NCBI GenBank assembly: GCA_000091205.1 | Contig: AP006491.2 | Length of the DNA: 64,000 nt | Reading direction: 5' to 3' (one strand) | Source: Cyanidioschyzon merolae | Lineage: Eukaryota | Notes under the pieces: model-generated | What the model saw: only the letters and a program-made list of their open reading frames with translations | What the model was told of the DNA's origin: nothing | Databases searched by the model: none | Shown: positions 1 to 64,000 of the stretch, in pieces | How the letters are laid out: every line of letters begins with the position of its first letter | How positions within the stretch are numbered: position 1 is the first letter of the stretch | Made by a program: the position numbers and the translations under genes

Positions 1-732
1 ACGGGAGCGCACTCACCGAGGCATCAACACAATGAGGCATGGTCGGGGTTGCAGGGTGCTGGTGATGCGGCAACTGCAGCCTGCGTTTCGGTGTCGTGCG
101 AGGCAGCGACAAGTTTGTCGCACGACATGTACCAAGAGAAGTGGAATAGAGCACTGGGAACCTGCCCATTGGTGACGGTTGCCACGTTCCCAGTGTGCGC
201 GTGTTTGTCGGTTTACTTGGGGAGTGAACACCTAACGCGGCGTATGCCGGCGCGCAGCAAAGTAAGCATGATGCATCTCCGATAAAGAATGAGTCTGTTG
301 GCTAGCCTGGATGATGAACGCTGGTGTCCATGCGCGCCGCGTCCGAAAACGTAGGTGCTAGACATACGCTGCCTCATAGGCGGGATGTCTTCTGCCCGCT
401 ACATGGAGCACTCAAGTCCTTTTCATCGACATTGACACTGGGCAGCAGTGCAGATCGGGCGGTTATCCGAGGCGCCGCTGTGCAGCCATCAACGTTCAGT
501 ACGAGGCTTTGCTGCCTTGCTTAGCACCAAATGCGGTATGGGTAACAGACGCCATTTTGTAGCTTGCCCATCTTCTGGGGATGCAAACGTTCCCATCAAT
601 CAACGAGTTCGCCGGCGCTCCGTTCCGAACACCAAAACAGGGAATTACGGGAAACGAACGCCACCCTTGCGTCCTGCCCTGCAACCATTCGCCGCAAACC
701 GCGCACTCACGCCTCGGCTGTTGCCACTTTCA

Positions 733-1467
733 CTAGGTTCCGGGCTCTGCAGGCAGCGTTCGGCGCTGCGCATCCTGAACACGAGTCACATGCGACTCGA
801 GGACGCGCCCATCGAAAGGTCGCGGTGTTCGGCGCTGGCGAAGTATCTCCGGACGCGGGATAATCGCACCACTTCGCTTGCTGATTCGTACTCGGGTCCC
901 ATCTTCGAGCCATCGAATGCCAACGCGCGTCGGCAGACCAGTTTCTGGACACACGATTGCCACGTTGCTGACATGCAGCGGGCCCTCCGTCAGGATAACG
1001 CGTTTGCGTTGGCCGCCACCCACGGTTGCACTCGGCGCCGGAACAAACTTCTTCACATAGTTCACGCCTTCCACCACAACTCGATTACTCCGCCGAATGA
1101 CCTCCAGTACACGTCCTTTTTTCCCGATATCGCCCGGTGGGCCGCCGATCACCTGCACGTAGTCGCCGCGAAGAACTCTCCACTTTCGCGGTGGTATGGG
1201 CGACTCTCGTTTTGGCGAACGCGGGGTACGAATGCTATCCAGCATCGACTCGAATCGGCCGCGCATCTCTGCGGAGGGCACACCAACGTTTCGACGCGGC
1301 GGGTGCAGAGGCGGCCTGCTTGCAAACCAGCGTAGCGCTGGGAGCTGCGCACCCGTTGCCGCCTGTGTTGGTTCGGGTTCAGCGAGCAGAGGCCTGCATA
1401 ACCAGCTGCGCCAGCAAGCGTGTGCTCCTGCTGGCATACGCGCAAGGCGCTGAAGCCCCGCCTGCAT
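733..1467 (-). CDS. Mitochondrial (organellar) ribosomal protein uL24 with N-terminal presequence-like extension
   Basis: Translation contains the KOW motif RGDYVQVIGGPPGDIGKKGRVLEV followed by NRVVVEGVNYVKKF...EGPLHVSNVAIVCPETGLPTRVGIRWLEDGTRVRISKRSGAII, collinear with bacterial-type L24. The Arg/Ala-rich N-terminus looks like a targeting peptide. The exact start Met is uncertain. Confidence 0.75.
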   Translation of the reverse strand: MQAGLQRLARMPAGAHACWRSWLCRPLLAEPEPTQAATGAQLPALRWFASRPPLHPPRRNVGVPSAEMRGRFESMLDSIRTPRSPKRESPIPPRKWRVLRGDYVQVIGGPPGDIGKKGRVLEVIRRSNRVVVEGVNYVKKFVPAPSATVGGGQRKRVILTEGPLHVSNVAIVCPETGLPTRVGIRWLEDGTRVRISKRSGAIIPRPEILRQRRTPRPFDGRVLESHVTRVQDAQRRTLPAEPGT

Positions 1468-1849
1468 GAATAAAAAGCAGGCCGTTTGAGGAACGCACCC
1501 CGCGAACGCTCCACCCTATGTGCGCACTTGCAGCACCATGGCTGCTGCTGCACGAAGCGTCGCTGCGCCGAATCCAATCATCGCCATGGAACAATCGCAT
1601 TTGTCCGTCTACAACCATGATATCCATAAACATACAAAATGTTGTATGTTAGAGATCTCAGCCAGTTCCACGCCCCCTGGCGAGGATTGCTGCCTGCGCC
1701 GCCATTGACGGGCGTGCACCTGACAACACCCCCGTGGATGTGCAGAACCTTTCGGGAACCAGGAAAGGAACTGCCGCTTCGCCACAGCAGATGCTACGTT
1801 CCGTCAGGTTCATGCAATGATCTTCGTCTGAAATAGAGGCGTGGTATTT

Positions 1850-3420
1850 CCATGAAGCGGCCGGATACGCAGCATACCGCTGGCACAACATCGATGCAGA
1901 ATGGATCTACGATGCCTTTGCGTGCATCGGCTGCAGACGCTGCTCTGACGGTTACTGGTACGAGACAACGGTCGCGGGTCGGGAATGTATCGTCGCTGCA
2001 CGTTCGAATTTCTGCGGGTGCTTTTCTATCTACTCGTCTCAAGGACGACGTCGACGACACCCGCGTTAGAATGAGATTCGGGCGAGTCTATGTTTTGCAA
2101 TCTCGGGCGCTCTCGCTCAAGTATTCGTTCTTCTCACGTACGTCAACGCAAGCTTTCGGGGCTTGCTTTGCGACCGCTTTTCATCCCTCTGTCCTATGTC
2201 AGGCTCAAAACATACGACGGAATCTCTTTTGCTGTCAGTACTGGTGCCGGGAGTCGAAGCACATTGATGATGGTGGCGTTCGAGTCCCGATTTCGCAATT
2301 TCCGGCTGCTGTCGATGCATTGCATGCACAAGCAGAAGTTGTGATCGATACTCCACTTGTCGTTTTCATCTTCTTCGTATCCAACATCGGTGCGCCCTTC
2401 GAATCGTTAACACTTGAACATGGTCAGGTGTTCTTCTAGATCCATCACATTCCTCGTTCGAGGGCAGCTCTGTGGCATGTGAACGCTAGCTCAATCACCC
2501 GGTACATGCCCGTGACAGGTCGAGGAGGCTCCCCTCGATGCGCTCCTCAGGTTCGACGCCCGCTGCCGTACCAAATGATCAGGGGTTTGTTTCGCGCAAT
2601 GCCCTCGGTGAGTGCTCTGTCCGCCGCACACGCATGCGCAAACCGTTCGTTTCGATAGAGGATTTGTTGAACGCAATGCTGTCCATGAAGAAAAAAGTAC
2701 CAGACGGAAAAACCGGGCCGGAGATCAAGTCGAGCAACTTGGATCCGTTCACGCTCCCGTCGCGCAAAGCGGTGACGAATGCTCCACTGGAAGCGATCGC
2801 TGTGATGTCTCAGGTCCGAGTCCACGGTCGTAGTCGATGGACACTGCGGAGACGGGGGCGTCGCGTAGCATATCCCATGAGAAGTATCATGGTAAATTGG
2901 AATGCCGTTTCGTCGATGGTCATAGAGATGGGTAGAGTTGTCATTTGGCCCGAATTGATTACTTGAAGCACGAAAGTCAGGGAACTTTCGGCATGCGTTT
3001 CTAATGCATTCGCCAGCGGACATCGTCGACCGGGTTCTCAAATCCATCGAGCGGCGCGAATGGCTGCACCCACGAGAATCGCCTCGAAACAGAGAGATCT
3101 ACTATTCGAAGCATGCATGATTTGCACATCCTGCATCTAAGAAAACGAGAAGAATAGAAGCTTGTATGTATGCAGTGCAAAATTGCGATATCGTTCGTTT
3201 TATGAACCCTTGTTCGTAGGCTTCGCATATCGTCATGACTCCGGTGACGAAACGAATTCCTGCGGCGATGCGTCGAGAGCGTCACTCCGAAAACACGACC
3301 TCGAATCCTTATACGACGTATGAATCCTTAGGGTCTTATGGCTGCACCTCGAACATCGACGCTGCCTATTTACAAAATCTCGAAATGCAGGATCAGAGCA
3401 CGTTCTTTCGTGTTCGGTTT
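1850..3420 (+). repeat. Copy 1 of a dispersed AT-rich repeat family (~1.3-1.6 kb), arbitrary + orientation, with a tRNA/B-box-like segment near 2780-2830
   Basis: By-eye alignment shows blocks of similarity to 42100-43480 (reverse), 56900-57900 (reverse), 23540-24400 (reverse) and 62180-62535. Examples: ccactggaagcgatcgctgtgatgtctcaggtccgagtcc against the reverse complement of 42747-42790, and ...ccttagggtcttatggctgcacctcgaacatcgacgctgcc against 62440-62480. GC content is visibly lower than in flanking genes. Confidence 0.6.
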
Positions 3421-4307
3421 TCATCTATCCCTTGTGCGGCGTTTTGCTGTCGTCAGCGAACGAGTCGAGCGCGTCGAAGCGTACGCGTACGCACTCGCGC
3501 CTGGAGCCACGGTGAGCTCGCCCGGCTCTGGTACCGGCAGCGGTTGGACGCACTGTCTCCAAGACTAGTTCGACGTCGAGTCTGGCACTGATGCGAAGCG
3601 CTCACTCTCCAAGTGCACGACTTTTAGCAGACGCAGCAGCAGTTGCTGTTGAACCATCCAAACCCCTACCCCAATACTACAGTAGCGTCTCAGATGCTGA
3701 GGCAGACGTCATGAGGCACACATCCGCGCGTCAGCTCCACTGGTTCCGTTCGCAAGCGCCGCTCGCGTAACACGGTGCACCACACATATTTCGGAAGAAC
3801 GTCCCTTTGTCTCGTAGCGTTCACGACAGCCGCCCTGCTCTGCGCCTGCCACCCGACGCGTCACGCCTCACACCAGTGTACGCTCGTGCGCGTCATTCAC
3901 AGCCCAAATACAGCGCCTATTGCGACACCAGGCACAAAAGCAAACAGAGTGAACATCGTATGCATCAGTAGCAGGCTGGCTGGCTGGCAGGCAGGCTGGC
4001 TGGCTGCCCCCTGTCCCATACAACCTGCTGCAGGGCGCGGGCGGCGATCCGTCGGCCGAATTAGGCGAGGGATCGATCCCGCGATCCAGAGATCGCTGCA
4101 CGTGTTGATCCGCAGGTAGCCAGGGGCACAGCGCGCCACAGCCGTCCATTGCTGAGCCGTGCCCTGCCGACTGACATGCCGCTCGAGTCGTCGACAAAAG
4201 GCGCCCGCAGGTGCGCCGCGTCAATCCGGCAGGGCACTGCTCAGCTGCAGCTCACATTTTCTCTTCAACGTTGCTGTTTCTCGACGGCTGCTGCTGGGCG
4301 GGTGCGG

Positions 4308-5828
4308 ATGCTCGCGTCCAGAGCTTTTCATAGCATATCTCCGGAAGAAGGAAAAAGTCCTCGCTCTCGTGGACTGCGACGTGCATCCTCTTGGAACCGG
4401 CGGGGTGTACTGTGGCTCGTTGCGATCGCTTTTTTTGGAACAGGATTTCTTCTGGGTCTGCTGTGTGCGCCGAGCGTGTCACCGTTTCGGCGTTTCGGGG
4501 CGGAAAGCGTCGATTCAAGTACAGACGCGGTGGACCAAGAGAGAGCGCACGTCCAGGGTCGTCGAGACCTATCGGAGGCAGGCACGTCCGGGCGCTCTGC
4601 TGTGGAGGTTGTTGCGGCGGCGCTGCTGGCAACCCAGAACCCGACAGACTGCGCCAAGGCCCGATACCTGATTGTAGACGAGTTTTCCGATCAGCATGGA
4701 CTTGGTTTCAGTCTGATCACGGTGTTCAAGTTCCTTTATGTTGCGCATGTCGAACGGCGCGTTCTGCTGCTCCTGCCGTCATTCACGTCTTACCCGTGGC
4801 GTTGGTGTCATTGGCCGCCTGCATCGTACGGTTGCTATTTCGAGGACGTCACGTACTGCGCAACGCGGATGCAGTTCGACCAGGCGCTCCGCGACCGCGT
4901 CATTCCACGGAACTGGAGCGCGATCCCCGACTGGAAGGGCATCGAATCCATCGATGAACGGGTGGTGATTTTCCGACAAAAATATCTCTCGCGTGCCCGG
5001 ATCGAAAGTCGCGCAATCTACCAGGCCTGGAGCATGTTCGAGCACGCCTTTGGCAGCGGACTCAAGAAATACGGGCGATTCTTCTACTACGCTGTTGCGC
5101 AGCGCGTGCTGCTGCAACCCAAGGTTTGGTTGGAGCACGCTGCGCTTACCCAACGCGAGCGCTGGAGTCTAGAGCAGAACAACCCGCTCGTGGTCGTGCA
5201 TGCTCGACACGGAAGCAAACACATCGAGCAAAAGCATATCCCGGTTTCGGAGTTGGCTGCGAGCGCGCTTGCTTTTTGTGAGTGCCTCGGCGTGCGCGAC
5301 ATTTTACTGATCACCGAGACCGAGCGCGTCATTGTCGACTTCAAACGAGCCGTGCAGCATGCACCAGTGCGCGTCCTCTACACAGAGTATTGGCGCCCAG
5401 AAGGCGATGTCTGGAACAAGAATCTGGTGGGTCAGCTCAAGCTGAAACCCGTGAACGATTCCGTGATCGACGTCATCGCGTACCATTCGATTCTGAATCT
5501 GCTGTTGGCTCGGACAGGCGTGGCTTTTGTGGGCACCATCCAGTCTGCCTTTTTGAAGTTGCTAGTGAGCACCGCATATGCGCACCAGAAAGCACCAGTC
5601 AGTATCCATAGCTTGCGCGCTGGATGGCGAATCAGGGACGGGTACCCTGCAGCGGATGCCAAGTACTGGAGTTTCGACCCGTGCCGCTTACCACATCCAT
5701 GTGAACACGTGGCGCTACCCTGCTCCAAAAACGGGAAGGGATTTCCAAGGCGAAGCATGAGTCAAGCAACCGACTTTTCGACGCGACCGGCCGATATCGA
5801 CCACGAGCCGTCGCAGCTGCACGAATGA
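4308..5828 (+). CDS. GT23-family (alpha-1,6-fucosyltransferase FUT8/NodZ-like) type II membrane glycosyltransferase
   Basis: The ORF is 4149..5828; the likely start is the ATG at 4308 (MLASRAF...). A signal-anchor VLWLVAIAFFGTGFLLGLLCA is present. Motif layout CAKARYLIVDEF..GLGFSL..RVLLL and VVVHARHGSKH matches the conserved FUT8/NodZ motifs (..GxG..H, HVRRTDK-like). Confidence 0.7.
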   Translation: MLASRAFHSISPEEGKSPRSRGLRRASSWNRRGVLWLVAIAFFGTGFLLGLLCAPSVSPFRRFGAESVDSSTDAVDQERAHVQGRRDLSEAGTSGRSAVEVVAAALLATQNPTDCAKARYLIVDEFSDQHGLGFSLITVFKFLYVAHVERRVLLLLPSFTSYPWRWCHWPPASYGCYFEDVTYCATRMQFDQALRDRVIPRNWSAIPDWKGIESIDERVVIFRQKYLSRARIESRAIYQAWSMFEHAFGSGLKKYGRFFYYAVAQRVLLQPKVWLEHAALTQRERWSLEQNNPLVVVHARHGSKHIEQKHIPVSELAASALAFCECLGVRDILLITETERVIVDFKRAVQHAPVRVLYTEYWRPEGDVWNKNLVGQLKLKPVNDSVIDVIAYHSILNLLLARTGVAFVGTIQSAFLKLLVSTAYAHQKAPVSIHSLRAGWRIRDGYPAADAKYWSFDPCRLPHPCEHVALPCSKNGKGFPRRSMSQATDFSTRPADIDHEPSQLHE

Positions 5829-6549
5829 GCTGGGGAAGCGGCTGCATAGCCAATGCCGCGACGCGTGCCTTGCGCGGATGCGCCGGCACCCGTCGTGAGC
5901 GGCCTCTGTGCAAGTCACCCGGACCGCGCTCCAGGTAGCAGCAAACGGTGCCCGATACCCCGTTGCGCTGACAAGCCTGGATGCTGGGCAACGACGCAGG
6001 TATACACGGCCGTAGGCACAGGGATGCTGGCGATCGCGTCGTTTCGCGGCGCTTTGCGATCACGTCACCGGCCTGCGTTGGTGTCCGCGGCACCGTGACG
6101 CCACCTGGATGTATCGTTCCCGCGTCCTGACACCCAGGGCACTCGACTCGAGTCCCCGCAGCGCTGATTCGTTTGTGCTCCAGACAATCCGACCACGAGT
6201 AGCAGCGCTGGAGAGATGGAAAGCGCTGTTGGGCGACGCAATGGCGTACTGCTGCTCCTGATCCCATATCTCTGCATCCGTACGCTTCGACAGAGGCGAG
6301 CGCGTCTCTTTGATAGCGGTAATGGGCGTGTACAGTCCAGCGTGATTTAAACTCGAGTTTATAGTCGCAACGCAGATGCATGCGATAGGTGATCGTTGCG
6401 GACGAAATCCGCCGCACCAGCCGCCTTGCCTGGGAGCAGACGCTCGACAGCAACACTACTTGATCACCGTTACGAGGACGCACAAGACGATCCTGTTAAT
6501 CAACGTCGACGTCGTCGCATGACCCCACTCGGTACTCCATGTCAGCGTC

Positions 6550-8583
6550 CTATTCCTCGTCGTCGTTGCCGCGTGGGGTGGTGGTGTGAGCCGCCCGCTC
6601 ACTACCCGGCGTTTTGCCTTTTCGCTTCGCTTTGCGCTCCGTATCGGGAGTCGGTGCGCCGTCCGCGAAAAAGTAGTTTCCGCTAGCCTTTTGCTCCTGA
6701 TCCTTCACGGAGCCATGCTTATTTATCCGAGGTCGCAGATTCGTGGGATCTCGGCGGAACGTGATATCGAGGGCGCGCAAAAACCGATTCATCCCGCTCA
6801 CGAGCGGCTCCGGTGATCGAGCGACGGCTTTGCGAGCTGGCTCGCCTTCGTAGACGATCACTCGATCGGCCAGGTACGTGGCCATGATAAAATCGTGCTC
6901 CACAATAAACGCCGTCTTTTTCGAGTGCAGGATAAATCGCTTGATCACTTTCGCAGCGATGATACGCTGCTCCGAGTCCAGATACGCCGACGGCTCGTCC
7001 AAAAGGTACAGGTCAGCGGGCTTGCCCAGCGCCAACACCAACGCAACCCGTTGGAGTTCACCGCCTGACAGGTGCTTCACTTCCTGATCGAAGAGTTTGT
7101 CCACGGATAACGGCTTCAAAACGTCAGTTTGGAATTGCGGATGTGTGTATGCACTCTGAATTCGCTTGTGCAGAAGCTGCTGCACAGTGCCTTCAAACGA
7201 CGGGGATATCTTCTGCGGCTTGTACGATACATTCAGTTGCGGGATCTCGATGTGTTTCTCGGGATCCGATAGATCGGGATCGGGTTGCAACAGACCCGCG
7301 AGAACGCGAATGAGGGTTGTTTTGCCAGTGCCATTGCGTCCCAGTGCAAGTACGATTTCCGAGTCAGTAAACTCTCCCCGCTCGACATCAAGCACAAAGG
7401 TGCCCAGCGTCTTCCGAAAAGCCGGGTACCCATATCGTCTTTGCTTCTCTGCATCTGCAGCGGCATCAGGCGTCTCGGCACCCTCTGCGATCTTAAAGGT
7501 AAGTTCGGTTTCCCGGAATCGCATGTTTTCCGTCGGTACGAAACCCGCGAGAAATACATTGATGCCCTCCCGCACGGAGAACGGATACGTCACGACACCG
7601 TACGCACCCGGCACGCCGTATAGGACGCAGATGTAATCGGAGAGATAATCTAGCACAGCAAGGTCATGTTCGACGACGAGCACGTAGTTGTCGGTACGAC
7701 ACAGGGAGCGAATGGCTCGGGCGGCTCGCAGACGCTGTCGCACGTCGAGGTACGATGAGGGTTCGTCAAACATGTACGCGTCGGCGCGCTGGAGGCACAC
7801 CATCGCTATCGCGAAGCGCTGCAGTTCACCGCCAGAGAGTTGCGAAACGTCGCGATCGAGCACCTCTTCCAGGTCAAGCATATCGATAACCTCCGCAAGG
7901 CGCTCGGTCTCGTTGCGAGCCGCGAGCAGATCGCGGACCCTGCCTTTCACCGCTTTCGGAATATGGTCTACGTATTGCGGCTTGATCACTGCGCGCAACT
8001 CTTCGCGGAGTATCTTTTCGAAATAGTTTTGCAGCTCGCTTCCCCGAAAGTAGCGAAGTATTTCCGGCCAGTCCGGAGGATTCTTGTAGTTTCCAAGGTT
8101 AGGTTTCAGTTTCGCCGCCAGAATTTTCAACGCTGTCGATTTTCCTTGGCCGTTGCCGCCGACGAGCCCGAGAACCTGGCCGGGGCGCGGCATTGGTAGT
8201 CGGTGCAGCTTAAAAGAGTTTGCCGAGTAGCGGTGCGTCGTCTGCGAGTCCAGATCGGTTGGTAGATTGATGATCTGAATCGCACCAAACGGGCACTTGC
8301 GCACGCAAATTCCACAACCGATGCAGAGTGACTCGGAGATGAGCGCAATGGGCGAGCTTGGCATCACTTCGATGCATAACTTACCGATTCGGTTCACTGG
8401 ACAAGAGCGTTTGCACTCCAGCGCGCACTTACGGGGTTTACAGCGGTCAGCCGACACGATCGCGATGCGAGTCAACTTTTCCTCACCGTTGGTGGAGGAA
8501 GAGGTGGTGGTGGTTGCGGCGGCTGTGGAGTTGGTGCTACTAGCCCCGGCACCGCCACCTGGTCCGCGCTTTCCTGGAGGCAT
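6550..8583 (-). CDS. ABCE1: ABCE1 (RNase L inhibitor / Rli1) with Fe-S domain and twin ABC cassettes, carrying low-complexity N- and C-terminal extensions
   Basis: [29 protein letters not shown]...[22 protein letters not shown] (4Fe-4S), two Walker A sites ([18 protein letters not shown]), two LSGGELQR signatures, and the C-terminus [23 protein letters not shown]. The ORF extends upstream to 8817. The Met at 8583 (MPPGKRG...) is the closest plausible start. Confidence 0.9.
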
Positions 8584-10444
8584 CCCTGAGGCCCGACTAC
8601 TGCCGCAGACCCAGTGCGTAGAACCGGGGTCGATGCTACTCCGAGAAACATGACCCCAGAGCTGCGCGCTCTGGGAGCAACGATCGCGACGTTGCGGAGC
8701 GGACATATTGAGACAAACATGCGACATGCGGTTGCGAGCCGGCATTGCCGCAGCAGCGTGTTCTGCGCTGGACGGCACGGTACGGGCCTCCTCGAAGGCT
8801 CCCTCGCATCCAAGCAAAAGTTTTGGGCATGCTTAGGATCGTTTACAAGAACTTGGGATCCCCATGGCGCTAAACTTATTTGCATCTGCTCGAAACCTCC
8901 ATGTTCCGCGAGACAGTACCACCTATACTTCCTCGCTGAGAAAATTAGTGGTATCCATGGGAATCGCGTCACTGATCGGCATGAGTCCGTTAAAGCAGCG
9001 CAGTACTGGTGCGGTCGAGAGCGTTTCCTTCCTGGTCTTCTGCGAAGGCATGCGTCTCTGGGTGTACTTTTGCTTTGCAGAGAGGCTGGTCCGTGTTCGG
9101 GGCATAGGAGGCCGATCGACGCTTTGACGAGGTCATCACGTATGGACAACGCGTCGAGTTGGATCTTTGAACTCGACTCGTGGTCGAGAATGGACGCGAG
9201 CGTCACGATTCGGTGCAGGCAATGGAAACGCACTGATGGCTCAGTGCGGATTCCGAAGCATTCTTGGGACAGCGTTGCCTCCTTGGGTGCAGTTCACACG
9301 TCGCTGGCACGACCGACAAAGCGCACATCGACGCGGATCGTGCTCCCAAATCACCGGCGAGTGTAAGGTTGTTCCCGAAAACCCCGAATGTGTGCGTCAC
9401 AATTTTGTTCCTTGCTGCTGGAAGTGAGGCGATGGCGGCTGCAGCGTGTGCGCGCTCGCGTTCAGGGGCGCAGATGCGCTCCCGCCGCGCTGCGACTCGC
9501 CGAAACGATCCCTCCCGGAGCGTTCGCCCGCAGACGCGAAACGATGTGGCGCCCTATCCATAGAAGCAGGACCCCGGGACATTAGGTCTCACGCGTTGCA
9601 GGGTTGTCCCTGAACACGTCACCGAATCGTTGACCGCGCACGGGTCGTTGCGCATTCGCGCGCGTGCGCTCCGCTCGACTCTCGTTCTGCGTGAACGAAC
9701 GGTGCACCAGGGGGCTCCGTTGGGACGCGTCGCCGCCCAACATTCTAGGTGCTTGCCAGCTGTTGGTGCCGGCCTCTGCGTCATGGTCTTGGGAAAGATT
9801 AGCACTCGATGCAAGTCATAAAACAGCTCGATCCCTGCTCCAAGTCGCGTTGCAACAGACCAGTCCCGGGCTTTGGGGCGCGTTCCTCTGTGTCGCGGTG
9901 TCGCTATCCAGCCTACGCATTTTGAACTGTCCAAATATGCAATTGGAGGCACCGCCTGCGTGCGTCTCCTAGACCTGAAAGACGAGCGATCTGCATTGCT
10001 CGTTGCCCGCAGTCAGCAAATTTATTCGCGCCTGCTCCGCCGAATGACTCCACGAAACACAACTGCTTGACGATGACGAAGTGCCAGACATGAACCCGTA
10101 GCACGCACTGCATTCGCTGCAGTGCACGTGAGCGGATCCTGGCGAAGCAGCTGGTACGGCAGGGGGTGGCGGGCGCGCCCTCTCTAGCGGTGCGCAGCGG
10201 TCGCCAGCTGGAATCGCACGGCTCCGTCCGCTATGTCTCATTAGATACATTTATGTACGGTGATGTTCGCTGTCATGCTCCGTCGATGCTCCGGGGGCGC
10301 CCGCACTGCACCCGCGTACAAGTACCCTGGCCGACAAGTACTGCCAACGATTCAGAAAAGCGCTTCGGAGCTGCTTTGTAGACTGGCTTCCAGACACCGC
10401 CAGTTTGGTAAGATTATCACAGTACGGAGAAGAAACCGTAAACG

Positions 10445-10882
10445 ATGGGTGGTGGATTTCCCCGTGGCATTCGCTCCGCAAGAAAGCTGCGCGATCGCCA
10501 TAAGCGCAACCGCTGGGCGGACAAGAAGTATGCGCGCTCGATGTCGGCATCGGCTTTGAAAGCGAACCCGCTCGGCGGCGCATCTCACGCGAAGGGCATC
10601 GTTCTCGAGCGGATAGGAGTGGAAGCAAAGCAACCCAACTCTGCTATTCGAAAGTGTGTGCGAGTGCAACTGATCAAGAACGGAAAGCGGGTGGCTGCTT
10701 TTGTTCCCCGTGACGGTTGCCTCAACTTTATCGACGAGAACGACGAAGTTCTTATTAGCGGTTTCGGAAGAAAAGGACACAGTGTGGGTGATATCCCGGG
10801 TGTGCGCTTTAAGGTCGTGAAAGTGCAGGGTGTCTCGCTTTTGGCACTGTTTAAGGGAAAGAAGGAAAAACCACGCACATAG
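10445..10882 (+). CDS. RPS23: 40S ribosomal protein S23 (uS12)
   Basis: Full-length match: [32 protein letters not shown]...[76 protein letters not shown]. Confidence 0.93.
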
Positions 10883-11579
10883 GTTCATGGTATACCGGTT
10901 ATGGGAGCCTCCTTGTTGCCTCGAAACCCCGGTGTTTGCGCTATGTAGCGTGGGTGAATGAGAACTGGGGCACGTTGCACAAAAATGGTCCCGAAAATGA
11001 GGATGATATGCTGTGCCTCAGCCGAGCGTCGAAGTAGAGCGTTATGTCTGGGTATCGAAAGAGATCCGCGTTGCGATTCGGTATGCTCCGCGAGCGCTTC
11101 GAACTGCAAGCAAGCTTATCGAAAATAACTTGACGGCGAGAAGGAAATCAGGGAGTAGAAAACGGTCGGCGAGTCGGCCCGGGGGCGATGCGAGCGTGCG
11201 CAGTCAACTCTGGGTGATCACCTGGCGTTTGGTTCTACGAAGGGCCCCTGGTACGCCTCTTTGCAACCTCAGAGCACGCGCCTCATATAGTTTAATCGCC
11301 AGTTTCGCTGCTGGTTGCCTTTCAACTTTGGGGACTGCTTCGCTCGGGTGCTGGTGGCGCCGCGACTCGGCCCGCACAGGCACACGTCAAGAAACGCTCT
11401 TGGCGAACGCGACCTATCCGTGAATTGTTTTGCGCAAAACGCTCTGGTTCGGCGGACTTTGCCGCAAGTTCCATCACAGACTTGGGAAGATGCCCTCGGT
11501 CACAGAATTTCAGCATGTCATGAAGATGAAACCCCTTTCCTTTCACCCAAAACAAACGGATGCAGCGCACCGCTGGTCA

Positions 11580-12245
11580 TCAGCAGTGCTTGATCTCAAC
11601 CTGGCGAGTTCCGAACGCTGACTCAGGACCATTCAGGATACCTGCTTTATGAGCCTTCACTCCAAAATCAAGCGCTGCAGGGCACGTGCCCGTACTCGGC
11701 TCCAAGCATCCTTCCCTTCTTTGATCCCAGAATGTAGTCTGAGCCTCGACCCTCTCTAAATGTTGGTACAAAGCGATGCCCACGCAGCCGCTAGCCAGGA
11801 ACGCGACCAGTGTCGCCCAGCTCAGGCCGACAAGGACTCGAGCCTGGAGACAGGCACCAGTCACTTGCGCCGCACTGTAAGCATTGCGTGGGCCCGTAAC
11901 GGACAGGATAATGGACAGCGATAACCAGACAAGAATCAGGAGCACATGGCCCACGAGATCTATCGCGGCAAGGGTCCGTCGCATCGTACCACTTTGGATA
12001 CGGTGTTTCAAGTGAAGAAGCGCGGCGCATACCAGCACACCCGTGAGCACTATCGTTATGATACCAGCTGCCTCGGTGAGCGTACAGGCAACGGCTAGTT
12101 TAAAACACCGACAGCTGCTCGGTGCTGAGCGTTGCGCCGGGAGTGCAATCAACAGTGTCTCCGTCAACGCAAGTCCCGCTGCCAATACGTAGAGTGAACA
12201 CCACAGTACAGTTAGCCGCCACGCTGTCGCCGACATGATCAGCAC
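11580..12245 (-). CDS. Four-pass (tetraspan, MARVEL/CASP-like) small membrane protein, paralog A
   Basis: The 221-aa ORF has four hydrophobic segments and no database-recognisable motif. It is paralogous to the divergent neighbour at 13237..13728 (SAAQVTGACLQARVLVGLSW vs SAQQDGISSCTSVTGVTCGCARAALGISW; C.F.LAVA.. vs CNYAVATG..). Confidence 0.5.
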   Translation of the reverse strand: MLIMSATAWRLTVLWCSLYVLAAGLALTETLLIALPAQRSAPSSCRCFKLAVACTLTEAAGIITIVLTGVLVCAALLHLKHRIQSGTMRRTLAAIDLVGHVLLILVWLSLSIILSVTGPRNAYSAAQVTGACLQARVLVGLSWATLVAFLASGCVGIALYQHLERVEAQTTFWDQRREGCLEPSTGTCPAALDFGVKAHKAGILNGPESAFGTRQVEIKHC

Positions 12246-13067
12246 CGAGCACCTCTACAACCATGCATGTGTTGTGGGGAGCAGCGCGCGCTCCACGGTC
12301 GCCACGGGTCCAAAACGAAACGAAGAAAAAAACGGTGCGCGAAGCGATCCGATCGCAAGTGTCACGCGTGACATCTGCGATCCCGCACCGGCAACGCGGG
12401 TGTCTGTCTCGCGTGCACGGCTGCGAGCAAAATGCAAGGCACCGCTGCAGACTCCAGTGCAGCCGCAGCATGCCCAGCGGGAAGCTTCGAGCACGTCTGG
12501 CGTCGGAACGAAGAGCAGGCACCGCTGGAGGCGCGTTGCCGACCCGCGGAAAACAAAAATACCCGCTACTACATGGTACGTGGTCGAGTGGCGCTGTCCC
12601 TGAGACCTACCCGCTGGTGGCGCCCGGCTCGAACGCCCAGTTTCCGGGGCGATGCTGCAACGAGCAAGCGCTTGGACGCGGTCGGTAGCAGCTCGGGGCC
12701 AGCGCCCAGTCGCATCGGTAGCGCGCTACCGCCGATGTCCATGACGGCGGTCGAGGTATCGACGGAACACCAGCGCTGGGACGCACACACACACACACAC
12801 CGCCATTCAGAGGGTCTTATTCGATGGTGGACGGAAGGGTTGCAGTGACCAGGCATGCTCGCGATCGTGCGATGCCGGCAATGGACTACCGCGAGACCGG
12901 GCCGTTGTGCACGTCCAAATGCTGCAGCAGCGCGCATCCGTGTGCGCCTGCGTAGATGCTGGGGGCCGGCTCCGGCGAGCGATCATCGCCCGCGGTGGTC
13001 ACGCTGTGTCACGAGCTTGGACACGCACGCGCAAACAAGCACCGCGCGGCTGTTGTTCAAAATGCCC

Positions 13068-13095
13068 CCGCGGCGGCGGCGGCGGCGGCGGCGGA
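13068..13095. repeat. (GCG/GGC)n microsatellite in the shared upstream region of the divergent tetraspan gene pair
   Basis: ccgcggcggcggcggcggcggcggcgg seen directly at 13068-13095. Confidence 0.8.
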
Positions 13096-13236
13096 AGCCA
13101 ACGCACAGCGACGTGTTTTTGTGCAGCACGTTTCGTTTGTTGGCGCCAATTGCGCAAAATCTGCGCTCTACTCGTTTCCCCTTCAACACGCCTCGTTTGG
13201 CTCCCTGTGTACCGCGAGTATTCATTCAGCTCTAAA

Positions 13237-13728
13237 ATGGAAGAGGTTGAGGGTAAATCAAAGCTGTGGTCTGGTGTGCGTTGGGTGTTCTATGTCACCG
13301 TAATGACGCTGTCTATTGTGGTATTTGCGTGTATCGCGAACCGTCTGTTCTCTGCGGGTGGCGGGTGCAACGGCTTCAATAGCCGGGACGGCTGCAACTA
13401 CGCTGTTGCCACTGGCGTCATTTCCTTCGTTTTTCTTCTATTCTGGCTTATATGGACGAGTCTAGAGTGTTTCGACGCTGTGCCGGACTCGTTCGGGCCT
13501 CTGCGAGTGATCGGCGTCGAGCTCGTCACGAATTTTCTCGTGATGCTGCTTTGGTTCGTATCCGGCATCGTGCTTAGCGCGCAACAAGACGGAATTAGCA
13601 GCTGCACGTCGGTGACGGGCGTTACGTGCGGCTGTGCGCGTGCAGCTCTAGGAATTTCATGGGTGAACTGGGTTCTGGAGCTTGGGTTCTGTACGGCGCT
13701 TTTGGTGACTGCACTCAAGGGCTCGTAA
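13237..13728 (+). CDS. Four-pass (tetraspan, MARVEL/CASP-like) small membrane protein, paralog B
   Basis: The ATG at 13237 (MEEVEGKSKLW...) is followed by four hydrophobic segments (VFYVTVMTLSIVVFACIA, VISFVFLLFWLIW, LVTNFLVMLLWFVSGIVL, WVLELGFCTALLVTAL). The ORF upstream of this ATG (12907..) is low-complexity run-through. Confidence 0.5.
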   Translation: MEEVEGKSKLWSGVRWVFYVTVMTLSIVVFACIANRLFSAGGGCNGFNSRDGCNYAVATGVISFVFLLFWLIWTSLECFDAVPDSFGPLRVIGVELVTNFLVMLLWFVSGIVLSAQQDGISSCTSVTGVTCGCARAALGISWVNWVLELGFCTALLVTALKGS

Positions 13729-14673
13729 AATTTGAGTTGCGGCCACGGCGCGCTACACGCTTTCCAGAGTCGGTAGCGAGCGTTCTCAGCATGGACTGAG
13801 GTGACTGCGTCCAAGCTGATGTCGCTTTGCAGTTCGCGGAGCTTGTGCGATGGCCCCGGTGGGCCTCACAGAGAAGACGGCGGGAGAGTCGATGTTGGCA
13901 GGCCAGTGCGCGGCGCGAAAAACCGCCACCTGGACGGGGATGACGCTAGACGCTGCGCCCTGCACCGCATGCTGGCAGATCGGGTACCCGCTGGGGATTC
14001 AGGGTTCGCACTGAGCATCATTCGTTGGACAAGGAGCGCCGACTTGTGTCATGGGGCACGTTTCGCCCCGAACGATGCCGCGCTCCGTTGCTAGGTTTCT
14101 GTTTTAAAGCATCAAGAAACGGTCGGAACGAGAAACTCGTGACGACGCGTGGGTAGTTGACCGACACGAGCCCCTTAGCTGCCGCGCGGTTCGCGTCGAA
14201 GCCGCCCGTTCCAGAACCGAGTGCCGCCATCGACCAGAGCAGAAAACCTCGCAGGCTTTCGGGGATAAGCGCACCGTTGCGCCACCGTCGGCGCTTGTCT
14301 TCGTCAGCGTCAGAGCAGTGAATTCCGGAATGCCTGTGTTAGCACGCCCTTTTTGCCGTTGCATGTCTCGTGCGCAGATTCCAACACCATGAATGAATCC
14401 TCTGGAGGGCCGCAGAGAGACTGCGTGTTATCACTGCTAGCTTGCGCAAAATGCTCGCACGTGTGCAAGTCAGTTTTTCCACGGGCAGCACGTGGATCAG
14501 TCGCCATGCTTGTAGCGCTCATGTGGAACGTCAAGCACCGAAAACGAAACGTACCCAACAGTTTCTATACGACTGTATGCTCGTCAAATCATCCGGCTCC
14601 CTATGTTCTTCGATGAAACACTGTAAAAGATGCCGCAAGATCTTGAGGTTCCGTACTGTAGACAGGACCGGCA

Positions 14674-15300
14674 ATGAAGAAACATAGACAGACAAAAGGA
14701 AAAGCGCGCGTCTGCCGGAGAACGCCGCGCGTTGAACGACGCATGATCAGTTCCGTCCTGAAAAGCGAACGCCTGTTATCGAAGGGCCTGGTGGTCATCT
14801 CAAGCGATGAGACTCGATTCAGCGGAAATAGTAGACCTGAATACGGGTACCCACAGAAGAGCAGACCGCACATCCTTAAAAGTGCCCAGCGAGCATTCCG
14901 TCAAAATCAGTCCCAGCGGCGATTCAATCTTGTAGATGGGTGCAAATCACCAAACGGGCAGGATTCTTTGAGATCGCATCTTTCATTGAATCACCTTGTC
15001 GTCGCTCTTTCCCTTATTCTTCTGTTCTGCTGCCAGATAACTTTCCAACATTCAACTGCGGCTGCAGAACACGCAGCTGAGCTCGGCAACGAGCTGCTCT
15101 TCGTGTCAACTGCTTCTCCCTGGTCCAATCCAGTCGAAGCCGTCTTCGCTGGTGTCAAACGCCATTTATACGCTAACCGATCAACAGATAAGTCGTTCTC
15201 TACCCTCACCAGCCCTGTAGTGCTGTTTATCTCCACTGTTCTTGCGCAGGCGGGAGCGGAAAGACCCGCTCCACACTGTGGGCATACTCATCACGTTGAG
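14674..15300 (+). mobile_element. Degenerate Tc1/mariner-superfamily DDE transposase relic (pseudogene)
   Basis: Translation of 14674.. contains GLVVISSDETRFSGNSRPEYGYPQKSRP.. (compare Tc1 WSDESKFELFGS..Y..RRPGE) and ..LLFVSTASPWSNPVEAVFAGVKRHLYANRSTD (compare Tc1 LEWPAQSPDLNPIENLW.ELKRAV.ARRPTN). The central DND motif is mutated (CCQITFQHST). No intact catalytic triad, and TIRs were not found by eye. Confidence 0.5.
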
Positions 15301-17060
15301 AGTGAAGAAAGGCACTGGAGTATTGATAGGCACAAACGCGCATCGAAGAGGCGAGCTTTGGAAACACCGTCCATCCAGTACGTCCGAACCCCGAGGGAAG
15401 ACACAAGTACAGAGTATACCAACCAAAACAATACATCCCAGCCAAGTAGAGGAGAGGGCGAAGGAGCTGGTCTCTGTAACCAAGCACGAAGCATTCGAGC
15501 AACACCGCGAGTAGCATTGGCAGAACTGGTTCAAGGTCTCTCGTTTACAGTGACGATGGAGACAGACACGATATGCATCTGCTTGCACTGGGTGAACCAT
15601 TCTCCTGAAATGAGCAAATCGATTCATGTTCAAATGCTCCCGGTACATGAAGACGGAGACTTGTCGATGAGCGTAGATTCCGGCTAAAAAAGGCGTCATG
15701 GCCGTCGTCGTATCCCCAAATGAAGAGGACTGAGCCACAGACTTGGATGGTGAGCAGATGAAGCGGCTCAGCAATTCCAGGAATCCGTGGTACAGTCTGT
15801 CGGGCATGATGAACCCCGGGAGACATTCCACCACTTCGAATGACGGCGACAGGACCCGCTCGCCGTTCTCGGGCCTCTGAACATCGCATCGAACAGGATT
15901 GGATGCTTTATATGCTTTTGTCGGCGGGTAAAGTAATGGATCATATAGATGATCTTCGGTCGGCGTCCATGAAGCCACACGTATGTCGGCGACAGTTTCA
16001 GTCGTCCAGAGGCCAGCAGCGTGCAGTCGTCAATGTCTTGCATGCAATGAATAAGAAAACGACCGAAAAGTCGTATCGTTTCCTGGTAGCATATGGCGCT
16101 GGACGTGCCGTAGCGCGCAAGGGCTGCACTCCTGCTCCGCCCGGACCAGAGCATTTAAGGTGTGTAGGAAAGGATTCTTTACGATTCCAACCGAACCGCT
16201 CAGGATGACATGTGCGCATCACGAGCACGAGTACAAGCAGAGACTCGTAAAGAGAAAGCAGATGAAACAGCGCGGGGTGCCTTTTGTGGTATACGGTGCG
16301 CTCACCGAACGTCAGATGGAAGGCCAGTCACAGCGGAGAGGCCTGCCCTGCAGCGATTCCGCCAGCAACCGTGCGCGCACGCATCTACCGCTTCGAGATT
16401 TGAACGCCCCGAGCAGCGTTGGGAAACGCCTTGGAATTCCGAAGTATCCAGCTGCTCTACCTCAAGCGAACTTTCCATGGCATCGTTTAGGACTCCATGC
16501 AGGCATCGTACTGAATCACCGAAGACTTTCGATGGAAACAACTCAGTCGCAAGTGGGGACAGGGCTGGATGCTCGCGTGCAGCTCGGCACTCGAATGCCA
16601 CAATCCAGCAATGCATCGAGGCTGGAGTGCTGCACGCAAGGATCTACACAGGGAACAATGGCCCGGTGCACTTGATCAGACATCATCGTGTCCGACAATT
16701 CGATACGTTTGCGTATGTGCGTCGACCGTTGCCGTAAATGGATTATATACGCGTCTTGATGACAAGCTGACGCATGTTGTCCAGATGCAGGTCGAGATGC
16801 CTGCTCGCGAATCCCGATATGTCTCTACCGTTGACGCCGTGGCAAGCGCGCCTCCGCAGCGATGCACGGATGCTGCGTGTGCGTGGCACGCATCCGTCAC
16901 GTGACATCATCCGTGTATCGCGGTGCGTGGCAGCACTCTGTGGACACGACGACGCGGGATGCACATGCATCCCGGCGTTTGCTTCGGATGTCTATAGAGC
17001 GTCCGTTTTTTTCGTCTTTTATCGATAGGTGAGTCTGGATCGGATGCTGAACCTGGGCCT

Positions 17061-18044
17061 TTACCGAGTCGACGCTGCAGACGTCGCATTCCGAAGCGAG
17101 TCCTGGGCCAGCAGAGAACGCTCGGTTAACAGACCAGCACGCACGACGCGTACTGGTTTCTTCGGTGTATTGCGGGGGCGGTTGCTTCCTACCTCTTCGA
17201 TGCGTCGAATCGTGTCCATACCGTCAAGAACCTGCCCCAAAGGCACGTATTTGCCGTCCAGATACCCGGCATCGGAACCGGTCGTGATGAAAAACCTGCC
17301 GTCGCCCTCGTTGCGGTCGTTGCGGACCAAACCGACCAGACCTGCACGATCGAAGCGCAAGCGCGGAGCTTCTAGTAACCATCGTTCGCTTCGGGGCACT
17401 GGGTCACCCGCTTGCAACGTCAGTCCCGGCACAATGCGGTAGAATGACGTGTTCGTGTACCTGTGGATACAGCAGTCGAGGAAATGTGCACTCGACACAG
17501 GCGCCACCTCGCCAAAGACTCCAATAACGATTCGACCAGCCGGTTGGCCATCGATCTCAATGTCGAGGTAGCAGCGGTCAGTGATCTGTGGGGCCAAGTC
17601 GTCCAGCGCCTTCAGCGCAGAGTCGCGCTTCGCGCCATTCGATTCGCTCGCAGCCAGAGCCGTGCTTTGCAGTGACATCGTTCGAGCTGAGGCAGCTGCT
17701 GTAGGCGGCGTACCGTTAGACAGCTGATGCTCCACAAATCTCTGCAGTGGAATGTCGGAGGCGTTGCAGGTTTGCCAAGATTCGGGTGCGCGTTCCAGAT
17801 GCGTACCTACGAACCCTGATGGCAATGCGTCTGTGTCCGCTGCAGAAGCAATGACAACAGCGGAAGCAGACTTTGGCAAAGAAGCTCTTGTTGCTGTTGG
17901 CGCTTCTGGACGGGCCTCAGCAACACGACCTGGACCTGGCATTGGAGCCATTGCAGCGTCGACAGAGGCGAACGGCAGCCATAAACTCAACGCGCTCCAG
18001 GCTACGGCCAGGATGATAGCACTTGCCTGAAATGGCACTTGCTT
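17061..18044 (-). CDS. Cyclophilin-type peptidyl-prolyl isomerase-like domain protein preceded by a signal-peptide-like hydrophobic segment, in frame with the upstream aminopeptidase ORF
   Basis: C-terminal 150 aa: CYLDIEIDGQPAGRIVIGVFGEVAPVSSAHF...SFYRIVPGLTLQAGD...GRFFITTGSDAGYLDGKYVPLGQVLDGMDTIRRIEEV, collinear with the CypA core (FHRIIPGFMCQGGD, FFICT..LDGKHVVFGKV). It is divergent: W121->Y and H126->Y equivalents. The upstream segment RKQVPFQASAIILAVAWSALSLWLPFASVDAA|MAP resembles an n-h-c signal peptide. There is no in-frame stop between this and the M24B aminopeptidase. Confidence 0.65.
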   Translation of the reverse strand, partial: KQVPFQASAIILAVAWSALSLWLPFASVDAAMAPMPGPGRVAEARPEAPTATRASLPKSASAVVIASAADTDALPSGFVGTHLERAPESWQTCNASDIPLQRFVEHQLSNGTPPTAAASARTMSLQSTALAASESNGAKRDSALKALDDLAPQITDRCYLDIEIDGQPAGRIVIGVFGEVAPVSSAHFLDCCIHRYTNTSFYRIVPGLTLQAGDPVPRSERWLLEAPRLRFDRAGLVGLVRNDRNEGDGRFFITTGSDAGYLDGKYVPLGQVLDGMDTIRRIEEVGSNRPRNTPKKPVRVVRAGLLTERSLLAQDSLRNATSAASTR

Positions 18045-18134
18045 ACGTCCAACCGAATCCGAGGAGCGTGCACCACCACCGGAAGGCGCACCAGTAGCGG
18101 TCTCGTTGCGCGTAGCACCAGCGGGGGTATCCCC

Positions 18135-20315
18135 ATGCGACTGGCGTTGGATGGGTGCACAGGCGCGTTCCAGCCACCGAAGAACAGCGGTCTCGTTACG
18201 TTCCTTCAAGCACGGTGCAATGCGTTCATACACTTCACGATGATAATGATTCAGCCAGGCGATCTCTTCATCAGACATCTGATCCAAGTCTAGTAAATCG
18301 GTGGATATCGGGACCATGGTCAAACGCTCAAACCCCAGAAACCGCTGACCACCAAAACTGCGCGCCGTCTCTACTGGTCGAACCACGAGCAGATTCTCAA
18401 TCCGAATACCAAATTCGCCATCCTCGTAGTAGCCGGGTTCGTTACTTAGAATCATGCCTGGTCGTAAGCCAACCGATGCAGCGTTCATTCTCGGAGAGAT
18501 GCTCTGCGGGCCTTCGTGGACGTTCAGCGCTGCCCCGACACCATGCCCCGTGCCGTGGCGATAATCCAGACCCAGACCCCATAGCGAGCGTCGAGCAAAG
18601 CTGTCCAGCAGTGTACCAGGGGTATTCTCTGGGAACACCGCCGTATCAATCGCAATATGGCCCCGCAGCACGCTCGTGTAGCAGCTCCGCACGTACGCGT
18701 CAGGTTTCCAAGTCGTGCGTTGTCCGCCGAGGAACAAAGTGCGCGTTACGTCCGTGGTACCGTCGACGTACTGGCCGCCAGAATCCAACAGGAGCACGCT
18801 ATTCGGCTCCCAGGTCCGACATTCATTCGGATCCGCGCGGTAGTGGATAATGGCGCCATTCGGACCGAGTCCCGCGATCGTATCGAATGAAGTGAATAGG
18901 AATCCTGATTCTTCGGCGCGAAACGCGGTGAGCCTCTCCGCGATGATGTGCTCATTCAATGCGCTGTACTTGGAGCTATCTTCACTGATCCGCTCCACCT
19001 CTGATTCCAGCCAGTGAAAGAACCGGCAAAGAGCGACTCCGTCACGAAGATGTGCCGCACGCATCCCAGCTAATTCCACGTCATTCTTGATCGCTTTCAT
19101 CAACGAGAGCGGTGTGGTATGCAGATACACTGCCTGAAGGCGACGTCGGAGGATCGCTGGATCCTCTTGAGCGGCAACGAAGCTATCCGCATCCAAGCCA
19201 GCGGCATGAAGCAGCATAGCCAACGAGACACTCGAAGGATCCATCCACAGGCGCTGCTTGCCTGGGCCGTAGTGTTCCCGTAGATACGATGCACACGCTT
19301 CATAGGGGCGCGTCTGAACCCCGTTCGCACGCAAATGTTCCTGGACGGCGACAGCGTTCGCCCCATCAAGTTTGGATGTGTCTACGAACAGTAGTGCGTC
19401 GCCCTCGCGGGGTACTAGGCCGTATGCCAGCACAACCGGACAATGTGGGATATCCTCCCCGCGAATGTTGAAAAGCCACGCAACCTCATCGAGCATGGAC
19501 ACGAAGACGCCGTCGACTCCTTCAGACATTTTTTGCCGGATTGCGGCAATTTTCTCCGCTGTAGATTGCCCAGCGTACTCCAGTGGATGAACTCGTACTG
19601 GGTTCGTCGGTAGCGACGGGCGCTTTGCTCCCCAGATCCGATCGACTGGGTGAGCCACAGCCTCCGGCAACGGCACAAGATGGATATCGAGTTCGAGCAC
19701 CCGGGAAACCCAGGCGTAGTGATGCACAAGCGGGTCGATGCCGACGCGATAGATACGACCAGCGCGTCTATGTTCACGGGAGCGTTCGGCGAGAAAATCT
19801 TCCAAAGTTGGCGTACCTGGCGTGCCCGTCTTCATGAGTCGCCAGCCCTCGGGCAGCTGCCGCTCAGCCTGAAGGAAGTACCGGCCATCCGTCCAAAGAT
19901 ACGCCTCCGCGTCGCTGCTGGTCACCAGGGCGGTCCCGGCGGAACCAGTGAAGCTCGTGAGGAACTCGCGTCGCGCATAGTGTGGCGGAGGATACTCCGA
20001 CTGATGCGGGTCTGCAGTTGGGACAATGAAAGCGTCGAGTGACTGTGAACGAAGCCAGCCTCGAACTGCCTCAACTTTGTCCGCAAGCGCAAAGACGTGG
20101 ACGTGTTTTCGATGTTGCCTTCGCGGTGTCTCTTCTTGGGGTCGATCTCGTACGAGCCTTTCCTGTCGCCTCGAACTTCGAAACCTGGTCCAGAGAAGCC
20201 GTCTGTTGCTTGGCGCTCCAGGAGCAAACGGCCGCCGCGTTACCAGACTGAGGCAACGACCGAGTTGTGGCTGCGACAGCCGTCCCGACGCCACGCTACC
20301 TGTGTGTAACCACAT
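18135..20315 (-). CDS. Xaa-Pro aminopeptidase (aminopeptidase P, M24B family) with ~75-aa Arg/Ser-rich N-terminal extension (possible mitochondrial presequence)
   Basis: AFIVPTADPHQSEYPPPHYARREFLTSFTGSAG...HGTGHGVGAALNVHEGPQ...EPGYYEDGEFGIRIENLLVV...WLNHYH, collinear with XPNPEP1/3. The ORF continues 3' without a stop into the cyclophilin-like region. The boundary at 18135 is set by homology only. Confidence 0.85.
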
Positions 20316-20412
20316 GCAACCCGAGTAACGCGCACTGACAACGCGGATTAGACGGCGAGCTCGTAGGTGTTAAGAATACAACCGCACGACTTTGAACCTC
20401 GTTTGTTCGACG

Positions 20413-20556
20413 GTCAACGAAAGCCTTATCGCAAAGCACGTGCAAAGTGTTTATTCGACTCGCAGTTAAATCCGTATCACAAAGCACGTGCAAAGTGTTT
20501 ATTCGACGCTCAGTTAAAGCCTTCTCACCCAGCACTTGCAAAACACTTGCGCAAAC
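20413..20556. repeat. 48-bp tandem repeat (~3 units) containing the palindromic core GCACGTGC (CACGTG) in a bidirectional intergenic region
   Basis: aaagcacgtgcaaagtgtttattcgac recurs at 20423 and 20471, with a degenerate third unit at ~20519. Period 48. Confidence 0.7.
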
Positions 20557-21115
20557 GCCACCGAACGACGCGTTGTAGAGTGCAGCGCTGAAGCAATTCG
20601 GTACTCAGCACGTGGCGGAACGTGTGTCGCGGGTGTACCGTTTGCGAGCCCCGATGTGTCCGAGGTGCCTCCCGCGTCTTTCTCGTATGGCGAGGCGCAC
20701 CAGAGCAAGTCGTTGATCAAGCTTGCGGTTTAGGATGCTGGGCGTGTCCCGGAAGTCGCAGAATCCATGGTTCGCATTCGCTGGCAACTGCAGCACCCTG
20801 GACGCCCCGCATGGATTAGCAGCATCGCCGCGACTGCCATTACAGGTAACCGCACGCGACTCGTCACCTGGGATAGCGCGTTACCTACTGATCCATTCCC
20901 CTGCTGAATTGTGCTTCAATGCCGCTGGGATTCGGTGAATATCCGGAGTGCCTGTCGCTTTACAACCTGAGTCACAGTCCAAGTACATCGACCTCCGTTG
21001 TGCCGGGTGCTAAGATGCCTCCAGAAAACCCACGATTGCTGTGCTGAACACCGAGGAAACATCCCATTCAGGATGCAGCACGGATGAAATGAGCCAAAAC
21101 GCAAGGAAGCAAGTG

Positions 21116-21392
21116 AGGGAAACCCGCTGCTACACCACAGCGCTTTGGGGTCATCGCATCGATGAGAACGCACCCTTACCTCGACGGGAAACCCGCTGCT
21201 ACACCAGAGCGCTTTGGGGTCATCGTATCGATGAGAACGCACCCTCACCTCGACGGGAAACCCGCTGCTACACCACAGCGCTACGGGGTCATCGTATCGA
21301 TGACAACGCACCCTCACCTCGACGGGAAACCCGCTGCTACACCACAGCGCTTTGGGGTCATCGCATCGATGAGAACGCACCCTCACCTCGAC
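21116..21392. repeat. 69-bp tandem repeat, 4 near-identical units
   Basis: gggaaacccgctgctacaccacagcgctttggggtcatcgcatcgatgagaacgcaccctcacctcgac repeated 4x with single-base variants. It lies in the intergenic space between the divergent aminopeptidase (-) and the 21920 gene (+). Confidence 0.85.
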
Positions 21393-21919
21393 GCATGCCA
21401 TTTTTGGCGCCGCGACTGCCGCCGCCGCTGACTGCCAGCGTAACGTGGCAGACGTTGGGCAGCGTTCGCAGCCACTAACACACATCCTACAAAAACGAAT
21501 AAGCAGGCGCTCAGCGTTCCGTACCACGAACTACGGCACAACGGATGTGCGATTCAGGGATACAAGCAGGTGTGATAGTTACCTCCTTTTTCGTCATAAC
21601 GTACACTACAGTATAGATCGACGCACTCCTCGACTTTTGGCTCGTGGCGCACGCTGCAGTCCCAGGTGGTGCTGGCTGCAACCCGAAAGCGCTAGGGAAC
21701 ACCAGCTTGAACCCGTTGGTGGTGGCGGTGGTAGTAGTAGTAGTCATAGTGGAAGAGCTTGCGCTGTGGTCGACCACGAGCACCGAACACGTTGCGTCGC
21801 ACCGTTGGGCAACTCGGTGCAAGCCAAGTTCACGCTGGAGTCGTTGACTTGCTTGCTACACTGTAATCGCGCTCACCGATCGCACGCAAGGAGCAGAGGC
21901 GCAGCAATCGAACGCGAGT

Positions 21920-23125
21920 ATGCGAGAAAGACATCGTCTACGGGCTGGTGAGCTATGCACCGCAAGTAGCGGAACGCCAAGTTTTCTTCTGGAATGTTTC
22001 AACAACGTGCTTAGTGGGTGTCACTGGTGGCGGTCGCGAGAGCTCCCTCACGATACGGGCAGTGTGTCGAAGCGACGCGTCTCCGAGCACTTGCACATCC
22101 GCAAATGGCCATGGGCGCGTCTCTGCAAGTGTTTGATGGTACTTGTCATTCTGGTTACGTTCGTTCCATATGATTGGTGGTACCGCTACATCCGCGGACC
22201 CGAGCCTGTGACAAGCTTTCCCCCCGACGTGTACACTGGATGCGCTGCTGATGATGCGCCCGTTCGCTTGGCAGTCGTGATGCCGCTAACTGCCCGTGAA
22301 CTTGCTCGCGCGGAGGCGAACCTCCGGAGCTGGGCATTCCAACCTGAGCTGGCGCCCTGTGTCGGTGATCACAGGGAGACTGCATCTGCGCCATTGGCTG
22401 ATTTTTATTTCTACTTCGATTTGCCGTTAGATTTCGACGAAGAGACCGTTACAGCTGTTGAGAGGCTGAAAGCGTTACTGACCGAGGTACCGGCGAACGT
22501 GAGCCGATGTTTCGGCTCGTTCTCGTTCATATCGGCAGACATGACGCCCTCAGAGTCACGCAATACGTACAGACACAGTCTGCTGACTACCCAGGTGGCA
22601 ACGCGAGGAACCGTGACTCAGTTTTATCGCCTGATCTTGGATCATGCCCACATGGAGCGATATTACACACATGCGTTCTACATGGAGACAGACACGCGGC
22701 CAATGCGGTCGGGCTGGTTACAGGCTCTGTACCGAGTCACCGACTCTTCTGTCTGGGTCAAGGGCAGCATCATGCGCTACCCGAAACCTACTGTGCTCGG
22801 TTTCGAGCCCTATCGTTCCATATACCTCTATCATATCAACGGGAACGCGATCTATCGCCTGGGTTGTCCGTGTTTTAAGTCGTTTCTGCGATCAGTCCGC
22901 GAAACGTATCGCGATTACGCATTCGACACGAGCATGGCCTTCTATCGTCTGGAATTACGACGTTACGCGCTCTTTCAACGGATTGCACACCGCTTTGCGT
23001 TTACGGATGTCATGGCAGACTGGTGCGACTACGAGTTCTCTTTGAGTGATCTCGGAAACACGTTCCTGGTCCACGGCAAGGCACAGTTAAGCCACTACGA
23101 CTGGCGCAAGCTGGGGCGCTACTAG
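21920..23125 (+). CDS. Type II single-pass membrane protein with large lumenal domain; possible glycosyltransferase of unassigned family
   Basis: 401-aa ORF with one N-proximal TM (LCKCLMVLVILVTFVPYDWWY) and acidic motifs YFYFDLPLDFDEE / FYMETDTRP. No confident family match from sequence alone. Confidence 0.5.
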   Translation: MRERHRLRAGELCTASSGTPSFLLECFNNVLSGCHWWRSRELPHDTGSVSKRRVSEHLHIRKWPWARLCKCLMVLVILVTFVPYDWWYRYIRGPEPVTSFPPDVYTGCAADDAPVRLAVVMPLTARELARAEANLRSWAFQPELAPCVGDHRETASAPLADFYFYFDLPLDFDEETVTAVERLKALLTEVPANVSRCFGSFSFISADMTPSESRNTYRHSLLTTQVATRGTVTQFYRLILDHAHMERYYTHAFYMETDTRPMRSGWLQALYRVTDSSVWVKGSIMRYPKPTVLGFEPYRSIYLYHINGNAIYRLGCPCFKSFLRSVRETYRDYAFDTSMAFYRLELRRYALFQRIAHRFAFTDVMADWCDYEFSLSDLGNTFLVHGKAQLSHYDWRKLGRY

Positions 23126-23539
23126 CTGGTTTCCTGCGAATCCCAAGTCGCATCTCTGTCTGCATGCTATCGTTGGGTGCATTGCATCACAATCGGCTTT
23201 GTGTTGGCCTGGAGTCGCCGCTCTCCCGCTGTCCAGGACACGACAAAGCTGTCCCGCCTACGAAGCGCGGGCCCAAGAGCCTGTCATCGCTTCACGTTCA
23301 TCGTTGTAGATCCGTACGCGCTGGTGCTTATCACGGGCATTGGTAAAGAATACGGGGAAACGATGGAATGTGCGAGACCGGTATCCATTTGTACGGGTGT
23401 GCACGAATGGATGCGTCCGGGCGTACACGTGACGGCAGGAGTACGTGTGCTTCCGTTCACTGAATGGGTTTCAGATGAAAATAGGACATTGAACGGCTGA
23501 CTCTGTTCTTGCCTCGCGATTTTTCCGAACCCGTTAGAT

Positions 23540-24400
23540 GTACGGACTCGACATTCGACGTCCAGCAACAAAGGCTCACAGATTCACACGTTGTTTCAGA
23601 ATCGCCGGTCATCGTTTGGGAATCGCTCCTTTGATGCGTTCCAGCTGGAATTCGTTCCGTTATCGACAGTATTTATGATTCCTGACGCCTTCGAACAAGG
23701 ATCCGTAAAATAAGCGACATTATGATTCAATGCATGCGAATAGGCCTCTGTACCTCTAATTTCCTTACATCTCTCATGATCAAATCGCGTATGCTTCTAG
23801 TTTTCAAGCGTTCTATTTCGAAGCAACATGTTAGCCCAGCAATTGCTGCCGCGGGATCGACAAGAACGAAAAAAAACGACGTCTTCCGTTGCCGACACAT
23901 CCAATAGCGCATGCCGGCACTTCACTGAACTTGTCAAGTCCTATCATCGATTCAGGTTGAATAGCAATTTCTTCTCATTGTATGTTCACGAACGAAAATT
24001 CTTTCGACAGGAACACGGTGCCTCTTGCAGAATATGCTTCCAGGGGTTCCTGGCTCTTCTCTTTGTATGGAAAAGGGTCTTGAGCTTGGGCTCTAGTTCA
24101 GACAGCGATCGTTTCTAATGGAGCATGCATCACCGATGCGCACCAACTCAGCGTAGACGGATAGAAAGCTCTCGACTTGTTCTTCAACCTGAATTTTCTT
24201 GCCTGTACTTGTTTCAGCACGGTCAAGATGCCGCTCCACAAATCCCTTACTGAATGAGGCATCGTGCACTTTCGCATCCAATATCCACGATGCTCGTCGA
24301 GGGGATCACCCAGAGAACGCCCGTGATGCTTAGGCACTGCAGCGCTCGCAAAAAACGGAGCAGAGCATCGACAAGAAACTTCTGTACTCGTCACGGGGAT
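23540..24400 (-). repeat. Copy 5 of the dispersed AT-rich repeat family (reverse orientation, diverged)
   Basis: cggactcgacattcgacgtccagcaacaaagg and ccagctggaattcgttccgttatcgacag align to the 42195-42330 part of copy 2 (acattcgaagtgcagcaatagg; gtgctggaattcgttatgtcatcggaatcg). AT-richer than flanks. Confidence 0.45.
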
Positions 24401-24950
24401 GCACCCAGGGATGAAGCGAGCGTTGAGGTTTCACGAGGCAGCACGCTGACCAAACAGCGTCGTTGACATCCGGGTACACCAGAACACAATCCATGCCAGT
24501 TGTACAACGAGCGCATCGAGACTTTCTACCGAGCACATGAATCTGGCGAGCGATTCATAGACCGCGAATTTTTCGTACATGCATCAGCTATGTAAAAACA
24601 GAGCCGGAAACCGTGAAATCTGGATGCGAACGCTTCCGTCAACATTCGTCGACTGCCTCCAGCAGCGCCGCTGGAGGCACCAGCGAGACCTGCGTTCTGA
24701 AAACCAGCGATTAGAACCACGAATAGAAAGCAGTCGCCCGAAAAACCCAAAAAGACTGGCGTCCACGACACCTACAATCGACCCGAACCATTCTATGGAC
24801 GCCCGAGTTCACCAACTGGACCCGCTCCATCGTACACGGAAACAAGCGTATCCGGAGCGAGACGTAGGCGTATGGCATCGACACCCGCCTCGGTGCAATC
24901 TCCCGAAAACGAAGCTTCACGCGCTGTAGCACCACACGAGCACAACAAAC

Positions 24951-26123
24951 ATGGTGCAGGCTGCAACTACGGAGACGACCGGCTTTACAACACCAGTTTT
25001 CCTCGGTTTCGACCACATACATCTCTACGTTGGAAACTGTCTCCAGGCGGCGGTATTCTACGCGACTCGGTTCGGGTTCCGAGTCATCGGCTACCGGGGG
25101 CTCGAGACTGGCTCTCGGCGCCTGTGCAGCTACGTCCTGCAGCAGGGCCGCATCGTGTTCGTTGTTTCTTCGGCTATGAATCCTGACGATGCTGAACTAT
25201 CATCATTTCTCTCGAAGCACGGTGACGGGGTCAAGGATGTCGCGTTTGAAGTCGAGGACGCCCGAGCGGCGTTCACGTACGCTGTAGGGCGCGGCGCGCA
25301 ACCCGTACAGCCGCCCGTCGAACTCACGGACGAGAACGGCACGGTGACTGTGGCAACTGTTTCGGCTGGCTACGGCGACCTGGAGCACACGTTTATCGAT
25401 CGACGTGGCTGGCGGGGAGCGCACTTTCTGCCCGGGTTTGCTCCGCCGCCGCTCGATATGGCGGCAGAGTCGACGCTCGTCCAGGAGGTGTTCCCCGAGT
25501 GTCTGCTGTCGCAGGTGGACCACTGCGTGTCGAACCAGCCTGAACATGCCATGGAGCCGGTTGTCAACTGGTACACTGAAAAGCTGGGGTTTCATCGTTT
25601 CTGGTCTGTTGACGACAGGCAAATACACACCGAGTACTCGTCGCTGCGCTCTGTGGTGGTAACGGATGCGCACGAACGGATCAAGATGCCGGTGAACGAA
25701 CCAGCTCCCGGCAAACGTAAATCCCAAATCCAAGAATACATTGATTACTTCGGCGGGCCGGGTATTCAGCATATTGCACTGTATACACCGGACATTCTCC
25801 GCAGCGTGACCGCGTTGAGGGAGCGCGGCGTCGCCTTCATCCAAGTGCCACCAGCGTACTACACGCTGCTGCGGGAGCGACTCCACAAGGAATGTATTCA
25901 GCTGAAGGAGGACTTGGATACCATACAGCGGCTGGAGATACTCGTCGATATCGATGAAGACGGTGGGTACCTCCTGCAGACCTTTACCAAGCCGGTAAGT
26001 CATCGGCCGACACTCTTTTACGAAATCATTCAGAGACATCGGAACACGGGATTCGGTGTAGGCAATTTCAAGGCGCTGTTCGAGGCCATTGAACGCGATC
26101 AAGCGAAACGCGGAAATCTGTAG
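24951..26123 (+). CDS. HPD: 4-hydroxyphenylpyruvate dioxygenase
   Basis: Full-length collinear match: FDHIHLYVGNCLQAAVFY..FGF...HGDGVKDVAFEVED...VDHCVSNQPE..M..VVNWYTEKLGFHRFWSVDD.QIHTEYSSLRS.VV....IKMPVNEP.PGKRKSQIQEY.DY.GG.GIQHIAL.T.DI...LRERGV.F...P..YY...LLQ.F (vicinal-oxygen-chelate fold tandem domains). Confidence 0.92.
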   Translation: MVQAATTETTGFTTPVFLGFDHIHLYVGNCLQAAVFYATRFGFRVIGYRGLETGSRRLCSYVLQQGRIVFVVSSAMNPDDAELSSFLSKHGDGVKDVAFEVEDARAAFTYAVGRGAQPVQPPVELTDENGTVTVATVSAGYGDLEHTFIDRRGWRGAHFLPGFAPPPLDMAAESTLVQEVFPECLLSQVDHCVSNQPEHAMEPVVNWYTEKLGFHRFWSVDDRQIHTEYSSLRSVVVTDAHERIKMPVNEPAPGKRKSQIQEYIDYFGGPGIQHIALYTPDILRSVTALRERGVAFIQVPPAYYTLLRERLHKECIQLKEDLDTIQRLEILVDIDEDGGYLLQTFTKPVSHRPTLFYEIIQRHRNTGFGVGNFKALFEAIERDQAKRGNL

Positions 26124-26295
26124 ACATATCGGCAAGGGGTTTCACGTCTACACATGGATCCACATGGACTAGGCACCGGTATAGGCATCGATTGCCCAGG
26201 GCGGCAGCGTTGTTGTTGGCGGAGCATCCTATGCGCTCCTAGTACTGCATTCCATCGATGTCAGCGAGGGTACCTACGGTTGCTTTTCGGCGGAT

Positions 26296-26668
26296 TTCCG
26301 AGGCAAGGCGTTGTCTGATGGACGCCATCCCGATGAGCGATATCCATTGAGCAATCGGGGACCTATGGTCAGAATAGGCACACGATCGATCAGAGAGAAA
26401 GCCTGTTGGCGAGTTCACAGGCGAAGCAAGGCGTTGTCTGATGGACGCCATCCCGATGAGCGATATCCATTGAGCAATCGGGGACCTATGGTCAGAATAG
26501 GCGCGCGATCGATCAGAGAGAAAGCCTGTTGGCGAGTTCACAGGCGAAGCAAGGCGTTGTCTGATGGACGCCATCCCGATGAGCGATATCCATTGAGCAA
26601 TCGGGGACCTATGGTCAGAATAGGCACACGATCGATCAGAGAGAAAGCCTGTTGGCGAGTTCACAGGC
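26296..26668. repeat. 123-bp minisatellite, 3 units, open reading frames on both strands
   Basis: The unit containing ggcgaagcaaggcgttgtctgatggacgccatcccgatgagcgatatccattgagcaatcggggacctatggtcagaataggc...gagttcacag recurs at 26411, 26534 and 26657 (period 123), with single-base variants. It lies between the 3' ends of HPD (+) and a minus-strand ORF. Confidence 0.9.
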
Positions 26669-26899
26669 GAGGCGCTTTCAGGGCGCTACACGTGAAACGC
26701 CGTACATGCACAAGTGCGTGCATGGACGACGGACTGCAAGCGGAACGTGTATCCGACACGAATGCTTGCACCGCCCGCAAAGATACAAAAACACATAAGG
26801 TGCAGTGTAAAAGGCATGGGTACAAACCTCTATCCTCAGGCGAATCGCAAATCGCTACAAGCAGCTCGGGCATTGTGTATCAGAAACAGTTAGTGGCTC

Positions 26900-26968
26900 C
26901 GGTTCGTGGTTGCTGCTGCTACTGCTACTACTGTTGTTGCTGCTGTTGTCGTTGTTCTTGCTGTTGCT
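26900..26968. repeat. (TGC/TGT/TAC)n trinucleotide microsatellite
   Basis: tgctgctgctactgctactactgttgttgctgctgttgtcgttgttcttgctgttgctg seen directly. Confidence 0.8.
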
Positions 26969-27030
26969 GGTGGCAAGGCCTGCGCTGCGGGCTCGCAGAT
27001 GGCGTCGTTGCATCCACATCGAAGCGCCCC

Positions 27031-28854
27031 TCACCAGAAGAGCCATCTTGGCGCGTCCAAGGGCGGTTGCAATACCGCCGTGGAATGCTGCAATGTCGTC
27101 CAGCCTCCGATCAAAAGGCGTTTCAGTGCGCTACTGATGAGCTTCTCAAGGGCATGCAGCGGCACCATCGAGAGCGCTGACGATAAACTGCCCTGTAGCG
27201 CAGGATGATACGCAATCGTTGAGGCCTGGTCCAGACGATCTCGTCTGGACAACATGTCATTCATTTTTGCAGCTGTTTGAACAGGTGCGCCATCTGCTCG
27301 GTTCATGGCACCGCTGTCTGGCGTTGTGTGACACTTGTCCAGCGATGGTGAATACTCTTGTCGACGCACAAGTCGCTGTTGCTGCTGCTGCTGCTGCTGC
27401 TGCTGACGAAAGTGCATTTCGTTCATGGTCAGCAAATAGGAGCGTACTGCCTCAGAGACTGCCGCAGAGGCCACCTCCTTTAAAACCTCCTTCTCTTGCA
27501 GAGCCACTCGGGTGATTCGTTCGAGAAACGGCGACGTCGGTGCGCTAGCAGCGGTCGTCGACACCGCCACTGGCGAGCTCTCCACCATCGTTTGCGTCCG
27601 ATCAAGGTCCGACGCCGAACTCGCTATGTCTCGCAGAGGTGCCCGGTCTCGTGAAGCATGTAGCGCGCGAACCGGTGTCGCTTCAGACGGCAAGCATTCC
27701 GATGCAAAAGTCACTGCTAAAGCGCGTGCCGCATCAGCCGGTCTCGCCAACCGTGGCGACGGAGACGAAGCAACCCCCATCGAGCGACCATGGTCAGGAT
27801 GACGTTCCTGGCCGCCATCCTCCAGCAGGATAGGCATAGCGGCTGCAACAGCAGCTGCGACGCTCTCGCTGACAAGCCGGCGTCCCGCTTCGGTGGAAGC
27901 GAAATTCAAAAGCACCGACAGGAAACGAAACCGTGCAGCATCAGCGACACCACTTGCCGCGCGTCTCTGCGAACGTTCTTCCTGGTCAGCAGCCAGATGC
28001 GCTCGAACAGCTTCAGAGACGGCGGCACAAACAATGGTTTGGGTGAAACGTAGCCCCGACTCGCCGCTATCGATCAGAAGCGACAACCACTCAGTGGACC
28101 AGTGCCCGGTGGTGCCGTTCGATGACCCCCAAAGCCCATTGCGACGCTTTTGTCCTTCTAGCTTCGCTGTTGCACCCTCCTGTGGTGTGTTCTTCGAGTG
28201 CAGCTCGCGGAAGACTGCAACCAATGATGGACGTAGCCCGAGTGGCGACGCAGCCGCCGCTGGCCGGCTCAGAGACCGCTGCGGTGCTGTGTCGTGCTCA
28301 CGGGCTGCACGCACCGCAGCGCTCACAAGGTCCGCCAGAAGCGACCGCACGGGTTCTCGGCAGAGCAAAGAGAGCAAGCGCTCCAGACGTTCGGTCGCAG
28401 CTGCGTCCGCAGTATCGGGAGCAAACGCAGAGCGCAGGTCGCGAGCAGCCTCCGCAGTGACCTCGCCCAGGTCAGAGACAGCGTCTGCTAGTCGTTGGGC
28501 ACGCTGGTGTTGCACCCGCAGCCACTGACATAGCGACTGACCTTGGCCAAGCCCAACACGAACGCCCTCGTACACGAGGAGTGCACGCAGCGCCCGCGAT
28601 AACTGCCAGAGCCACCGTGGCGATGCACGCTTCCCAGTGTTCGCTTGGTGGCCTCTACCGGCTAGCCAGAAAACGAGAAGGGAAGAAACTGCCGCCACTA
28701 TTTCAGTCTTCAAAAATGATAAGCTCGTGGGACGTGTCTCGTTCAGCGACGCAGGCTCCTGTCGTTGACTGCTCGTGGCGGCTGCAGGTCGCCGTGCCGC
28801 AGCGACTTGCTCCATGCCTTTTAAAACCAGCTTTGCGCCGTAAACCGCCGGCAC
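27031..28854 (-). CDS. Hypothetical low-complexity Ala/Ser/Arg-rich protein with polyQ tract and an internally duplicated AAVSEAVR motif
   Basis: 607-aa ORF. A (CAG)10 tract is encoded at ~27365-27400. An internal repeat VCAAVSEAVRAHL / ASAAVSEAVRSYL suggests it is not purely spurious. There is no homology anchor, and long opposite-strand ORFs overlap it in this GC-rich stretch. Confidence 0.3.
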   Translation of the reverse strand: MPAVYGAKLVLKGMEQVAAARRPAAATSSQRQEPASLNETRPTSLSFLKTEIVAAVSSLLVFWLAGRGHQANTGKRASPRWLWQLSRALRALLVYEGVRVGLGQGQSLCQWLRVQHQRAQRLADAVSDLGEVTAEAARDLRSAFAPDTADAAATERLERLLSLLCREPVRSLLADLVSAAVRAAREHDTAPQRSLSRPAAAASPLGLRPSLVAVFRELHSKNTPQEGATAKLEGQKRRNGLWGSSNGTTGHWSTEWLSLLIDSGESGLRFTQTIVCAAVSEAVRAHLAADQEERSQRRAASGVADAARFRFLSVLLNFASTEAGRRLVSESVAAAVAAAMPILLEDGGQERHPDHGRSMGVASSPSPRLARPADAARALAVTFASECLPSEATPVRALHASRDRAPLRDIASSASDLDRTQTMVESSPVAVSTTAASAPTSPFLERITRVALQEKEVLKEVASAAVSEAVRSYLLTMNEMHFRQQQQQQQQQQRLVRRQEYSPSLDKCHTTPDSGAMNRADGAPVQTAAKMNDMLSRRDRLDQASTIAYHPALQGSLSSALSMVPLHALEKLISSALKRLLIGGWTTLQHSTAVLQPPLDAPRWLFW

Positions 28855-29161
28855 TCACGTACCATAGGCAGCGCGAACGCTTCCGCAAATTCAAAGTATG
28901 CACGAGAAACCAGCGTGTCCGGTTCGTCGAGGGAAAACCCCCCAGAAGCACCAGTCTTCCCAGCGGAAATAGCGCTGATGCGAAACAGACCGGAATGCCG
29001 GTGCCTGGTGGAGGACCTCCAGCGGAGCGCGTCGCCCAGTGCAGCGCATCTCGAACAGACCGCTTCAGGGACGCTGCGACTTTGGTACGCTCAAATGATG
29101 GGTTGAAGCTTCGTTTGGCATCGGCGTTACTGGATCTGAATTCGTCGAAGCGACGGTCTGA

Positions 29162-30583
29162 ATGTTTCTGCGCCTCCACCAACGTTGGCCGTGGCGGAAC
29201 TATGGACCGTGGCGCGGACGATGGCTGCTGCCTGCGAGGGACGCAGGGACGCCAGCGTGCAGGAAACAGGTGTCTGTCGTGGAGCAGTCGCGTCAATCAG
29301 TGCTCGACTGGCGATTCAATAGACTGCTCCAGGCAGGTTTCTACGGACTCGGCTCCCTGCTGGCGTACGGTCGAGCACCGGCAGTGCGCTGGACAAGCAG
29401 CGGCAGCGTACCGCAGCGTGAAGCCCCCATTATCGCCAAAACGCTGCAGCCCGTACAACCTACTGGAACTACCGCAGATGCTGGCAAGAGTACGTCGGAA
29501 GGAGAGCCCTGGGCGAGTCTCGGGAGCTCGAGTGCACCCACTGCAGAGCTGCTGGCGCTCGAGATTCGCGCCGAGTCCCCGCACGCCTTCATCCAGCGAC
29601 GACTTGCAAAGGCACTACTCGCTGCTCGGCTTCGCTTACCGTTGCGTGACTTGCGCGTCGTCGATCCAGCGTTCCGGAATGAAGCTCCAGTCGTGCTCGC
29701 CCGACAGAGCGCAATCGTGATTCACCTCGAACACATCCGCGCTGTGGTCGAAGCTGATCGGGTCACGCTGTTCGACCCCGAGCAACCCGCAGTCGAGGCG
29801 TTCCTCCCGCAGCTGCACGCTCGCCTGGCACTGTCGAGTCCGCGTCCCGCGTTGCCGTTTGAGCTGCGAGCTTTGGAATCCATCCTGGTGGATGTCTGTA
29901 ACAGCCTCATGCGTGAGATGCGGTATCTGGTTCCTGGCATTGAGTCCTTGCTTAGAGCGCTCTCCAGCGACGACGTTGCGGGAGCGACTGCCTCAGCGGC
30001 CGCTGCTGCGGATGCCAGCACCACACCGAACAGTACCGCTGGCGATGCCTCCTCGATCCCACCTGATGTGATCATGCTCGATCGTTTGCTTGGTGCCAAG
30101 AACAAACTGAACGAATTACAGAATCGGGCGACCCAACTGCGCAACGCATTGAATGAGGTGCTACTTAGCGACGAGGATATGTCAGAGATGTATTTGAGTA
30201 CCAAAGCGGAGAGCGGTCATCGACGACGTGTTGATCAGCACGAGGAGGTAGAGATGATGTTTGAGAACTACCTCAAACAAATCGATAGTTTGGTTTCAGA
30301 GATTGCCTCTCGTACGCAAGCGATCCAGAGTACCGAAGACTTTGTGCAGATCAAACTGGATGCGCTGAGGAATCGCATTTTGCGGCTGGATTTGGTTTTG
30401 AAGCTGGGCTCGGTATCTTTGAGCTCGGGTGCGCTGGTAGCCGCCATATTTGGGATGAACCTGCACAGCACGCTGGAAGAGAGTCAGCTCGCGTTCTTGA
30501 GCGTCACTGGCGGCCTCGTGGGTATAAGCGGCCTTGTGTTTCTCGGTGGTGCTGCGTACTGCCGCTATAAACGTTTACTGTAA
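29162..30583 (+). CDS. MRS2: Mitochondrial inner-membrane Mg2+ channel MRS2/LPE10 (CorA superfamily)
   Basis: RDLRVVDP...AIVIHLEHIRAVVEADRVTLFD (Mrs2 N-domain pattern), coiled region, two C-terminal TM helices with the G-M-N signature (AAIFGMNLHS), and a basic C-tail. The N-terminal ~100 aa are presequence-like. Confidence 0.85.
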   Translation: MFLRLHQRWPWRNYGPWRGRWLLPARDAGTPACRKQVSVVEQSRQSVLDWRFNRLLQAGFYGLGSLLAYGRAPAVRWTSSGSVPQREAPIIAKTLQPVQPTGTTADAGKSTSEGEPWASLGSSSAPTAELLALEIRAESPHAFIQRRLAKALLAARLRLPLRDLRVVDPAFRNEAPVVLARQSAIVIHLEHIRAVVEADRVTLFDPEQPAVEAFLPQLHARLALSSPRPALPFELRALESILVDVCNSLMREMRYLVPGIESLLRALSSDDVAGATASAAAAADASTTPNSTAGDASSIPPDVIMLDRLLGAKNKLNELQNRATQLRNALNEVLLSDEDMSEMYLSTKAESGHRRRVDQHEEVEMMFENYLKQIDSLVSEIASRTQAIQSTEDFVQIKLDALRNRILRLDLVLKLGSVSLSSGALVAAIFGMNLHSTLEESQLAFLSVTGGLVGISGLVFLGGAAYCRYKRLL

Positions 30584-31226
30584 GCGGCGCAGTGCCGGCA
30601 TGTGCCGCTCGGCGGCGTTGCGTCGGGACCTGCGCACTTGCTCGGGGCCTAGTGCCAGTGTATCCGGGTGTCATTTGTTGTGGCAGACGTATTCCGACTG
30701 GTTAGAATTCGGGAAATGGAATCCGAAAGCAGGGCAAACATGCTCCCTAAGAATGACTCTGGTGTCTGCGGCTGCAGTGGCTGGTGCGGCTGCCGACGCA
30801 GGTTGCGAACAGGATCGAACGACGTGGACGAGCGGTGTCTGGGCCCGGCACGACTCAGACGCGAGCTTTCCACGTACCGAGAAACCGGACAGCTTGGACG
30901 CTGCGGCGACTCTACGTGGTATCCTCAGAAGAAGCGCTGCAGCAGCTGCGGGAACGCTGCACAACCGCAAGTCACTGGCTGAGCGTAAACTGGGTAACCA
31001 GCACGCCTACGCATCGCGTACCTGGACAGATATGCCGCTACCTAACGCATTGAGCAGGCAGGGACGTTCTTGCGCTGTGCACTACGGTACGCGCATGTCA
31101 TTCCATGCAACGTCGTGCCATTTCTGTTTGTGGTATACGAACACCACTTTCGATGATAGCGTCCATTTGGCGGATAGGTTCGCGAAGTGCGTCCCCGAAC
31201 GTAAGCTCGCTTTGATTTACACACAC

Positions 31227-31246
31227 ACACACACACACCCGTGAGC
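31227..31246. repeat. (CA)n dinucleotide microsatellite
   Basis: acacacacacacacacacac seen directly. A second (CA)n lies at 12784-12801. Confidence 0.85.
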
Positions 31247-32249
31247 ATTGAGTACGAGTATCCCACCTGAATCCCGAAACGAAACAAGGCGGACGCGGGA
31301 TGGGAAGGTTCCACGGGAGGCGGGGCGCTCGTCAGGAGCGTCTCACGCAGGGCACGGCACAGCACAAGCGCTCGTGCATGAACAGCACCGCCCGCGTCTT
31401 CTTGGTAGTACGAGGTCTCGCGTACCTGAGGCGCACGCGAGTCCACTGATTCGCGCACCTCGTCACTGGTGGATCCCGAGCAAACGCCTGCGTCAGGAAT
31501 CAGCGGTACATGCGATAAACGTCCACCGAGGAGCGACTCGGCACCCGAGAACCAGCCTCAAAACCACGTTTCCCGAATCGTCGTGCAGCGCTGGCATGCA
31601 TGCAGCCATGCGTCGTAGTCTTGTGGAGCAGAAACTGACGACAGGATCCCGCCCTGCATCGGGTTGGCGCCCTCAGTTGTATGGCAGCGCTGTTCTGTTT
31701 CCGTGATGCATCGGCCCCAGCGTTTGAGGCGCCATTACTGGTGCCCAAAGCAGGCACTCGGCGCACATTAGAGCGAACAAAACGACCAGTGCATCCGAAA
31801 GGAAGTACAAGTAACGGAACTTGGAGGTAGATGCGTCACGATGGACACATTCTCCAAATCCAGCATCCGTCCGGCAGTCTGGGATCCGTGGTCAATTACA
31901 GACGTTTTGTCATCGAAGTAAATCAGCGCACGCACACGCACGCTCGTATCCTGCAGCGCATGGACCGGGGCGCTGTGTGCCGGGTGTCGCCGCCAATGCG
32001 CGCGCATCGCAAGCTACACATTTCTTTACTTTTTTGAATATAACGGTCAGTTCGATGTTGGACGCTACGATCGCCATCAGGCGTCTGAGAGGCGCGCCTG
32101 CGCGTGCGCAGCGGCTGGCTACCGGCCGGCACGCGTCACGCGTCACGCGTCACGCGCATCCCGATCGCCAGCGCATCGCCATTGCGAGCGTTTCGATTGT
32201 GCGTCTCGCGCTTGCGCTGTGACGTCCAGCCAGGTACGAACTCGTAGCC

Positions 32250-32969
32250 ATGACCACAGACCCGAGTAGCAGCGATCGCACAACACCGGAGAACGGTATT
32301 CATATAAAGGCAAAAGAGATGGTTCAGCGTCTCGACGAAGAGTTTTCGCGTTTTCCGCGGATCGAACCAGCCTATACGACGGTTAAGCGGCGCGTTCAGC
32401 GGGTAGTCGACGATCCTCGCGTGCGCACGGCGTACGAGACCGAGGTCAAGCCACGCGTCAGGGCGGCGGTGACGCGCCTCGAGGGCGTTGAGCTTTTCAC
32501 CCTGCGCGTGTTTGTGGCGCTTCTGTACCAACTGGAAAGCGTGCTGGACGGTATGCTGCACCGGTTCGGGGAGAGCGCGCCTGCCTCTCATGCCGCACAG
32601 CAGTCGTCCGGTGCAGGAGCGGAACCAGACGAATGTAGTCCTGTTTCAGCAGCGGACTCATTGGATACAGCTATTCGCAAGTTGAGAGCACGGGCGTGCC
32701 GTGTGCGCGTCCAGGTCGTGGAGCTGCTGAACGCCTCAGTTGCTGGCGCTCGTCGCGTGGGCGACCAGGCGGGCACTTTCTTGGCCGATGAACGCACAGT
32801 TCTCTACCGCTACGCCAAGTCGCTGGTCGTCCGTCTCCTCTCGATGCTGAGGTCGCTCGCTGACTACGGCTTGAACGCTCTGGGTAAGGAGTATACACCG
32901 GTATCGGTACCGGTACCTCCGGGGCAGAGCGGCGCAGCAGAGGCAAGTCAAGCGTCGGGCGTGCTATGA
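32250..32969 (+). CDS. Hypothetical protein (239 aa), no recognisable domain
   Basis: Isolated ORF with balanced composition and charged helical-looking segments (VQRLDEEFSRF..; RVRVQVVELLNASVAG). No homology recognised. Confidence 0.35.
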   Translation: MTTDPSSSDRTTPENGIHIKAKEMVQRLDEEFSRFPRIEPAYTTVKRRVQRVVDDPRVRTAYETEVKPRVRAAVTRLEGVELFTLRVFVALLYQLESVLDGMLHRFGESAPASHAAQQSSGAGAEPDECSPVSAADSLDTAIRKLRARACRVRVQVVELLNASVAGARRVGDQAGTFLADERTVLYRYAKSLVVRLLSMLRSLADYGLNALGKEYTPVSVPVPPGQSGAAEASQASGVL

Positions 32970-34202
32970 GGCGCCGTTTTCTGCGTATATGGCAGATTTC
33001 GTAGCTGTTCTTCGCTGCAGACATTCCTGTGTACGAAAAGCCGCCAATTGTTTCTGTAATCTCTGTAATGTAATCGATGTTATCCGTGCGCTTGTTGGTG
33101 TCGTACGTGACCAAATCTAGTCCCTTGTAAAGTCGATATCTATGTCACCGGGAAAACCGAAAAGAAAGCCCTGCGTATCGCACCTGCTCAAGCGATTCTC
33201 CGAACGATATCGATCGCTGTGGTCAGTGAGCGTCCACGAACGCAGCAACAGCGTGTTCACTCTCCGAGCAACGCACAAGCTCCTCGGGAGTGCCTCACGT
33301 CATCGACCTGATTCAGGTGCATGCAGCGGGAGTCCTCGATGCATTCGCGTTTTTCGGATAGAGCACGCGTTCCAGTGACCAGGTGGCTCTCAGATGCACA
33401 GCTCCATCGTGCACATGTCGAATGCGGCATCGTGAACATCGTGATGATTCATTTTGCACCATGATGCACAGTCGACGCCTGACCGTACCAGCAATCCGGG
33501 TTTTCTGGGCCGCGGTCACCTCAGCTGGCGACCAGCATCGATACAGTACCGTGATCCTGGCGCCTGCGTCGAGGCACTGACCGCCGTACCGGTCGTGTGC
33601 GCATCCGCCAGTCTGCTGGACAGTGCGCGTGCATCTCGAAGCCGAGTAATCAAAACAGTATGCGTCTCTCTGGTATCCGGCGTATTCTGGAAGCGTCTGT
33701 TGCGCTCCTGGATACATGCCCCCAGGCGCCCGACACCTCCGTATCGCTCGATATCCCGCCCGAAAAGCTAAACACCCGCAAAGCACCTCAATACCGCTCG
33801 CGCGCTGTGTGGCACCAGACGCAAGCGCACTGCACTCCATGGATTGCAGGCTCCATCACGCCTCTGTGCCTAGGGATCGCATCTGTCGACGAAATGCGAT
33901 TGCTGCCCAGGTCACTGGGCACCGCGCACGCCCGTCCAGAGGATCCCTGTGCGATGCCTCGATGCGCGGCGTTGCAAGATCGCCTGGACACGAACCGCCG
34001 GCGATCGGGCCAGCTGCCCGCTGCGCTGCACGCATGTGTCACGCGTGCAATGTGACATCGCACCGCGGCGCCCACGCCGTCGCTTCAGCGCCATCCCGCG
34101 ATATCACTTTTCGCATGGTAGGGCACGGCTTTCGCGCTCTGTAGCAGCTGCGGTGCTGTGAAGCGAGCGCACGTTCGGTAGTGCGAGGGAGCGTTTGGAA
34201 AC

Positions 34203-34373
34203 ATGGGCCACGCAGATATATGGAATAGCCATCCGAAGGATCATTGCAAGGGATCCCGTCGTTGTCGGGTGTGTAAGGCGCACCAGGGACTCATCCGCAA
34301 GTACGGACTGAACATGTGTCGACGCTGCTTCCGCGAGCACGCGAACAAGATCGGCTTCCAAAAGTATCGCTGA
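34203..34373 (+). CDS. RPS29: 40S ribosomal protein S29 (eS29), zinc-binding
   Basis: Not in the ORF table (56 aa): [56 protein letters not shown] with a C-x2-C...C-x2-C zinc knuckle and a TGA stop at 34371. AATAAA lies ~75 bp downstream. Confidence 0.93.
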
Positions 34374-34806
34374 GCAGAACGACGAGCGCGTTTCCATGTC
34401 GATCGGAGGACCATTCATTCCTATAGTTTTGGGATAGAATAAAACCTGTTTCAGTTCTGGTGTAATAGGCACCAGGACTCGCACACGAACGGCTGCCGCT
34501 GCTGCTATGTATTTACGACTTGTGTGTGCGTATTTGAGGCAACCGGGGTCGGTACGGCCTCGCTGCCGAATCGAACGCGGTGAACGAAAGCGTTTCGGAG
34601 CTGTTCGTAGGGCGGGTGCGACCTTGGTCGTGCGCAGAGCACGCGTGCATGCTAGTGCGCAGACATATCGACAGTTGAACGCTGCTGGTGCATATCTAGT
34701 ATAAAATCAAAGCGTTTACGAGATTCAATAGTGCTTTCCTCTGGTCTGCGCGTCGCGTTGTTTCCGCTCGCAGACCCAGCCTTCCGCCGTGCGTGGATCC
34801 GCTCGC

Positions 34807-37800
34807 TTATGCGCTGGTGCTGGTGCTGGTAGTGTTCACGAGCTGTTGCACGGATACTGCCGTCACCGTACCGTTCGGTGGAAATACAGACCTAACCATC
34901 CCAAAGACGAATAAGACACTCATGAGGTTCTCAACAGGTTTCGTGTTGTTTGGCAGTGTCAGTAGCTGAACAGCACCGGTGGTTGTCACATTAAGCGGAA
35001 CACGTAATGCGTATGGGATCGTTCCATTCGCACTTGCCGCTTGCGTGACATTCACGTCCTGGATACCTGTGATGTTGCGCACAGCCGATACGAAGCGATC
35101 ACGGAAGAGAGCGTTTCGGGTGGCGTTTGTAAAGTCCTCCACGGAGACGCCCTCCATCTGGAAGGCCACATTGATCGCTGCTTTGCCTGCTGGTGGTGAC
35201 GGGAAAGCGGCCAGGTTCGCCGGCCCCGGAACCGGGGATGCTGCCGGCGTTGGCGATGCTTCGCAGAGCAGACCCGAAAAGCCCGGCACACAGTAGCAAA
35301 CGCCATTGATGCAGGCACCATTACCGTTACAGCAGGTTGCGGTCGTCGCGTTCTCCGCCGTTATGCCCGCCGGTCGGCACGAGCTGACGCAAAGTGTTCC
35401 ATTCAAGTCGAATAGGCGACTTGGCTGTGCCAACGAGTACAGAGGAGGAAGCTCCGATGGTCTACCCAAAAAGTCCAGGGAGGTAATGTTCTTGGTAGGC
35501 GTGACCCGAACGGTGATATTCGGGCTCGATGCTGCCCTCGCGACACTGATGTACGTCTCCGTGGAGACGCTCGTGGTCGTCTCCAGCCGAGTATACTCGC
35601 TCGCAACAACCTGTCCAAATGAACCGGACTGCACTGTGCTTTGCAGCGTCGAGTAAACGGATAAGTACTCCACCACAGACGACATGACACGTACAGAGAT
35701 GCGATTGGCGTGCCAGCGCACACCAGTCGCGGAGCTTGACGAGCTCGTGTAGGTCACGAGGCCATTGCTCTGGGCCTGAACTCCATTGCAACTAGAAGGA
35801 GCGCTGCCGCCTGTGGAAGTCGAGAGACATTCGCAGTTGGTGATCTCGACCGCAGTGGGCACCAGACCACACGAGCTTGCTAATGTGTTCTGCACGATAT
35901 ACGAAATCTGGTCACACGTCCAAACGTTGATCTGCTCGACGACCTCGACGTCAATCTGCCATTCATACCAAACAATGCAGACAGGAGGCCGTTTGACGAC
36001 CACCTCGACCCATTTCACGGGAGCCGGAGCAACCGCAGATACGTATTCAGCGGTCGAGGTTACCAGCTGCGAGTACTGAACGATATCGGTATAGAGTTCG
36101 CCACCGCCACACTTGGACTGATACAGCTGAACACGTTGCCAAAAGTAGTTATTCACGAAGTTGTCACGAATTGCATACGTGTACTGGATCGTGTACGTGG
36201 AAAACGTCTCCAAGCGGATGTGGACGACTGCATTCCAGGTATCGATTTGCTCACACGAATGGATCGTTACGATTTCGCTCGGTATGCCAATATCGTTGCA
36301 CGAGTTCAGGATCGCCACTTTGACATCATTGCAGCTCAGAACCTGCGTACCAAAGAATGCAGATCGACAGTAAAACGCTGTCTCAATGAAGACTCGCCGC
36401 GGATAGATCTGTACTGGGACATAAATGATGCTGGTGCTCTGTTCCAGGACAACGGACGTTACTTGCTCGTATTCGACGGTGCTCACGGTGAGCGACGGCG
36501 AGATTACTGTCGTCGTCTCGCTAGCGCTGACATACAAACTCTGCAGATACACGTAAGCCTGGTACATCCGTTCTTGCCAGTTTGCCGGTGCATACTCGGG
36601 AACGATCGAGCAGGCAACGTAGATAGAGCACTCTGTCTCGATAGACAAATGCAAACTGCCCTTGCGTGGCTGGCTATAAAGCAGACTTTGGCTGCCATCA
36701 TCCTGCACCATGAGCAGAGGTTGTGCGGAACGCCGACTTGTGCCGGAGCCAGAGCTCGCCAGATTCACCACAACATCTGTCTCCGTGAAAGACTCGACAT
36801 CCAAAAAGGCATAGTAGTAGACGCGCTGTGCTGTGGATATAACTTCCGAGCAACTCGCACTCACGCCGACCGCGATCCGAATGGTCGGATTGTCTGGCAA
36901 GACTATCTTGTTGGTCGGAAGCGGACTACCATTCGGGAGCGCTGTGAGGTTGGGGGTTGGTGTTGGCGGAGGTACTGGCTTTCCCGCGCCGCTCGGCAGA
37001 TTAAGTGTAGTGATACTCGTGACAGAGAGTAAGCTCGCGAGTTTCACCTGCACAGTGCTGGCCTCTGAAACTGCCACGACCACAAAGACGGTGAATTGAA
37101 TATTCACTGCGACTGTAGTCGATGTGGTAACGCGCATCTTGGTAGAATCTCGATCCCCCATGAATTCCGAGAACCATCTCAGAGGAGCCAACAGTCCCAA
37201 ACGTGAGGAACTCGTTGAGGTCGGAGCAGCAGCACAGTTGTTCGAGACGGTAACATTGGATGCCGGCACGCCGAGAGCAGATGCAACTGCAGCGGCGATC
37301 GCTGACGCTGCAGACTGACAAACCTCTGCGGAGGTGACAGAAAGGTACGTGCCCTGAGATACTGTTGTAATAGCGGGTGTCGGTGGTGGCGTCGGTGCTG
37401 ATGTCGGAGTAAAGGTTGCCGACACGCTCGGGGACGTGCTCGGTGATACCGAGGTACTCGGTGAGCTCGTTGGCAAATGCGACGCACTTGGTGAAGGGCT
37501 CGGTGATACCGATGTACTCGGTGAGCTCGTTGGCAAATGCGACGCACTTGGTGAAGGGCTCGGTGATACCGAGGTACTCGGCGAGCTCGTTGGCAAATGC
37601 GACGCACTTGGTGAAGGGCTCGGTGATACCGAGGTACTCGGCGAGCTCGTTGGCAAATGCGACGCACTTGGTGAAGGTGTCAGTGGTTCCGAACTCGGAG
37701 ACGGTGCCGCGGTAACCGGCGAGCTTATGCTTGATGATGGATGCAATGTAATGCTCGGTGATGCGTGGAACGTTGCGCTGCTTCCAGCCGAGGCTGAACG

Positions 37801-38571
37801 AGAGGGGCTCAACGTCCCAGTCAGCACAGTCGATATCGATGGCGAAGGCACTACTGAGCTAAATCCAGTGCTTGTCGATGACGGCATTGGTGTCAAGGTT
37901 TCCGCGGCACCAGAACTCGGTGAAGGGCTTCCAATGCTCGAGGGTGATACGGCGTGAGTTGGTAGTGTGCTCCCTGGAATCGTTGTTGTCGACGACGGCG
38001 TTGGCACCACAGTTGGTGTCCCCGCAGACGCAGAGGCATGTGTCGATGTCGGTGTCAGCAATGATGTAGGTGTAGGTGAAGGCGTTGGAGTCGGCGTCGG
38101 CGTCGGTGTCGGTGTCGGTGTCAGCAACGGCGTAAGTGTAGGTGTAGGTGTAGGTGTAGGTGTAGGTGTAGGCGTTGGAGTCGGCGTCGGCGTCGGTGTC
38201 GGTGTCGGTGTCAGCAACGGCGTCGGTGTCGGTGTCGGTGTCAGCAACGGCGTCGGCGTCGGTGTCGGTGTCAGCAATGATGTAGGTGTAGGTGTAGGTG
38301 AAGGCGTTGGAGTCGGCGTCGGCGTCGGCGTCGGTGTCAGCAACGGCGTAGGTGTAGGTGTAGGTGTAGGTGAAGGCGTTGGAGTCGGCGTCGGCGTCGG
38401 TGTCGGTGTCGGTGTCAGCAACGGCGTCGGCGTCGGTGTCGGTGTCAGCAATGATGTAGGTGTAGGTGTAGGTGAAGGCGTTGGAGTCGGCGTCGGCGTC
38501 GGCGTCGGCGTCGGTGTCGGTGTCAGCAACGGCGTAGGTGTAGGTGTAGGTGTAGGTGAAGGCGTTGGAGT

Positions 38572-38608
<37 letters not shown>

Positions 38609-38856
38609 ACTGACACCGAGGGTAACGGTCTCACAACGTCCGGAACTTGGGGAAACTCCGTCTCCCCCTCAGCCTGGTGTGGCTCTGCGAGCACCAACAA
38701 TGACCCCCGCTCAGCTCTCCCTGTGTGCTTACCCCATAACTTCCAGTTGAGCGGTAAGCTGCCACCTAGCAAAAGGAGAATAAAAAACGTGAACAAAAAG
38801 TGACGGAGCGCAGCTTTTTGAAAAGCCGCCATCTCCGTTTTGCTATTAGTCTGCAA
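34807..38856 (-). CDS. Giant secreted mucin-like glycoprotein A: signal peptide, P/T/S-rich tandem repeats, ~900-aa Cys-containing conserved domain, one tenascin-type EGF-like module
   Basis: N-terminus [24 protein letters not shown] (signal), then PTPTPT.. and 20-aa [20 protein letters not shown] repeats. The central domain is paralogous to that of the 46017..50837 protein (e.g. [14 protein letters not shown].., [51 protein letters not shown]). The EGF-like module is [44 protein letters not shown]. No TM segment before the stop. Confidence 0.8.
37421..37690. repeat. 60-bp coding minisatellite (~4.3 units) inside mucin A, encoding 20-aa [20 protein letters not shown] repeats
   Basis: cggtgatacc gaggtactcg gtgagctcgt tggcaaatgc gacgcacttg gtgaagggct repeated at 37441, 37501, 37561 and 37621 with 1-2 substitutions. 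Confidence 0.9.
38040..38625. repeat. Hexamer-based (GGTGTC/GGCGTC/GGTGTA)n array with higher-order periodicity, encoding (PT)n / TPTP tracts of mucin A
   Basis: Seen directly: long runs of ggtgtcggtgtcggcgtc.. interrupted regularly by gtcagcaacggc / gtcagcaatgat. Confidence 0.85.
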
Positions 38857-40216
38857 TGCAATTGAAACTCAACGATATGAAATTCTACTTTTCCCAACGT
38901 CTTACAGCAGCAAACGCGTTGAAAGGGTTCCGGGTCAGCGGGACACGAGCACCACGGGTGTTCATGCAGACACGTGGAGCAGCCAAATCTGGATCGACGG
39001 GACACGTGTCCTGATCCGATCACGTATCGAGCGCCAGACACTGCGCCGCCCGCCAAACAACTGCGGTTTGCATTTCGTCGCTCGATACGCGACCTCGCCT
39101 GCAGAGGGTGTACGCGGAGCCTGGACCCGGTGTCCTCGGGGGCTGGTCATGTCTGTCTCTGACAATCTGGGGAGGACACAGAATTGCATACGTTATGTAT
39201 GGATTGAATAGGTGGATGGAAAAGTGCAGCTTACTTGGATAAAGAAGACTAGGAGAGGTTCGCGAAGCAACTTACCGGATAAACGATCACGTGAGTCTCA
39301 CATAGGAGAAGCATACATCAATACCTGTCAAAAGTCAGTTGCGTTGCATGGTCCAACGAAAAGCGTGTTTCACCTAGCGCCGTGTAAGTTCCTGGGAATT
39401 TAGAAGGAAAAATTATGATGGACCCAGAGATTCGGATGGTTGCGCTGCACGCGGCGCGCGCGGCTGATGTGTCTGCGTTGCAGCGAATGATCGGCGAGCG
39501 CTTCAGGGACACCTGATTTCTGCAGCCACGCAGCGGCCGAGGCGAGGACGAAAACAACAACGAATGACGATATTCTAAAGTGGAGTCACATCCCGGTGTA
39601 GTCGAAGCTGTCTCGAATATCTCGATTCAGGACATCTACCAGGCATCCATCGGCGCGGACAAGCAGATGCAGCGTTGTAGGGCAGCTACCTGTCATATCC
39701 TGTGCACGACCCCGCTGCCATCTGGTGACAACACGGAACCACTTGGCCGGGAGCTGAACATGAACTCTAGAATGATGGCTGTTCCCCAACGCCCATGGAT
39801 GCGTGCGCAGCATAGAACCACAGCGATGTTCAATTCGAGTGTTCAGGTCCTCTTGACCTGGAGAAAGAACGCTCCGTAAACAGGCATCTAAAGCTCCAAA
39901 GGACCCTTGAGCGCCACTTAAAGAACGCATGGGCTCTCGATTGGCGGTTTTCATCCCGACACATTGCTTGGACATGGAGGATTCGTTCTTCTTCCCGCTT
40001 TTGCACCAGTGCAACGCATGCGATGTCTGGCGATCACGAGCGCCTCCGCCGTATTGACGATCACGAAAATCACGATGAGCCACCGCCAAAGGAAGCTGCT
40101 TGCTTCCATATTCGCTGGAAAGCAAAATACTCCACCTGGAAGAACCGGACGATTCTGATTTCCTGAAAGATCGGTACCTCTGCGGAAGCATCTCAAGGTA
40201 ATCATAGACGCGGGTT

Positions 40217-40918
40217 TTATAGATCCACGTAACTATCGACCGGTTCGGCATTTCCACCACCGCAATCCCCACATTTTTTGACAAGACCAAAGCAGGCCCT
40301 CCCGCACATGCAGGTGCCTCGGAGTACAAGTAAAAATATGATCAAAATGAGAAGCAGAACCGCACCCACAGGAGCTACAATAAAGATGATTATCGAATCT
40401 CCCTGCGAGCCGGAGTTGGACGTACTTGGCACCTGCGGAGTCGGCGACACCGTGATCGACGCTAGAGCGAATGAAGTCATATGCAGGTTCGACACCGCTC
40501 TTGTGACCTGCGCCGACGCCGTCGCCGCATAGGACGCGGGAAAAGGCACCAGCGTTGGCAATTGCTCCGCTGTCGGTAGGGGTGAGGTTTCTGCGGGTGT
40601 TGGCGACGGCAACGACCGCGATGGCGAAGACTCCGCCGATGGCGACGGCGATGGCGATGGTTCCGTGTGCGCAAAGCGTCCGACCCCTGGGTACCTCTCT
40701 ATCAAAATCCCACCGTTTTCAGCGGGAACAGCGCGGAATGATGCGCGCGGTTCGAGACCTCTCATGAAAACCGCGACTTGCTCCGCGTTGTGAGACACGG
40801 CTGAAATCGACACTGGGACTGTCGGCTTCGTTGTTGTGGATAACAGTGACCTGCGACGCTGGTGCCTCGCAACGAGCCGCCGCGGCTGCCAAGCACTTTT
40901 CCGAAAGTGAGCACACAT
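40217..40918 (-). CDS. Possible small single-pass membrane protein with S/P-rich ectodomain and Cys-rich cytoplasmic tail
   Basis: 233-aa ORF: [29 protein letters not shown].., TM IIIFIVAPVGAVLLLILIIFLLVL, then RGTCMCGRACFGLVKKCGDCGGG. No clear signal peptide at the ORF start. No homology. Confidence 0.3.
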   Translation of the reverse strand: MCAHFRKSAWQPRRLVARHQRRRSLLSTTTKPTVPVSISAVSHNAEQVAVFMRGLEPRASFRAVPAENGGILIERYPGVGRFAHTEPSPSPSPSAESSPSRSLPSPTPAETSPLPTAEQLPTLVPFPASYAATASAQVTRAVSNLHMTSFALASITVSPTPQVPSTSNSGSQGDSIIIFIVAPVGAVLLLILIIFLLVLRGTCMCGRACFGLVKKCGDCGGGNAEPVDSYVDL

Positions 40919-42099
40919 ATCGTTTCAATATACGCAAGACCAAGACTTTTTCTCGTTCTAAAGGCGGTACTAGCCCAAAAAAGCTAAGGAAACACGATCC
41001 AAAAGAAGCGCTTCGCACAGCGCTATCCGGTGTGCAGCGAAGAAGATACAGCGCCCGCAGCGTGGTGTTGTGATCTTCGACGCAATGCACGTGCTCGTGA
41101 CATACAATTCAACGGGAGCTGACGCGCTGCGGCCCCAACGGAGCTGCCGCATCATCACGTCGCTGTGCGGTGCAATGTGACACCCTGTAACGCGGTGTGC
41201 AGGATTTCGACGCCCCCGCACAGCACCGTTGGCACGAACGCTACCGAGCGACGCTTCGTCGATTGCATCGACTTTCCATGGCACGTCGAAGCGCAGCTTT
41301 TAAATTGAGTCATTTAGGGATGATACGGATACGGACATTTCGATCTCGCATCGCCGTCGCGTGTCGATCCTGTATCTTGCATTCGACGCTGGCGCGATTG
41401 CTGACGGGAAGCCCGTTTGCCGTCAGTCGCGTGCTAGAAACGGCATTCTGCAGGCTTGATTGCCACATACCAGCGTGCACAGGTGATCAGCGCCTTTTCT
41501 GATGAAAACGTAAAGTTCGAGTACCTTGTCCAATGGTATCTTCTGTCTGGAGACGCCTGCGCTGAACCGCGTTGTGCCGAAGCGGTGCCCCGATATGCAG
41601 GCACACGCGACACGGCGGATACGTATTCGGGCCGGGCGAGGTCATCTCTTCCGTGATCTGGCGTCCGATGGACGAAAGTCCGCTTATCGCCGCCACGAGC
41701 GCTCGGAATCAACGGAGCGGAAGCAGCAGTTTGCGGAGACCGGCCAGCGGGCAACCCTAGTCCAATCTGCGTCTGTGATACGGCATGGTCGGTGTATCCG
41801 ATCAGCGCTTTGGGCTATGCATTTGCGGGATAGTCTTCAAAGCGCCGCTGTTGATGCCACAGCCCGAGTGTCCCCACTGAAGCGATTCGAAGGGAGGATT
41901 CTTCCGCTCTGGACAAGTTCAGTGCTCGCTGGGACGCTGTACAGATTATCTCCTCGGGTTTTATGAAAAAGAAGCACCAGCGTTCAAGTCTTTTAAAGAG
42001 TGCACCGCTCATGTGGACGATGTCCAGATTCTTGGTTGCAATTGCAACGGTACTGAAGACCAGCGGCTGTTGCACGCGAGCACGCACCTCTAGAGCAAA

Positions 42100-43480
42100 C
42101 AACGAATGAGGCGGTATGGACCGGCTCGACTGGAGAAAACTTTCCATCCTCCGTAACGCTGTCAGATTAAAATGATATACAGAACAAGTTGCTCTGTTCC
42201 TGCCATGACAATCTTTTCCGAGCTTTTTCCCAGATGTACCGCCTCCACATTCGAAGTGCAGCAATAGGGCTAGGGGATGCATACGTGGTATTTGGATTCT
42301 CGGTTGTCTTTTTTTCCGACTAGTTCCGTAGGTTCTTTCGTGCTGGAATTCGTTATGTCATCGGAATCGAGATGACTCGAGACGTCCTCGAACTAGCTTT
42401 CGTACCATGACGGACATCATTATCCTACGCATATGTAGACGTCTACACGCTTCTCCATTGCTCACCTGGAACATACGGAATTCACGTTTTCTTCGAGTCT
42501 TCGATCTTTCTGGACCAAGGCGAATTGTGGGCGCAGCGATTCTCGCTACCGGATTGACGAAGAAAAACACTTCACAACGTTTGTGGACGACTTGTTCACA
42601 TGCTCATGCCGAGTATTCGCTCAGCTTGACGCGTTACATAATCGATGAAGATCCAAAGAAAAATCCCCCCTCTTTGTATCCATCGACGAATCCACATTCA
42701 ACGACAGCATGAACCCTCACAGATGGTCTGCTTTCAGAGACGTCCATCTCTTCCGTTTCCACGGAAAAAGGGTCTCGGACTCGGACTTGAGCCATCATAG
42801 CGATCGCTTCCTGTGGATGGTGCGTCACCGCTGTACACGAAGGACCCGCGATCCAATCGAGATTTCTCAACGCGATCTCTAGCCTGGATGCTTCTTCGTT
42901 AATTGTTTCATCATAGACAAAATCGCGTTGCACATACTCCCTATCGAACGGAAGAGTGTACGCGAGCGTCTGCAGCGGACAGAGTACTCGTTGTGAGGAT
43001 TGCCCAGAAGACGCCGGTGATCTTTGCGTATGGCACAGGTCGTGTCAACGGAGGCGGGTATCGAGACGCGTCTCGCATATCCGTCAAGGGCATGTACCCA
43101 GCGATGAAGCACACCTGAACGCACCACTCGTCGACCCTCGGAGCAGGAAACGAAGTGGTGAACATACGGAAACACATGACCGCAGCCAGGTATCGCTGCT
43201 GCAAAAGGCCGCACCGAGGTCGTACACAAAACGGATGAAAATGACAAGCGAAGCGTCAATCGCAACTACCGTGTCTGCCTGAAAAGCGTCGACAACAGCC
43301 AGACGCAACGAAACCGGGACTCGAACGCTACCACCAACATCCGTCGACTGTAGATGCTGGAACCGAAGAGTGAGGAGACACCGACGCATGTAAAACCGGA
43401 TACAAGGAACATCAAAAGAAAGCAGTCGAAAAAAGCACCCAAATGCCAGTCTGGACGACAACGCGAATACACAGCAACAA
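42100..43480 (-). repeat. Copy 2 of the dispersed AT-rich repeat family (reverse orientation), with a tRNA/B-box-like segment near 42740-42810
   Basis: The reverse complement of 42747-42790 matches 2786-2830. 42195-42330 matches 62440-62530 and 3290-3400. 43250-43460 matches 2150-2400 at DNA level, with the same matches appearing in two different frames, so this is not coding conservation. Confidence 0.6.
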
Positions 43481-43829
43481 GAGCGTGTGTGCGCGAGTTG
43501 GACGACCTGCTCTTCTCTATTCTGGCATTGGTGTCATTTACGAATACCCGTCGCTTTTGTACATGAAAAACGGATGATTCGTGTACTTATGACTTCAATT
43601 CCCTAGTTGCCACCAGAGCAACGTCCATCAATGAACCCAGCGGGGAACGTCAACTTCCGAGCGCTTGTACCGCAACCTCCACGGTCGGCAGCACGATGTG
43701 CACGCGAGTCGATACGCGCTCCCAGTGCATACATTCAAGGACTCCATTGCATCAATGAACTACCGTACACGATCCGTACGCTTCGTGTGAACAAACCAGA
43801 CGCGTAATGAGTCCGGGCCTGTGTCAGCG

Positions 43830-46016
43830 TCAGCGCGTCACCGAGGTGCTGCGCGATCGCGAGCGCTTTCGCTGAGACAATACACTCAGTGCAGCAGCGG
43901 AACTCGAACGCACCAGCTTTGTACTCGAGGGCGGCAAGGCCCCTGGCATGCTTCCCTCGAGAGCGCCCTTGCCCGCGAGCATGTCCGACGCTGTAGGCAC
44001 GAGAGCTTCAATGAATGCACGAGCGTCGAGCATACAACTTCCACCAAAGAACACCTGCGTGCCGCTCGACTCCGAAAGATCATAGGCGTACCGCGTCTCA
44101 TTCCACGAGAGGCCGCCAATGACAAAGATAATGATGCGACGCGTCGCAGACTCGTCTACGCTGCCAACCGATGACGAAGAGGAACGTCGACGATTGCGAC
44201 GACCGAGAGACGACTCACGGATTGCCGACGACGAACGACGCCTGCGAAGACTTCGACTCGTGCGGCGAATACCGCTCTCCTCGTCATCGGTAGAGAAATC
44301 GGAGAGCTCACCGGCTGACGAGTCGTCGGACATGTACGCGCGATCGAAGTGGCGGCTCTCGCCGGCATACGGGAACGCGGACTCACCGAGGCGACGCTCG
44401 ATAAGCAATGTCGCAAGTTTCGCGAGCCGTCCATGGGTCTGTTGCATGGCTTGCATCTCCGATGGCGTCTTCCGCAACGGCACTCCGTAGGCGATGCACA
44501 AACGCTCAATGACAGCGGTCAGCTGCGGTGCAGTCCGGATATCCGATGCTGTGGTAGAGGTTCCAGTCGATGCACTCGACCCTGCCGAAGTACTCGAAAG
44601 CGCCGCCGATCCCTGTGACGATCCCCATGACTGGTGCTCCCCGAATGAAGAGCGAGCAAATGCCATCGAGACCAGCTCCTGAATCTCAGCTGTGCTCGTA
44701 TTCTGCGTGAGCGCAAACAATACAATCAGACGAGCTTTGTCCACCAGGCGAATATTGTCCTCGTCGAGCAATTGTCGCAGCTGTCCTCGGACACGCGTTT
44801 CAGCATCGGTACCGACGACACGCTGCGCATTGAGCATGTCTCGTTCGAGAGCAGCAATCCTGGCGATTTGCGCATTCTCCCAGAGATCCTGCGCGCGACG
44901 AGCCAGGCGCTGGTGACGCTCCAGTGACGCAGCGTCGGCATCGCTAGGCAGCAAAACGTTCGAGTCGGAGGTGCTCGTGGCGAGCGCGCCTCGTTTCGCG
45001 GTCCGGAGGCGCCCGACCTGCTCCACTGGGCGATAGCGCACGAGGCTCCAGACATCGTCAGCGTACTCATCGAGCACCAGCTGGGATCCAGCACCGCTAT
45101 CAGCCTCCAGCAACGAAGGGAATTCCTGCTTCAGCACCGTCTGATACGTATCATCGTGCAACAGGGGCGTCAACAGATCGCAGTCTCTGTCAACAATGAG
45201 GAGCACCGTCCGAGAAGCTCCAGCTCGAGGAGCGGATCCCGCTCTTGTCGGCAGAATGAGAGGACCGTACTCGTCGAGTATCCTGACGAGCTCCTCTGCG
45301 ACGGCTGCGGGTGCGCCCGTGAACGAGTCTCGCGCGAAACGGATACGCGGTCGCTCCTGCAGTACGGAGCACAGCGTCAACAAGGACTCGGCAATGGTTT
45401 GCGGCCGCACCGGCTGCAGATCCGCAGGATAACGGCCGAGATGAAACAGGCGCTGCTCGAATGCACAGAAATCGATGTTGAGTTCCGTGAACTGCGCAAG
45501 CCGTTCGACGAGCTGCGATGCCGCCCGAACTCGATCAAGATACGTTTCGTCGACGCGAGATGTCGCGAAAACTTCAATGATGGTCTTGCTGGAGACCTTG
45601 GGCGTCTCCGAGTCATCGTGTTCTCCGCTTCCTCTGTCAGACGCTTTGGTCACATGTTCAAGCGACGCAATCAGCGTATTCACCGCGTTCGACGTCGGCT
45701 TGAAGAGGTACACGAGACGCCGACCTTGGTCGCTTGGCGGCAACGCGTTGAGCGTTGGCGGCTGCTGACCAAGTTCCTCAACAAGGAACACACCATTGCC
45801 CACGAGGTCACTCATGCGGCACGCTGCAGACAATACCTGGATGCCGCGATCGTCTGCTACTAGCATTCCGGGAGCGCGACGCTGATCAGCGGAGCTGCCG
45901 CGGGAGTCTTCCGCACCGGCAAGCGACGACCTTGCTGTGCCCGCCAGCATGCCGTACAGCAGGCGCTCTCGCGCGAGTTCGCGCAGTGTGGCGTTCGGGC
46001 CCACAACCAGAGGCAT
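43830..46016 (-). CDS. Sec1/Munc18 (SM) family vesicle-fusion regulator, complete
   Basis: [24 protein letters not shown].. aligns to the Munc18 N-terminus (MAPIGLKAVVGEKIM). Conserved blocks: [14 protein letters not shown], the SM signature [23 protein letters not shown], and the C-terminal [22 protein letters not shown]...[18 protein letters not shown]. The ATG at 46016 was verified on the sequence. It is in frame with, and not separated by a stop from, the upstream mucin-like ORF. Confidence 0.88.
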
Positions 46017-49000
46017 GGTAACCACATTGGCGCTGTCGACTGTGCCCAGTGCGGCAGCTGTGCTGCCAGTTGGTCTCAACGCTGCCACATCAACGGTATC
46101 GTTCTGGGAGACTCGGGATCCGGGAGCTATTCCCGCGAGTGCCGCTGACGACGGCACTGTGCCTGTTCGGTTGCGCTGGCGTTGCTGTCGACGTCGCCTT
46201 CGCCGCAAGAAAAGCCATACAGCCAACACGGCGAGAATCAGGGCAGCAGCACCGGCCACAGCGCCTCCAATGATTGCCCCCAGAGGTGCACCCGAGCCAG
46301 ATCCGCTGCCGGAAATCTGAGAGGGGTCACCTGTGGCGACACGTCGCACCTCCACTGATACCACGGATCCATTTGGAGGGAACGCCTGTCGAACTTGCTC
46401 ATAGAGGAACACAGTGCTTAGCAGACGGGTGACCACATTCACATCGCTCGGTTTCAGGATCAACTGTACGGCGCCGGTAGTGGTGACACTCGTCGGTGCC
46501 CGCATCAACATGTAATGCAGGGAATTATAGGACTCGCTGCCGCCGACCACGTGAATGCGTACCAACGAGATCTGCGCAATGGACTGGATGCTTTGCATCA
46601 GCAAATCGCGGAAGCGGGCGTTGTTGGTGCTGTTGTAGAACTGACTATACGACACGCCACGCAATTCCATCAAGAGATCCACGGCATCGTAGCCCGAAGG
46701 AGGCGGCGGAAAGCTCGGTAACGCCAAACTGGATGGCGAAGGCGACGCAGACGCTGTCGACGACGACGACGACGATGATGATGAAGGCGCATTCTGGCAC
46801 AGCAAACCTCGATAGCCACCAACGCAGTAGCAGACGCCACTGACGCATACCCCGTTTCCACTGCAGCAGTTTGCCGGCGAGACGTCCGAATCGTTGATGC
46901 CAGGCGGCCGGCACGAAGCGGTGCATATCCTTCCACTGAGATCATACAATCGCCCGGGCTGGACGACGGAATAGAGCGGCTCCAATGTCGACGGTTTGCC
47001 CAAAAAGTCCAACGAGACTAGACTCCGGTTCTGGGAAATCTGAATGCTCACATTTCCATTCGTACTGGAATTGTGATGGCTACGCTGATGACGAAGCTCA
47101 CGAAGCTTCCTCGCAAAGGTGTTCTTGATGTGTGCCGAGTGGTACGCAGTGGTCATATTTTGGCTCACATTCTGTGCCTGGAAAGCATTCGTCAGCACTC
47201 GACCGGAAACACGATTGTAGTGCCATTGCACTGCGCCAGCTGACGTGTTCGTACCGGCAGGTGTTGGGCTCGCGGTTGGCATCGGCGTCTCTGTACCTGA
47301 CCGCACAGGTGCTGATGTTACCGTCTCTGGAGGCGACGCGGTTGCACTCGCAACAATGGCGTTCGCTGTCGGGGTGACAAGCACCGCAGATGGCGTCGGC
47401 GCAACGCTTGAACTGAGCGGCAAGACTGTGCTCGTGGGAGTTGTCGTCGACATTGGTGCCGACTCGAAAATGACCTCTCCGCTGCTGGTCGTGGTGAAAC
47501 CGCTGCAGCTCGCCGGAACGCTACCCTGTCCATTGACCGCGATACACTCACAATTCTCGATGACAATTTCGGAGACGAAGACGCCGCAAACCTCGGCGAG
47601 CGTCTGCTGCATCACATACGCAACCTCAGAACACGTCCAGTACTCGACGACGTCCAGTGCCTGACAGTAGTATTCCCATTCGATCCAGACGCCGCCAACT
47701 GCAGGCCGCTCGGTCACGACTTCAACCCATTTCACTGGCGTTGGCGTTGGCGTTGGCGTTGGCGTTGCGGATGGAGCGGCGTAGCTGCTGGTACCGATCA
47801 CGTCGATGTACGAGTATTGCACGATATCGGTGTAAAACTCGACGCTGCCACAACTGGTTTCGTAGGTATTCACCTGCTCAAAGTAGTAGCCATTCTGGAT
47901 ATTGTCTCGCAAGGCGGCAGTGAACCCGGAAGCATACGTCGAGTACGTATCGATTTGGAGGTGCACCACCACGTCCCATTCGTTGACCTGCTCGCAGGAG
48001 CGAATCGTCACCACCTCGGACGGGATTCCGATATTGTCGCAACTGTTCAATATCGCTGTCTGCATCGAGTTACAGCTTAGTCGAACGGAGCCGGGCGACG
48101 CCGAGCCGCAGTACAAGGAGGTCCGAAGGTAGACACGACGAGGATAGACGGGCACCGGCTCGTAGACAAGATTGTCGCTGTTTCCAAGCAACGCCTCCAC
48201 GACACTCTCCTGCTGGGTGTACGTCAGCGAAGTGACGCTTTCAGAGTTCAGCGTCGTCAACGTCACTGTTGTTGATGTTTCGGCTTGCATAATGATCTCG
48301 CTCTGTAGCGTGTATGCTGCTTGATAGTTGCGCTGTTGCCAGTTTGCCGGGGCGTACCTGGGGTAGACTGCGCACGCTACGCTGAATGTATAGGTCGTAG
48401 AATAGCTGAGACGAAGAGCACCCTTACGTGAGCGCCGCCAACTTGTCAAACCGCGTAACCCGTTTTGAACGAGATCGGACGGCGGTGCACCCGCTCGCAT
48501 CACTTGAGACGAAGAGCACGGGCTCAGAGAAACATCCTCCAACGTGAAATCGGGAATGTCCGCGAATGCGTTGTAGTATGCCGTTTTCGCCGCGGCTTGA
48601 ATCGCCTCGCAGGAAATGTTTGCGTTTCCGGGAATCTGTATCGTGGGCTGGTCAGCAAATACAAGTTTTTGCTGAGGGATCGGGCTACCATTCGGAAGCG
48701 TGTTCAGTAGCGGGGTCGGTGTGGGAGGTGGCGACGGAGGTCCGACTCCTTGTGCGAGGCGCTGATGACGCAACGAGGTCGAGCTCAGCAGCTTGTTGAG
48801 TTCTTGCTGAGCTTGACTCGCATTAGATACGGGTACTGTTGCGAAAACAGTAAATTGCACAAGGCCACCGGCCCCAGAGCTCGTCTGACGGAACAGCGTC
48901 GTAAGGAATGGTAAATCGAACGACGCACCCGCTGGGAGAAAGCGCTGGATGCGTTCCTGTAGCAGTACTTCTCGATTCAGCGGCAAGCCTGAAGAGAAGC

Positions 49001-50837
49001 ATCCATCGGACACGGTGACAGCACTCGGCGATATGCCCAAGGCGGATGCAACTGACGCAGACAGAGCAAGCGATGCGGACGAGCATGAAGCCTCAGTTCG
49101 AACAGAGAGGAAGGCGCGCCCAACAATGGACGTCGTAGCGGGTGTTGGTGATGTTGACGGTGCAGGCGTGCTTGTCGCGTTGCTCACAACAGGCGTCGAT
49201 GATACAGAAGGCGACGGTGCAGGCGTGCTTGTCGCGTTGCTCACAACAGGCGTCGATGATACAGATGGCGACGGTGCAGGCGTGCTTGTCGTGTTGCTCA
49301 CAACAGGCGTCGATGATACAGATGGTAGAGGCGTAGGCGTGCTTGTCGCATTGCTCACAACAGGCGTCGATGATACAGAAGGCGACGGTGCAGGCGTGCT
49401 TGTCGTGTTGCTCACAGCAGGCGTCGATGATACAGATGGTAGAGGCGTAGGCGTGCTTGTCGCGTTGCTCACAACAGGCGTCGATGATACAGATGGCGAC
49501 GGTGCAGGCGTGCTTGTCGTGTTGCTCACAACAGGCGTCGATGATACAGAAGGCGACGGTGCAGGCGTGCTTGTCGCGTTGCTCACAACAGGCGTCGATG
49601 ATACAGAAGGCGACGGTGCAGGCGTGCTTGTCGCGTTGCTCACAACAGGCGTCGATGATACAGAAGGCGACGGTGCAGGCGTGCTTGTCGCGTTGCTCAC
49701 AACAGGCGTCGATGATACAGATGGTAGAGGCGTAGGCGTGGGCGTGGGCGTGGGCGTCGGTGTTGGCGTAGGTGTCGGTGTTGGCGTAGGTGTCGGTGTT
49801 GGCGTAGGCGTCGGTGTCGGCGTAGGTGTCGGCGTAGGTGTCGGCGTAGGTGTCGGCGTAGGTGTCGGCGTAGGTGTCGGCGTAGGTGTCGGCGTAGGTG
49901 TCGGTGTCGGCGTAGGTGTCGGTGTCGGCGTAGGTGTCGGTGTTGGCGTAGGAGTAGGCGTAGGTGTCGGTGTTGGCGTAGGAGTAGGCGTAGGCGTCGG
50001 TGTTGGCGTTGGCGTTGGCGTTGCCCGACGGGTAGACGTCATTGCCGGTGTTGAAGAGGCAAGCGAATCTACAAGGCTGTTTCCATGAATGTAACTATCT
50101 CGCGGCCGAGACGTCGGTGTCGCAGAGCCTGTCCCTGAACTCGTTAAACTTGGTGTGAAAATCGCACTCCCACTGTTTGAGCTAATTCCCGTTCCTGTGG
50201 ATGATGCAGAAGCGGAACTAGTCGCGGTATTCACGCCGAAGCTGGGCGATGGTTGCAAAATAGGCTGAACAGTAGGTCCTGTTGTGTGCTGCGTATTCGG
50301 TGATGGTGATGGAGTTGGTGTAGGAGACGGTAACGGTGTCGGTGTAGGCGTCGGTGTAGGTGTAGGTGTAGGTGTAGGTGTAGGCGACCTCATAGGTGTT
50401 GGCGTCAGCGCTACCGTGGGTGTGCTCAGCGCCGGTGTCGAGACGGGACCGGGCGTCGAACTAGTTATGCTGGTTGGTGGCCCAGACACCGCTGAAACCC
50501 CAGAGTCCGTCGAGGTGCCACTCCCGCCTGTCGACGCAGCAGTGCTCGTCCCTGTAGATGTAGGTCCCGTGAAGCTGGTGCCACTACTGCTACTGTCAGT
50601 GAGGCCACCAGGCCCAGAGTTACGCCCGCCCAAAGCAGGACGCAGCATCTCGAACCAGTCGCGTTCCTCGAGTGACACATGGTCACTTTGCGAGGGTGCC
50701 TGTCGCGGACCCGCCGCGCTTGCGCAAGCCCGAATCGGTCCCCAAACTAGCGAAAGCAATAATAATAAAGATAGAACAAGAAAAATTAACGTTCCATATC
50801 TTGATCCTCTCATCGTGCGTAAAGTGCCTTCATTCAT
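46017..50837 (-). CDS. Giant mucin-like type I membrane glycoprotein B (paralog of 34807..38856): signal peptide, S/T/P repeats, conserved ~900-aa Cys-containing domain, EGF-like module, TM helix and polybasic stop-transfer
   Basis: [25 protein letters not shown] (signal). (TP)n tracts and 19-aa [19 protein letters not shown] repeats. The core is paralogous to mucin A. The EGF-like module is [69 protein letters not shown] is followed by [13 protein letters not shown]. The 3' boundary is undefined: no in-frame stop before the Sec1 ATG at 46016. Confidence 0.75.
49140..49740. repeat. 57-bp coding minisatellite (~10.5 units) inside mucin B, encoding 19-aa [13 protein letters not shown](A/T)TSTPA repeats
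   Basis: gatgatacaga(a/t)ggcgacggtgcaggcgtgcttgtcg(c/t)gttgctcacaacaggcgtc recurs with period 57 (starts at 49198, 49255, 49312 ...). Confidence 0.9.
49741..50040. repeat. Hexamer (GGCGTG/GGTGTC/GGCGTA)n array encoding (TP)n of mucin B; begins with the G-quadruplex-type run (GGGCGT)4
   Basis: ggcgtgggcgtgggcgtgggcgtcggtgttggcgtaggtgtcgg... seen directly. A further short array lies at 50290-50400. Confidence 0.85.
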
Positions 50838-52381
50838 CGTTCTAATAAGAAGTCCTTACGGAATATGCCCAGGCTGGACGATACGCGTTGCGGGAGGAAT
50901 GCCACCGGCGGATGCGCACGCCAAATTTGGCGCGAACACGTGTCGTGTACACGGATCGGGAGCTCACAGATAGACACGTGTTGCGATGACACGTGTCCTC
51001 GACGCATAACGCTGCGATTGCGTGCTCGCCACAGAGCATCGGTGATCTCGGGTCCATCGCCATTGCGCGGATATGTAGGGATACGGGATCGGTGAATCGT
51101 ATCGGATTATTCTAAAAATTCAAACGCTAGAACAAGTCTGAAGGAGCGTGATCTCAGATACCGCGAGACGCATCTACGTTTCACCGAGTACACAACAAAT
51201 CCGTTCAGGCGCATAAACTCGATCGATAAAACGACGTAGGTTTTCCGGACTCCGTGTCTTCCGAGGTGCCTTGTGGTGGCGCTGTCGGTGCGGCTGCGGA
51301 CGCCGCGTGAAGGCACGACGACTTGGACGTAGACTTATGGGAGTCGGTGCAAGCAACGAGCGCTGTGAAGTATGGTCGCTCGCTCGAACCAGAGGACCTT
51401 CTGATCGATCTAGTGTGAGACGTTCCCCGTCCAGTCAGGGGACCTCCTCAAGCTCCGCGTTCAGTCTCAATGGTATCGCTGGGACACGCCATGGAGAGCT
51501 GCGATTCAGTCTTTTATCGCGCAGTGCACATTCATCGCTGACAATTGTGGTCTGAGGCTCTTTCGAGAAGAATCAGGACTCCATCCCAGGTCTTCATGGT
51601 CGGTCACCCCTTTAGGGGTCGACTTGTTACTCCGACGCACAAATCCGTAGCAAATCGAGAATCAACGGATCGTGAAGGTTTTCTCGAGTTGCAACGTGCC
51701 CTGGAAAATCTCATGCAACAGCTGCGAAAATCTGGATATAAAATTGCCCCAAGCAGCGACTTTGCGTGAACACAGACGCAGCTCATCCACCAGCGAGTTT
51801 CAGGGAAAACTCGCAATATGAGGCTACCGTCGCACCGAGCAGGTAACGAGCGCGGGCGCAAACGTACCTCGCTCGTCAGCTAGTTTCAGGGACGGGACCG
51901 CCCCAGCCGCCTCGGCTGCAGCGAAGTGCGACGAGAAGAGTCCCGCTTCCATTCTTTCAAAATCATGGTGCACCTCGGAGGGCTCCTGTTCGACCATTGT
52001 CCATCGTTCGCGTACAGCACCTGCTCGGGAGCAGCAACCACGTCCGATTGCACGTGTGCGACGAAGTCTTCAATCACCTCGTACTTTTGCATCGCACACG
52101 AATCCCCCGCGTTCCGTACGTACTCGGATGCACCGTATTTTGCAGCAGAGCACGCTGAAGCCAGAGGGCAAGCGCCCTGCCACGCCTGTAGGAAATCCTT
52201 CCGTCGAGGTTGCTGCGCACGCATAAAAGTCCACGATCATTTGAGTTTATTTGCCAATACTATACAACTCATACTCCCGTGCATCATACATCGACTGATG
52301 GATGCGAGAGCTTTCCAGAATGCAACTTTCCATGAATAAGCGACACACGCGCTGTACTGCCAAATACTTGAACAACATGTC

Positions 52382-53533
52382 TCAGCTTCCGTATTGACTG
52401 GGATCCACCTCGCCGTGCTTCAGAGCAGCGTAGGGCGCCGGGTCCCCGCGATGCGCTTTAATGAGGTTAGCGCGCAAGTGATTCACATCCCGGTGGTGCG
52501 CCTCATCTGCGCGCGTCGCCAGGACGACGTCCCGTAAACGCGCATTCGGGTCCAGCTGCCAATAGTCAATCGCAATGGGTGGCGCGGGAATATTCGGGAT
52601 GCGGCCGTCGTCGATGTCCTTCAAATATTCCGTGTAGGATACAATCGCCTCCTCTTCGAGATAACCAACCAATCGATGTGCGGTCTTTGGTGATATTGTG
52701 TACAGCAATGTATAGAAACTGAAAAAGCCAGCCTGGGCGAGGATCACGAGCGCGCGCTCCAGCGCCCTTGGTTGTGCAATCGACATGTAAACCATGAGGT
52801 GCATACGCTCGTTTTCGGCCTCCTCGAGCAAGACTCGAATCCAGCCGCCAGACTGACGGAAACGACGCAGGCACTGCAGATGGAGCATCATGCCACCTAC
52901 CATACCAGGAACGGCTGCAACGGTCTCGAGCACAACTGCACGGTGGCCATAACGTCTTTGGAAGAAGGCATCGGCAAAAAAGCGCAGAAACTTCACCGTA
53001 TAGTATGCAAAGCGGTCACTAAATCCTGTTGGTTGCACGTGTCGCTTCAGATCGACGTTCAAGTTTGGTTTATAGGTGTGCTCGGGCAGGAAGCTGTGCC
53101 ACTTCCACGGGTAGTTCGGGTCGCTCTTGGGCGGTGCGTCTCTAACTGGCTGGTATGGTGTCTCGTCCGGCCTTCCAGTCGCGTCGGTTATTGTTGTTGT
53201 TGAAGACGTATCTGGCTGTGGCTGTGTACTAAGCGCCCGCGCACCCGTGCGCCAAAGAGGGGCGGCGGCAAGCCCAACTGGTGGCAAACGAGGTTCCGAC
53301 TCCCGCACACCTCTCGCGGTATAGGTTGCGCTCCAGGTAGTTAAAGACTTGGAACTCAGGCAACCAGCTAGTGACCAGTCTCGACAAGGCAAGTGCGGAG
53401 CATTTCCCGGAACGTTGCGCCACAGCCCCTGCTGACGCGCTAGCAAGTCGCCCACTCCGGTGGCGCGCACAGCCCGTCCAACTACTCTACAGTAAATACT
53501 CGTGACTTTCGGCACAATCCCTGCACAGACCAT
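52382..53533 (-). CDS. AOX: Mitochondrial alternative oxidase (AOX), di-iron carboxylate protein
   Basis: All four iron-binding motifs are present in order: [52 protein letters not shown]. The N-terminal ~140 aa are presequence-like. Confidence 0.92.
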
Positions 53534-54453
53534 ACACTCAAGGTTGCAAGCACGAAAAGCTGGGGAAGTACTTTTTCGAAAACCGATCGCTTGACACCTG
53601 CGTTTGTGATCCGAGACTCAGCGGATAGTTGGTAATCCAGAATGAGGAACGTCTGCGCCACGCGCGAAGTGGCGCTCGCGCGCATCATGGCAGCCGGTGC
53701 GCCCGCTTCTAGAGCTGCACTACGCCCGCAACGCTGCGCACTGAATGAGCGTCGTCGCAGCTTGCGGCAGCGCTCAGCGGGATGCGTTTGCAGGCGCGCG
53801 CTGGCGCTCGTTGCGATCTGTGCACCGAGATGCCTCGCCCAGCGCCAAGCCGCTCAGAACAGGAAAGAGAGCAGGCAATCCATCGATGAAGGGGTACCTA
53901 CCCGTTGTGTCCAGTGTTCGGGTACGGATCGGTGTCGACCGTTACGGCTCGCGCGAGAATATAGAGCGGGCGAGGTGGATGCATTGCACCTGTTTGCTGC
54001 GGATGCGCGAATATTATCAGTCCGTATGGACTTGGCCGCCGCTAGACTCCAGACGCTTCCACGCTCCAGGAAGACGAGAACAGTTTTTCCGTGCGGAAAC
54101 GAACTTTGATCAGTCGAGGAACCCTGCGGGTGCCGAGGCTTTGGTGGGCGCTTCCTTCGGCACCGAATGCTCCTTCGTGGATATCTCGCGGAGACGAAGC
54201 GGCTTCTCGCCCGTAAGCAGCACGCTGCAGCGAGCGGCCTCGGCCATGCGCGAGTTGATAGCGTCGCGCAAATTCCGGTGACTGTTTTGATCATAATTTA
54301 CAAGAAACCTCCCATAGCGTCGATCTCCAGCACGTTACCGCGGTGGAATCTGGCAGCTCCGAGGGACGCGCCTCGGATAGCTGAGGAGCTAATGCGCTTC
54401 CGTCGGCGGGTGACGCAGCTCCAGCTCAACCTCTGTGCCGTTCTCGCTGCCGG

Positions 54454-55125
54454 ATGCGAAGAGAACTCCTGGAGGCCACCGCTGGTCAGCCACTAGTTTC
54501 TAAAGACTCATCAAATCGAGCCTCATGTTCGTACCCGTGGTTTTTGAGAAAAAGAAAAGTAGGATTCATGCCGGCCGCGTTCATCGTAGGCAACTGCTCA
54601 CGAACCTGGCACTCGGTGCTCGCTGCGCGACGCACCTCTACGATGAACTCTTTTCTAGGTAAAAGCAGCCCAGTGCTGCGACGCAGCATGCGCTTCAGGC
54701 TGGCCCTTGGGGCAGGCGGCGGTCGGAGCCTGTGCGTGAGGTCGAACTGCGAGGGACGAGCTCGACCCGGCGAACCCGAGCCGCCAGACTACGGCAAACA
54801 GTCCAAGGGGCCTGGTGGAAGCAATATCCCAGGAAGCGGCAGACCTGAGGAGCTCCCCGAAGAGGATCGGCCGCCGAGCTTTGAAGAGCAGTCTCCATAT
54901 GAGTTGACTCTGTCGCAGCAGCTGCTTCTTCAGCAATACATCGCGGAAATTGAGCAAACTAGCGCAGAGACCTGCCGTGAAATGTGCGCGGCCATCATGT
55001 CGCAGATGATGATGAAAGAGAATTTGATTAAGGAGCTCTTGGGGCGTGACGACATCCAGTTTCCGCCGATGCCCCAAATTCCGGGCTCTGATGATCCACC
55101 GCTCGATAGCGGGCCGAGGCGGTAA
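54454..55125 (+). CDS. Hypothetical protein; likely true start at internal Met (MNSFLGKSSPVLRRSMRFRLALG, presequence-like)
   Basis: ORF with basic N-terminus, Pro/Glu-rich middle and conserved-looking C-terminal helix YELTLSQQLLLQQYIAEIEQTSAETCREMCAAIMSQMMMKENLIKELLG. No family recognised. Confidence 0.25.
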   Translation: MRRELLEATAGQPLVSKDSSNRASCSYPWFLRKRKVGFMPAAFIVGNCSRTWHSVLAARRTSTMNSFLGKSSPVLRRSMRFRLALGAGGGRSLCVRSNCEGRARPGEPEPPDYGKQSKGPGGSNIPGSGRPEELPEEDRPPSFEEQSPYELTLSQQLLLQQYIAEIEQTSAETCREMCAAIMSQMMMKENLIKELLGRDDIQFPPMPQIPGSDDPPLDSGPRR

Positions 55126-56899
55126 CATCTATGCTTGGAACTGTCGTTCGCGTTATTCGGGCCTTAATCCAGCATGCGCAAGGATAGCATCACCAGGGAA
55201 CCGGGGTTTGCTACCTCGTCAGTACCTGCTCGAACCGAAACGCTTCGTCGTATGTGTAGAAGTGGCATGGATTTTTCGTGCATACGGCTCGACCGCTGTA
55301 GATGCGATCCTATTCCTGGTGCCCGCAGTTTCGCACAGGTCTACGAGACGGAAAGCACCATAAAACATTTCGAGTTTTGAGGTGTCACCGCACGCAGCGA
55401 TCACGCACCGGGCACGCGGTATTTTGGAAAGCACAACAACGCTGCGCGTTGTTGGTTTCACTGGAAAACTTGAACTGCACGAGGGTGCACATGAACGGTC
55501 AAGTAGCGTGGCATGGATGCAGGCGCTAGCAGGCCATTCCGCCTTGAGAAAGGTATGCGGGAGGAATCATTGCATAGGTTCGAGCTCATTGCAAGCTTCA
55601 CGTGAAGCGCACATTCCAGCAGTTTTGCGCTGAATCACGCCAGTATCGCACGATATCCCAGCCGCTGCTTCGTACCGCACACAGGCCTCTGTGATGAAGC
55701 GTTGCAACTTTTTGATGAAAAAGCGATTCTGTCTCTGGGGTAGGTTTTGTCGGAATATATACAGGCGTCCACCGCGTGGGAACTGTAGATTTTTGCGCTG
55801 CGATGGCCCCGGGTGCGCGTGCATCTGAGAATTCCTGCGGAAAAATTGCGGGACACTGCAAAGCTCCGCTGCAGAAAGCTCCACGCTTTTCGTTTCTTGC
55901 AACTCGTCCAGAAAAGGGATGCCGCTGAGCACGTAGCCAAGCTGGACGACAATACATGGATATACTGCAGAATGTTTCCGTGCTCTCCACCGCGTCCGGA
56001 AAGATGCTTCAGAGCCGGGCGCATACGGAAACGTGTGCTCATTCTTTACCAGTAGAAGAGCAGAATCGATTAGGTTTCTGTGAATTACCAGGAATGGACA
56101 TCCCCTGGTGGAAAGACTTTATTGCAACGCCCGCAATGAGTAGCAAAGACATTGGTTTTCGAAATCGTATCAACCCTGCCGTGCTGTTCCATACCAGGTC
56201 ATAGAGAACGCTGCAACGCAAATCGAACATCTCATTCGCGACCTGAATCGTAGCCAAGCGGAAACCGCAACACCCGTCGATATTGATTGAAAAAAGGTGG
56301 GGCCGCGCATTTCAGGGAGAGAACCTCGGGGCCCGCTTCAAGCATTCACTCGCGCTAAACCCAATGTATGCTCTCAGCTGGTGCCCTGGTTCGACCATCT
56401 TGAAGGCCAGCGAACGCAATCATACTTTGCCTCGTGATTGCCCGATGACAAGGCATCTCTGACGGCCTAAAAAAGGCAGTACGGCAGTGGCAGTTTCAGA
56501 TGTAGACCGCCGATTTCTTCCAGAGTCAGCTCCAGGCTGAGCTCGTCTTTCACCGGTGCCCAGATGCACCAGAAATACGTGTCAGCTCCGTTATGTGCAT
56601 TGCCACGAGTAGTTATCAGTTTATTGGTAAACTCGCGCTCAGGAAGGCACGCTCCGAATACGACACAAATGAATAACGTGCCTGCTCGTACGGGGCTCTG
56701 TACCCGTTTCAGATTAACCTGGAACACTGAAGTGCTCGCGCGTGCTCAGTCTTGCGATATTCTCCGTCTTTTTTTTCATATGTACACCCTCGACATTCGC
56801 ATTCCAGAAATAAACGATTATGATTCGTAAATAGTTTCGGGGTTGTCCGTCGGTGTTTCGGAGTCGCCCCTTCCACTCGCTCTAAAGCTAGAATTCAAT

Positions 56900-57900
56900 G
56901 ACATTGCAGGAATCAAGATGATTCGAAACGCTGGCAAACGAGGCTTTGTGAGCTAACGCGAAACACCCTCAAATTCATAACCATATGCATGCACGCTTCT
57001 CTTTTCCCCTCGGGTTGCATGCTGAAATCAGGCATTCTTCACGTTTTCGATCTCCCTGGTTCAAGGCAACTCGAGGTGCAGCAATTTGCACCAATGGATT
57101 GACGACGATCAAAACTCGACCTCGCTGCTCGACAACTTGTTCATGTGCGCATGCGGAAAGTGCGCTGAAGTTGTCACTTCAAATAATCGATTCCGTTCGA
57201 AGGAGAGATGCTCACCCCTTCGTAGCCATCGACGAAGCGGCATTCGAATGCAGCATAATACCTCTGATAGGATACGCTTCTAGAGGCTTCCGTCTCTTCT
57301 GTTTGGATACAGGGCTCTTGGACTCGAACCTGAGTCACTGCAGTGATCGCTTACAGTGGAGACTGCGTCACCGCCGTGCACGGACACAGCGTAGACGATA
57401 CAAAGTTTCTCGACTTGTCCTCCAGCTTGGATTCTCCTGTCGGGGCTCGCTTCATCATGGGCGAGGTTACGAGGCACAAATCTCCTACTGAATGCGACCG
57501 TATGCGCATGCGCGCGCTGTGGATAAAGTACTTGCAGAGGGTATCGTCGCAAAGAAGCCCAGGATATTCGCGTACGGAACAGGACATAGAAAGGGAGGGA
57601 GGCACTGAGGTTCGCCTTCTCTATATGTGAAGGGCATGTAGCGAGCGATGAAGCAAGCTTCTGACGCCTCAAGGCGGTGCTTGGAGGAGGCGCTGTCGTG
57701 GACGTACGGTAATACCCGAACACAGCCAAGTGTTACCGCTGCGAACGGTGCACCGCGGCTGTTTACACAGAAGATTTAAATGGAAAGAGAAGCGTCCACC
57801 CCAGCAATTGTTTGTGCACAAACTGCATTGCCAGCAGCCAAACTCAGTGATACCTGGACAAGAACAACGTCATCAACATCCTGCGACGGCTTACAGCAGA
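56900..57900 (-). repeat. Copy 3 of the dispersed AT-rich repeat family (reverse orientation); carries the best B-box-like match (GGTTCGAGTCC on minus strand near 57320-57330)
   Basis: 57311-57385 aligns with 42741-42815. 56990-57270 aligns with 42400-42700 (cgacaacttgttcatgtgcgcatgc vs cgacgacttgttcacatgctcatgc). 57540-57660 aligns with 43000-43110 (aagggcatgtagcgagcgatgaagca vs aagggcatgtacccagcgatgaagca). Confidence 0.55.
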
Positions 57901-58579
57901 GCTGGAGAGAATGCAGATGCCGGCGTTCGTACAGTCAGAGATTCCGAGTTCAAAGGAAAGCGATCACAGAAACAAGAACACGTGGCTGGTGCTGATGTCA
58001 GTAGAGAGTGACCCAAGCCTTCGATGGTCCACCCAAGGCATCCATTTTTTCCGTGTCGCTGTATTCCAGTCTAGGCATAGGCCAGTTGCGCGTACTCTTG
58101 TTGCTGAACCATACACGTACATCGTTGTCCGCTACGCAGACAGCGCGTGCGTGCGTGCGTGCGTGCATGCGTGCGTGCGTGCCATGCCGTCCGCGATGCG
58201 GAGGCGCATCGCAGCGTGAACTGCTGGACGCGTGCGGCGATCGGAGGCGCTTCCGCCTTCCGCATCCGCACCACTCGCTGCGCCAGTGCTCTGCGAAGAA
58301 GGTTCGTGTTCACCGGCTCACAGCGTGAACGCGTGATCATCGTTTCCAGTCATCATACGTGCAAAGCGTTCGTTCCAGAAAGCTTTAGAAAACGTCGAAA
58401 GCAACAGTAAACCAGACGCACAGTAATTGGGTGCGAAAACGTATGCCCTACTTCGGAAAGCGGTTTCAAAAGAGTTACGTGCACGGAGGCACCGTTGTTT
58501 GAGCACTTGTTCTAGACAGAGCGGTTGCACAATTTTTGCAGCCAGTTATCTAGATAGAACGTAGGCTATTGCGAAAAAG

Positions 58580-60685
58580 ATGCGGCGGGCGAACTCTTGT
58601 TCAGTTCTGACAGAGAAAGACGAACCGAGCCACTGGAAAGCGCCGGCTCTGTCCCCGCTTCAGCATATGCCCCTCGGAGTGGCGTTCTGCGAGCGCCAGA
58701 CGGGCGTTCTTCGGAGTCAGGATAGTGCAACGGTTCGGGCGTTATTAGCCGACACTGTCCTTGGAACAAAGGTGACGAGCCAGCCAAAGTTTATGATGCC
58801 TGGCATGGCATCGGCGGATCCCAGCGCTGGGTCCAAAAAGCTCGCGCAGCTGGGTGATGAGGGTTTTGCGCGCTCCAGAAGCGCTTCGAGTGAGGAGCTT
58901 TCAAGAAGTGATAGCGGCGAGGAGAATGAGTTGGCGGTTCCAAACATGGATGATAACTGTTCCACCAGTGCCGTGGTACGGCGCGCTCGCGAGTTCGCAC
59001 AGAAAAAGCATCTGACACTCGATGAAATCTACCGTATCATCGAGCTTTTGTTCCGACACGCAGGTCTTGGCGATTCGAGTTCACCGGATGAGGTCGTGGA
59101 AGCACTCGGAGAGGATGGTCTCGAGCTTTTGCTTCGCTTTTATACCAGTGCGACGGAATACTACCTTAAGCAGCGTATTGAATCGGGACTGGGACGCTCG
59201 GAGCGCCTGAAAAGGGCGATGAGAGAATGGGAGGTTCATCTGCATGAAGAGGACAGCACAGAGAACGTTTCTGATAAGGAAATCGGGCAGACAGTAGGGA
59301 AACATGGAATCGATATCCCCCAGGAAAGAGCCTTTACCGAGCAGTCAGAAAAGATTCCCTCTCTGGAAGGGCTTCATCAGGAAGTCACAGAGCCGCATGC
59401 GAAACGACAGCGCACTGAGTCTGAAGGCATGTCGGCGTGCAGCTCGGGAGAGTCCTCCGAGGAACTTGATCCTCCAATGACCCTGAAGTACAAAGCCGAC
59501 ACCGAGATCGCCGTCTCGCGCATTTTCGCCTTGGGTTCGGTGGTGCCACCTCGAAATCCGCTCATCAAGCCAGACGATCCGTATGATGGACCTCCTGTGG
59601 TGACCATGACTGGATTCGGAGAACTTGGTCGCTGGGGAAACCAAATTCTGCAGTACGCCTTCCTGCGCATTTACGCGAGCAAATGCAACGCGGGTATTCA
59701 AGTCCCGGACTGGGTGGGTAAGGCCATTTTCGGTCTCAAGGATCAACCAGTCGAGCGTGCATTTCCCGCTGTGGTTGAATATGCTGAAGCAAAGGCCAAC
59801 TCTACCTTTACCTCGCAATTTCTGGACTACATTCGAGCATCGAACGCCGGCGCACCAGTCCCCGAGGTGAAAGAGTCAGACCTGGCGCCCAGCGTGGAGC
59901 CGCGTTTCGTGAATCGCGACTTTTGGGGCTGGTTCCAGTGGCACACGAGTGTCTATCGTCCGTACCGTGAGCTGCTTCGCCAGACTTTCACAGTGGTTCC
60001 GGAACTTGCCGCACATCTAGACAATGTGATTGCACGCACGTTACGTAAGACTGGCAGACGCGGCCCTGTGACGCTTGTAGGCCTACATCTTCGCCTCGGA
60101 GACTACAAGAACATTGCCGCTTCATCCTTCGGATACTGCGCCCCGACCGCGTGGTACCTCGAGTGGCTTGAGCAAATATGGCCGACGCTCTCAAATCCGG
60201 TGCTTTTCGTAGCCTCCGACGATATCGATGCAGTGCTTCGGGATTTCCGCGAGTTCAACCCGGTCACCTGCGATATGCTCGGTATCGAAATGCCACCCGC
60301 CTGGCAGGGTCTAGGTGCTGGTTTTTTCCCCGACTGGTATGTTTTGACCCAGTGCGACGTGTTGGCGATCAGCAACTCCACCTTCAGCTTCACTGCTTGT
60401 ATGTTCAACCAACGAGACGGAAGCGCAGTCGGCGGGAGGCCTCGCTTCTATCGCGCGCACTACAGCCAGCGCATGATCCCCTTCGACCCGTGGGACGCTG
60501 AACCCATCCTCCATCGCCCGGGCGGGACCTGGGACACCTTACAGCTTCTGTACCAGACACAAGGAACACGAGGGCTAGTTCGCAACGTCCTCTACGAACT
60601 ACCGTACTACCGGCTGCGGGACGTGATCATAAGGACAGTACTGCGAGCGCGAGCTCTCCGGAAGCGAGTGACGGCAAGTGCCTGA
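58580..60685 (+). CDS. GT11-family (alpha-1,2-fucosyltransferase-like) glycosyltransferase domain protein with ~300-aa acidic/Ser-rich N-terminal extension and no obvious TM
   Basis: C-terminal 400 aa carry the GT11 motifs in order: TMTGFGELGRWGNQILQYAF (GRFGNQMGQYA-like), LVGLHLRLGDYKN (HVRRGDY-like), FVASDD, DWYVLTQCDVLAISNSTFSFTACMF ([22 protein letters not shown]-like). The start codon is uncertain (ORF Met at 58580; alternative MMPGMAS ~58790). Confidence 0.7.
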   Translation: MRRANSCSVLTEKDEPSHWKAPALSPLQHMPLGVAFCERQTGVLRSQDSATVRALLADTVLGTKVTSQPKFMMPGMASADPSAGSKKLAQLGDEGFARSRSASSEELSRSDSGEENELAVPNMDDNCSTSAVVRRAREFAQKKHLTLDEIYRIIELLFRHAGLGDSSSPDEVVEALGEDGLELLLRFYTSATEYYLKQRIESGLGRSERLKRAMREWEVHLHEEDSTENVSDKEIGQTVGKHGIDIPQERAFTEQSEKIPSLEGLHQEVTEPHAKRQRTESEGMSACSSGESSEELDPPMTLKYKADTEIAVSRIFALGSVVPPRNPLIKPDDPYDGPPVVTMTGFGELGRWGNQILQYAFLRIYASKCNAGIQVPDWVGKAIFGLKDQPVERAFPAVVEYAEAKANSTFTSQFLDYIRASNAGAPVPEVKESDLAPSVEPRFVNRDFWGWFQWHTSVYRPYRELLRQTFTVVPELAAHLDNVIARTLRKTGRRGPVTLVGLHLRLGDYKNIAASSFGYCAPTAWYLEWLEQIWPTLSNPVLFVASDDIDAVLRDFREFNPVTCDMLGIEMPPAWQGLGAGFFPDWYVLTQCDVLAISNSTFSFTACMFNQRDGSAVGGRPRFYRAHYSQRMIPFDPWDAEPILHRPGGTWDTLQLLYQTQGTRGLVRNVLYELPYYRLRDVIIRTVLRARALRKRVTASA

Positions 60686-62179
60686 ACGGCGACACGTGCA
60701 GCGAAACATGAGTATCGTGCTGGCGTTGTGCTGGCGCAATTGGAACGCAAGAATCGACGATTTGAAAGCCGGTATGTGTACTTAAACGTTATTGTGCATT
60801 ATGTTTCCTAGTTCGAACCAGACGCGTCTCATGAGTATCAGGCGCTTTTTCATAAACTGGGTCCCGCTGTGCGGTTTTCTTATCACCTGAAGCTCAGCGG
60901 AATTCTGCATGGCATCAGTCTCGCTTGCCGCAGCAGCAGGCTATGCTCTACTCGCCGCACCTGTGCTTCGTTGCGCATCCCCGGTGACCATGTTCCCCGA
61001 AACAGCACCCAAAGTAGTATCGGGTGGCGAAAGCCACCGGAGTACCGAGAAGTCGATCGACGGAGCTGCGGGTATTTGTACAGCAGCGATCAACGATCTC
61101 TTGCACATGCCTTACAGAATGAGATCATGGAATGTGAAGCGGTCCTTTCGCGTCAACGCTTTTCATCTGCATTCAGACCAACGACAAACAAAAATAGAAC
61201 GATTCCGGTTAGCGTACTCGGGCATAGACTCTAAAATTGGGTCGCTTCCACGGTCATCAACACCAGCCTCTGCGAGCTTTTTCTAAGACGACTACGTATG
61301 CCCCTCCCTGATCTCTGTCTTTACGAAAGCTGGTTTCTCCCGTCGCTCCAGCTTCGTTGTCCGCAGTCGAAGGATGTTCATCACAACGTTAAAGCCCCGA
61401 TCTCGTCGCCTTCGGCTGTTATCGACGCATTTTGACCCGTAGGGAAAAGTTGCGAGCCACCTTCGGCTTGCCGTTCTCCTTTTCTTCGCATACAGCATGG
61501 GAGCGCCATTCGTATCGTTGACACCTGGTTATGTTCAGGTATTCCCATATTAAAGTCCACCAAAACGCCTCCTAGGAGCGCCGCTCTGTGACAAGTGAAA
61601 GCTCGCTTCGTCGCTCGGTACATGCTCTTCATGGGTACAGAAGGCTGGCCTCGATGCGCGCCTCGGTAACCGCGCCTGATGCCGTTCCTTGCGATCACAT
61701 ACTTCTTCAAGCCGATGCATTCGGCGACTGCTCTCTTCGCCGGGTGCGCATGTTCCCGTTATTGCAGGTGCTAAAGCATGTGTGGATCGCGATGTTGTTC
61801 ATGATGAAACAAATGCTGGAATGAAAATCCAGTCTGGAGAGCACGTCGAGAAATCGCAATTCGCCAAGGCTCCGTTCACGCAAACCGGTAACGCAGGCTC
61901 CGTTGGAGGCGATCGCTGCGATCGCTCAAGCCCGAGTCGAAGACCCTTTCCACTCGTACAGAACAGAAGAGAGTGGAGCCTATGGGAACCTATCGTCTGA
62001 AAGGTACCCTGTTGCTTTGGAATACAGTTCCGTCGATGGCCACAAATAGAAAATCTTTTGTCCTTCGAACGGACCTGATTATTTTTATTAGACAATTGCG
62101 GTGAAATTTTGGCATGCACATAGGTAAAAGTCATCGAGGGATAGAGTCGAATGATCTATTTCGCCGTCACTCCAGGAGC

Positions 62180-62535
62180 GCGAACTGATCCACCCACAAG
62201 TTGTCGCCAAACTGAAAGATCGAAGACTTGAAGCATTCGTAATTTGAGCACGATGCAATTCAGCGAAGGGGAATAGCGGAGGATCGTATATTTGAACTGG
62301 ATAATGATATCGGTTATTTTACCAAACCTTTTTCGGGGATGTCGCAAGTCATCTTGATTCCGATCTCGCAAAAGAATCGCAGCGACTTAGAGTCGCAGGA
62401 GCCACTCCGAAAAGACGACCGAGAATCCTAAGGGAATGTACAGACCCGTTAGCCCTTATTGCTGCACTTGGAATGTCGAAGCTGTCCATGCGAAAAATGC
62501 TCGGAAAAATCTCAAGGCAGGAACCGAGCAAGCAA
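62180..62535 (+). repeat. Copy 4 (partial, tail portion) of the dispersed AT-rich repeat family, ~350 bp upstream of the Rae1 start
   Basis: cactccgaaaagacgaccgagaatcctaagggaatgtacagacccgttagcccttattgctgcacttggaatgtcgaagc...caaggcaggaaccgagcaag aligns to 3255-3410 (copy 1) and to the reverse complement of 42180-42330 (copy 2). Confidence 0.5.
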
Positions 62536-62879
62536 TTCGGTGTTCAATTTTTATCTGACACTAGTTGAGCAGCAACCGCCAGTCTGCACCAGGCATGATT
62601 TCATTCTGCGCTGCTTGCCAGAACACTGAAAACCTGTTCGGCGCGTGTGTACCAAACGCAACACACGTTCCACTGGGCAGCAGTTGGCGGGTTATCGACG
62701 CCCTTGCTTGTGAGGCACTGGACGACACCTTTGTGAGGCACTGGACGCCTCGAGCGCCAACACCAGAACTGGACGCGGGCGTTGCACTTGTAAGTACCTG
62801 TACGCAGGTGCTTTCTTCGAGCTGGGCTCGAGCGCTGCGCACGCCTTCGTAACGTGCACTGAGACCGAACACGAGGAAA

Positions 62880-64000
62880 ATGGCTGCGACATTCGGTACA
62901 GGAACACCATTTGGATCGGGATCGTCTACGGCTTTCGGAAACAGCAGCAACTTCGGAACTGCTGCCTCTGGGGGCGCTCTGAACACCGCGACACTCAACC
63001 CGAACAACGACTTTATGGTAAGTGATCCGCCAAATGATACCATTTCATCGGTGCACTTTTCACCGGCAGCGCTACTGCCCCGTAACTTTATCATCGCAAC
63101 AACCTGGGACAATGAGGTACGCCTCTGGGAAGTTCATTCCAATGGCAGTACCCAAGGTCTGGGTATGATACGCCACGAGGCTCCGGTGTTGGCGTCCGCC
63201 TGGAAGAGTGACGGCACCAGAATCTTCTCAGCCGGTTGTGATCGCATATGCAAGATGTGGGACCCAGCTACTAATGCAGTCGACACTGTCGCCTACCATG
63301 ACGGACCTATCCGTCACTGTGCGTTCGTCGGCGAGACCAGCGGCGTTGCCGGCACTCCGTTTCTGATGACAGCGGGCTGGGATCGAACCCTCAAGTACTG
63401 GGATGTGCGCGCTCCGCCCAATCCGGCACAAGGTGGTGGCGGTGCCATGGGAACCGTGTCGCTCCCGGAGCGCTGCTACGCAATGGATGTGAATGGGTCG
63501 CTCGTCGTGGTCGGAACTGCGGATCGTGAGGTGCTCTGGTTCGATCTCCGACAGCCGCTGCAGCCGGCAGGTCGAAAGACATCGCCACTGCGTTACCAGA
63601 CGCGTTGCATCTCGATCTTTGCGGATCGTACTTGCTACGCGATCTCGTCCGTAGAAGGGCGGTGCGGAATCGAGTACCTGCAGGATACTTCGAAATCCTT
63701 CGCCTTCAAGTGCCATCGCATTGATCAGGGTGCAGGCGGTCAGGAGCGGATCACTCCAGTCAACTGTGTGACGACGTACCCGTCGACCGCACCAGAGCTG
63801 GTGGACGTGCTTGCAACCGCCGGCGGCGACGGTCGGGTGAATATCTGGAATAAAGCCGCGAAAGTGAAGACCAAGGGCCTCAAAGAGGTTCCTTTGCCGA
63901 TCGTTGCCCTTGAGTTTAATGCGAATGGTGCTATCTTGGCCTACGCTATGGGCTATGACTGGAGTCAGGGAGCCAGCGGATACGCACGATTTCAGTCGGT
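62880..64000 (+). CDS. RAE1: mRNA export factor Rae1/Gle2 (FG-repeat N-terminus + WD40 propeller), 3'-truncated by window edge
   Basis: ATG at 62880. MAATFGTGTPFGSGSSTAFGNSSNFG (FG repeats), then SSVHFSPAALLPRNFIIATTWDNEVRLWEV, HEAPVLASAWKSDGTRIFSAGCDRICKMWD, MTAGWDRTLKYWDVR, LPERCYAMDV, FKCHR..., YAMGYDWSQG, collinear with human RAE1. The frame is open to position 64000. It is absent from the ORF table because no stop lies in the window. Confidence 0.9.
   Translation, partial: MAATFGTGTPFGSGSSTAFGNSSNFGTAASGGALNTATLNPNNDFMVSDPPNDTISSVHFSPAALLPRNFIIATTWDNEVRLWEVHSNGSTQGLGMIRHEAPVLASAWKSDGTRIFSAGCDRICKMWDPATNAVDTVAYHDGPIRHCAFVGETSGVAGTPFLMTAGWDRTLKYWDVRAPPNPAQGGGGAMGTVSLPERCYAMDVNGSLVVVGTADREVLWFDLRQPLQPAGRKTSPLRYQTRCISIFADRTCYAISSVEGRCGIEYLQDTSKSFAFKCHRIDQGAGGQERITPVNCVTTYPSTAPELVDVLATAGGDGRVNIWNKAAKVKTKGLKEVPLPIVALEFNANGAILAYAMGYDWSQGASGYARFQS

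Follow-up and report, generated by a model that had tools for sequence, protein, structure and literature searches.

The 64,000-nt stretch of DNA analyzed here (the window) carries a dispersed, AT-rich repeat, and the question is what this repeat is. The host is Cyanidioschyzon merolae 10D. A sequence-only reading had seen a tRNA- or B-box-like segment in the repeat, had judged it not to be coding, and had offered a SINE-like or other non-autonomous transposable element or a structured ncRNA family as its identity. We conclude that the family is an ordinary fossil transposon and is neither tRNA-derived nor a family of RNA genes. Very probably, the repeats are the long-dead, non-autonomous remains of a mariner-Fanzor1 cut-and-paste transposon that had lost its interior by deletion.

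The five intervals originally listed are indeed mutually similar, with self-BLASTN identities of 64–69% over 0.4–0.9 kb (E 1e-12 to 1e-46). They belong to five full-length copies of ~1.38 kb with pairwise identity of 64–69%, and similarity between copies falls off sharply beyond that length. A profile HMM was built from 17 copies: the five of the window and 12 additional related copies from metagenome contigs, the latter obtained with a single, biased peptide probe. A search of the window with this profile returned exactly five full-length matches (HMM positions 2–1381 of 1382) and no further fragments of the family. The relative orientations given earlier (+,-,-,-,+) were right; the coding-sense strands are as follows.

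2057–3437, minus strand: copy 1, full length, 1.38 kb (full-length nhmmer match; tblastn with both protein parts of the consensus); divergence from the 5-copy consensus 20%
23461–24850, plus strand: copy 2, full length (nhmmer and tblastn); the most decayed copy, 27% off consensus; ends ~100 bp upstream of an HPPD-like ORF (start 24951)
42152–43535, plus strand: copy 3, full length (nhmmer and tblastn); the Sec1/mucin-like ORF (43830–50837, minus strand; Pfam Sec1) has its 3' end ~300 bp away
56699–58079, plus strand: copy 4, full length (nhmmer and tblastn); ends ~500 bp upstream of a GT11 fucosyltransferase-like ORF (58580)
61189–62567, minus strand: copy 5, full length (self-BLASTN, nhmmer and tblastn), although first described as partial (62180–62535)

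Together, the copies occupy 10.8% of the window. They are AT-richer islands, as had been described, but only modestly so (50.3% GC vs. 57.0% in the rest of the window). The same five copies recur in metagenome contigs at ~99% identity. Two copies in the same orientation do flank a ~13-kb block with the Sec1 ORF, mucin-like repeats and AOX (52382–53533); these are copies 3 and 4, not copies 2 and 3 as first stated. With an identity of only ~65% and separate termini for each, the flanking copies give no indication of a composite unit.

The consensus of the 17 copies (5 from the window, 12 from metagenomes) is coding, in two parts that lie in different frames. Its 5' 0.8 kb encodes, in one frame, an IS630/Tc1/mariner transposase that breaks off right behind its second catalytic Asp. 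The consensus matches the NCBIfam IS630-family transposase at 63.2 bits (E 2.6e-17, profile positions 20–238 of 299), which is below the whole-protein cutoff of 100 bits, as expected for a truncated consensus. It also matches Pfam DDE_3 at 40.7 bits (cutoff 28.6, profile positions 3–117 of 146). The first Asp (IDETAF) and the second (MDNIAFH) are both present. In ITm transposases, the triad is completed by a third D/E ~34–39 residues past the second Asp; in the consensus this region is absent, the two matches ending at 117/146 and 238/299. Such an incomplete triad is in keeping with a derivative that has suffered a deletion rather than with an autonomous element. Weak, sub-threshold Pfam helix-turn-helix matches lie at the expected N-terminal place (HTH_33, E 0.0024; HTH_Tnp_Tc3_2, E 0.0057; HTH_32, E 0.028), and this region is covered by both the NCBIfam IS630 alignment and the alignment to P0020, an intact 307-aa transposase (PF01498 + PF13358) with DD35E. 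Identity to P0020 is 31% over 265 aligned positions (P0020 residues 1–252), with a shuffle z-score of 28 and a shared start, MYSLD(I/L)R.

The 3' 0.6 kb of the consensus codes, in the other frame, for the C-terminal ~180 residues of a Fanzor1 protein, a TnpB-like, RNA-guided nuclease of eukaryotes. A complete Fanzor1 protein has ~550–900 aa, with a catalytic Asp 125–275 residues before the finger, plus RuvC-II; the element holds only the ~180 C-terminal residues, and the RuvC-I/II region is absent from it. In Pfam this part matches PF07282 Cas12f1-like_TNB (31.1 bits, cutoff 26.3), and in NCBIfam it matches the C-terminus of guided_TnpB. Compared with P0018 and P0019, which are full-length Fanzor-like proteins, it shows 48% identity over 161 aa, and it is collinear with the C-termini of the Fanzor1 proteins CRe-1, PUl-1, CVu-1 and CMe-1. 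The Fanzor motif, [TS][TS]-x-x-C4 zinc finger-x(5,50)-RD (Bao and Jurka 2013, PMC3627910), is found in the consensus as TTVK-CHRC...CMKC...NRD, in a region that reads ...EHLTTVKCHRCEG...RLCMKC...NRDLNAAINIL.

Fanzor-derived sequence extends from consensus nt ~1102 onward. Upstream of nt 1102, the frame-0 sequence has no significant similarity to Fanzor upstream regions (z ~2). The Fanzor frame is open on this side for ~155 codons beyond detectable homology (p~0.02–0.03), and across these codons the similarity is weak and collinear (z~2). This open extension is not accounted for by a simple deletion. Fanzor and TnpB elements normally carry their guide RNA at the gene's 3' end, at the right end of the element. 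Because the family keeps the transposon ends and the Fanzor 3' end, its members could be guide-only satellites that used a transposase and a Fanzor in trans; or else the ~155-codon overlap could reflect a dual-coding or recoded hybrid protein. We regard this pair of ideas as improbable. The consensus 3' 258 nt, checked for a guide (omega) RNA, fold with z = -1.3 relative to shuffles and have no Rfam match.

The termini are those of a cut-and-paste element. An imperfect ~25-bp terminal inverted repeat (TIR) is common to the 5' ends and the reverse-complemented 3' ends of 16–17 copies (5' ...CCCGTGTCAGATTAAAATGGAAC vs. reverse-complemented 3' end CACCCATGCCAGAATAAAATGGAAC), with the core CAGA(T/A)TAAAATGGAAC. 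TA lies directly outside the 3' terminus in 7/16 copies, compared with a background of 3.0% (binomial P=2e-7), and in most of the remaining copies the 3' flank is one substitution short of TA. A TA on the 5' side is visible only in copies 3, 4 and the metagenome copy L029; the position of the 5' terminus can be fixed only to within a few bases, with 7–9 nt between the TA and the CAGAT core. Thus, the search for TIRs and target-site duplications that had been proposed earlier yielded both TIRs and TA enrichment in the flanks, and on the basis of this enrichment the TA is a candidate target-site duplication. The landmarks of each copy, from its 5' to its 3' end, are the following.

Copy 1, minus strand, 5' half: 5' TIR ~3433–3410; remnant ATG 3369; first Asp codon 2914; shared TGA 2812
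Copy 1, minus strand, middle: second Asp codon 2683; transposase/Fanzor junction ~2663; zinc-ribbon CxxC ~2412
Copy 1, minus strand, 3' end: RD (RuvC-III) motif ~2289; stop ~2118; 3' TIR ~2082–2058
Copy 2, plus strand, 5' half: ATG 23538; first Asp 23991; ancestral TGA position 24093 (now TAG); second Asp 24222
Copy 2, plus strand, 3' half: junction ~24242; RD motif ~24620; stop ~24791; 3' TIR ~24824–24848
Copy 3, plus strand, 42155–42156: TA directly outside the 5' TIR
Copy 3, plus strand, 5' half: 5' TIR 42157–42180; ATG 42234; first Asp 42685; TGA 42788; second Asp 42916
Copy 3, plus strand, 3' half: junction ~42936; CxxC ~43191; RD ~43315; stop ~43481; 3' TIR 43509–43533
Copy 4, plus strand, 5' half: 5' end, TA followed by CCCGTTTCAGATT, ~56702–56727; ATG 56780; first Asp 57231; TGA 57331; second Asp 57460
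Copy 4, plus strand, 3' half: junction ~57480; CxxC ~57731; RD ~57854; stop ~58021; 3' TIR 58053–58077
Copy 4, plus strand, 58078–58079: TA directly outside the 3' terminus
Copy 5, minus strand, 5' half: 5' TIR ~62563–62540; ATG 62489; first Asp 62034; TGA 61928; second Asp 61799
Copy 5, minus strand, 3' half: junction ~61779; CxxC ~61523; RD ~61399; stop ~61233; 3' TIR ~61205–61176

The segment that had suggested a tRNA lies inside the transposase remnant.

57320–57345, coding strand of copy 4: "B-box" and palindrome, GGACTCGAACC-TGA-GTCACTGCAGTG, which are codons ...W-T-R-T-stop-V-T-A-V of the transposase remnant

If the repeats were SINE-like Pol III elements or structured ncRNA genes, the GGTTCGAGTCC block would be an internal B-box; three copies of the window do contain B-box-like 11-mers, and the copies are intergenic. 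The strings exist as reported (GGTTCGAGTCC at 57320–57330, read on the minus strand; GGTCCGAGTCC at 2813–2823 in copy 1; AGTCCGAGTCC at 42777–42787 in copy 3), except that the first belongs to the fourth listed copy and not the third, and the adjoining palindrome CACTGCAGTG is present in one copy only (57336–57345). However, the 11-mer is not conserved: the exact GGTTCGAGTCC is found in only 2/17 aligned copies (copy 4 and L034), L037 keeps its first 9 bases only, and the string sits beside the ancestral TGA in transposase-homologous codons. ARAGORN detected no tRNA genes, no Rfam family reached the gathering score, no A-box or acceptor complement exists, and the 3' 258 nt fold no better than shuffles, as given above. 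A tRNA-derived SINE has a tRNA-related head with A and B boxes, a length of ~80–500 bp, an A-rich or simple-repeat tail and target-site duplications of variable length. The present element is 1.38 kb long and bounded by TIRs with TA flanks; a poly(A) or simple-repeat tail is absent. Because of these ends, and because the consensus encodes transposase and Fanzor fragments, a SINE or ncRNA origin is not supported and we give it hardly any credence; among the identities first offered, only the "other non-autonomous transposable element" stands. The "B-box" is a chance string adjoining an ancestral TGA. A candidate novel ncRNA or SINE is hence replaced by an ordinary explanation.

The copies are 20–27% diverged from the consensus. 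The substitutions among them show no 3-periodicity, tblastx between copies gives equal scores in all frames, transitions are symmetric, and no RIP, CpA or CpG bias was found among the copies: they drift neutrally. The in-frame TGA is ancestral, being common to 9/17 copies and the consensus state. The earlier statement that conservation runs in shifting frames, and that the repeats are not coding, holds for the present copies but not for the reconstructed ancestor, which is coding.

Might the ancestor have been a functional fusion gene, with the DNA-binding and partial RNase-H portions of a transposase and the zinc-ribbon/RuvC-III tail of a Fanzor, which was later pseudogenized? A composite frame spans nearly the whole element, from an ATG ~80 nt from the 5' end to a stop ~50 nt from the 3' end, and copy 2 happens to have both parts in one frame. 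However, the consensus and most copies require a frame change at the junction, the founder already had the in-frame TGA, and neither active site could form, as the third transposase residue, RuvC-I and RuvC-II are missing. In addition, no database protein spans both halves, except ORFs called on other decayed copies, and relatives keep the two genes separate. A fusion gene is therefore quite unlikely.

A similarly small chance, if slightly better, is left to exaptation, in which the copies would be intergenic modules (promoters, insulators or lncRNA genes) selected near gene starts. Several copies lie 0.1–0.5 kb upstream of ORFs (HPPD-like for copy 2, GT11-like for copy 4), all five are found at ~99% identity in environmental populations, and another C. 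merolae repeat family is reported to be transcribed (Nozaki et al. 2007, PMC1955436). Nevertheless, divergence is even along the element, with no conserved sub-block, and orientation relative to neighboring genes varies. An intergenic location would also result from purifying selection against genic insertions in a compact genome, and the ~99% environmental identity is comparable for elements and immediate flanks together (1.8–1.9-kb segments).

Herein, we describe how a deleted mariner-Fanzor1 derivative probably gave rise to the family. The founder would have come from a two-gene IS630/Tc1/mariner element of ~3.2–3.6 kb, with a DD35E-type transposase followed by a Fanzor1 gene downstream. 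An internal deletion of ~2 kb would have removed the transposase past the second catalytic Asp, the intergenic spacer and roughly the first three-quarters of Fanzor, so that ~235 remaining transposase codons were joined to the final ~180 codons of Fanzor in a different frame. The in-frame TGA was already present in the founder. With this stop and the frame break, it could therefore have encoded neither protein, and thus must presumably have been mobilized in trans. A trans-acting transposase would have recognized the ~25-bp TIRs and inserted the founder into intergenic DNA at TA dinucleotides. Since then, all copies have decayed neutrally to their present divergence, and they are probably inert now. 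A two-gene parent is supported by 3.3-kb contigs in which P0020 is followed, on the same strand, by a 636-aa PF07282 ORF, and by a second, unrelated relic at 14.6–16.5 kb of the window, which also has a transposase and then Fanzor1. No transposase lies upstream of the intact Fanzor genes that are closest (P0018, P0019), which counts against this account. At the DNA level, no full-length parent of this very family was obtained, and the transposase of the closest two-gene relative is only ~31% identical; we infer the deletion from the architecture of the element.

C. merolae is often cited as almost transposon-free, with eight class II elements and a transposon share of 0.7% of its genome. Given that five fossil class II copies make up over a tenth of 64 kb, and that twelve more came from one biased probe, the old DNA-transposon content of this genome is likely under-annotated. 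The family provides a red-algal case of the mariner-Fanzor1 association with recognizable TIRs and TA flanks. It could help to classify the abundant unclassified Fanzor1 repeats and to trace Fanzor exchange between algae and viruses. If the satellite or hybrid-protein idea were true, the unclassified Fanzor1 repeats of C. merolae would be tied to IS630/Tc1-type mobilization, with seeding possibly from large DNA viruses of Cyanidiales.

Among known systems, PUl-1 of Pythium ultimum is a 3620-bp element with 24-bp TIRs, a TA target-site duplication and a mariner-type transposase followed by an 802-aa Fanzor1 (PMC3627910). The present element resembles it in gene order and strand, TA flank and ~25-bp TIRs; the PUl-1 transposase is matched by its transposase part at 35 bits, and from the VxxxYG motif onward its Fanzor part aligns collinearly with the C-terminus of the PUl-1 Fanzor (33 bits). 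Unlike the 3.6-kb PUl-1, it is 1.38 kb long, with ~2 kb of the middle missing, truncated ORFs out of frame and all copies decayed. Identity is only 23–26%, and the lineage and host phylum (a red alga) differ. The P0020 contigs (ENA ERZ1426603, ERZ1426850) carry the closest intact transposase and have the length and layout of the predicted parent; at 31% identity, in a protein-level comparison, this element is a relative and not the parent. In P0018 and P0019 (551 and 712 aa; JGI metagenomes), it is the C-terminal ~180 residues that reach 48% identity to the 3' frame, and DNA identity is 72–76% over 127 bp. At L039, a TIR-like GTTCCATTTTTTCCTA follows the end of the Fanzor-like gene. Unlike the element, P0018 and P0019 are encoded by full-length solo Fanzor genes, and their contig neighbors (Peptidase_S74, RNA ligase, UvrD helicase) look viral.

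In C. merolae itself, CMe-1A (TE-N2_CMe) is an abundant Fanzor1 repeat (Bao and Jurka 2013, PMC3627910), and, judging by size, copy number and the WSSV link, it appears to be the repeat that Nozaki et al. (2007) described as a "253-copy 3.2-kb element". The copies described here might be truncated members of this ~3.2-kb family of 150–253 copies, as host, age (~80% identity to consensus), decay and the Fanzor1-type C-terminal motif are shared or similar. We consider this most doubtful: the published 3169-bp CMe-1A consensus has no detectable DNA similarity to the element (best blastn E 0.5), and the CMe-1 protein is the weakest Fanzor1 match (26 bits, 23% identity) and lacks the element's CxxC pairs. 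Furthermore, CMe-1A has no TIRs, target-site duplications or transposase (PMC3627910) and its zinc finger is degenerate, whereas the element has all of these, the duplications as candidate TA flanks.

The deleted mariner-Fanzor1 derivative may have been met before. Nozaki et al. (2007, PMC1955436) list eight class II elements in C. merolae with a weak relationship to transposases of bacteria. The IS630-like remnant gives such weak matches, and these eight may be the best-preserved members of the same family; the paper gives neither coordinates nor a description of the family. Against these eight, the family counts at least 17 copies, five of them within 64 kb.

Self-BLASTN of the window placed the five repeat intervals in one family, with pairwise identities of 64–69% over 0.4–0.9 kb (E 1e-12 to 1e-46), in agreement with the sequence-only reading, which had expected more than 60% identity among them. 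In a multiple alignment of the copies, similarity was unbroken over ~1.3–1.4 kb and indels were few. A profile HMM of 1382 positions, built from 17 copies, was run on the window and returned exactly five matches, all full length (HMM positions 2–1381 of 1382), with no extra family fragments in the window.

Copies of the family in the window (full-length HMM matches)
2057–3437, minus strand: copy 1
23461–24850, plus strand: copy 2
42152–43535, plus strand: copy 3
56699–58079, plus strand: copy 4
61189–62567, minus strand: copy 5

The fifth copy, described earlier as a partial piece of 355 bp, proved to be complete. Together the copies take up 10.8% of the window. Their G+C content is 50.3%, as against 57.0% in the remainder; the islands noted from sequence are real, but their AT-richness is only mild.

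The further copies were found by scanning metagenome contigs with a peptide pattern from the alignment of the window copies. The scan gave 37 loci in 16 similarity clusters, which represent 17 distinct copies, one cluster comprising two copies (loci L004 and L018) at different positions on one contig. Five of the 17 are the window's own copies, which recur, ~99% identical, on a contig of 83 kb that is collinear with this stretch; the other 12 are located elsewhere. Because the window copies supplied the pattern, the copy count is a biased lower bound and is uninformative on clustering.

All five window copies are intergenic. An HPPD-like ORF begins ~100 bp past the end of copy 2, a GT11-like ORF begins ~500 bp past the end of copy 4, and the Sec1/mucin-like ORF has its 3' end ~300 bp away from copy 3. 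Annotation of the flanking ORFs identified ordinary nuclear genes, among them ABCE1, M24 aminopeptidase/cyclophilin, HPPD-like dioxygenase, MRS2, Sec1, AOX, NblA-like, GT11-like transferase, ribosomal L24 and MARVEL-domain proteins. The AOX ORF (52382–53533) is identical at every residue to BAM79973.1/XP_005536259.1 of C. merolae 10D (810-kb chromosome). The 13-kb block of Sec1, mucin-like repeats and AOX, previously placed between copies 2 and 3, lies between copies 3 and 4, which do share an orientation. These two copies are ~65% identical and each has separate termini; they are independent insertions and form no composite unit.

Other features of the neighbourhood were also recorded. An ORF at 54454–55125 (plus strand), nuclear and between AOX and copy 4, matches Pfam NblA, a phycobilisome degradation protein, at 28.7 bits (cutoff 25). 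The region 17061–20315 (minus strand) is one ORF of 1084 aa, encoding a complete Xaa-Pro aminopeptidase (Creatinase_N, Peptidase_M24, M24_C) with a C-terminal cyclophilin domain. Near-perfect tandem repeats have periods of 69 bp (at 21.1 kb) and 123 bp (at 26.3 kb). The coding repeat arrays within the very long ORFs 34807–38856 and 43830–50837 are ~75% similar to each other; thus, the two mucin-like genes have a repeat module in common.

Repeat arrays in the window
21117–21393
26299–26673
37420–37701
38040–38606
49150–50410

The repeats are not an RNA gene family. The sequence-only reading had seen a tRNA- or B-box-like segment in them and considered a SINE-like element or an ncRNA. However, ARAGORN detected no tRNA genes, and no Rfam families were found at gathering score. 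On the coding strand the B-box-like strings (57320–57330, 2813–2823 and 42777–42787) read GGACTCG(A/G)ACC with a TGA codon directly after, and lie within transposase-homologous codons (...W-T-R-T-stop...). The exact string GGTTCGAGTCC is present in 2 of the 17 copies (copy 4 and metagenome locus L034), locus L037 retains just its first 9 bases, and the palindrome CACTGCAGTG is confined to a single copy. A structured 3' RNA was unsupported, since the consensus, over its 3'-terminal 258 nt, showed no better folding than its dinucleotide shuffles (z = -1.3).

Nor are the copies themselves coding paralogues. Copy-versus-copy tblastx scores were alike in all six frames, and substitutions per codon phase (0.400, 0.395 and 0.391) had no three-base periodicity, so the copies are not under coding selection. 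The single long ORFs in the copies (2547–3047, 56985–57491, 1852–2439 and 41815–42282) had no Pfam matches. Each window copy is 20–27% diverged from the 5-copy consensus, with symmetric transitions and no excess at CpA (RIP-type) or CpG. This pattern, together with a consensus GC of 51.5%, led us to reject RIP or methylation-driven AT enrichment; because the consensus itself has this composition, the mild AT-richness is the element's own and no product of a mutational defence. The copies evolve neutrally and now appear to be inert, lacking function. Their ancestor was coding, and this origin is visible in consensus sequences only, so that the earlier statement that the repeats are not coding paralogues holds for the copies but not for what they descend from.

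The reverse-strand consensus contained a nearly open frame with a Pfam DDE_3 match above the curated cutoff. The 5-copy consensus and its profile had no matches in a search of 5.8 billion proteins or in PDB; the 17-copy consensus, unlike the 5-copy one, did yield protein matches. In the 17-copy consensus, a transposase frame of the IS630/Tc1/mariner type starts with an ATG ~80 nt from the 5' end and runs for ~235 codons, with the motifs MYSLDIRSAAIRAY, FVAIDETAF (first Asp), GYAPRGSRL, AAIASSG and FIMDNIAFHKS (second Asp). The consensus matched the NCBIfam IS630-family transposase (63.2 bits, E 2.6e-17, profile positions 20–238 of 299) and DDE_3 (40.7 bits against a cutoff of 28.6, profile positions 3–117 of 146), with weak matches to HTH_33, HTH_Tnp_Tc3_2 and HTH_32 in its N-terminal region. 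Among the matched proteins, P0020 is an intact 307-aa DD35E transposase (PF01498 and PF13358) that starts MYSLDLRNTAIRLY; the consensus frame is 31% identical to it over 265 aligned positions (P0020 residues 1–252; shuffle z-score 28). The mariner transposase of PUl-1, a mariner-Fanzor1 element of Pythium ultimum, also matched this half (35 bits). The same transposase codon is TGA in 9 of the 17 copies and in the consensus, and TGG in one copy. The founder was already defective, with this stop and with the frame change at the junction described below.

A second frame takes over at consensus nt ~1102, ends in a stop codon ~50 nt short of the 3' terminus and reads ILYRMEQRALACAADRVLAEGIAQKKPVIVGYGTGRGNGGGHRGEPSVPVKGMYRAMKQAF...VVDIREHLTTVKCHRCEG...RLCMKC...NRDLNAAINILR. 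This 3' part of the consensus matched PF07282 (Cas12f1-like TNB, formerly OrfB_Zn_ribbon; 31.1 bits against a cutoff of 26.3) and the C-terminus of the NCBIfam guided_TnpB profile, and its frame contains the motif that Bao and Jurka (PMC3627910) defined for Fanzor/TnpB. From the VxVGYG motif onward it is collinear with the C-termini of published Fanzor1 proteins taken, like the PUl-1 transposase, from the supplement of that paper (CRe-1 38, PUl-1 33, CVu-1 32 and CMe-1 26 bits). The C-terminal parts of two Fanzor1-like proteins, P0018 (551 aa) and P0019 (712 aa), are 48% identical to the second frame over 161 aa. Among the matches to a stitched consensus no protein spanned both halves, save P0016 and P0017, which are ORFs called on additional decayed copies of the element.

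The transposase homology ends at about residue 227 of the 307 in P0020, and the Fanzor homology begins at about residue 536 of the 712 in P0019. To cross this junction, the consensus and most copies require a change of frame. A junction after YSPRASP, with YSPxxxP taken as the third catalytic motif YSPxLNPxE, was considered and is probably a chance match: in the other frame the same bases encode a stretch with 17 of 27 residues identical to P0019, and the transposase homology therefore ends just past the second Asp. The Fanzor frame is stop-free for ~155 codons upstream of its homology start (16-copy consensus nt 636–1101; 57010–57480 in copy 4), overlapping the transposase frame. This openness is marginal under a dinucleotide-preserving null (p ~0.02–0.03), a codon shuffle having overstated it because the genome avoids TpA, and the collinear similarity to Fanzor upstream regions is weak and not significant (z ~2). 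The extra open stretch is thus a weak signal, probably chance plus TpA avoidance. Reading the whole element as TnpB, as visual inspection of frame 0 had suggested through the motifs RFRSKDK and LQPGFSFRYLF, was rejected on these same grounds (p~0.03 for frame 0), and because Pfam and NCBIfam match the C-terminal TNB/RuvC-III part only.

Alignment of every 5' end with every 3' end in reverse complement brought out an imperfect terminal inverted repeat (TIR) of ~25 bp (5' end ...CCCGTGTCAGATTAAAATGGAAC; 3' end reverse complement CACCCATGCCAGAATAAAATGGAAC), beyond which between-copy similarity drops abruptly. Inverted-repeat scans of single copies gave chance pairs only, among them a 15-bp pair at copy 5 (61115/62594) that lies outside the element. 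Of 16 copies, 7 have TA directly outside the 3' terminus, where the background TA frequency would predict 3.0% (P = 2e-7), and most of the remaining 3' flanking dinucleotides are one mutation off TA. A 5' TA was seen in a few copies, including copies 3 and 4, at a terminus uncertain by 2–3 nt.

Several related sequences were met along the way. A second, single-copy relic at 14600–16700 (plus strand), an AT-richer island of 52–54% GC, has the same order of transposase and Fanzor1 and no DNA similarity to the five-copy family. Its ORF 14674–15687 carries the motifs SSDETRF and ASPWSNPVEAVF and matches the part of DDE_3 with the third catalytic residue (profile positions 89–140 of 146; 25.8 bits, just below cutoff); 15544–16474 is a decayed Fanzor1 most like residues ~374–697 of C. 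merolae CMe-1 (tblastn E 6e-13). A 248-bp segment at 31668–31915 (minus strand) matches the opening 245 bp of the published CMe-1A consensus at 81% identity (E 8e-63), a part also present in TE-N2_CMe; it is thus a piece of the Fanzor1/TE-N2 repeat that is abundant in C. merolae. Copies L004 and L018, ~14 kb apart on Ga0080006_1125477, are ~98% identical despite the element's age, one is 5'-truncated (from transposase residue ~148) and their 3' flanks differ, which points to an old copy having recently undergone local duplication or gene conversion. In L006, a ...DLNAAINI... stretch (Fanzor RuvC-III motif) ~30 nt upstream of locus position 2483 adjoins a 5'-truncated copy, which suggests a nested or rearranged element pair. 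The closest intact Fanzor1-like genes, those of P0019 (L039, 6001–8370) and P0018 (L040, 5001–6656), neighbour genes for Peptidase_S74 fibre-like proteins (one of 2625 aa), RNA ligase, 2H phosphoesterase, UvrD helicase and ATG8; in our judgement these look viral and suggest that the loci belong to a large DNA virus or to a region derived from one. The end of the Fanzor gene in L039 is followed by a TIR-like GTTCCATTTTTTCCTA (8353–8368), and another Fanzor C-terminal fragment lies just upstream of the gene (5488–5844).

The P0020 gene occupies 110–1033 of 3.3-kb contigs, with a 636-aa PF07282 ORF at 1126–3036 on the same strand. Removing from a two-gene element the stretch from just past the transposase second Asp to about three-quarters into Fanzor leaves ~1.4 kb, the size observed. 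The repeats are very probably fossil copies of a transposon derivative that had lost its interior and was non-autonomous; its parent would have been an IS630/Tc1/mariner-type element with a Fanzor1 gene. We infer both the deletion event and mobilisation in trans. Judging by what is established for the superfamily, transposase provided in trans would have bound the TIRs and excised the element, reinserting it at TA with duplication of the TA. In the compact C. merolae genome, the surviving insertions would be intergenic only. Fanzor and TnpB proteins are thought to act as RNA-guided nucleases that favour transposon retention; in the full-length parent, the Fanzor nuclease presumably acted likewise. 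The derivative can make neither transposase nor Fanzor protein.

Only eight class II elements, weakly like bacterial transposases and without description, were listed in C. merolae by Nozaki et al. 2007 (PMC1955436); those elements may belong to the present family. A search of the accessible literature turned up no account of a Tc1/mariner family from this alga; the family may already be catalogued in a repeat database such as Repbase or Dfam. The known Fanzor1 repeat of C. merolae, CMe-1A, has ~150 copies of 3169 bp and, unlike our element with its TIRs and TA flanks, is without TIRs or TSDs (Bao and Jurka 2013, PMC3627910); identity with it was rejected, as its consensus has no DNA similarity to the element. 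Mariner-Fanzor1 elements were described in the same paper, among them PUl-1, of 3620 bp with 24-bp TIRs and a TA TSD, and the gene layout of the P0020 contigs is the same as in these published elements.

What the first reader, a model, noticed from the sequence alone, without database searches (positions are those of the whole stretch)
17061..20315. Aminopeptidase P ORF reads through into a cyclophilin-like domain that is preceded by a signal-peptide-like segment lacking any ATG
Seen directly: the 1084-codon minus-strand ORF contains a complete M24B X-Pro aminopeptidase (to ~18135). A 30-aa linker follows, then RKQVPFQASAIILAVAWSALSLWLPFASVDAA|MAP (n-h-c signal-peptide architecture with an AxA-like cleavage site), then a divergent cyclophilin domain. 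No ATG occurs in any frame within ~180 nt upstream of the hydrophobic segment. On the coding strand the hydrophobic segment begins exactly after ccatttcag (plus-strand ctgaaa at 18027-18032), a polypyrimidine-CAG splice-acceptor-like motif in codon phase 0. Inference: one reading is a secreted CypB-like cyclophilin whose tiny first exon (ATG plus a few codons) lies within or over the aminopeptidase 3' end. The other is a true bifunctional proline-specific enzyme (X-Pro cleavage plus prolyl isomerisation), a plausible Rosetta-stone fusion. The cyclophilin has W121->Y and H126->Y equivalents, so it may be catalytically atypical.
Basis: partly seen in the sequence, partly recalled or inferred. 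Interest (0 to 1): 0.6.

Follow-up and report, generated by a model that had tools for sequence, protein, structure and literature searches.

The report
Red-algal aminopeptidase P–lumen cyclophilin fusion gene
This is one real gene of the red alga Cyanidioschyzon merolae in which a chloroplast proline-specific aminopeptidase is joined, through a retained internal thylakoid-targeting signal, to a cyclophilin that normally lives inside the thylakoid lumen, so a single precursor probably places its two halves on opposite sides of the photosynthetic membrane.

Summary
The 1084-codon ORF is real. It is the annotated C. merolae 10D protein BAM79964.1, named 'cytosolic aminopeptidase P'. It is a single gene, not two. 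The same aminopeptidase–hydrophobic segment–cyclophilin order occurs in Cyanidiococcus, Cyanidium, Galdieria, Compsopogon and Rhodosorus. In the last two it is seen in transcripts. In Porphyridium it appears once a 179-nt intron is removed.

The 'signal-peptide-like' segment is the retained thylakoid-lumen targeting signal of the cyclophilin. In four non-Cyanidiaceae orthologues it is a textbook twin-arginine signal, (S/T)RRx(F/L) plus a hydrophobic stretch plus AxA. The nearest free-standing cyclophilins (Pyropia, Agarophyton, Ectocarpus and others) carry the same signal at their N-terminus.

The aminopeptidase half is complete and all five metal ligands are present. It has an N-terminal presequence of about 65-75 residues and is closest to the plant plastid enzyme AMPP2.

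Best model: import into the plastid, aminopeptidase in the stroma, cyclophilin moved into the lumen and probably cut off at the AxA site. A bifunctional enzyme working in one compartment is therefore unlikely.

C. merolae has lost the RR pair (now RK) and has a more hydrophobic, membrane-span-like segment. I found no paper describing this architecture. Topology and cleavage are inferred, not shown.

The parts
17061..20315 (-). Whole ORF: 1084 codons plus the stop at 17061-17063. It equals C. merolae 10D BAM79964.1 / XP_005536250.1.
20085..20315 (-). N-terminal presequence, residues 1 to about 77. It is the presumed plastid transit peptide: W at position 2, and 10 R/K, 0 D/E and 10 S/T in the first 50 residues.
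   Evidence: It has no counterpart in human XPNPEP1; the alignment starts at residue 90 against residue 24. Composition is. pLDDT is below 50 for residues 1-76. Orthologues start MAFA.., MFGF.., MTAF...
18138..20084 (-). Complete three-domain M24B Xaa-Pro aminopeptidase, residues about 78-726. The metal ligands are D511, D522, H591, E626 and E640.
   Evidence: Pfam. 3ctz at E 4e-142 with the ligands aligned to D415, D426, H489, E523 and E537. The ligands are invariant in the orthologues. Arabidopsis APP2 is 46% identical, E 5.5e-167.
18048..18137 (-). Linker 1, residues 727-756. It is rich in G, S, T and A and is poorly conserved.
17952..18047 (-). Internal thylakoid-transfer signal or membrane span, residues 757-788. 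The n-region is R757-K758, the h-region is A764-V785, and the c-region V-D-A lies before A788/M789.
   Evidence: Hydropathy. The position matches the RR signals of Galdieria, Compsopogon, Rhodosorus and Porphyridium and of the free relatives. Predicted helix at 763-777 at low confidence.
17601..17951 (-). Linker 2, residues 789-905. It is rich in A, S, T and P, specific to the lineage and fast-evolving.
   Evidence: Absent or short in Cyanidium, Galdieria and Compsopogon. Five of eight amino-acid differences between strains lie in residues 780-899, i.e. in and just before this part. pLDDT is below 50.
17124..17600 (-). Divergent cyclophilin domain, residues 906-1064. R55, Q63 and F113 are kept. 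The changes are F60L, M61T, N102R, Q111R, W121Y and H126Y.
   Evidence: Pfam E 2e-23. PDB sequence search E 3e-23. AF2 pLDDT 90.7 with TM 0.90 to cyclophilins. Site mapping.
17061..17123 (-). C-terminal tail (residues 1065-1084) and stop codon. It is conserved only within the Cyanidioschyzon/Cyanidiococcus group.

Best explanation
This is one nuclear gene that encodes a plastid precursor with four functional parts: (i) an N-terminal transit peptide, (ii) a complete, catalytically equipped AMPP2-type Xaa-Pro aminopeptidase, (iii) an internal thylakoid-transfer signal, and (iv) a divergent cyclophilin of a clade that elsewhere is a free-standing, twin-arginine-targeted thylakoid-lumen protein.

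The gene arose by fusion of an upstream plastid aminopeptidase gene with a downstream lumen-cyclophilin gene. The fusion removed the cyclophilin's own transit peptide but kept its lumen-targeting signal. It is present in Cyanidiophyceae, Compsopogonophyceae, Stylonematophyceae and (inferred) Porphyridiophyceae. The two genes are separate in Bangiophyceae and Florideophyceae and in the one named stramenopile relative (Ectocarpus) and its unnamed, stramenopile-like relatives.

Inferred mechanism:
- The precursor is imported into the stroma and the transit peptide is removed.
- The aminopeptidase folds and stays on the stromal side.
- The internal signal inserts into the thylakoid membrane as a loop, with its positive n-region on the stromal side.
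- The C-terminal cyclophilin is carried into the lumen. The route is Tat in Galdieria, Compsopogon, Rhodosorus and Porphyridium.
- In C. merolae and its closest relatives RR has decayed to RK or a single R and the segment is longer and more hydrophobic. There the route may be Sec-type or spontaneous insertion.

The conserved small-x-small (AxA-type) site after the hydrophobic stretch suggests that the thylakoidal processing peptidase then frees the cyclophilin. This would leave the aminopeptidase tethered to the stromal face by the signal remnant. Alternatively the protein stays uncut as a single-pass protein that spans the thylakoid membrane.

Shown: gene continuity, domain identities, conservation of the architecture, and homology of the junction segment to N-terminal RR signals. 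Inferred: compartment, topology, pathway and cleavage.
For: Single gene:
- The ORF is intact and is annotated as one protein in strain 10D.
- Three contigs from other samples are 99.6% identical with 14-15 substitutions and no indel.
- The same order of parts occurs in P0002, Cyanidiococcus, Cyanidium, Galdieria and Compsopogon.
- The Compsopogon (UniRef A0A7S1T924) and Rhodosorus (MMETSP0011, P0326) transcripts hold both domains.
- In the Rhodosorus and Porphyridium genomes the aminopeptidase and cyclophilin models are adjacent on one strand, 30 and 252 nt apart.
- In Porphyridium a canonical GTAAGT...CAG intron of 179 nt joins them in frame.

Junction is a lumen signal:
- Galdieria STSRRSFLGFFCGLLVSSLLPKKKQLQA|V.
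- Compsopogon MTRRAFGITALSLMLSSGLSALPTSNLRALA|S.
- Rhodosorus LTRRELFFIALAGIWLAILGFGAPKARA|D.
- Porphyridium ESRRDFIKSTIGLGALALLFGNGELLVRPSRA|D.
- [ST]RRx[FL] occurs at 7e-5 per residue in 113 aminopeptidase P homologues. That gives 7e-4 expected in a 10-residue window, yet it is present in 4 of 4 non-Cyanidiaceae fused orthologues.

Cyclophilin clade:
- A full HMMER search with the domain profile was run.
- It finds 63 single-domain relatives that share Q111->R. Of these, 59 have an N-terminal extension of at least 40 residues.
- At least 30 of them have RR followed by an uncharged hydrophobic stretch. Among canonical Q-type cyclophilins the figure is 2 of 23.
- Examples include Agarophyton, Pyropia and Ectocarpus.
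- Ectocarpus and several unnamed relatives begin with an ER signal followed by F or W, the plastid-targeting pattern of algae with red-derived plastids (pattern from established knowledge).

Aminopeptidase half:
- It is complete with all five metal ligands.
- It has an N-terminal extension of about 65 residues free of acidic residues.
- Its best named relatives are plant APP2/AMPP2. That enzyme is a plastid protein with a cleavable transit peptide (PMC13557074).

An AxA-type site follows the hydrophobic stretch in all eight fused orthologues. Plant lumen immunophilins carry RR + hydrophobic + AxA, and those without AxA are thought to be membrane-anchored (PMC3012604).
Against: - There is no experimental localisation, transcript map or proteomic N-terminus for the C. 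merolae protein. No targeting predictor was available.
- C. merolae itself lacks the RR pair (it has RK). Its hydrophobic segment (Kyte-Doolittle 1.94 over 19 residues) looks more like a permanent membrane span than a Tat signal. The pathway, and even whether translocation happens, is therefore least certain in this very species.
- I know of no plastid precedent for a Tat or lumen signal placed after a soluble domain of about 650 residues that probably forms dimers.
- The -3 residue in Galdieria is L, which is atypical for the processing peptidase.
- The presequence could be mitochondrial.
- The full-length AF2 model is too poor (pLDDT 52) to say anything about domain contacts.
- It is unknown whether contigs L001-L003 derive from RNA or DNA.
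Confidence: 0.65

Rival explanations
1. True bifunctional proline enzyme in one compartment. Both domains stay on the same side of the membrane, in stroma or cytosol. The cyclophilin converts cis X-Pro bonds to the trans form that aminopeptidase P needs. The hydrophobic segment is only a peripheral anchor or an interdomain element.
For: Both activities act on X-Pro bonds, and aminopeptidase P is known to be specific for the trans isomer (established knowledge). The fusion has been kept across several red-algal classes. C. merolae has lost the RR pair.
Against: The segment is positionally homologous to cleavable N-terminal RR signals of the free relatives and is a canonical RR signal in four fused orthologues. 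An AxA-type site is kept in all of them. Six of the twelve CypA active-site and cyclosporin-contact positions examined are replaced, so strong isomerase activity is doubtful. In Pyropia and Agarophyton the two genes are unlinked.
Confidence: 0.12
2. Two genes in C. merolae. A separate cyclophilin mRNA has a tiny upstream ATG exon spliced to the acceptor-like CAG at 18027, or has an internal promoter. The long ORF would then be a coincidental read-through.
For: There is a polypyrimidine-CAG directly before the hydrophobic segment. In Rhodosorus and Porphyridium an intron does lie in the junction region, and database models there split the gene.
Against: The frame is continuous in every cyanidiophyte sequence and strain examined. 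In Rhodosorus the intron joins the aminopeptidase-signal exon to the cyclophilin exon, as the transcripts show. The only donor-like GTAAG near the CAG is 20 nt away. A free cyclophilin starting at M789 would lack any targeting signal. C. merolae has only about 27 introns (from memory).
Confidence: 0.03
3. Mitochondrial rather than plastid protein. The aminopeptidase sits in the matrix, is anchored in the inner membrane, and the cyclophilin lies in the intermembrane space.
For: The presequence is arginine-rich and free of acidic residues, as mitochondrial presequences are. Mitochondrial X-Pro aminopeptidases exist (Icp55/XPNPEP3, from memory).
Against: The aminopeptidase is of the three-domain APP1/APP2 type and is closest to plant plastid AMPP2. 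Ectocarpus and several unnamed relatives of the cyclophilin have ER-signal + F/W plastid presequences followed by RR signals. Red-algal orthologues start with F-containing N-termini typical of rhodophyte transit peptides (motif from memory).
Confidence: 0.07
4. Same topology as the best explanation, but the protein is never cleaved. It is a permanent single-pass thylakoid protein with a stromal aminopeptidase and a lumenal cyclophilin. It might act on both ends or faces of substrates at a thylakoid translocon.
For: The hydrophobic stretch is 19-27 uncharged residues long, with Kyte-Doolittle values of 1.5-2.1 in C. merolae, Cyanidiococcus, Cyanidium and Rhodosorus. Some plant lumen immunophilins are thought to remain anchored (PMC3012604). 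Rhodosorus transcript variants end just after the span, which suggests the anchor has value for the aminopeptidase on its own.
Against: An AxA-type site is kept in all eight fused orthologues. The Rhodosorus short forms may simply be unspliced RNA.
Confidence: 0.3

Closest known systems
Arabidopsis AMPP2 / APP2 (At3g05350, Q8RY11), plastid Xaa-Pro aminopeptidase
   Same: It has the same three-domain M24B architecture with a cleavable N-terminal plastid presequence. It is 46% identical over the aminopeptidase part. It has strict X-Pro specificity and is the plastid enzyme that removes Ser2 of RbcL (PMC13557074).
   Different: The plant enzyme ends after the M24 C-terminal domain. It has no hydrophobic segment and no cyclophilin. 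I did not test whether red-type RbcL or any other red-algal protein is a substrate.
Free-standing twin-arginine-targeted lumen cyclophilins of algae (Pyropia GAB0493896.1, Agarophyton P0266, Ectocarpus P0186) and the plant thylakoid-lumen cyclophilins (CYP20-2/PnsL5 in solved structures; CYP28 and CYP26-2 from memory)
   Same: They share the cyclophilin fold. The algal relatives also share the clade marks Q111->R and H126->Y/F. An RR + hydrophobic + AxA signal lies directly upstream of the domain. PnsL5 matches at E 9e-15 and TM 0.89.
   Different: In those proteins the signal is N-terminal and sits behind a short transit peptide. Here it is internal, behind a protein of about 720 residues. 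CYP20-2 keeps the canonical active site, and this clade does not. I could not test which Arabidopsis member is the orthologue.
Bacterial dual Sec-Tat membrane proteins with internal twin-arginine signals (actinobacterial Rieske protein; Keller et al. 2012, PMC3471235; Tooke et al. 2017, PMC5449189)
   Same: An internal RR signal and membrane span directs a folded C-terminal domain across the membrane while the N-terminal part stays behind.
   Different: These are bacterial. The internal signal follows Sec-inserted membrane helices, not a large soluble enzyme. It is not cleaved, and the exported domain carries a cofactor.
Bipartite presequences of thylakoid-lumen proteins (a stromal-targeting domain followed by a lumen-targeting domain)
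   Same: The logic and order of signals are the same: envelope transit first, thylakoid transfer second, and an AxA cleavage site (PMC3012604; general knowledge).
   Different: Here a whole functional enzyme lies between the two targeting elements and presumably stays in the stroma.
Human cyclophilin B
   Same: It has the cyclophilin fold preceded by a cleavable hydrophobic signal. It is among the best structural matches (TM 0.89-0.90).
   Different: CypB has an ER signal and a canonical active site. Here the context is plastid and thylakoid, the signal is derived from an RR signal, and six of the twelve CypA active-site and cyclosporin-contact positions examined are replaced.

Membership tests
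M24B Xaa-Pro aminopeptidase, three-domain APP1/APP2 type | Domain architecture Creatinase_N + Creatinase_N_2 + Peptidase_M24 + Peptidase_M24_C | tested here: met
   All four Pfam models score above their cut-offs. The sequence aligns end to end with human XPNPEP1 3ctz, E 4e-142.
M24B Xaa-Pro aminopeptidase, three-domain APP1/APP2 type | Five ligands of the two-metal centre (D, D, H, E, E) | tested here: met
   D511, D522, H591, E626 and E640 align with D415, D426, H489, E523 and E537 of 3ctz. They are invariant in seven orthologues.
Plastid AMPP2 (plant APP2) orthologue | N-terminal cleavable plastid transit peptide and stromal location | tested here: inconclusive
   There is an N-terminal extension of about 65-75 residues with 10 R/K and 0 D/E in the first 50. 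Orthologues have F-rich starts. No predictor or localisation data were available.
Plastid AMPP2 (plant APP2) orthologue | Removes Ser2 before Pro3 of RbcL | not testable with these tools
   This is shown only for Arabidopsis (PMC13557074). The red-algal RbcL N-terminus was not examined.
Cyclophilin-type PPIase (PF00160) | Cyclophilin beta-barrel fold | tested here: met
   Pfam E 2e-23. AF2 pLDDT 90.7. Foldseek TM 0.85-0.90 to many cyclophilins.
Cyclophilin-type PPIase (PF00160) | Canonical catalytic and cyclosporin-binding residues (CypA R55, F60, M61, Q63, A101, N102, Q111, F113, W121, L122, H126) | tested here: not met
   R55, Q63, F113 and L122 are kept. F60L, M61T, A101V, N102R, Q111R, W121Y and H126Y are changed, and most of these changes are shared by all red-algal orthologues. 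Enzyme activity cannot be tested here.
Twin-arginine (Tat) signal peptide | (S/T)-R-R-x-F-L-K-type motif before the hydrophobic region | tested here: not met
   C. merolae has G-R-K-Q-V-P-F, and its closest relatives have a single R. The motif is met in the orthologues: Galdieria SRRSFL, Compsopogon TRRAF, Rhodosorus TRRELF, Porphyridium SRRDFIK.
Twin-arginine (Tat) signal peptide | Moderately hydrophobic h-region of about 12-20 residues followed by an AxA-type cleavage site | tested here: inconclusive
   An AxA-type site (V-D-A) is present. The h-region is long, 22-27 uncharged residues, and strongly hydrophobic (Kyte-Doolittle 1.94 over 19 residues), which is more like a Sec signal or a membrane span.
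Thylakoid-lumen cyclophilin clade | Closest relatives are proteins with lumen-targeting presequences | tested here: met
   Among the best 150 representatives, 59 of 63 R-type single-domain relatives have N-terminal extensions. At least 30 of them have RR plus a hydrophobic stretch.
Thylakoid-lumen cyclophilin clade | Actual location in the lumen | not testable with these tools
   This needs fractionation and protease protection, or imaging.
Dual-pathway membrane proteins with an internal Tat signal | Internal RR signal preceded by Sec-inserted membrane helices | tested here: not met
   No other hydrophobic span exists in the protein; the next best window is 1.3. The preceding part is a soluble enzyme.

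The most novel reading that the evidence does not exclude
This could be a natural two-compartment polyprotein of the plastid. One precursor would deliver an active X-Pro aminopeptidase to the stromal face of the thylakoid and, through an internal lumen-targeting signal cut by the thylakoidal processing peptidase, a cyclophilin to the lumen. The signal is Tat-type in Galdieria, Compsopogon, Rhodosorus and Porphyridium. It would be the first natural case of a Tat or lumen signal working behind a large folded soluble domain in a plastid. It has been conserved since before the split of Cyanidiophyceae from the other red algae. It would offer a ready-made test of the loop model of Tat transport.
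Probability: 0.35. Interest if true: 0.7.

Novelty: new variant of a known kind. Interest (0 to 1): 0.55.

Why it matters
Both halves belong to known families, and the gene model is already in GenBank, under a name that is probably misleading ('cytosolic aminopeptidase P'). Three things appear to be undescribed: the internal lumen-targeting signal, the implied split of one polypeptide between stroma and lumen, and the phylogenetic pattern.

In that pattern the two parts are fused in Cyanidiophyceae, Compsopogon, Rhodosorus and Porphyridium. They are separate in Pyropia, Agarophyton and Ectocarpus.

If the topology holds, it shows that a thylakoid-transfer signal can work hundreds of residues from the N-terminus behind a folded enzyme. 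It would also give plastid-import researchers a natural substrate in a transformable, nearly intron-free model alga. The decay of RR to RK or a single R, together with rising hydrophobicity, would document a likely evolutionary switch from a Tat signal to a membrane anchor or Sec-type signal.

The work also corrects database annotations. The gene is split into two models in Porphyridium and Rhodosorus, and the compartment label in C. merolae is probably wrong.

Tried and rejected
1. Word-indexed homologue search with the C-terminal alignment A2. It returned only generic cyclophilins and not even the query's own orthologues, because low-complexity linkers dominated candidate selection. I replaced it with the exhaustive HMMER search.
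2. Naming the Arabidopsis orthologue of the cyclophilin. I searched with P0205, believing it to be plant-like. Its only named relative in that search is the florideophyte Agarophyton, so it is probably red-algal. The AFDB Foldseek library was unavailable. The Romano et al. 2004 paper is not held. The question stays open.
3. Using contigs L001-L003 as transcript evidence. Their ends bracket the gene (window 20527-20570 to 16790-17002), but there is no poly(A) and the sample type is unknown. I count them only as evidence of ORF integrity across strains.
4. Full-length AlphaFold model. With only seven sequences the mean pLDDT was 52. It cannot be used for domain contacts.
5. A 20-nt GTAAGC...CAG 'intron' at 18046-18027. 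I rejected it as too short and frame-breaking.
6. Literature searches for the fusion, for the accession numbers and for tatC in C. merolae found nothing relevant.
7. A tRNA scan of the window found none.

Full report
WHAT IS THERE. The window is nuclear DNA of the red alga Cyanidioschyzon merolae. The minus-strand ORF 17061..20315 (1084 codons) is identical in length to, and clusters with, BAM79964.1 / XP_005536250.1 of strain 10D. That record is annotated 'X-prolyl aminopeptidase, cytosolic aminopeptidase P'. Pfam finds a complete three-domain M24B aminopeptidase P: Creatinase_N at residues 81-206, Creatinase_N_2 at 231-414, Peptidase_M24 at 417-646 and Peptidase_M24_C at 659-722. It also finds a C-terminal cyclophilin domain at 916-1061, E 2e-23.

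The aminopeptidase aligns with human XPNPEP1 (3ctz) residues 24-622 of 623 at E 4e-142. All five metal ligands are in place: D511, D522, H591, E626 and E640. The enzyme therefore ends at about residue 726 and is preceded by about 65-75 extra N-terminal residues. The first 50 residues contain 10 R/K, no D/E and 10 S/T.

Between the domains lie three parts:
- A G/S/T-rich linker, residues 727-756.
- The segment RKQVPFQASAIILAVAWSALSLWLPFASVDAA|MAP, residues 757-788|789. It contains the most hydrophobic stretch of the protein (Kyte-Doolittle 1.94 over 19 residues).
- An A/S/T/P-rich linker, residues 789-905.

The isolated cyclophilin domain folds confidently (pLDDT 90.7). It superposes on canonical cyclophilins at TM 0.85-0.90.

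The coordinates, domains, linker, n-h-c/AxA architecture and the W121->Y and H126->Y replacements are all confirmed. Further replacements are F60L, M61T, N102R and Q111R, while R55, Q63 and F113 are kept. One detail is wrong: an out-of-frame ATG lies 110 nt upstream of the hydrophobic segment, at 18136. The last in-frame ATG is M680 at 18278. The 'acceptor' CAG at 18027 has only one donor-like GTAAG nearby, 20 nt upstream. That is too short for an intron and would break the frame.

ONE GENE, NOT TWO. Three contigs from other samples (one Logan, two JGI) are 99.6% identical over the whole gene. They have 14-15 substitutions, no indel, and an intact ORF across the junction. The same order, aminopeptidase then hydrophobic segment then cyclophilin, is found in:
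- a second Cyanidioschyzon-like genome (P0002, 1067 aa)
- Cyanidiococcus yangmingshanensis (1066 aa)
- Cyanidium caldarium (985 aa)
- Galdieria sulphuraria (906/910 aa)
- Compsopogon caeruleus (830 aa partial, 919 aa complete)

The Compsopogon sequence derives from a transcriptome (UniRef A0A7S1T924). In Rhodosorus marinus (MMETSP0011) the 1030-aa transcript product P0326 contains both domains. Other variants retain an intron in frame (1068 aa) or stop just after the hydrophobic segment (908 and 918 aa).

In the Rhodosorus and Porphyridium purpureum genome assemblies the two parts are annotated as adjacent same-strand genes, 30 and 252 nt apart. The Porphyridium cyclophilin model is truncated at its N-terminus. 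A canonical 179-nt intron (GTAAGT...polypyrimidine-CAG, L004 5732-5910) joins the two models in frame into a 934-aa protein. The Rhodosorus intron lies at the equivalent place, inside the c-region of the signal. So an intron does exist near the junction in mesophilic relatives, but it joins the two halves rather than separating two genes.

By contrast, Agarophyton chilense and Pyropia vietnamensis have a free cyclophilin gene with unrelated neighbours. The Agarophyton aminopeptidase ends right after the M24 C-terminal domain.

WHAT THE HYDROPHOBIC SEGMENT IS. In the orthologues outside the Cyanidioschyzon/Cyanidium group the segment is a textbook twin-arginine signal:
- Galdieria STSRRSFLGFFCGLLVSSLLPKKKQLQA|V
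- Compsopogon MTRRAFGITALSLMLSSGLSALPTSNLRALA|S
- Rhodosorus LTRRELFFIALAGIWLAILGFGAPKARA|D
- Porphyridium ESRRDFIKSTIGLGALALLFGNGELLVRPSRA|D

The pattern [ST]RRx[FL] occurs at 7e-5 per residue in 113 other aminopeptidase P sequences. About 7e-4 is therefore expected in the 10 residues before a given hydrophobic stretch, yet it is present in four of four.

An exhaustive HMMER search with a profile of the red-algal cyclophilin domains shows what the nearest relatives are. After the fused proteins come single-domain proteins of about 230-300 residues that share the clade marks Q111->R ('DSRFF') and H126->Y. They carry N-terminal extensions. Of 63 such proteins, 59 have at least 40 extra residues. 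At least 30 have RR followed by an uncharged hydrophobic stretch under a strict filter, and several more do by eye. Among canonical cyclophilins in the same list the figure is 2 of 23. Named members are Agarophyton (..SRFSRRALLLTTLSTALL..), Pyropia (..STSRRTFLVTAAAA..) and Ectocarpus.

Ectocarpus and several unnamed relatives begin with an ER signal peptide followed by F or W. That is the standard entry signal for plastids of red-algal origin (sequence; rule from established knowledge). The cyclophilin therefore belongs to a clade of thylakoid-lumen proteins. The internal segment of the fusion is that clade's own lumen-targeting signal, kept when the gene was fused behind the aminopeptidase.

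In C. merolae and its nearest relatives the RR pair has decayed: RK in C. merolae, a single R in P0002, Cyanidiococcus and Cyanidium. In C. merolae, Cyanidiococcus and Cyanidium the stretch has also become more hydrophobic (Kyte-Doolittle 1.5-1.9, against 1.07 in Galdieria and in P0002). An AxA-type site is retained in all of them (VDA, ADA, ATA, VRA).

THE AMINOPEPTIDASE HALF. Its best named matches are plant 'aminopeptidase P2' proteins, including Arabidopsis APP2 at 46% identity and E 5.5e-167. A 2026 study shows that this enzyme (AMPP2, At3g05350) is made with a chloroplast transit peptide. It is strictly X-Pro specific and removes Ser2 of RbcL to expose Pro3 (PMC13557074). The red-algal proteins have comparable N-terminal extensions. 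Their starts are rich in F or W (MAFA.., MFGF.., MTAF.., MW..), as expected for rhodophyte transit peptides (motif from memory). The GenBank label 'cytosolic' is therefore probably wrong.

MOST LIKELY MECHANISM (inferred).
1. The precursor enters the plastid and the transit peptide is removed.
2. The aminopeptidase stays in the stroma.
3. The internal signal inserts in the thylakoid membrane with its basic n-region on the stromal side.
4. The C-terminal cyclophilin is carried into the lumen. The route is Tat where RR is intact. In C. merolae it may be a Sec-type or spontaneous route.
5. The conserved AxA-type site suggests cleavage by the thylakoidal processing peptidase. This would release a lumenal cyclophilin of about 32 kDa and leave the aminopeptidase tethered by the signal remnant.

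Step 4 rests partly on the known tendency of raised hydrophobicity to redirect Tat signals (from memory). For step 5, an uncut protein spanning the thylakoid membrane is the main alternative. Plant lumen immunophilins use exactly this RR + hydrophobic + AxA design, and those without AxA are thought to stay anchored (PMC3012604).

Internal twin-arginine signals are known in bacterial dual Sec-Tat membrane proteins (PMC3471235, PMC5449189). There they follow membrane helices, not a soluble enzyme. Six of the twelve CypA active-site and cyclosporin-contact positions examined are replaced (seven counting A101V), so the cyclophilin may be a weak isomerase or a chaperone-like factor. In Arabidopsis only CYP20-2 among the lumen cyclophilins shows PPIase activity (PMC3012604).

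RIVALS.
- A bifunctional enzyme with both domains in one compartment is chemically attractive but conflicts with the nature of the junction segment (confidence 0.12).
- Two separate genes in C. merolae is essentially excluded (0.03).
- A mitochondrial location is possible from the presequence alone but is disfavoured by the affinities of both halves (0.07).
- Whether the protein is cleaved or stays membrane-spanning is open.

EVOLUTION. The fusion is present in Cyanidiophyceae (four genera), Compsopogonophyceae, Stylonematophyceae and, by inference, Porphyridiophyceae. The genes are separate in Bangiophyceae and Florideophyceae and in Ectocarpus and the unnamed relatives with ER-signal presequences. 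Under the accepted red-algal phylogeny (from memory) this suggests an ancient fusion with later separation. Independent fusions are the alternative. The shared intron position in Rhodosorus and Porphyridium favours common descent for those two.

NOVELTY AND LIMITS. The gene model is public and both domains are ordinary. No paper describing the fusion, the internal lumen signal or the implied two-compartment topology was found. The library searched is limited to open-access papers and bioRxiv. No experiment or predictor supports the compartment, topology, pathway or cleavage. The full-length structure model is uninformative. The Arabidopsis orthologue of the cyclophilin could not be named. I class the finding as a new variant of known kinds, of moderate interest.

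Noticed in passing
window 20420-20542 and 21117-21393: Two tandem-repeat arrays lie upstream of the gene. One is 48 bp x 2.6 copies at 85% match, 105-227 nt upstream of the ATG, and is also present in the environmental contigs L001-L003. The other is 69 bp x 4.0 copies at 94% match, further upstream. The 69-bp array creates repetitive pseudo-ORFs on both strands.
   Followed up: no
L004 3563-6546 (Porphyridium purpureum VRMN01000002.1): The database models split one gene. The aminopeptidase model reads through a GTAAGT donor into a stop. The cyclophilin model KAA8497146.1 starts at an internal Met inside the domain. Removing a 179-nt intron (5732-5910) gives one 934-aa protein with an SRRDFIK twin-arginine signal.
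   Followed up: yes
L005 2317-6963 (Rhodosorus marinus JAMWBK010000003.1): The same split annotation occurs here: an 886-aa aminopeptidase plus the 194-aa cyclophilin KAJ8907206.1. MMETSP transcripts show the spliced fusion (1030 aa), an in-frame intron-retained form (1068 aa) and forms ending just after the membrane segment (908 and 918 aa). The short forms could be unspliced RNA or a real aminopeptidase-only anchored isoform.
   Followed up: partly
window 17061-20315 (annotation of BAM79964.1): The public product name 'cytosolic aminopeptidase P' ignores the N-terminal presequence, the hydrophobic segment and the cyclophilin domain. The compartment label is probably wrong.
   Followed up: partly
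window 17617-17977 (residues 780-899): Between C. merolae 10D and the strain of contig L001, 8 of 12 substitutions in the ORF change the amino acid. Five of them fall in or just before the linker after the signal, including L780P at the end of the hydrophobic stretch and R898P/D899N. This suggests relaxed or diversifying evolution of this linker.
   Followed up: no
P0170 (Cyanidium caldarium cluster representative, 980 aa): The N-terminal 560 or so residues of this representative are an out-of-frame, arginine-rich translation. Only the C-terminal part matches P0004. It is a frameshifted gene call, not a different protein.
   Followed up: no
Galdieria sulphuraria P0138 versus P0139: Two annotated isoforms differ inside the cyclophilin domain. 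Isoform 2 (796 aa) ends ..SFSYFRSSYDL after about 60 residues of the domain. It would give the aminopeptidase, the signal and a truncated, presumably non-functional cyclophilin.
   Followed up: no
window 15700-17060: There is a stretch of about 1.3 kb downstream of the stop codon without any long ORF on the gene's strand. Environmental contigs extend 59-271 nt into it. The 3' UTR length is unknown.
   Followed up: no

Follow-up and report, generated by a model that had tools for sequence, protein, structure and literature searches.

Gene content of the locus

The window, the whole stretch of 64,000 nucleotides analyzed here, carries the two giant open reading frames that the earlier note had described as tandem paralogs, and both are confirmed on the minus strand. 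The reading frame of gene A spans 34807..38856 (1349 codons, with the ATG at 38832) and that of gene B spans 43830..50837 (2335 codons). The features of the two genes outside their shared core and the C-terminal part of B are as follows.

34807..38832, minus strand: gene A, apparently secreted mucin-like glycoprotein (ORF; 1341 aa counted from the ATG)
38731..38832, minus strand: A, N-terminal signal-peptide-like hydrophobic segment (read from the translation)
38040..38604, minus strand: A, (PT)n / PTPLLTPT arrays, mucin-like PTS region (TRF periods 6/72/78/108)
37438..37677, minus strand: A, 60-bp / 20-aa unit, 4.0 copies, 98% match (TRF)
43830..50837, minus strand: gene B, predicted type-I membrane glycoprotein fused to a Sec1/Munc18 domain (ORF; 2335 aa)
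50715..50837, minus strand: B, predicted signal peptide (hydrophobic 19-mer, peak 2.63, residues 12-39)
49729..50384, minus strand: B, (PT)n arrays and S/T/G-rich mucin-like region (TRF, composition)
49156..49721, minus strand: B, 57-bp / 19-aa unit, 9.9 copies, 93% match (TRF)
46206..46283, minus strand: B, predicted transmembrane helix (residues 1519-1544, hydrophobicity 2.64)
46167..46205, minus strand: B, polybasic stop-transfer (sequence)

Gene A adjoins the gene for ribosomal protein S29 (34203-34373), as in Cz. merolae, and gene B neighbors an alternative oxidase (AOX) gene (52382-53533), like CMI072C in Cz. merolae, so that the order S29, A, B, AOX equals CMI067C, CMI068C, CMI070C, CMI072C. 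By synteny and naming, gene A is the ortholog of Cz. merolae CMI068C and gene B that of CMI070C. The source is a hot-spring, Cyanidioschyzon/Cyanidiococcus-like red alga of the Cyanidiophyceae, and the stramenopile/protist framing given earlier does not apply. Orthologs in Cz. merolae, Cyanidiococcus and Cyanidium match A and B in gene order and architecture, but the window represents a separate lineage, with ∼79% identity for A and 65–68% for B; A-type relatives as a group are 51–80% identical to gene A, the Cyanidiococcus protein KAK4532317.1 being 80% identical. Both genes are already annotated through these deposited orthologs, those of the CMI068C type as 'hypothetical protein' and those of the CMI070C type as 'syntaxin-binding protein' (CMI070C itself as 'similar to syntaxin binding protein'). 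Several of the deposited models begin at an internal Met and therefore lack the signal peptide and the mucin region.

Behind the N-terminal hydrophobic segment both proteins carry the long Pro/Thr/Ser-rich tandem repeats by which mucin-like (PTS) domains are recognized, with P+T+S reaching 77% over residues 70–494 of A and 73% over residues 75–572 of B. The 60-bp arrays of A, the 57-bp arrays of B, and the (PT)n hexamer arrays, which in B lie at 49729-50021 and 50317-50384, were all recovered by TRF. Every 57-bp/19-aa unit of B contains an N-x-T sequon, and A and B are probably glycosylated mucin-like proteins. The 60-bp unit is present in three copies in the 99%-identical contig L005 versus four here, and the 57-bp unit in nine copies in L006 versus ten here; copy-number differences between such nearly identical strains bear out the independent and recent repeat homogenization proposed from the window alone. 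Published supplementary tables list a SignalP signal peptide for the Cd. caldarium ortholog of A, and a signal peptide plus one transmembrane segment for that of B (PMC13353863).

The transmembrane helix of B is retained in all B-type sequences and is followed directly, on the side of the Sec1/Munc18 (SM) domain, by RRRRRR. According to the positive-inside rule, this polybasic stop-transfer places the C-terminus of B in the cytosol. A hydrophobicity scan of protein A detects no transmembrane helix, and its stop codon, like that of its orthologs in three other lineages, comes directly behind the final ectodomain module, suggesting that A is secreted. The proposal of a secreted and an anchored partner is in keeping with one helix in B and none in A; the part of that proposal that gave B a mere cytoplasmic tail is not, as the tail is ∼790 aa long and includes a complete Sec1/Munc18 domain.

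A shared ectodomain core restricted to one algal group

The region common to A and B is a collinear stretch of ∼840 residues with 38–41% identity, composed of the following features.

34837..37347, minus strand: A, ectodomain core with modules D1-D5, EGF-like, and D6, ∼840 aa (alignment with B and orthologs)
46338..49115, minus strand: B, ectodomain core with D1-D5, EGF-like, and D6, with B-specific PT/S-rich inserts (alignment)
35263..35394, minus strand: A, 8-Cys EGF-like module (sub-threshold Pfam EGF_Teneurin / EGF_2; invariant Cys)
46797..46928, minus strand: B, EGF-like module (sub-threshold EGF matches; invariant Cys)
34837..35181, minus strand: A, C-terminal module D6, followed by the stop codon (alignments with relatives)
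46338..46691, minus strand: B, juxtamembrane module D6, predicted ferredoxin-like alpha/beta sandwich (AF2 model)

BLASTP with the low-complexity filter on aligns residues 578–1329 of A with 652–1490 of B at 37.6% identity over 848 columns (E 2.5e-131), indicating collinear likeness far above chance, and the cores are 41% identical in a MAFFT alignment. An alignment of seven A- and B-type sequences contains 21 invariant cysteine columns and one further column that is nearly so. The tandem paralogy of A and B and their long collinear blocks are thereby established, at ∼40% identity rather than the roughly half estimated by eye. The same ∼40% identity rules out that one gene is an assembly duplicate of the other.

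All eight cysteines of the EGF-like module are invariant across the seven sequences, and the cysteine signature C-x-C-x2-G-[FYW]-x4-8-C, a PROSITE-type EGF pattern, is present in both A and B. EGF-family Pfam models (EGF_Teneurin, EGF_2, EGF_TEN) score below their gathering thresholds for A, at best 17–18 bits versus cut-offs of 22–65; such sub-threshold matches occur in five of five family members, with a best E of 2e-4. In comparisons with Pfam and PDB, sub-threshold EGF matches were the only ones to the shared core, which matches no family of either, as the earlier note had supposed. The AF2 model of D6, computed on the B sequence with the D6 of A as an alignment row, has the order beta-alpha-beta-beta-alpha-beta at pLDDT 58, and that of the whole core has pLDDT 42. 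From these models the core looks like a row of five Cys-containing alpha/beta modules, followed by the 8-Cys EGF-like module and, at the C-terminal end, by a module of ferredoxin-like fold. The EGF-like module predicted earlier is thus retained, and in place of a single ∼900-aa domain the low-confidence AF2 secondary structure points to about six alpha/beta modules.

The animal transmembrane mucins MUC1, MUC13, and MUC16 combine PTS tandem repeats, SEA and EGF modules, a transmembrane helix, and a cytoplasmic tail. No Pfam match to SEA was obtained at E ≤ 10 in any of five family members, and the G|SVVV autoproteolysis motif of the SEA beta2-beta3 hairpin was not found in D6, where the conserved FPPNG[ST]V[VT].V is placed after alpha2, ahead of the final strand. 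A further mark of SEA domains is a beta-alpha-beta-beta-alpha-beta sandwich beside the membrane; for D6 this order comes from the low-confidence AF2 model.

An exhaustive HMMER profile search of 1.84 billion proteins returned no homolog outside the A and B clusters, its 13 weak matches covering EGF positions only. In this analysis, members of both clusters come only from Cyanidioschyzon, Cyanidiococcus, and Cyanidium-like sequences, and the family is lineage-specific, as had been suspected.

The Sec1/Munc18 domain of B and its fusion to the anchor

The cytosolic part of B comprises the following features.

46002..46166, minus strand: B, predicted cytosolic linker, ∼55 aa, with a conserved DTVDVAALR motif, in frame and stop-free (protein and DNA alignments)
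44007..46001, minus strand: B, complete Sec1/Munc18 domain (Pfam PF00995)
44154..44327, minus strand: B, acidic and Ser/Arg-rich insert within the SM domain (many invariant columns, four lineages)

PF00995 matches residues 1659–2277 of B at 170.7 bits (cut-off 30.7; E 9.9e-50) over model positions 3–574 of 575, and by this full-length profile match above the curated threshold B belongs to the Sec1/Munc18 family. Among PDB sequences the domain matches Munc18-1/STXBP1 (E 1e-22), squid Sec1 (1e-19), and Munc18-2 (2e-17), and Vps45 only in a C-terminal stretch (1e-5); no match to Sly1 or Vps33 was found among them. This likeness suggests an SM domain of the exocytic (Munc18/Sec1) type. Exocytic SM proteins chaperone or template plasma-membrane SNAREs, and by analogy B is presumed to do the same. 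The domain is 50–70% identical among four B-type sequences (alignment A5). The SM part of B ends in a basic C-terminal tail. Like Munc18-1/STXBP1, yeast Sec1, and Arabidopsis KEULE/SEC11, the C-terminal ∼720 aa of B fit the full Sec1 model; relative to Munc18-1, Sec1, and KEULE, B adds the conserved acidic, Ser/Arg-rich insert and the basic tail. SM proteins are normally soluble, and the known ones are soluble or peripheral, whereas the SM domain of B is covalently joined to a transmembrane helix and a ∼1500-aa ectodomain that is probably glycosylated, and B thus departs from the soluble or peripheral cytosolic state typical of the family.

Given that SM proteins are soluble as a rule, B might instead represent two genes, a transmembrane mucin-like glycoprotein and a soluble SM protein, separated by an internal promoter or start or lacking an intervening stop codon merely by chance. 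The window, Cyanidiococcus, and P0048 all have an in-frame Met shortly before the conserved start of the SM domain, which would suit such an arrangement. However, this is the sole Met between the transmembrane helix and the conserved N-terminal helix of the SM domain, and in the Cyanidium-like sequence it is replaced by Val with no other Met ahead of that helix, so that no start codon before the SM domain is conserved among the B-type sequences compared. Two genes would also need an upstream stop codon, which none of four diverged lineages has. In all three species compared the linker has no stops in frame 0 and one to three in the other frames, its motif is conserved, and its indels preserve the reading frame. 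A single frame carries ectodomain, transmembrane helix, linker, and SM domain in the same order in the window, in L006, in Cyanidiococcus L002 (where B is annotated as a single 2384-aa gene), in the Cyanidium-like L001, and in P0048, a protein of 1702 aa that a source names 'syntaxin-binding protein 1' and that consists, like B, of core, transmembrane helix, and SM domain. Cyanidiophyceae gene models likewise list a signal peptide, one transmembrane segment, and the SM domain within one gene (PMC13353863, supplementary tables). A pair of separate genes is therefore quite improbable.

With a signal peptide, ectodomain, transmembrane helix, and stop-transfer ahead of the SM domain in one ORF, B is, as read from its sequence, a type-I and naturally membrane-anchored SM protein. 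No description of a natural transmembrane-anchored SM protein was found in the searchable literature, and neither the fusion nor the shared ectodomain is described in its text; signal-peptide and transmembrane flags for Cyanidiophyceae SM genes appear in supplementary tables only (PMC13353863).

Expression setting and proposed function

In Cz. merolae, CMI068C and CMI070C are specific to the diploid, cell-walled stage according to published RNA-seq, and the Cd. caldarium orthologs of A and B have log2FC values of 8.4 and 5.96, respectively (PMC13353863). Diploids are walled and haploids wall-less, the wall is 50–55% protein, and there are 10 SM genes together with a diploid-specific SYP1 paralog (PMC13353863). 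C. merolae keeps only one exocyst subunit (PMC1810245).

Beyond the demonstrated paralogy, architecture, conserved fusion, and lineage restriction of A and B, the best explanation, to which a probability of roughly 0.6 is assigned, is that they are tandem Cyanidiophyceae glycoproteins of the wall or matrix, with B coupling wall assembly to exocytosis through its SM domain. A and B would form part of, or organize, the diploid cell wall or matrix, which is largely protein. B would be anchored in the plasma membrane, its ectodomain extending into the wall, and its SM domain would work in cis on SYP1, the Qa-SNARE of that membrane, focusing secretory-vesicle fusion at sites of wall assembly in an organism lacking most of the exocyst. 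A may bind the ectodomain of B, as its soluble partner or as a building block. A layout similar to the one proposed for B is found in fungal Wsc1 and Mid2, type-I proteins with a Ser/Thr-rich glycosylated stalk reaching into the wall and a tail recruiting intracellular machinery; they are, however, much smaller and unrelated in sequence to B, and their tail recruits a Rho-GEF rather than a SNARE chaperone.

The earlier note had seen a candidate adhesion or cell-surface family, and the full Sec1/Munc18 tail of B shifts this reading toward a cell-surface glycoprotein with a direct physical link to the machinery of exocytic fusion. If A and B were instead molecules of cell–cell adhesion or of mating or zygote recognition, the SM domain of B would serve signaling or scaffolding rather than fusion. 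A mucin stalk with EGF-like and Cys-rich modules is typical adhesion architecture, the orthologs are expressed in a life-cycle-phase-specific manner, and fast-evolving repeats that vary among strains are common in recognition proteins. Nevertheless, expression occurs in proliferating diploids and not in haploid gametes, these unicells have no known cell–cell adhesion stage besides mating, and conservation extends along the entire SM domain, so that an adhesive or recognition role is considered unlikely.

The single remaining exocyst subunit could also be taken to mean that B is a cargo-borne vesicle tether, its SM domain capturing plasma-membrane syntaxin in trans from the vesicle surface and replacing the exocyst. 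All type-I secretory membrane proteins pass through vesicles en route to the surface, and the SM domain would gain some reach from the linker. Against this, the steady-state location of a type-I surface protein is mostly the plasma membrane, and an engineered transmembrane-anchored Munc18c fragment stimulated fusion only in cis, on the t-SNARE membrane, and was inactive on the v-SNARE membrane (PMC9547204), which makes tethering in trans improbable.

Under the preferred reading of A and B as wall or matrix glycoproteins, a bolder version can be offered only tentatively: a wall or matrix glycoprotein, B, carrying its own SNARE chaperone, may specify the site of vesicle fusion and partly replace the exocyst, with A as its partner and the Galdieria SM paralogs that bear signal-peptide and transmembrane flags, tabulated but undiscussed in the published tables (PMC13353863), as variants. 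If the bolder version is true, an extracellular assembly site would directly set the site of secretory fusion in a highly reduced eukaryotic trafficking system, and the flagged Galdieria paralogs would represent the same principle with different ectodomains.

Paralogy of A and B and their common ectodomain

The two mucin-like genes A and B are encoded on the minus strand between the genes for ribosomal S29 and alternative oxidase.

Features of the A/B locus
34203-34373: ribosomal S29, first in the order S29, A, B, alternative oxidase
34807..38856, minus strand: ORF of A, 1349 codons, ATG at 38832
37438-37677: 60-bp unit of A, 4.0 copies, 98% match (Tandem Repeats Finder)
38040-38604: PT-hexamer-based arrays of A (Tandem Repeats Finder)
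40217..40918, minus strand: 233-aa ORF between A and B, with a Ser/Pro-rich stretch and one TM helix
43830..50837, minus strand: ORF of B, 2335 codons
49156-49721: 57-bp unit of B, 9.9 copies, 93% match (Tandem Repeats Finder)
49729-50021 and 50317-50384: PT arrays of B (Tandem Repeats Finder)
52382-53533: alternative oxidase, last in this order

Both products begin with a hydrophobic segment resembling a signal peptide, followed by several hundred residues of which Pro, Thr, and Ser together constitute 73-77%. BLASTP with low-complexity filtering aligns A residues 578-1329 with B residues 652-1490 at 37.6% identity over 848 columns (E 2.5e-131), and a MAFFT alignment of the cores, the ectodomain of ∼840 aa common to both proteins, gives 41%. 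These values establish A and B as the collinear paralogs proposed in an earlier note made from the sequence alone, although its estimate of about half of the positions being identical was too high. An assembly duplicate is ruled out, as the copies are just ∼40% identical. In an alignment of seven A- and B-type sequences, drawn from four lineages, 21 Cys columns show no variation and a further one hardly any; eight of the conserved columns make up the EGF-like module.

The earlier note also described the core as a single, unrecognized domain of ∼900 aa and the family as a candidate lineage-specific one. Pfam scans of all five members examined return only EGF-type matches, all below threshold, and the core profile finds only EGF matches at E>0.1 among PDB sequences. 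The distribution of the core rests on an exhaustive HMMER search of 1.84 billion representative proteins, in which the profile has three real matches, namely the clusters of A and of B and, in addition, P0020, a fragment of B type; the remaining 13 matches cover EGF positions alone, and none of the matches is attributable to Galdieria. Outside the Cyanidioschyzon/Cyanidiococcus/Cyanidium group, modules D1-D5 are thus not known, and A and B are tandem, lineage-specific mucin-like glycoprotein paralogs with a core that is indeed unrecognized. Word-index searches with a 1761-aa B query or a low-complexity-stripped alignment of six sequences retrieved one database protein alone (P0019) and missed known database proteins, probably because the list of candidates was taken up by words of low complexity.

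The single-domain description did not hold. Secondary structure read from an AF2 model of the whole core (855 aa, five sequences, mean pLDDT 42; not used for a fold search) suggests six modules of beta-alpha-beta…beta-alpha type plus the EGF-like module. Comparison of the modules by hhalign yields weak, non-significant matches (P 0.008-0.08), all on the motif 'C-helix-G[IV]P..V.I..C' of D1-D4, and homology among the modules is not claimed. On the predicted topology, the conserved FPPNG[ST]VV is not taken for a SEA-type autoproteolysis site. A Foldseek search of the PDB with the model of D6, the last module, returns only generic ferredoxin-like matches.

Repeat arrays and conservation of the locus

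The repeat arrays described in the earlier note were found again in both genes by Tandem Repeats Finder, and every 19-aa unit of B contains an N-x-T sequon. Units are near-identical inside one gene and different between orthologs. Relative to the ∼99%-identical contigs, A has four rather than three copies of its 20-aa unit, a PT array differing by 70 aa, and four substitutions outside the repeats, and B has ten rather than nine copies of its 19-aa unit, small PT-array changes, and 11 substitutions; this comparison uses short-read metagenome assemblies, which can collapse repeats. When metagenomes were scanned for the locus with the SM alignment, all contigs obtained belonged to the same species; they were used for repeat counts, not for distribution. 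The pattern within and between genes, together with the varying copy numbers, is compatible with recent expansion or homogenization, as had been proposed. Local GC skew peaks at 0.15 (38001..40000) and 0.20 (48001..50000) in an otherwise flat profile. The peaks coincide with the PT-repeat arrays, where minus-strand ACN and CCN codons enrich the plus strand in G, and they are therefore compositional and were rejected as a replication signal.

Exact-sequence look-ups of A and B have no match. The A core has a 100%-identical metagenome protein, a relative at 80% whose cluster contains Cyanidiococcus yangmingshanensis KAK4532317.1, one at 79% deposited with NCBI and JGI, and one at 51% on a GC-rich (65%) contig. 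These relatives, with the ∼99% identity of JGI contig Ga0078972_1001600 to the window, identify its source as a cyanidiophycean red alga. Cyanidiophycean genomes are almost intron-free. Cyanidiococcus (L002) and a Cyanidium-like contig (L001) share the tandem arrangement of A and B, indicating that the duplication is older than the split of these lineages. According to the supplementary tables of PMC13353863, the order S29, A, B, alternative oxidase has its match in CMI067C / CMI068C / (CMX064C) / CMI070C / CMI072C. In the core alignment the Cyanidium-like A groups clearly with other A proteins (53%). The Cyanidium-like B ectodomain (L001 3327..8345) is about equally close to A-type (44%) and other B-type proteins (45-51%); gene conversion within the tandem pair or unequal rates might explain this.

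The 233-aa ORF in the spacer has the TM helix IIIFIVAPVGAVLLLILIIFLLVL and a Cys-rich, predicted cytosolic tail CMCGRACFGLVKKCGDCGGG. It has no match in Pfam, and neither this ORF nor the 5-kb A-B spacer shows tblastx/tblastn similarity to the Cyanidiococcus or Cyanidium-like loci. It matches Cz. merolae CMX064C in position and in its single TM helix, an equation that is positional only; CMX064C is ∼500-fold enriched in diploids according to the tables of PMC13353863. The 64-kb window contains no tRNA and no Rfam feature. A 701-aa ORF at 58580..60685 (plus strand), ∼8 kb from the glycoprotein genes, contains a glycosyltransferase family 11 (fucosyltransferase-type) domain (E 2.8e-8) and is possibly linked to glycosylation of A and B. 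At 17061..20315 (minus strand), a 1084-aa ORF joins a proline-specific peptidase to a prolyl isomerase, that is, a complete Xaa-Pro aminopeptidase (Creatinase_N, Creatinase_N_2, Peptidase_M24, Peptidase_M24_C) and a C-terminal cyclophilin PPIase domain; the last gene (20798..22502) of the Cyanidium-like contig L001 encodes this pairing as well.

The Sec1/Munc18 domain of B

The earlier note assigned B a cytoplasmic tail after its TM helix. The tail is present, but it went unremarked that it is a complete Sec1/Munc18 (SM) domain (B 1659-2277; PF00995, 170.7 bits, E 9.9e-50, model positions 3-574 of 575). The best solved relatives of this domain are Munc18-1/STXBP1 (E 1e-22), squid Sec1, and Munc18-2; among solved structures Vps45 is just a weak match, and Sly1 and Vps33 are not matched. 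In the predicted product an SM domain, probably of exocytic type, is covalently joined to one of the two paralogs, B, which resembles two known kinds of protein, an SM protein and a membrane mucin.

A TM helix (1519-1544), a stop-transfer segment, a linker of ∼55 aa, and the SM domain follow one another in a single frame of B. The succession from ectodomain to SM domain, by way of the TM helix and the linker, is likewise colinear and stop-free in Cyanidiococcus, where it is annotated as a single 2384-aa gene, in a 2276-codon ORF of the Cyanidium-like contig, in a related strain near-identical to the window (L006), and in a B-type NCBI protein of 1702 aa with the source name "syntaxin-binding protein 1" (P0048). 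A conserved motif (DTVDVAALR / DVIDLDALR) lies in the linker, whose indels keep the frame at the DNA level and whose frame 0 contains no stops, whereas each of the other two frames contains 1-3 in each species. The predicted topology is coherent throughout and is that of a type-I protein with its SM domain in the cytosol. In the Cyanidium-like sequence, Val stands in place of the sole Met found between the TM helix and the conserved helix at the N-terminus of the SM domain. Less probably, the SM part of B would be expressed separately; an additional internal transcript might also supply it. Taken together, the colinear ORFs, linker motif, Val in place of Met, frame conservation, and topology argue that the fusion is not an accident of the window sequence, and B is considered, with a probability of roughly 85%, to be a genuine membrane-anchored SM protein.

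An insert in the SM domain (44154..44327, minus strand), acidic and then Ser/Arg-rich, is near-invariant across four lineages whose overall identity is only 50-70%, and the C-terminal tail of B is conserved to a similar degree. RRxS-type motifs in the insert suggest a phospho-regulated loop.

The architecture of B is described nowhere in the searchable literature; the genes are already deposited and tabulated. The identifiers of these genes occur in no main text of that literature, membrane-anchored SM proteins occur in it only as engineered constructs, and the text passages of PMC13353863 matching the search terms discuss neither membrane anchoring nor a common ectodomain. Entries in that source flag a signal peptide and/or TM helices for the mostly diploid-biased SM ('SEC') genes g718, g1423, and g1424 of Galdieria partita and g912 of Cd. 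caldarium, one flagged gene being a second CMI070C-like gene in Cd. caldarium, so anchored SM proteins may be a class-wide expansion.

Diploid expression and the cell wall

In Cyanidioschyzon, Cyanidiococcus, and Cyanidium, diploids are cell-walled and haploids wall-less (PMC13353863, Plant Cell 2026), and older work cited there puts the protein content of the wall at 50-55%. The same source counts ten SM genes per genome (eight in Galdieria), several of them diploid-biased, reports phase-specific SYP1 paralogs, and proposes a possible part for SM proteins in building the nascent wall. Only one exocyst subunit is kept in C. merolae (PMC1810245). The A and B orthologs are diploid-specific: log2FC(2n/n) is 3.8 for CMI068C and 5.06 for CMI070C in the supplementary tables of PMC13353863, and 8.4 (flagged SP) and 5.96 (flagged SP+1TM) for the Cd. 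caldarium orthologs.

A and B would be components or organizers of the wall or matrix; a role in adhesion or mating is the alternative. B would act in cis with SYP1 on the plasma membrane, focusing exocytosis where its ectodomain engages the wall, and A would be a soluble partner or building block. B might instead act as a vesicle-borne tether; against this, an engineered TM-anchored Munc18c fragment stimulated fusion only when on the t-SNARE membrane (PMC9547204).

The observations in the earlier note stand and its interpretation stands in part; the SM fusion of B, which it missed, makes the finding more interesting than was thought. SM proteins are universal, essential SNARE partners, and what directs them to the correct membrane and site is a central question in trafficking. 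If the fusion is processed or its parts are separately expressed, an ordinary lineage-specific glycoprotein pair is left. If true, a Munc18-type protein that is naturally TM-anchored and has a wall glycoprotein at its other end would be a natural experiment on SM recruitment, in a genetically tractable host whose endomembrane system is minimal, with about 16 SNAREs and hardly any exocyst, and in which the switch between walled diploid and wall-less haploid can be controlled. A lineage-specific, multi-module ectodomain missing from domain databases is now defined, and A and B, diploid-specific and abundant, are candidates for constituents of the poorly known, largely proteinaceous cyanidiophycean wall.

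Follow-up and report, generated by a model that had tools for sequence, protein, structure and literature searches.

CMI070C, a 2335-codon open reading frame (ORF) with an ATG start on the minus strand of chromosome 9 of the hot-spring red alga Cyanidioschyzon merolae 10D (43830..50837; BAM79972.1), is on comparative sequence evidence a single real gene, neither two genes nor an error. Sequence scans and structural models indicate that it encodes a mucin-like surface glycoprotein that has one transmembrane (TM) helix and ends, on the cytosolic side, in a complete Sec1/Munc18 (SM) protein. As SNARE partners, SM proteins are both universal and essential, and they are treated as soluble factors that need to be recruited to the right membrane. 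The best overall explanation of the locus is a type I anchored SM glycoprotein that arose by a single-origin fusion and would have a role in exocytosis, a reading to which we give a probability of roughly 0.85. An earlier note on this DNA had described an ORF that runs through both moieties without a stop and had listed a genuine membrane-tethered SM protein with a cytosolic SM domain among its options; the ORF listing gives the same coordinates, and the comparative evidence backs that option. All positions refer to the window, the whole 64-kb stretch of DNA that was analysed, in which Rfam and tRNA scans gave no matches.

Domain layout of CMI070C

The order of parts proposed earlier, namely signal peptide, S/T/P repeats, Cys domain, TM helix, polybasic stretch, 63-residue tail and SM protein, was found again by hydropathy, repeat and Pfam scans (Table 1).

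Table 1 Predicted features of the CMI070C reading frame, from N- to C-terminus.
Feature	Position	Strand	Basis
Start codon and N-terminal signal peptide, aa 1-40	50718..50837	minus	ORF listing, hydropathy scan
Mucin-like S/T/P-rich region, aa 41-590	49068..50717	minus	Tandem Repeats Finder, composition
Cys-rich ectodomain, aa 591-1384 (794 aa)	46686..49067	minus	Composition, paralog/relative alignment
EGF-like Cys module, aa 1325-1350	~46788-46865	minus	Cys pattern; within Cys-rich ectodomain
Juxtamembrane α/β module, aa 1385-1510	46308..46685	minus	AlphaFold model, alignment
Single TM helix, aa 1519-1544	46206..46283	minus	Hydropathy, AlphaFold, homologs
Polybasic stop-transfer and cytosolic linker, aa 1545-1607	46017..46205	minus	Hydropathy, pLDDT, pN/pS
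Complete SM domain, aa 1608-2335	43833..46016	minus	Pfam, phmmer, AlphaFold/Foldseek
Stop codon of fused ORF	43830..43832	minus	ORF listing

At the N-terminus, the hydropathy scan places a hydrophobic core at residues 17-35 (Kyte-Doolittle 2.63), followed by ACA↓SA. A published table holds a SignalP call for the Cyanidium and Galdieria homologs and none for the annotated C. merolae model (PMC13353863). The mucin-like stalk is 68% S/T/P and contains, according to Tandem Repeats Finder, a (TP)n tract (49729-50021) and 9.9 copies of a 57-nt (19-aa) unit (49156-49721) with an NAT or NTT sequon in every copy. In its signal peptide, S/T/P tandem-repeat stalk and single TM helix, CMI070C resembles membrane mucins of the MUC1 type. 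The Cys-rich ectodomain holds 23 Cys and 10 sequons and is 70% identical to the relative P0002; it returned no Pfam family above threshold and no PDB relative, and its AlphaFold model, built from 4 sequences, is uninformative (mean pLDDT 36). An EGF-like module had been claimed within this region. Its six-Cys spacing is indeed EGF-like by eye, but the EGF_Teneurin matches, at 16.6-18.5 bits (E 0.002-0.008), stay below the Pfam cut-off of 24.3 bits and do not establish family membership.

The neighbouring gene CMI068C (34807..38856, minus strand) encodes a secreted paralog that shares 43% identity with CMI070C across the Cys-rich ectodomain with its EGF-like module and the juxtamembrane module and has a similar TP-repeat stalk and signal peptide. 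It stops exactly where the TM helix of CMI070C begins and has neither a TM nor an SM part, so that the ectodomain also exists as a free secreted protein. The juxtamembrane module is modelled by AlphaFold with a β-α-β-β-α-β order (pLDDT ~70-84) and can be recognized by alignment in the family members and in CMI068C. SEA-type autoproteolysis at this module was considered and found unsupported: the Pfam scan of the region, SEA included, gave no match, Foldseek returned weak ferredoxin-like matches (E ~0.1), and the NGSVVSV string in the last strand is not conserved in the family.

Residues 1526-1544 have a Kyte-Doolittle value of 2.64 and are directly followed by the polybasic stretch. AlphaFold models the TM segment as a helix (model residues 145-176), and each of the nine homologs has a TM helix in the corresponding position. 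The linker that follows has pLDDT values <50 and is predicted to be disordered. N-glycosylation sequons occur at ~1.5 per 100 aa in the ectodomain vs 0.41 in the SM part, which fits an N-out, C-in topology. Together, the scans and models show a predicted layout with the ectodomain outside and the SM domain in the cytosol. Specifically, the signal peptide, mucin stalk, Cys-rich ectodomain and juxtamembrane module would face the lumen or exterior, the single helix with its polybasic inner flank would set the orientation, and the disordered linker of ~60 aa would hold the SM domain at the cytosolic face of the same membrane.

The C-terminal part matches the Pfam Sec1 family (PF00995) over profile positions 3-574 of 575 (E 1e-49, 170.7 bits vs a cut-off of 30.7). 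In a phmmer search of the PDB, its best relatives are Munc18-1 (83 bits, E 1e-22) and squid Sec1, whereas Vps45 scored 27 bits and Sly1 and Vps33 were unmatched; the named database matches to the family core are all STXBP1/2, ROP or Sec1-like. At the level of best hits, this points to the exocytic Sec1/Munc18/Unc18 subfamily rather than to Sly1, Vps45 or Vps33. AlphaFold models the SM core at pLDDT 85-93, and Foldseek matched it to Munc18-1, Munc18-2, squid Sec1 and Vps45 with E-values of 1e-28 to 1e-24 (best Munc18 1.7e-28) and TM-scores, normalised to the target, of 0.71-0.76. The modelled domain has the three-domain arch-shaped SM fold, and its conserved core columns are common to canonical SM proteins.

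Conservation of the fused gene

In a relative of 66% identity (P0001/P0002; loci L001-L005), one ORF likewise runs through the juxtamembrane module, TM helix, linker and SM domain. Between the two genes, synonymous changes have reached saturation (pS ~0.7), and the SM domain is under strong purifying selection (dN/dS ~0.1). Within the linker, pN is 0.32 vs a pS of 0.70 (dN/dS ~0.2), the three indels (3, 18 and 3 nt) are all in frame, and amino-acid similarity continues across the whole length. A block S(Q/R)NDT(V/I)DV(A/G)AL(R/K)P is conserved, with a similar RNDETDIS in P0249. By these measures of divergence, the linker is evolving as constrained coding sequence under purifying selection.

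The family was uncovered by an exhaustive HMMER search. A word-index search was swamped by low-complexity words, returning one close relative with a 956-aa query, two fragments with the family profile and, with the P0088 core, no C. merolae paralog; exact protein look-ups of the 2335-aa ORF, its M9-start version, a 946-aa version and the 728-aa SM-only version found none of them in the searched collection. Homologs were identified in Galdieria sulphuraria (GJD10261.1 and XP_005708010.1), G. partita (GJQ08927.1) and Cyanidiococcus (KAF6001990.1) and among metagenome proteins (three). They are 22-28% identical over the whole length and ~30-36% over the SM core, and all of them have the TM helix, the polybasic stretch, a linker of 59-84 aa and the SM helix-1 motif. 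Among the best 150 SM representatives of 1.84 billion proteins, an upstream TM helix was found in this clade only. Checking orthologous loci for a stop codon, as had been proposed, gave zero stops in nine homologs spanning the class.

The same junction recurs in five independent read-level (Logan) assemblies from different runs, in JGI contigs of C. merolae-like strains and in several metagenome contigs. Against the window, the Logan and JGI contigs show 8-9 substitutions over 2841 nt and neither an indel nor a stop. The Logan contigs that span the junction (L006-L010) were counted as assembly evidence and not as transcripts; none has a poly(A) end, and one runs into an Illumina adapter. Scanning the junction for bacterial-type promoters and terminators, an approach unsuited to a eukaryote, gave one terminator-like match that was put down to chance. 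From the conserved frame, we infer that CMI070C probably gives rise to one mRNA and one polypeptide.

GenBank has carried the fused model as CMI070C for years. Annotated homologs exist for Galdieria and Cyanidiococcus, and a data table from 2026 assigns these genes to the SM family and gives them a signal peptide or TM segment (PMC13353863). A membrane-tethered SM protein had been called unprecedented in the earlier note, a word to be qualified in view of the models already present in databases and tables. Literature searches found, within the papers searchable, no description of a natural membrane-anchored SM protein and no discussion of the anchoring.

Alternative readings of the locus

Two adjacent genes, a mucin and a Sec1 gene, could give the same picture if a short spacer happened to be free of stops or if the mucin stop were made by splicing or polyadenylation. 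The SM part does begin at an ATG exactly where stand-alone SM proteins start, and the calculated chance of 63 stop-free codons is ~10% at this base composition. However, the absence of stops throughout the nine homologs and the selection on a linker with in-frame indels only make this reading very improbable, and a spacer of <200 nt would stand against intergenic spacers of 1.4-5 kb in this window. The C. merolae genome is nearly intron-free, with only ~26 intron-containing genes, the amino-acid similarity through the whole linker argues against an unrecognised intron, and in Galdieria, whose genomes do contain introns, independently made gene models are fused as well. An assembly or sequencing artefact that shifted the frame or removed a stop at the junction is barely credible. 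The long tandem repeats of CMI070C are hard to assemble and the relative's assemblies have a frame break within a collapsed mucin repeat, but the junction lies 2.9 kb away from the repeats and is free of indels in the five Logan assemblies, several JGI contigs and a divergent species. The fused protein might also be a precursor, serving as a delivery vehicle from which the SM domain is freed at its destination by a cut in the linker or inside the membrane. Its linker is long, predicted to be disordered and carries the short conserved block S(Q/R)NDT(V/I)DV, and its TM helix is Gly/Ala-rich, as is common among intramembrane protease substrates. We nevertheless regard release as improbable, given that no recognisable protease site is conserved across the family and that it would be a roundabout route to a cytosolic protein.

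The ATG at 46016 encodes Met 1608, which sits at the canonical start position of SM proteins and for this reason looks like a fossil start codon. Its context, ACCATG, is identical in the 66% relative despite the saturated synonymous sites, and four of seven lineages have a Met 9-12 residues ahead of SM helix 1, above the expectation from a Met frequency of ~2%. This leaves room for an extra soluble isoform: an internal promoter or internal initiation at this ATG would yield a soluble 728-aa Sec1 in addition to the anchored protein, which would then be an additional regulatory form. Such dual output is conceivable but unlikely. The SM start region lacks a Met in the three other lineages (G. sulphuraria, Cyanidiococcus P0091 and the P0249 lineage), whose SM domain could therefore be made only within the long protein, and the 189 nt upstream are constrained coding sequence without a promoter-sized gap. 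Moreover, C. merolae already has at least one further Unc-18-like gene, CMD164C, listed without a TM segment (PMC13353863), so the anchored form is not its sole Sec1-type protein. The claim that the SM protein has an N-terminus of its own at this ATG is correct, but the codon is more probably a relic than a start in use; the Met is not conserved across the family.

Known systems and a possible role in exocytosis

With canonical SM proteins (Munc18-1/STXBP1, yeast Sec1p and Arabidopsis KEULE/SEC11), CMI070C shares a full-length PF00995 domain, the N-terminal helix motif and the predicted three-domain fold, its best sequence and structure matches being Munc18-1/2, squid Sec1 and Monosiga Unc18. 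It differs by lineage-specific low-complexity inserts and an R/S-rich loop ahead of the last strand. Canonical members are ~590-650 aa long, soluble or peripheral and without a signal peptide or TM segment, whereas the SM domain of CMI070C is the tail of a 2335-aa type I glycoprotein; a signal peptide, ectodomain and TM helix precede it here and in eight homologs. Solubility is a usual property of the SM family and not a formal defining feature. Canonical SM proteins are recruited via syntaxin, the exocyst or Mso1, while that of CMI070C would be covalently anchored. Membrane mucins and sensors, such as MUC1 and the fungal Msb2, Wsc and Mid2 proteins, share with CMI070C the signal peptide, S/T/P repeats, a compact juxtamembrane α/β module and a single TM helix with a Gly/Ala-rich start and basic inner flank, the likeness to the fungal sensors being one of description. 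Unlike CMI070C, they have short signalling tails and are not known to carry an SM domain, and Pfam and Foldseek scans of CMI070C gave no SEA, WSC or other such family match. In Vps33 (HOPS/CORVET) and in an anchored Munc18c peptide, as predicted for CMI070C, it is not SNARE binding that keeps SM activity at a membrane. Vps16 and Rab-binding subunits bring in Vps33 without a covalent bond, in contrast to the covalent link predicted here, and the TM-anchored Munc18c domain-3a construct is artificial and comprises 25 residues, compared with a whole natural SM domain in CMI070C; this engineered anchor stimulated fusion from the t-SNARE membrane (PMC9547204).

Most probably, an SM gene was joined a single time, at the codon where it once started, to the gene of a TM glycoprotein, and the fusion was then kept across Cyanidiophyceae and duplicated with different ectodomains. 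CMI070C would ride the secretory pathway to the plasma membrane, where its SM domain, with putative syntaxin (Qa-SNARE) binding and SNARE templating activity, would be placed permanently beside the plasma-membrane syntaxin (SYP1). It would act at those points of the extracellular matrix or nascent wall that the ectodomain occupies. A canonical exocyst is missing from C. merolae (PMC1810245, PMC6784791), and because these algae cannot build one, a covalent anchor could stand in for the usual recruitment of soluble Sec1. We infer that CMI070C may exert local control of exocytosis in this exocyst-poor cell. Exocytosis could in this way be coupled to the building of wall or matrix, above all during the diploid, walled phase, in which several family members are strongly induced according to published tables (PMC13353863). 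A tentative extension, which we consider possible rather than probable, is that Cyanidiophyceae surface glycoproteins with an SM tail replace or supplement soluble-Sec1 recruitment, physically marking where and when SNARE-driven exocytosis can occur and acting as an exocyst stand-in during diploid wall formation.

If true, this would represent a covalent coupling of cargo or landmark to the fusion machine, and a naturally anchored lineage would mean that the Sec1/Munc18 subfamily can do without a free, cycling SM protein. It would also constitute a natural experiment on which membrane an SM protein needs and how much reach, with the linker kept at 59-84 aa, and anchoring may explain directed secretion in cells without a canonical exocyst and myosin. 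The idea is directly testable, as gene targeting works in C. merolae and the diploid walled stage can now be cultured. For annotation, CMI070C should be kept as one gene and the family labelled membrane-anchored SM proteins.

In the published expression data, CMI070C reaches ~40 TPM in diploid MS1 and in 10D vs ~1.4 in haploid MS1 (PMC13353863). For the Cyanidium and Galdieria homologs, which it classes as SM genes, this source gives a signal peptide, 1-3 TM segments and a 10- to 60-fold enrichment in diploids; its Phobius TM counts are not fully reliable, since Sly1 too receives a count of 1. SM genes in C. merolae number ten.

Architecture and predicted structure of CMI070C

The single minus-strand ORF of CMI070C stands as the earlier note had described it, with 2335 codons starting at an ATG. 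Its extracellular part did not match any known family over the 794-aa Cys-containing ectodomain, the sole exception being an EGF-like hit with a score below threshold. The complete Sec1/Munc18 (SM) domain that had been placed from the ATG at 46016 (Met 1608) onward was borne out by Pfam (PF00995, E 1e-49; profile positions 3-574 of 575), with Munc18-1 and squid Sec1 as the best solved relatives and the SM subfamily assigned by best hits. N-glycosylation sequons are about 4 times denser before the TM helix than after it, which fits an N-out, C-in topology.

Features of CMI070C and of its surroundings in the window
Feature	Position	Strand	Extent in protein	Remarks
CMI070C	43830..50837	-	2335 codons	
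Signal peptide		-	hydrophobic core, residues 17-35	followed by ACA|SA; "textbook" form
S/T/P region			550 aa	68% Ser/Thr/Pro; (TP)n tract and 9.9 copies of a 57-nt repeat
Cys-containing ectodomain			794 aa	23 Cys
Juxtamembrane module			126 aa	
SEA-like string	46320..46352	-		end of juxtamembrane module
TM helix			residues 1526-1544	single, strongly hydrophobic; basic inner flank directly after
Linker	46017..46205	-	63 aa	between TM helix and SM domain
Linker block	about 46095-46113	-		
SM domain	from 46016	-	from Met 1608	PF00995
R/S-rich insert	about 44090-44290	-	SM residues about 575-640	acidic flanks
CMX064C	40217..40918	-	233 aa	type I, S/P-rich; one TM, Cys-rich tail
CMI068C	34807..38856	-		next annotated gene downstream of CMI070C
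CMI061C	17061..20315	-	1084 aa	single-ORF fusion; exact match to BAM79964.1
GV/GVGV ORFs (rejected)	48949..50088; 50284..50973; 37967..38803	+		

An AlphaFold model of residues 1380-2335, based on an alignment of 20 sequences, predicts that the juxtamembrane module folds compactly in beta-alpha-beta-beta-alpha-beta order (pLDDT about 70-84), that the TM segment forms a long helix and that the linker is disordered (pLDDT <50); the SM core is modelled confidently (pLDDT 85-93) except where lineage-specific inserts of low confidence interrupt it. In Foldseek, the model matched Munc18-1/2, squid Sec1, Vps45 and Unc18 (E 1e-28 to 1e-24), with target-normalised TM-scores of 0.71-0.76 to SM structures. 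The SEA-like string resembles a G|SVVV autoproteolysis site, lies within the last predicted strand of the juxtamembrane module and is not kept in distant family members. Assignment of this module to the SEA type was unsupported, Foldseek yielding weak ferredoxin-like hits only. An R/S-rich insert sits directly ahead of the last SM beta-strand, is found in all anchored members and is missing from canonical SM proteins; it may represent a phospho-regulated loop.

Evidence for a single gene and an old fusion

The earlier note had left open whether the ORF encodes an anchored SM protein, two closely spaced genes, a gene with a hidden intron or an assembly error. The last of these is excluded, as five read-level assemblies of separate sequencing runs share this junction with several JGI contigs from strains resembling C. 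merolae; these sequences differ from the window by 8-9 substitutions in 2841 nt and carry neither indels nor stops. Neither two genes less than 200 nt apart nor an unrecognised intron would be typical here, since intergenic spacers within the window measure 1.4-5 kb and C. merolae is nearly devoid of introns. In a relative with 66% identity, known from metagenomes and a MAG (P0001/P0002; GCA_041825655.1; L001-L005), the frame likewise stays open from the juxtamembrane module across helix and linker and on through the SM domain. With pS at about 0.7, synonymous positions have reached saturation between these two sequences, so that DNA free of constraint would be scrambled; the linker retains 49% amino-acid identity (pN 0.32, dN/dS about 0.2), and its three indels measure 3, 18 and 3 nt. 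In the relative's locus, the mucin part and the remaining protein lie in different frames (L003/L004/L005, about 9930-9960) due to a 1-nt break right behind a single 19-aa repeat copy, identical in three assemblies. This break is probably a tandem-repeat collapse in short-read assembly; a real frameshift is the less favoured explanation.

An exhaustive HMMER search over 1.84 billion protein representatives identified distant homologs in Galdieria sulphuraria (GJD10261.1, XP_005708010.1), G. partita (GJQ08927.1) and Cyanidiococcus yangmingshanensis (KAF6001990.1) as well as three metagenome proteins, with identities of 22-28% over the whole length and about 30-36% in the SM core. In all of them, the TM helix has a basic inner flank and is separated by a linker of 59-84 aa from the conserved helix-1 motif of the SM domain, L[RK]x[LM]xx[EA][RH][LI][LF], and different ectodomains precede the same TM-linker-SM cassette in other family members. 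Of the 150 best-matching SM representatives, only this clade carries a TM helix ahead of the SM domain; named canonical SM relatives are 585-607 aa long. Given the frame kept in the 66% relative, the agreement of assemblies and the layout conserved in distant homologs, sequence comparison indicates that the TM-SM fusion is old and stable and so far limited to Cyanidiophyceae.

Met 1608 aligns with the N-termini of canonical SM proteins, four of the seven lineages have a Met 9-12 residues ahead of helix 1, and the ACCATG context at 46016 is identical in the 66% relative. This ATG might still be used, from an internal transcript yielding a soluble SM isoform, which we consider unlikely. The other three lineages do not have any Met near the SM start, so that there the SM domain can be produced only within the long protein. 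The simplest reading of these alignments is that Met 1608 is a relic of the start codon once used by the SM gene and records where the fusion took place. Within the linker, the block S(Q/R)NDT(V/I)DV(A/G)AL(R/K)P is kept even at third codon positions (AACGATACCRTTGATGTGG), in contrast to the saturation of synonymous sites elsewhere, and a similar RNDETDIS is found in P0249, a distant homolog. The block could be a sorting motif, a phosphorylation motif or a nucleotide-level element.

Membrane tethering of an SM domain had been called unprecedented. The sequence itself is not new: the fused model of CMI070C is publicly available, with homologs that carry Sec1 or syntaxin-binding protein annotations. 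No paper describing a natural transmembrane-anchored SM protein, or discussing these genes as such, was found in a search of literature outside subscription journals. What appears to be new, as far as absence of evidence in the literature can tell, is the recognition of natural anchoring.

Expression and proposed function

A 2026 study counts 10 SM genes each for C. merolae, Cyanidiococcus and Cyanidium and 8 for Galdieria, far above the canonical four (PMC13353863). In the same data, CMI070C is tabulated as an SM protein with one TM, and its expression stands at about 1.4 TPM in haploid MS1, compared with about 39 in the diploid and about 40 in strain 10D. Cyanidium g153 and g912 and G. partita g718 and g1423, tabulated as SM proteins with a signal peptide plus 1-3 TM segments, show roughly 10- to 60-fold enrichment in the walled diploid phase (PMC13353863). 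In its text, that study mentions SM proteins solely as potential partners of SYP1 during wall building and does not discuss anchoring. C. merolae has too few subunits for a canonical exocyst (PMC1810245; PMC6784791). An engineered TM-anchored Munc18c peptide boosts fusion, provided that it sits in the t-SNARE membrane (PMC9547204), which shows that membrane anchoring of an SM sequence is mechanistically plausible.

CMI068C, a 43%-identical copy of the extracellular part of CMI070C, comprises a signal peptide, TP repeats, a Cys-rich domain, an EGF-like module and the juxtamembrane module. Its stop falls exactly at the start of the CMI070C TM, with no TM downstream in any frame, and the ectodomain module thus also occurs as a free secreted protein. 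From these observations, we hypothesize that the glycoprotein would carry the anchored SM domain along to the plasma membrane, where it could act in cis on the plasma-membrane syntaxin. In this way, exocytosis that serves the building of matrix or wall could be localised or licensed with no need for recruitment of the exocyst type. Since at least one further Unc-18-like gene, CMD164C, is present without a TM (PMC13353863), anchored SM proteins probably work beside conventional Sec1.

Neighbouring genes

Annotated C. merolae 10D chromosome 9 proteins match six of the ORFs nearby exactly, namely HPPD (CMI063C), alternative oxidase (CMI072C), CMI062C, CMI076C, Mrs2 (CMI065C) and aminopeptidase P (CMI061C). 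CMX064C matches unannotated metagenome entries only and has no GenBank BAM accession; the 2026 study lists it at about 700 TPM for diploid and about 1 for haploid MS1 (PMC13353863). The Cyanidium counterpart of CMI068C is strongly diploid-specific, and CMX064C, CMI068C and CMI070C make up a small group of clustered genes for surface proteins that are induced in diploids. CMI061C joins an X-Pro aminopeptidase (Creatinase_N, Peptidase_M24, M24_C) via a hydrophobic stretch to a cyclophilin domain, a combination kept by metagenome relatives in a 954-aa form. The plus-strand GV/GVGV ORFs were rejected as genes, being mirror images of coding-strand TP repeats; these repeats also produce the peaks in GC skew at 36-40 kb and at 48-50 kb.
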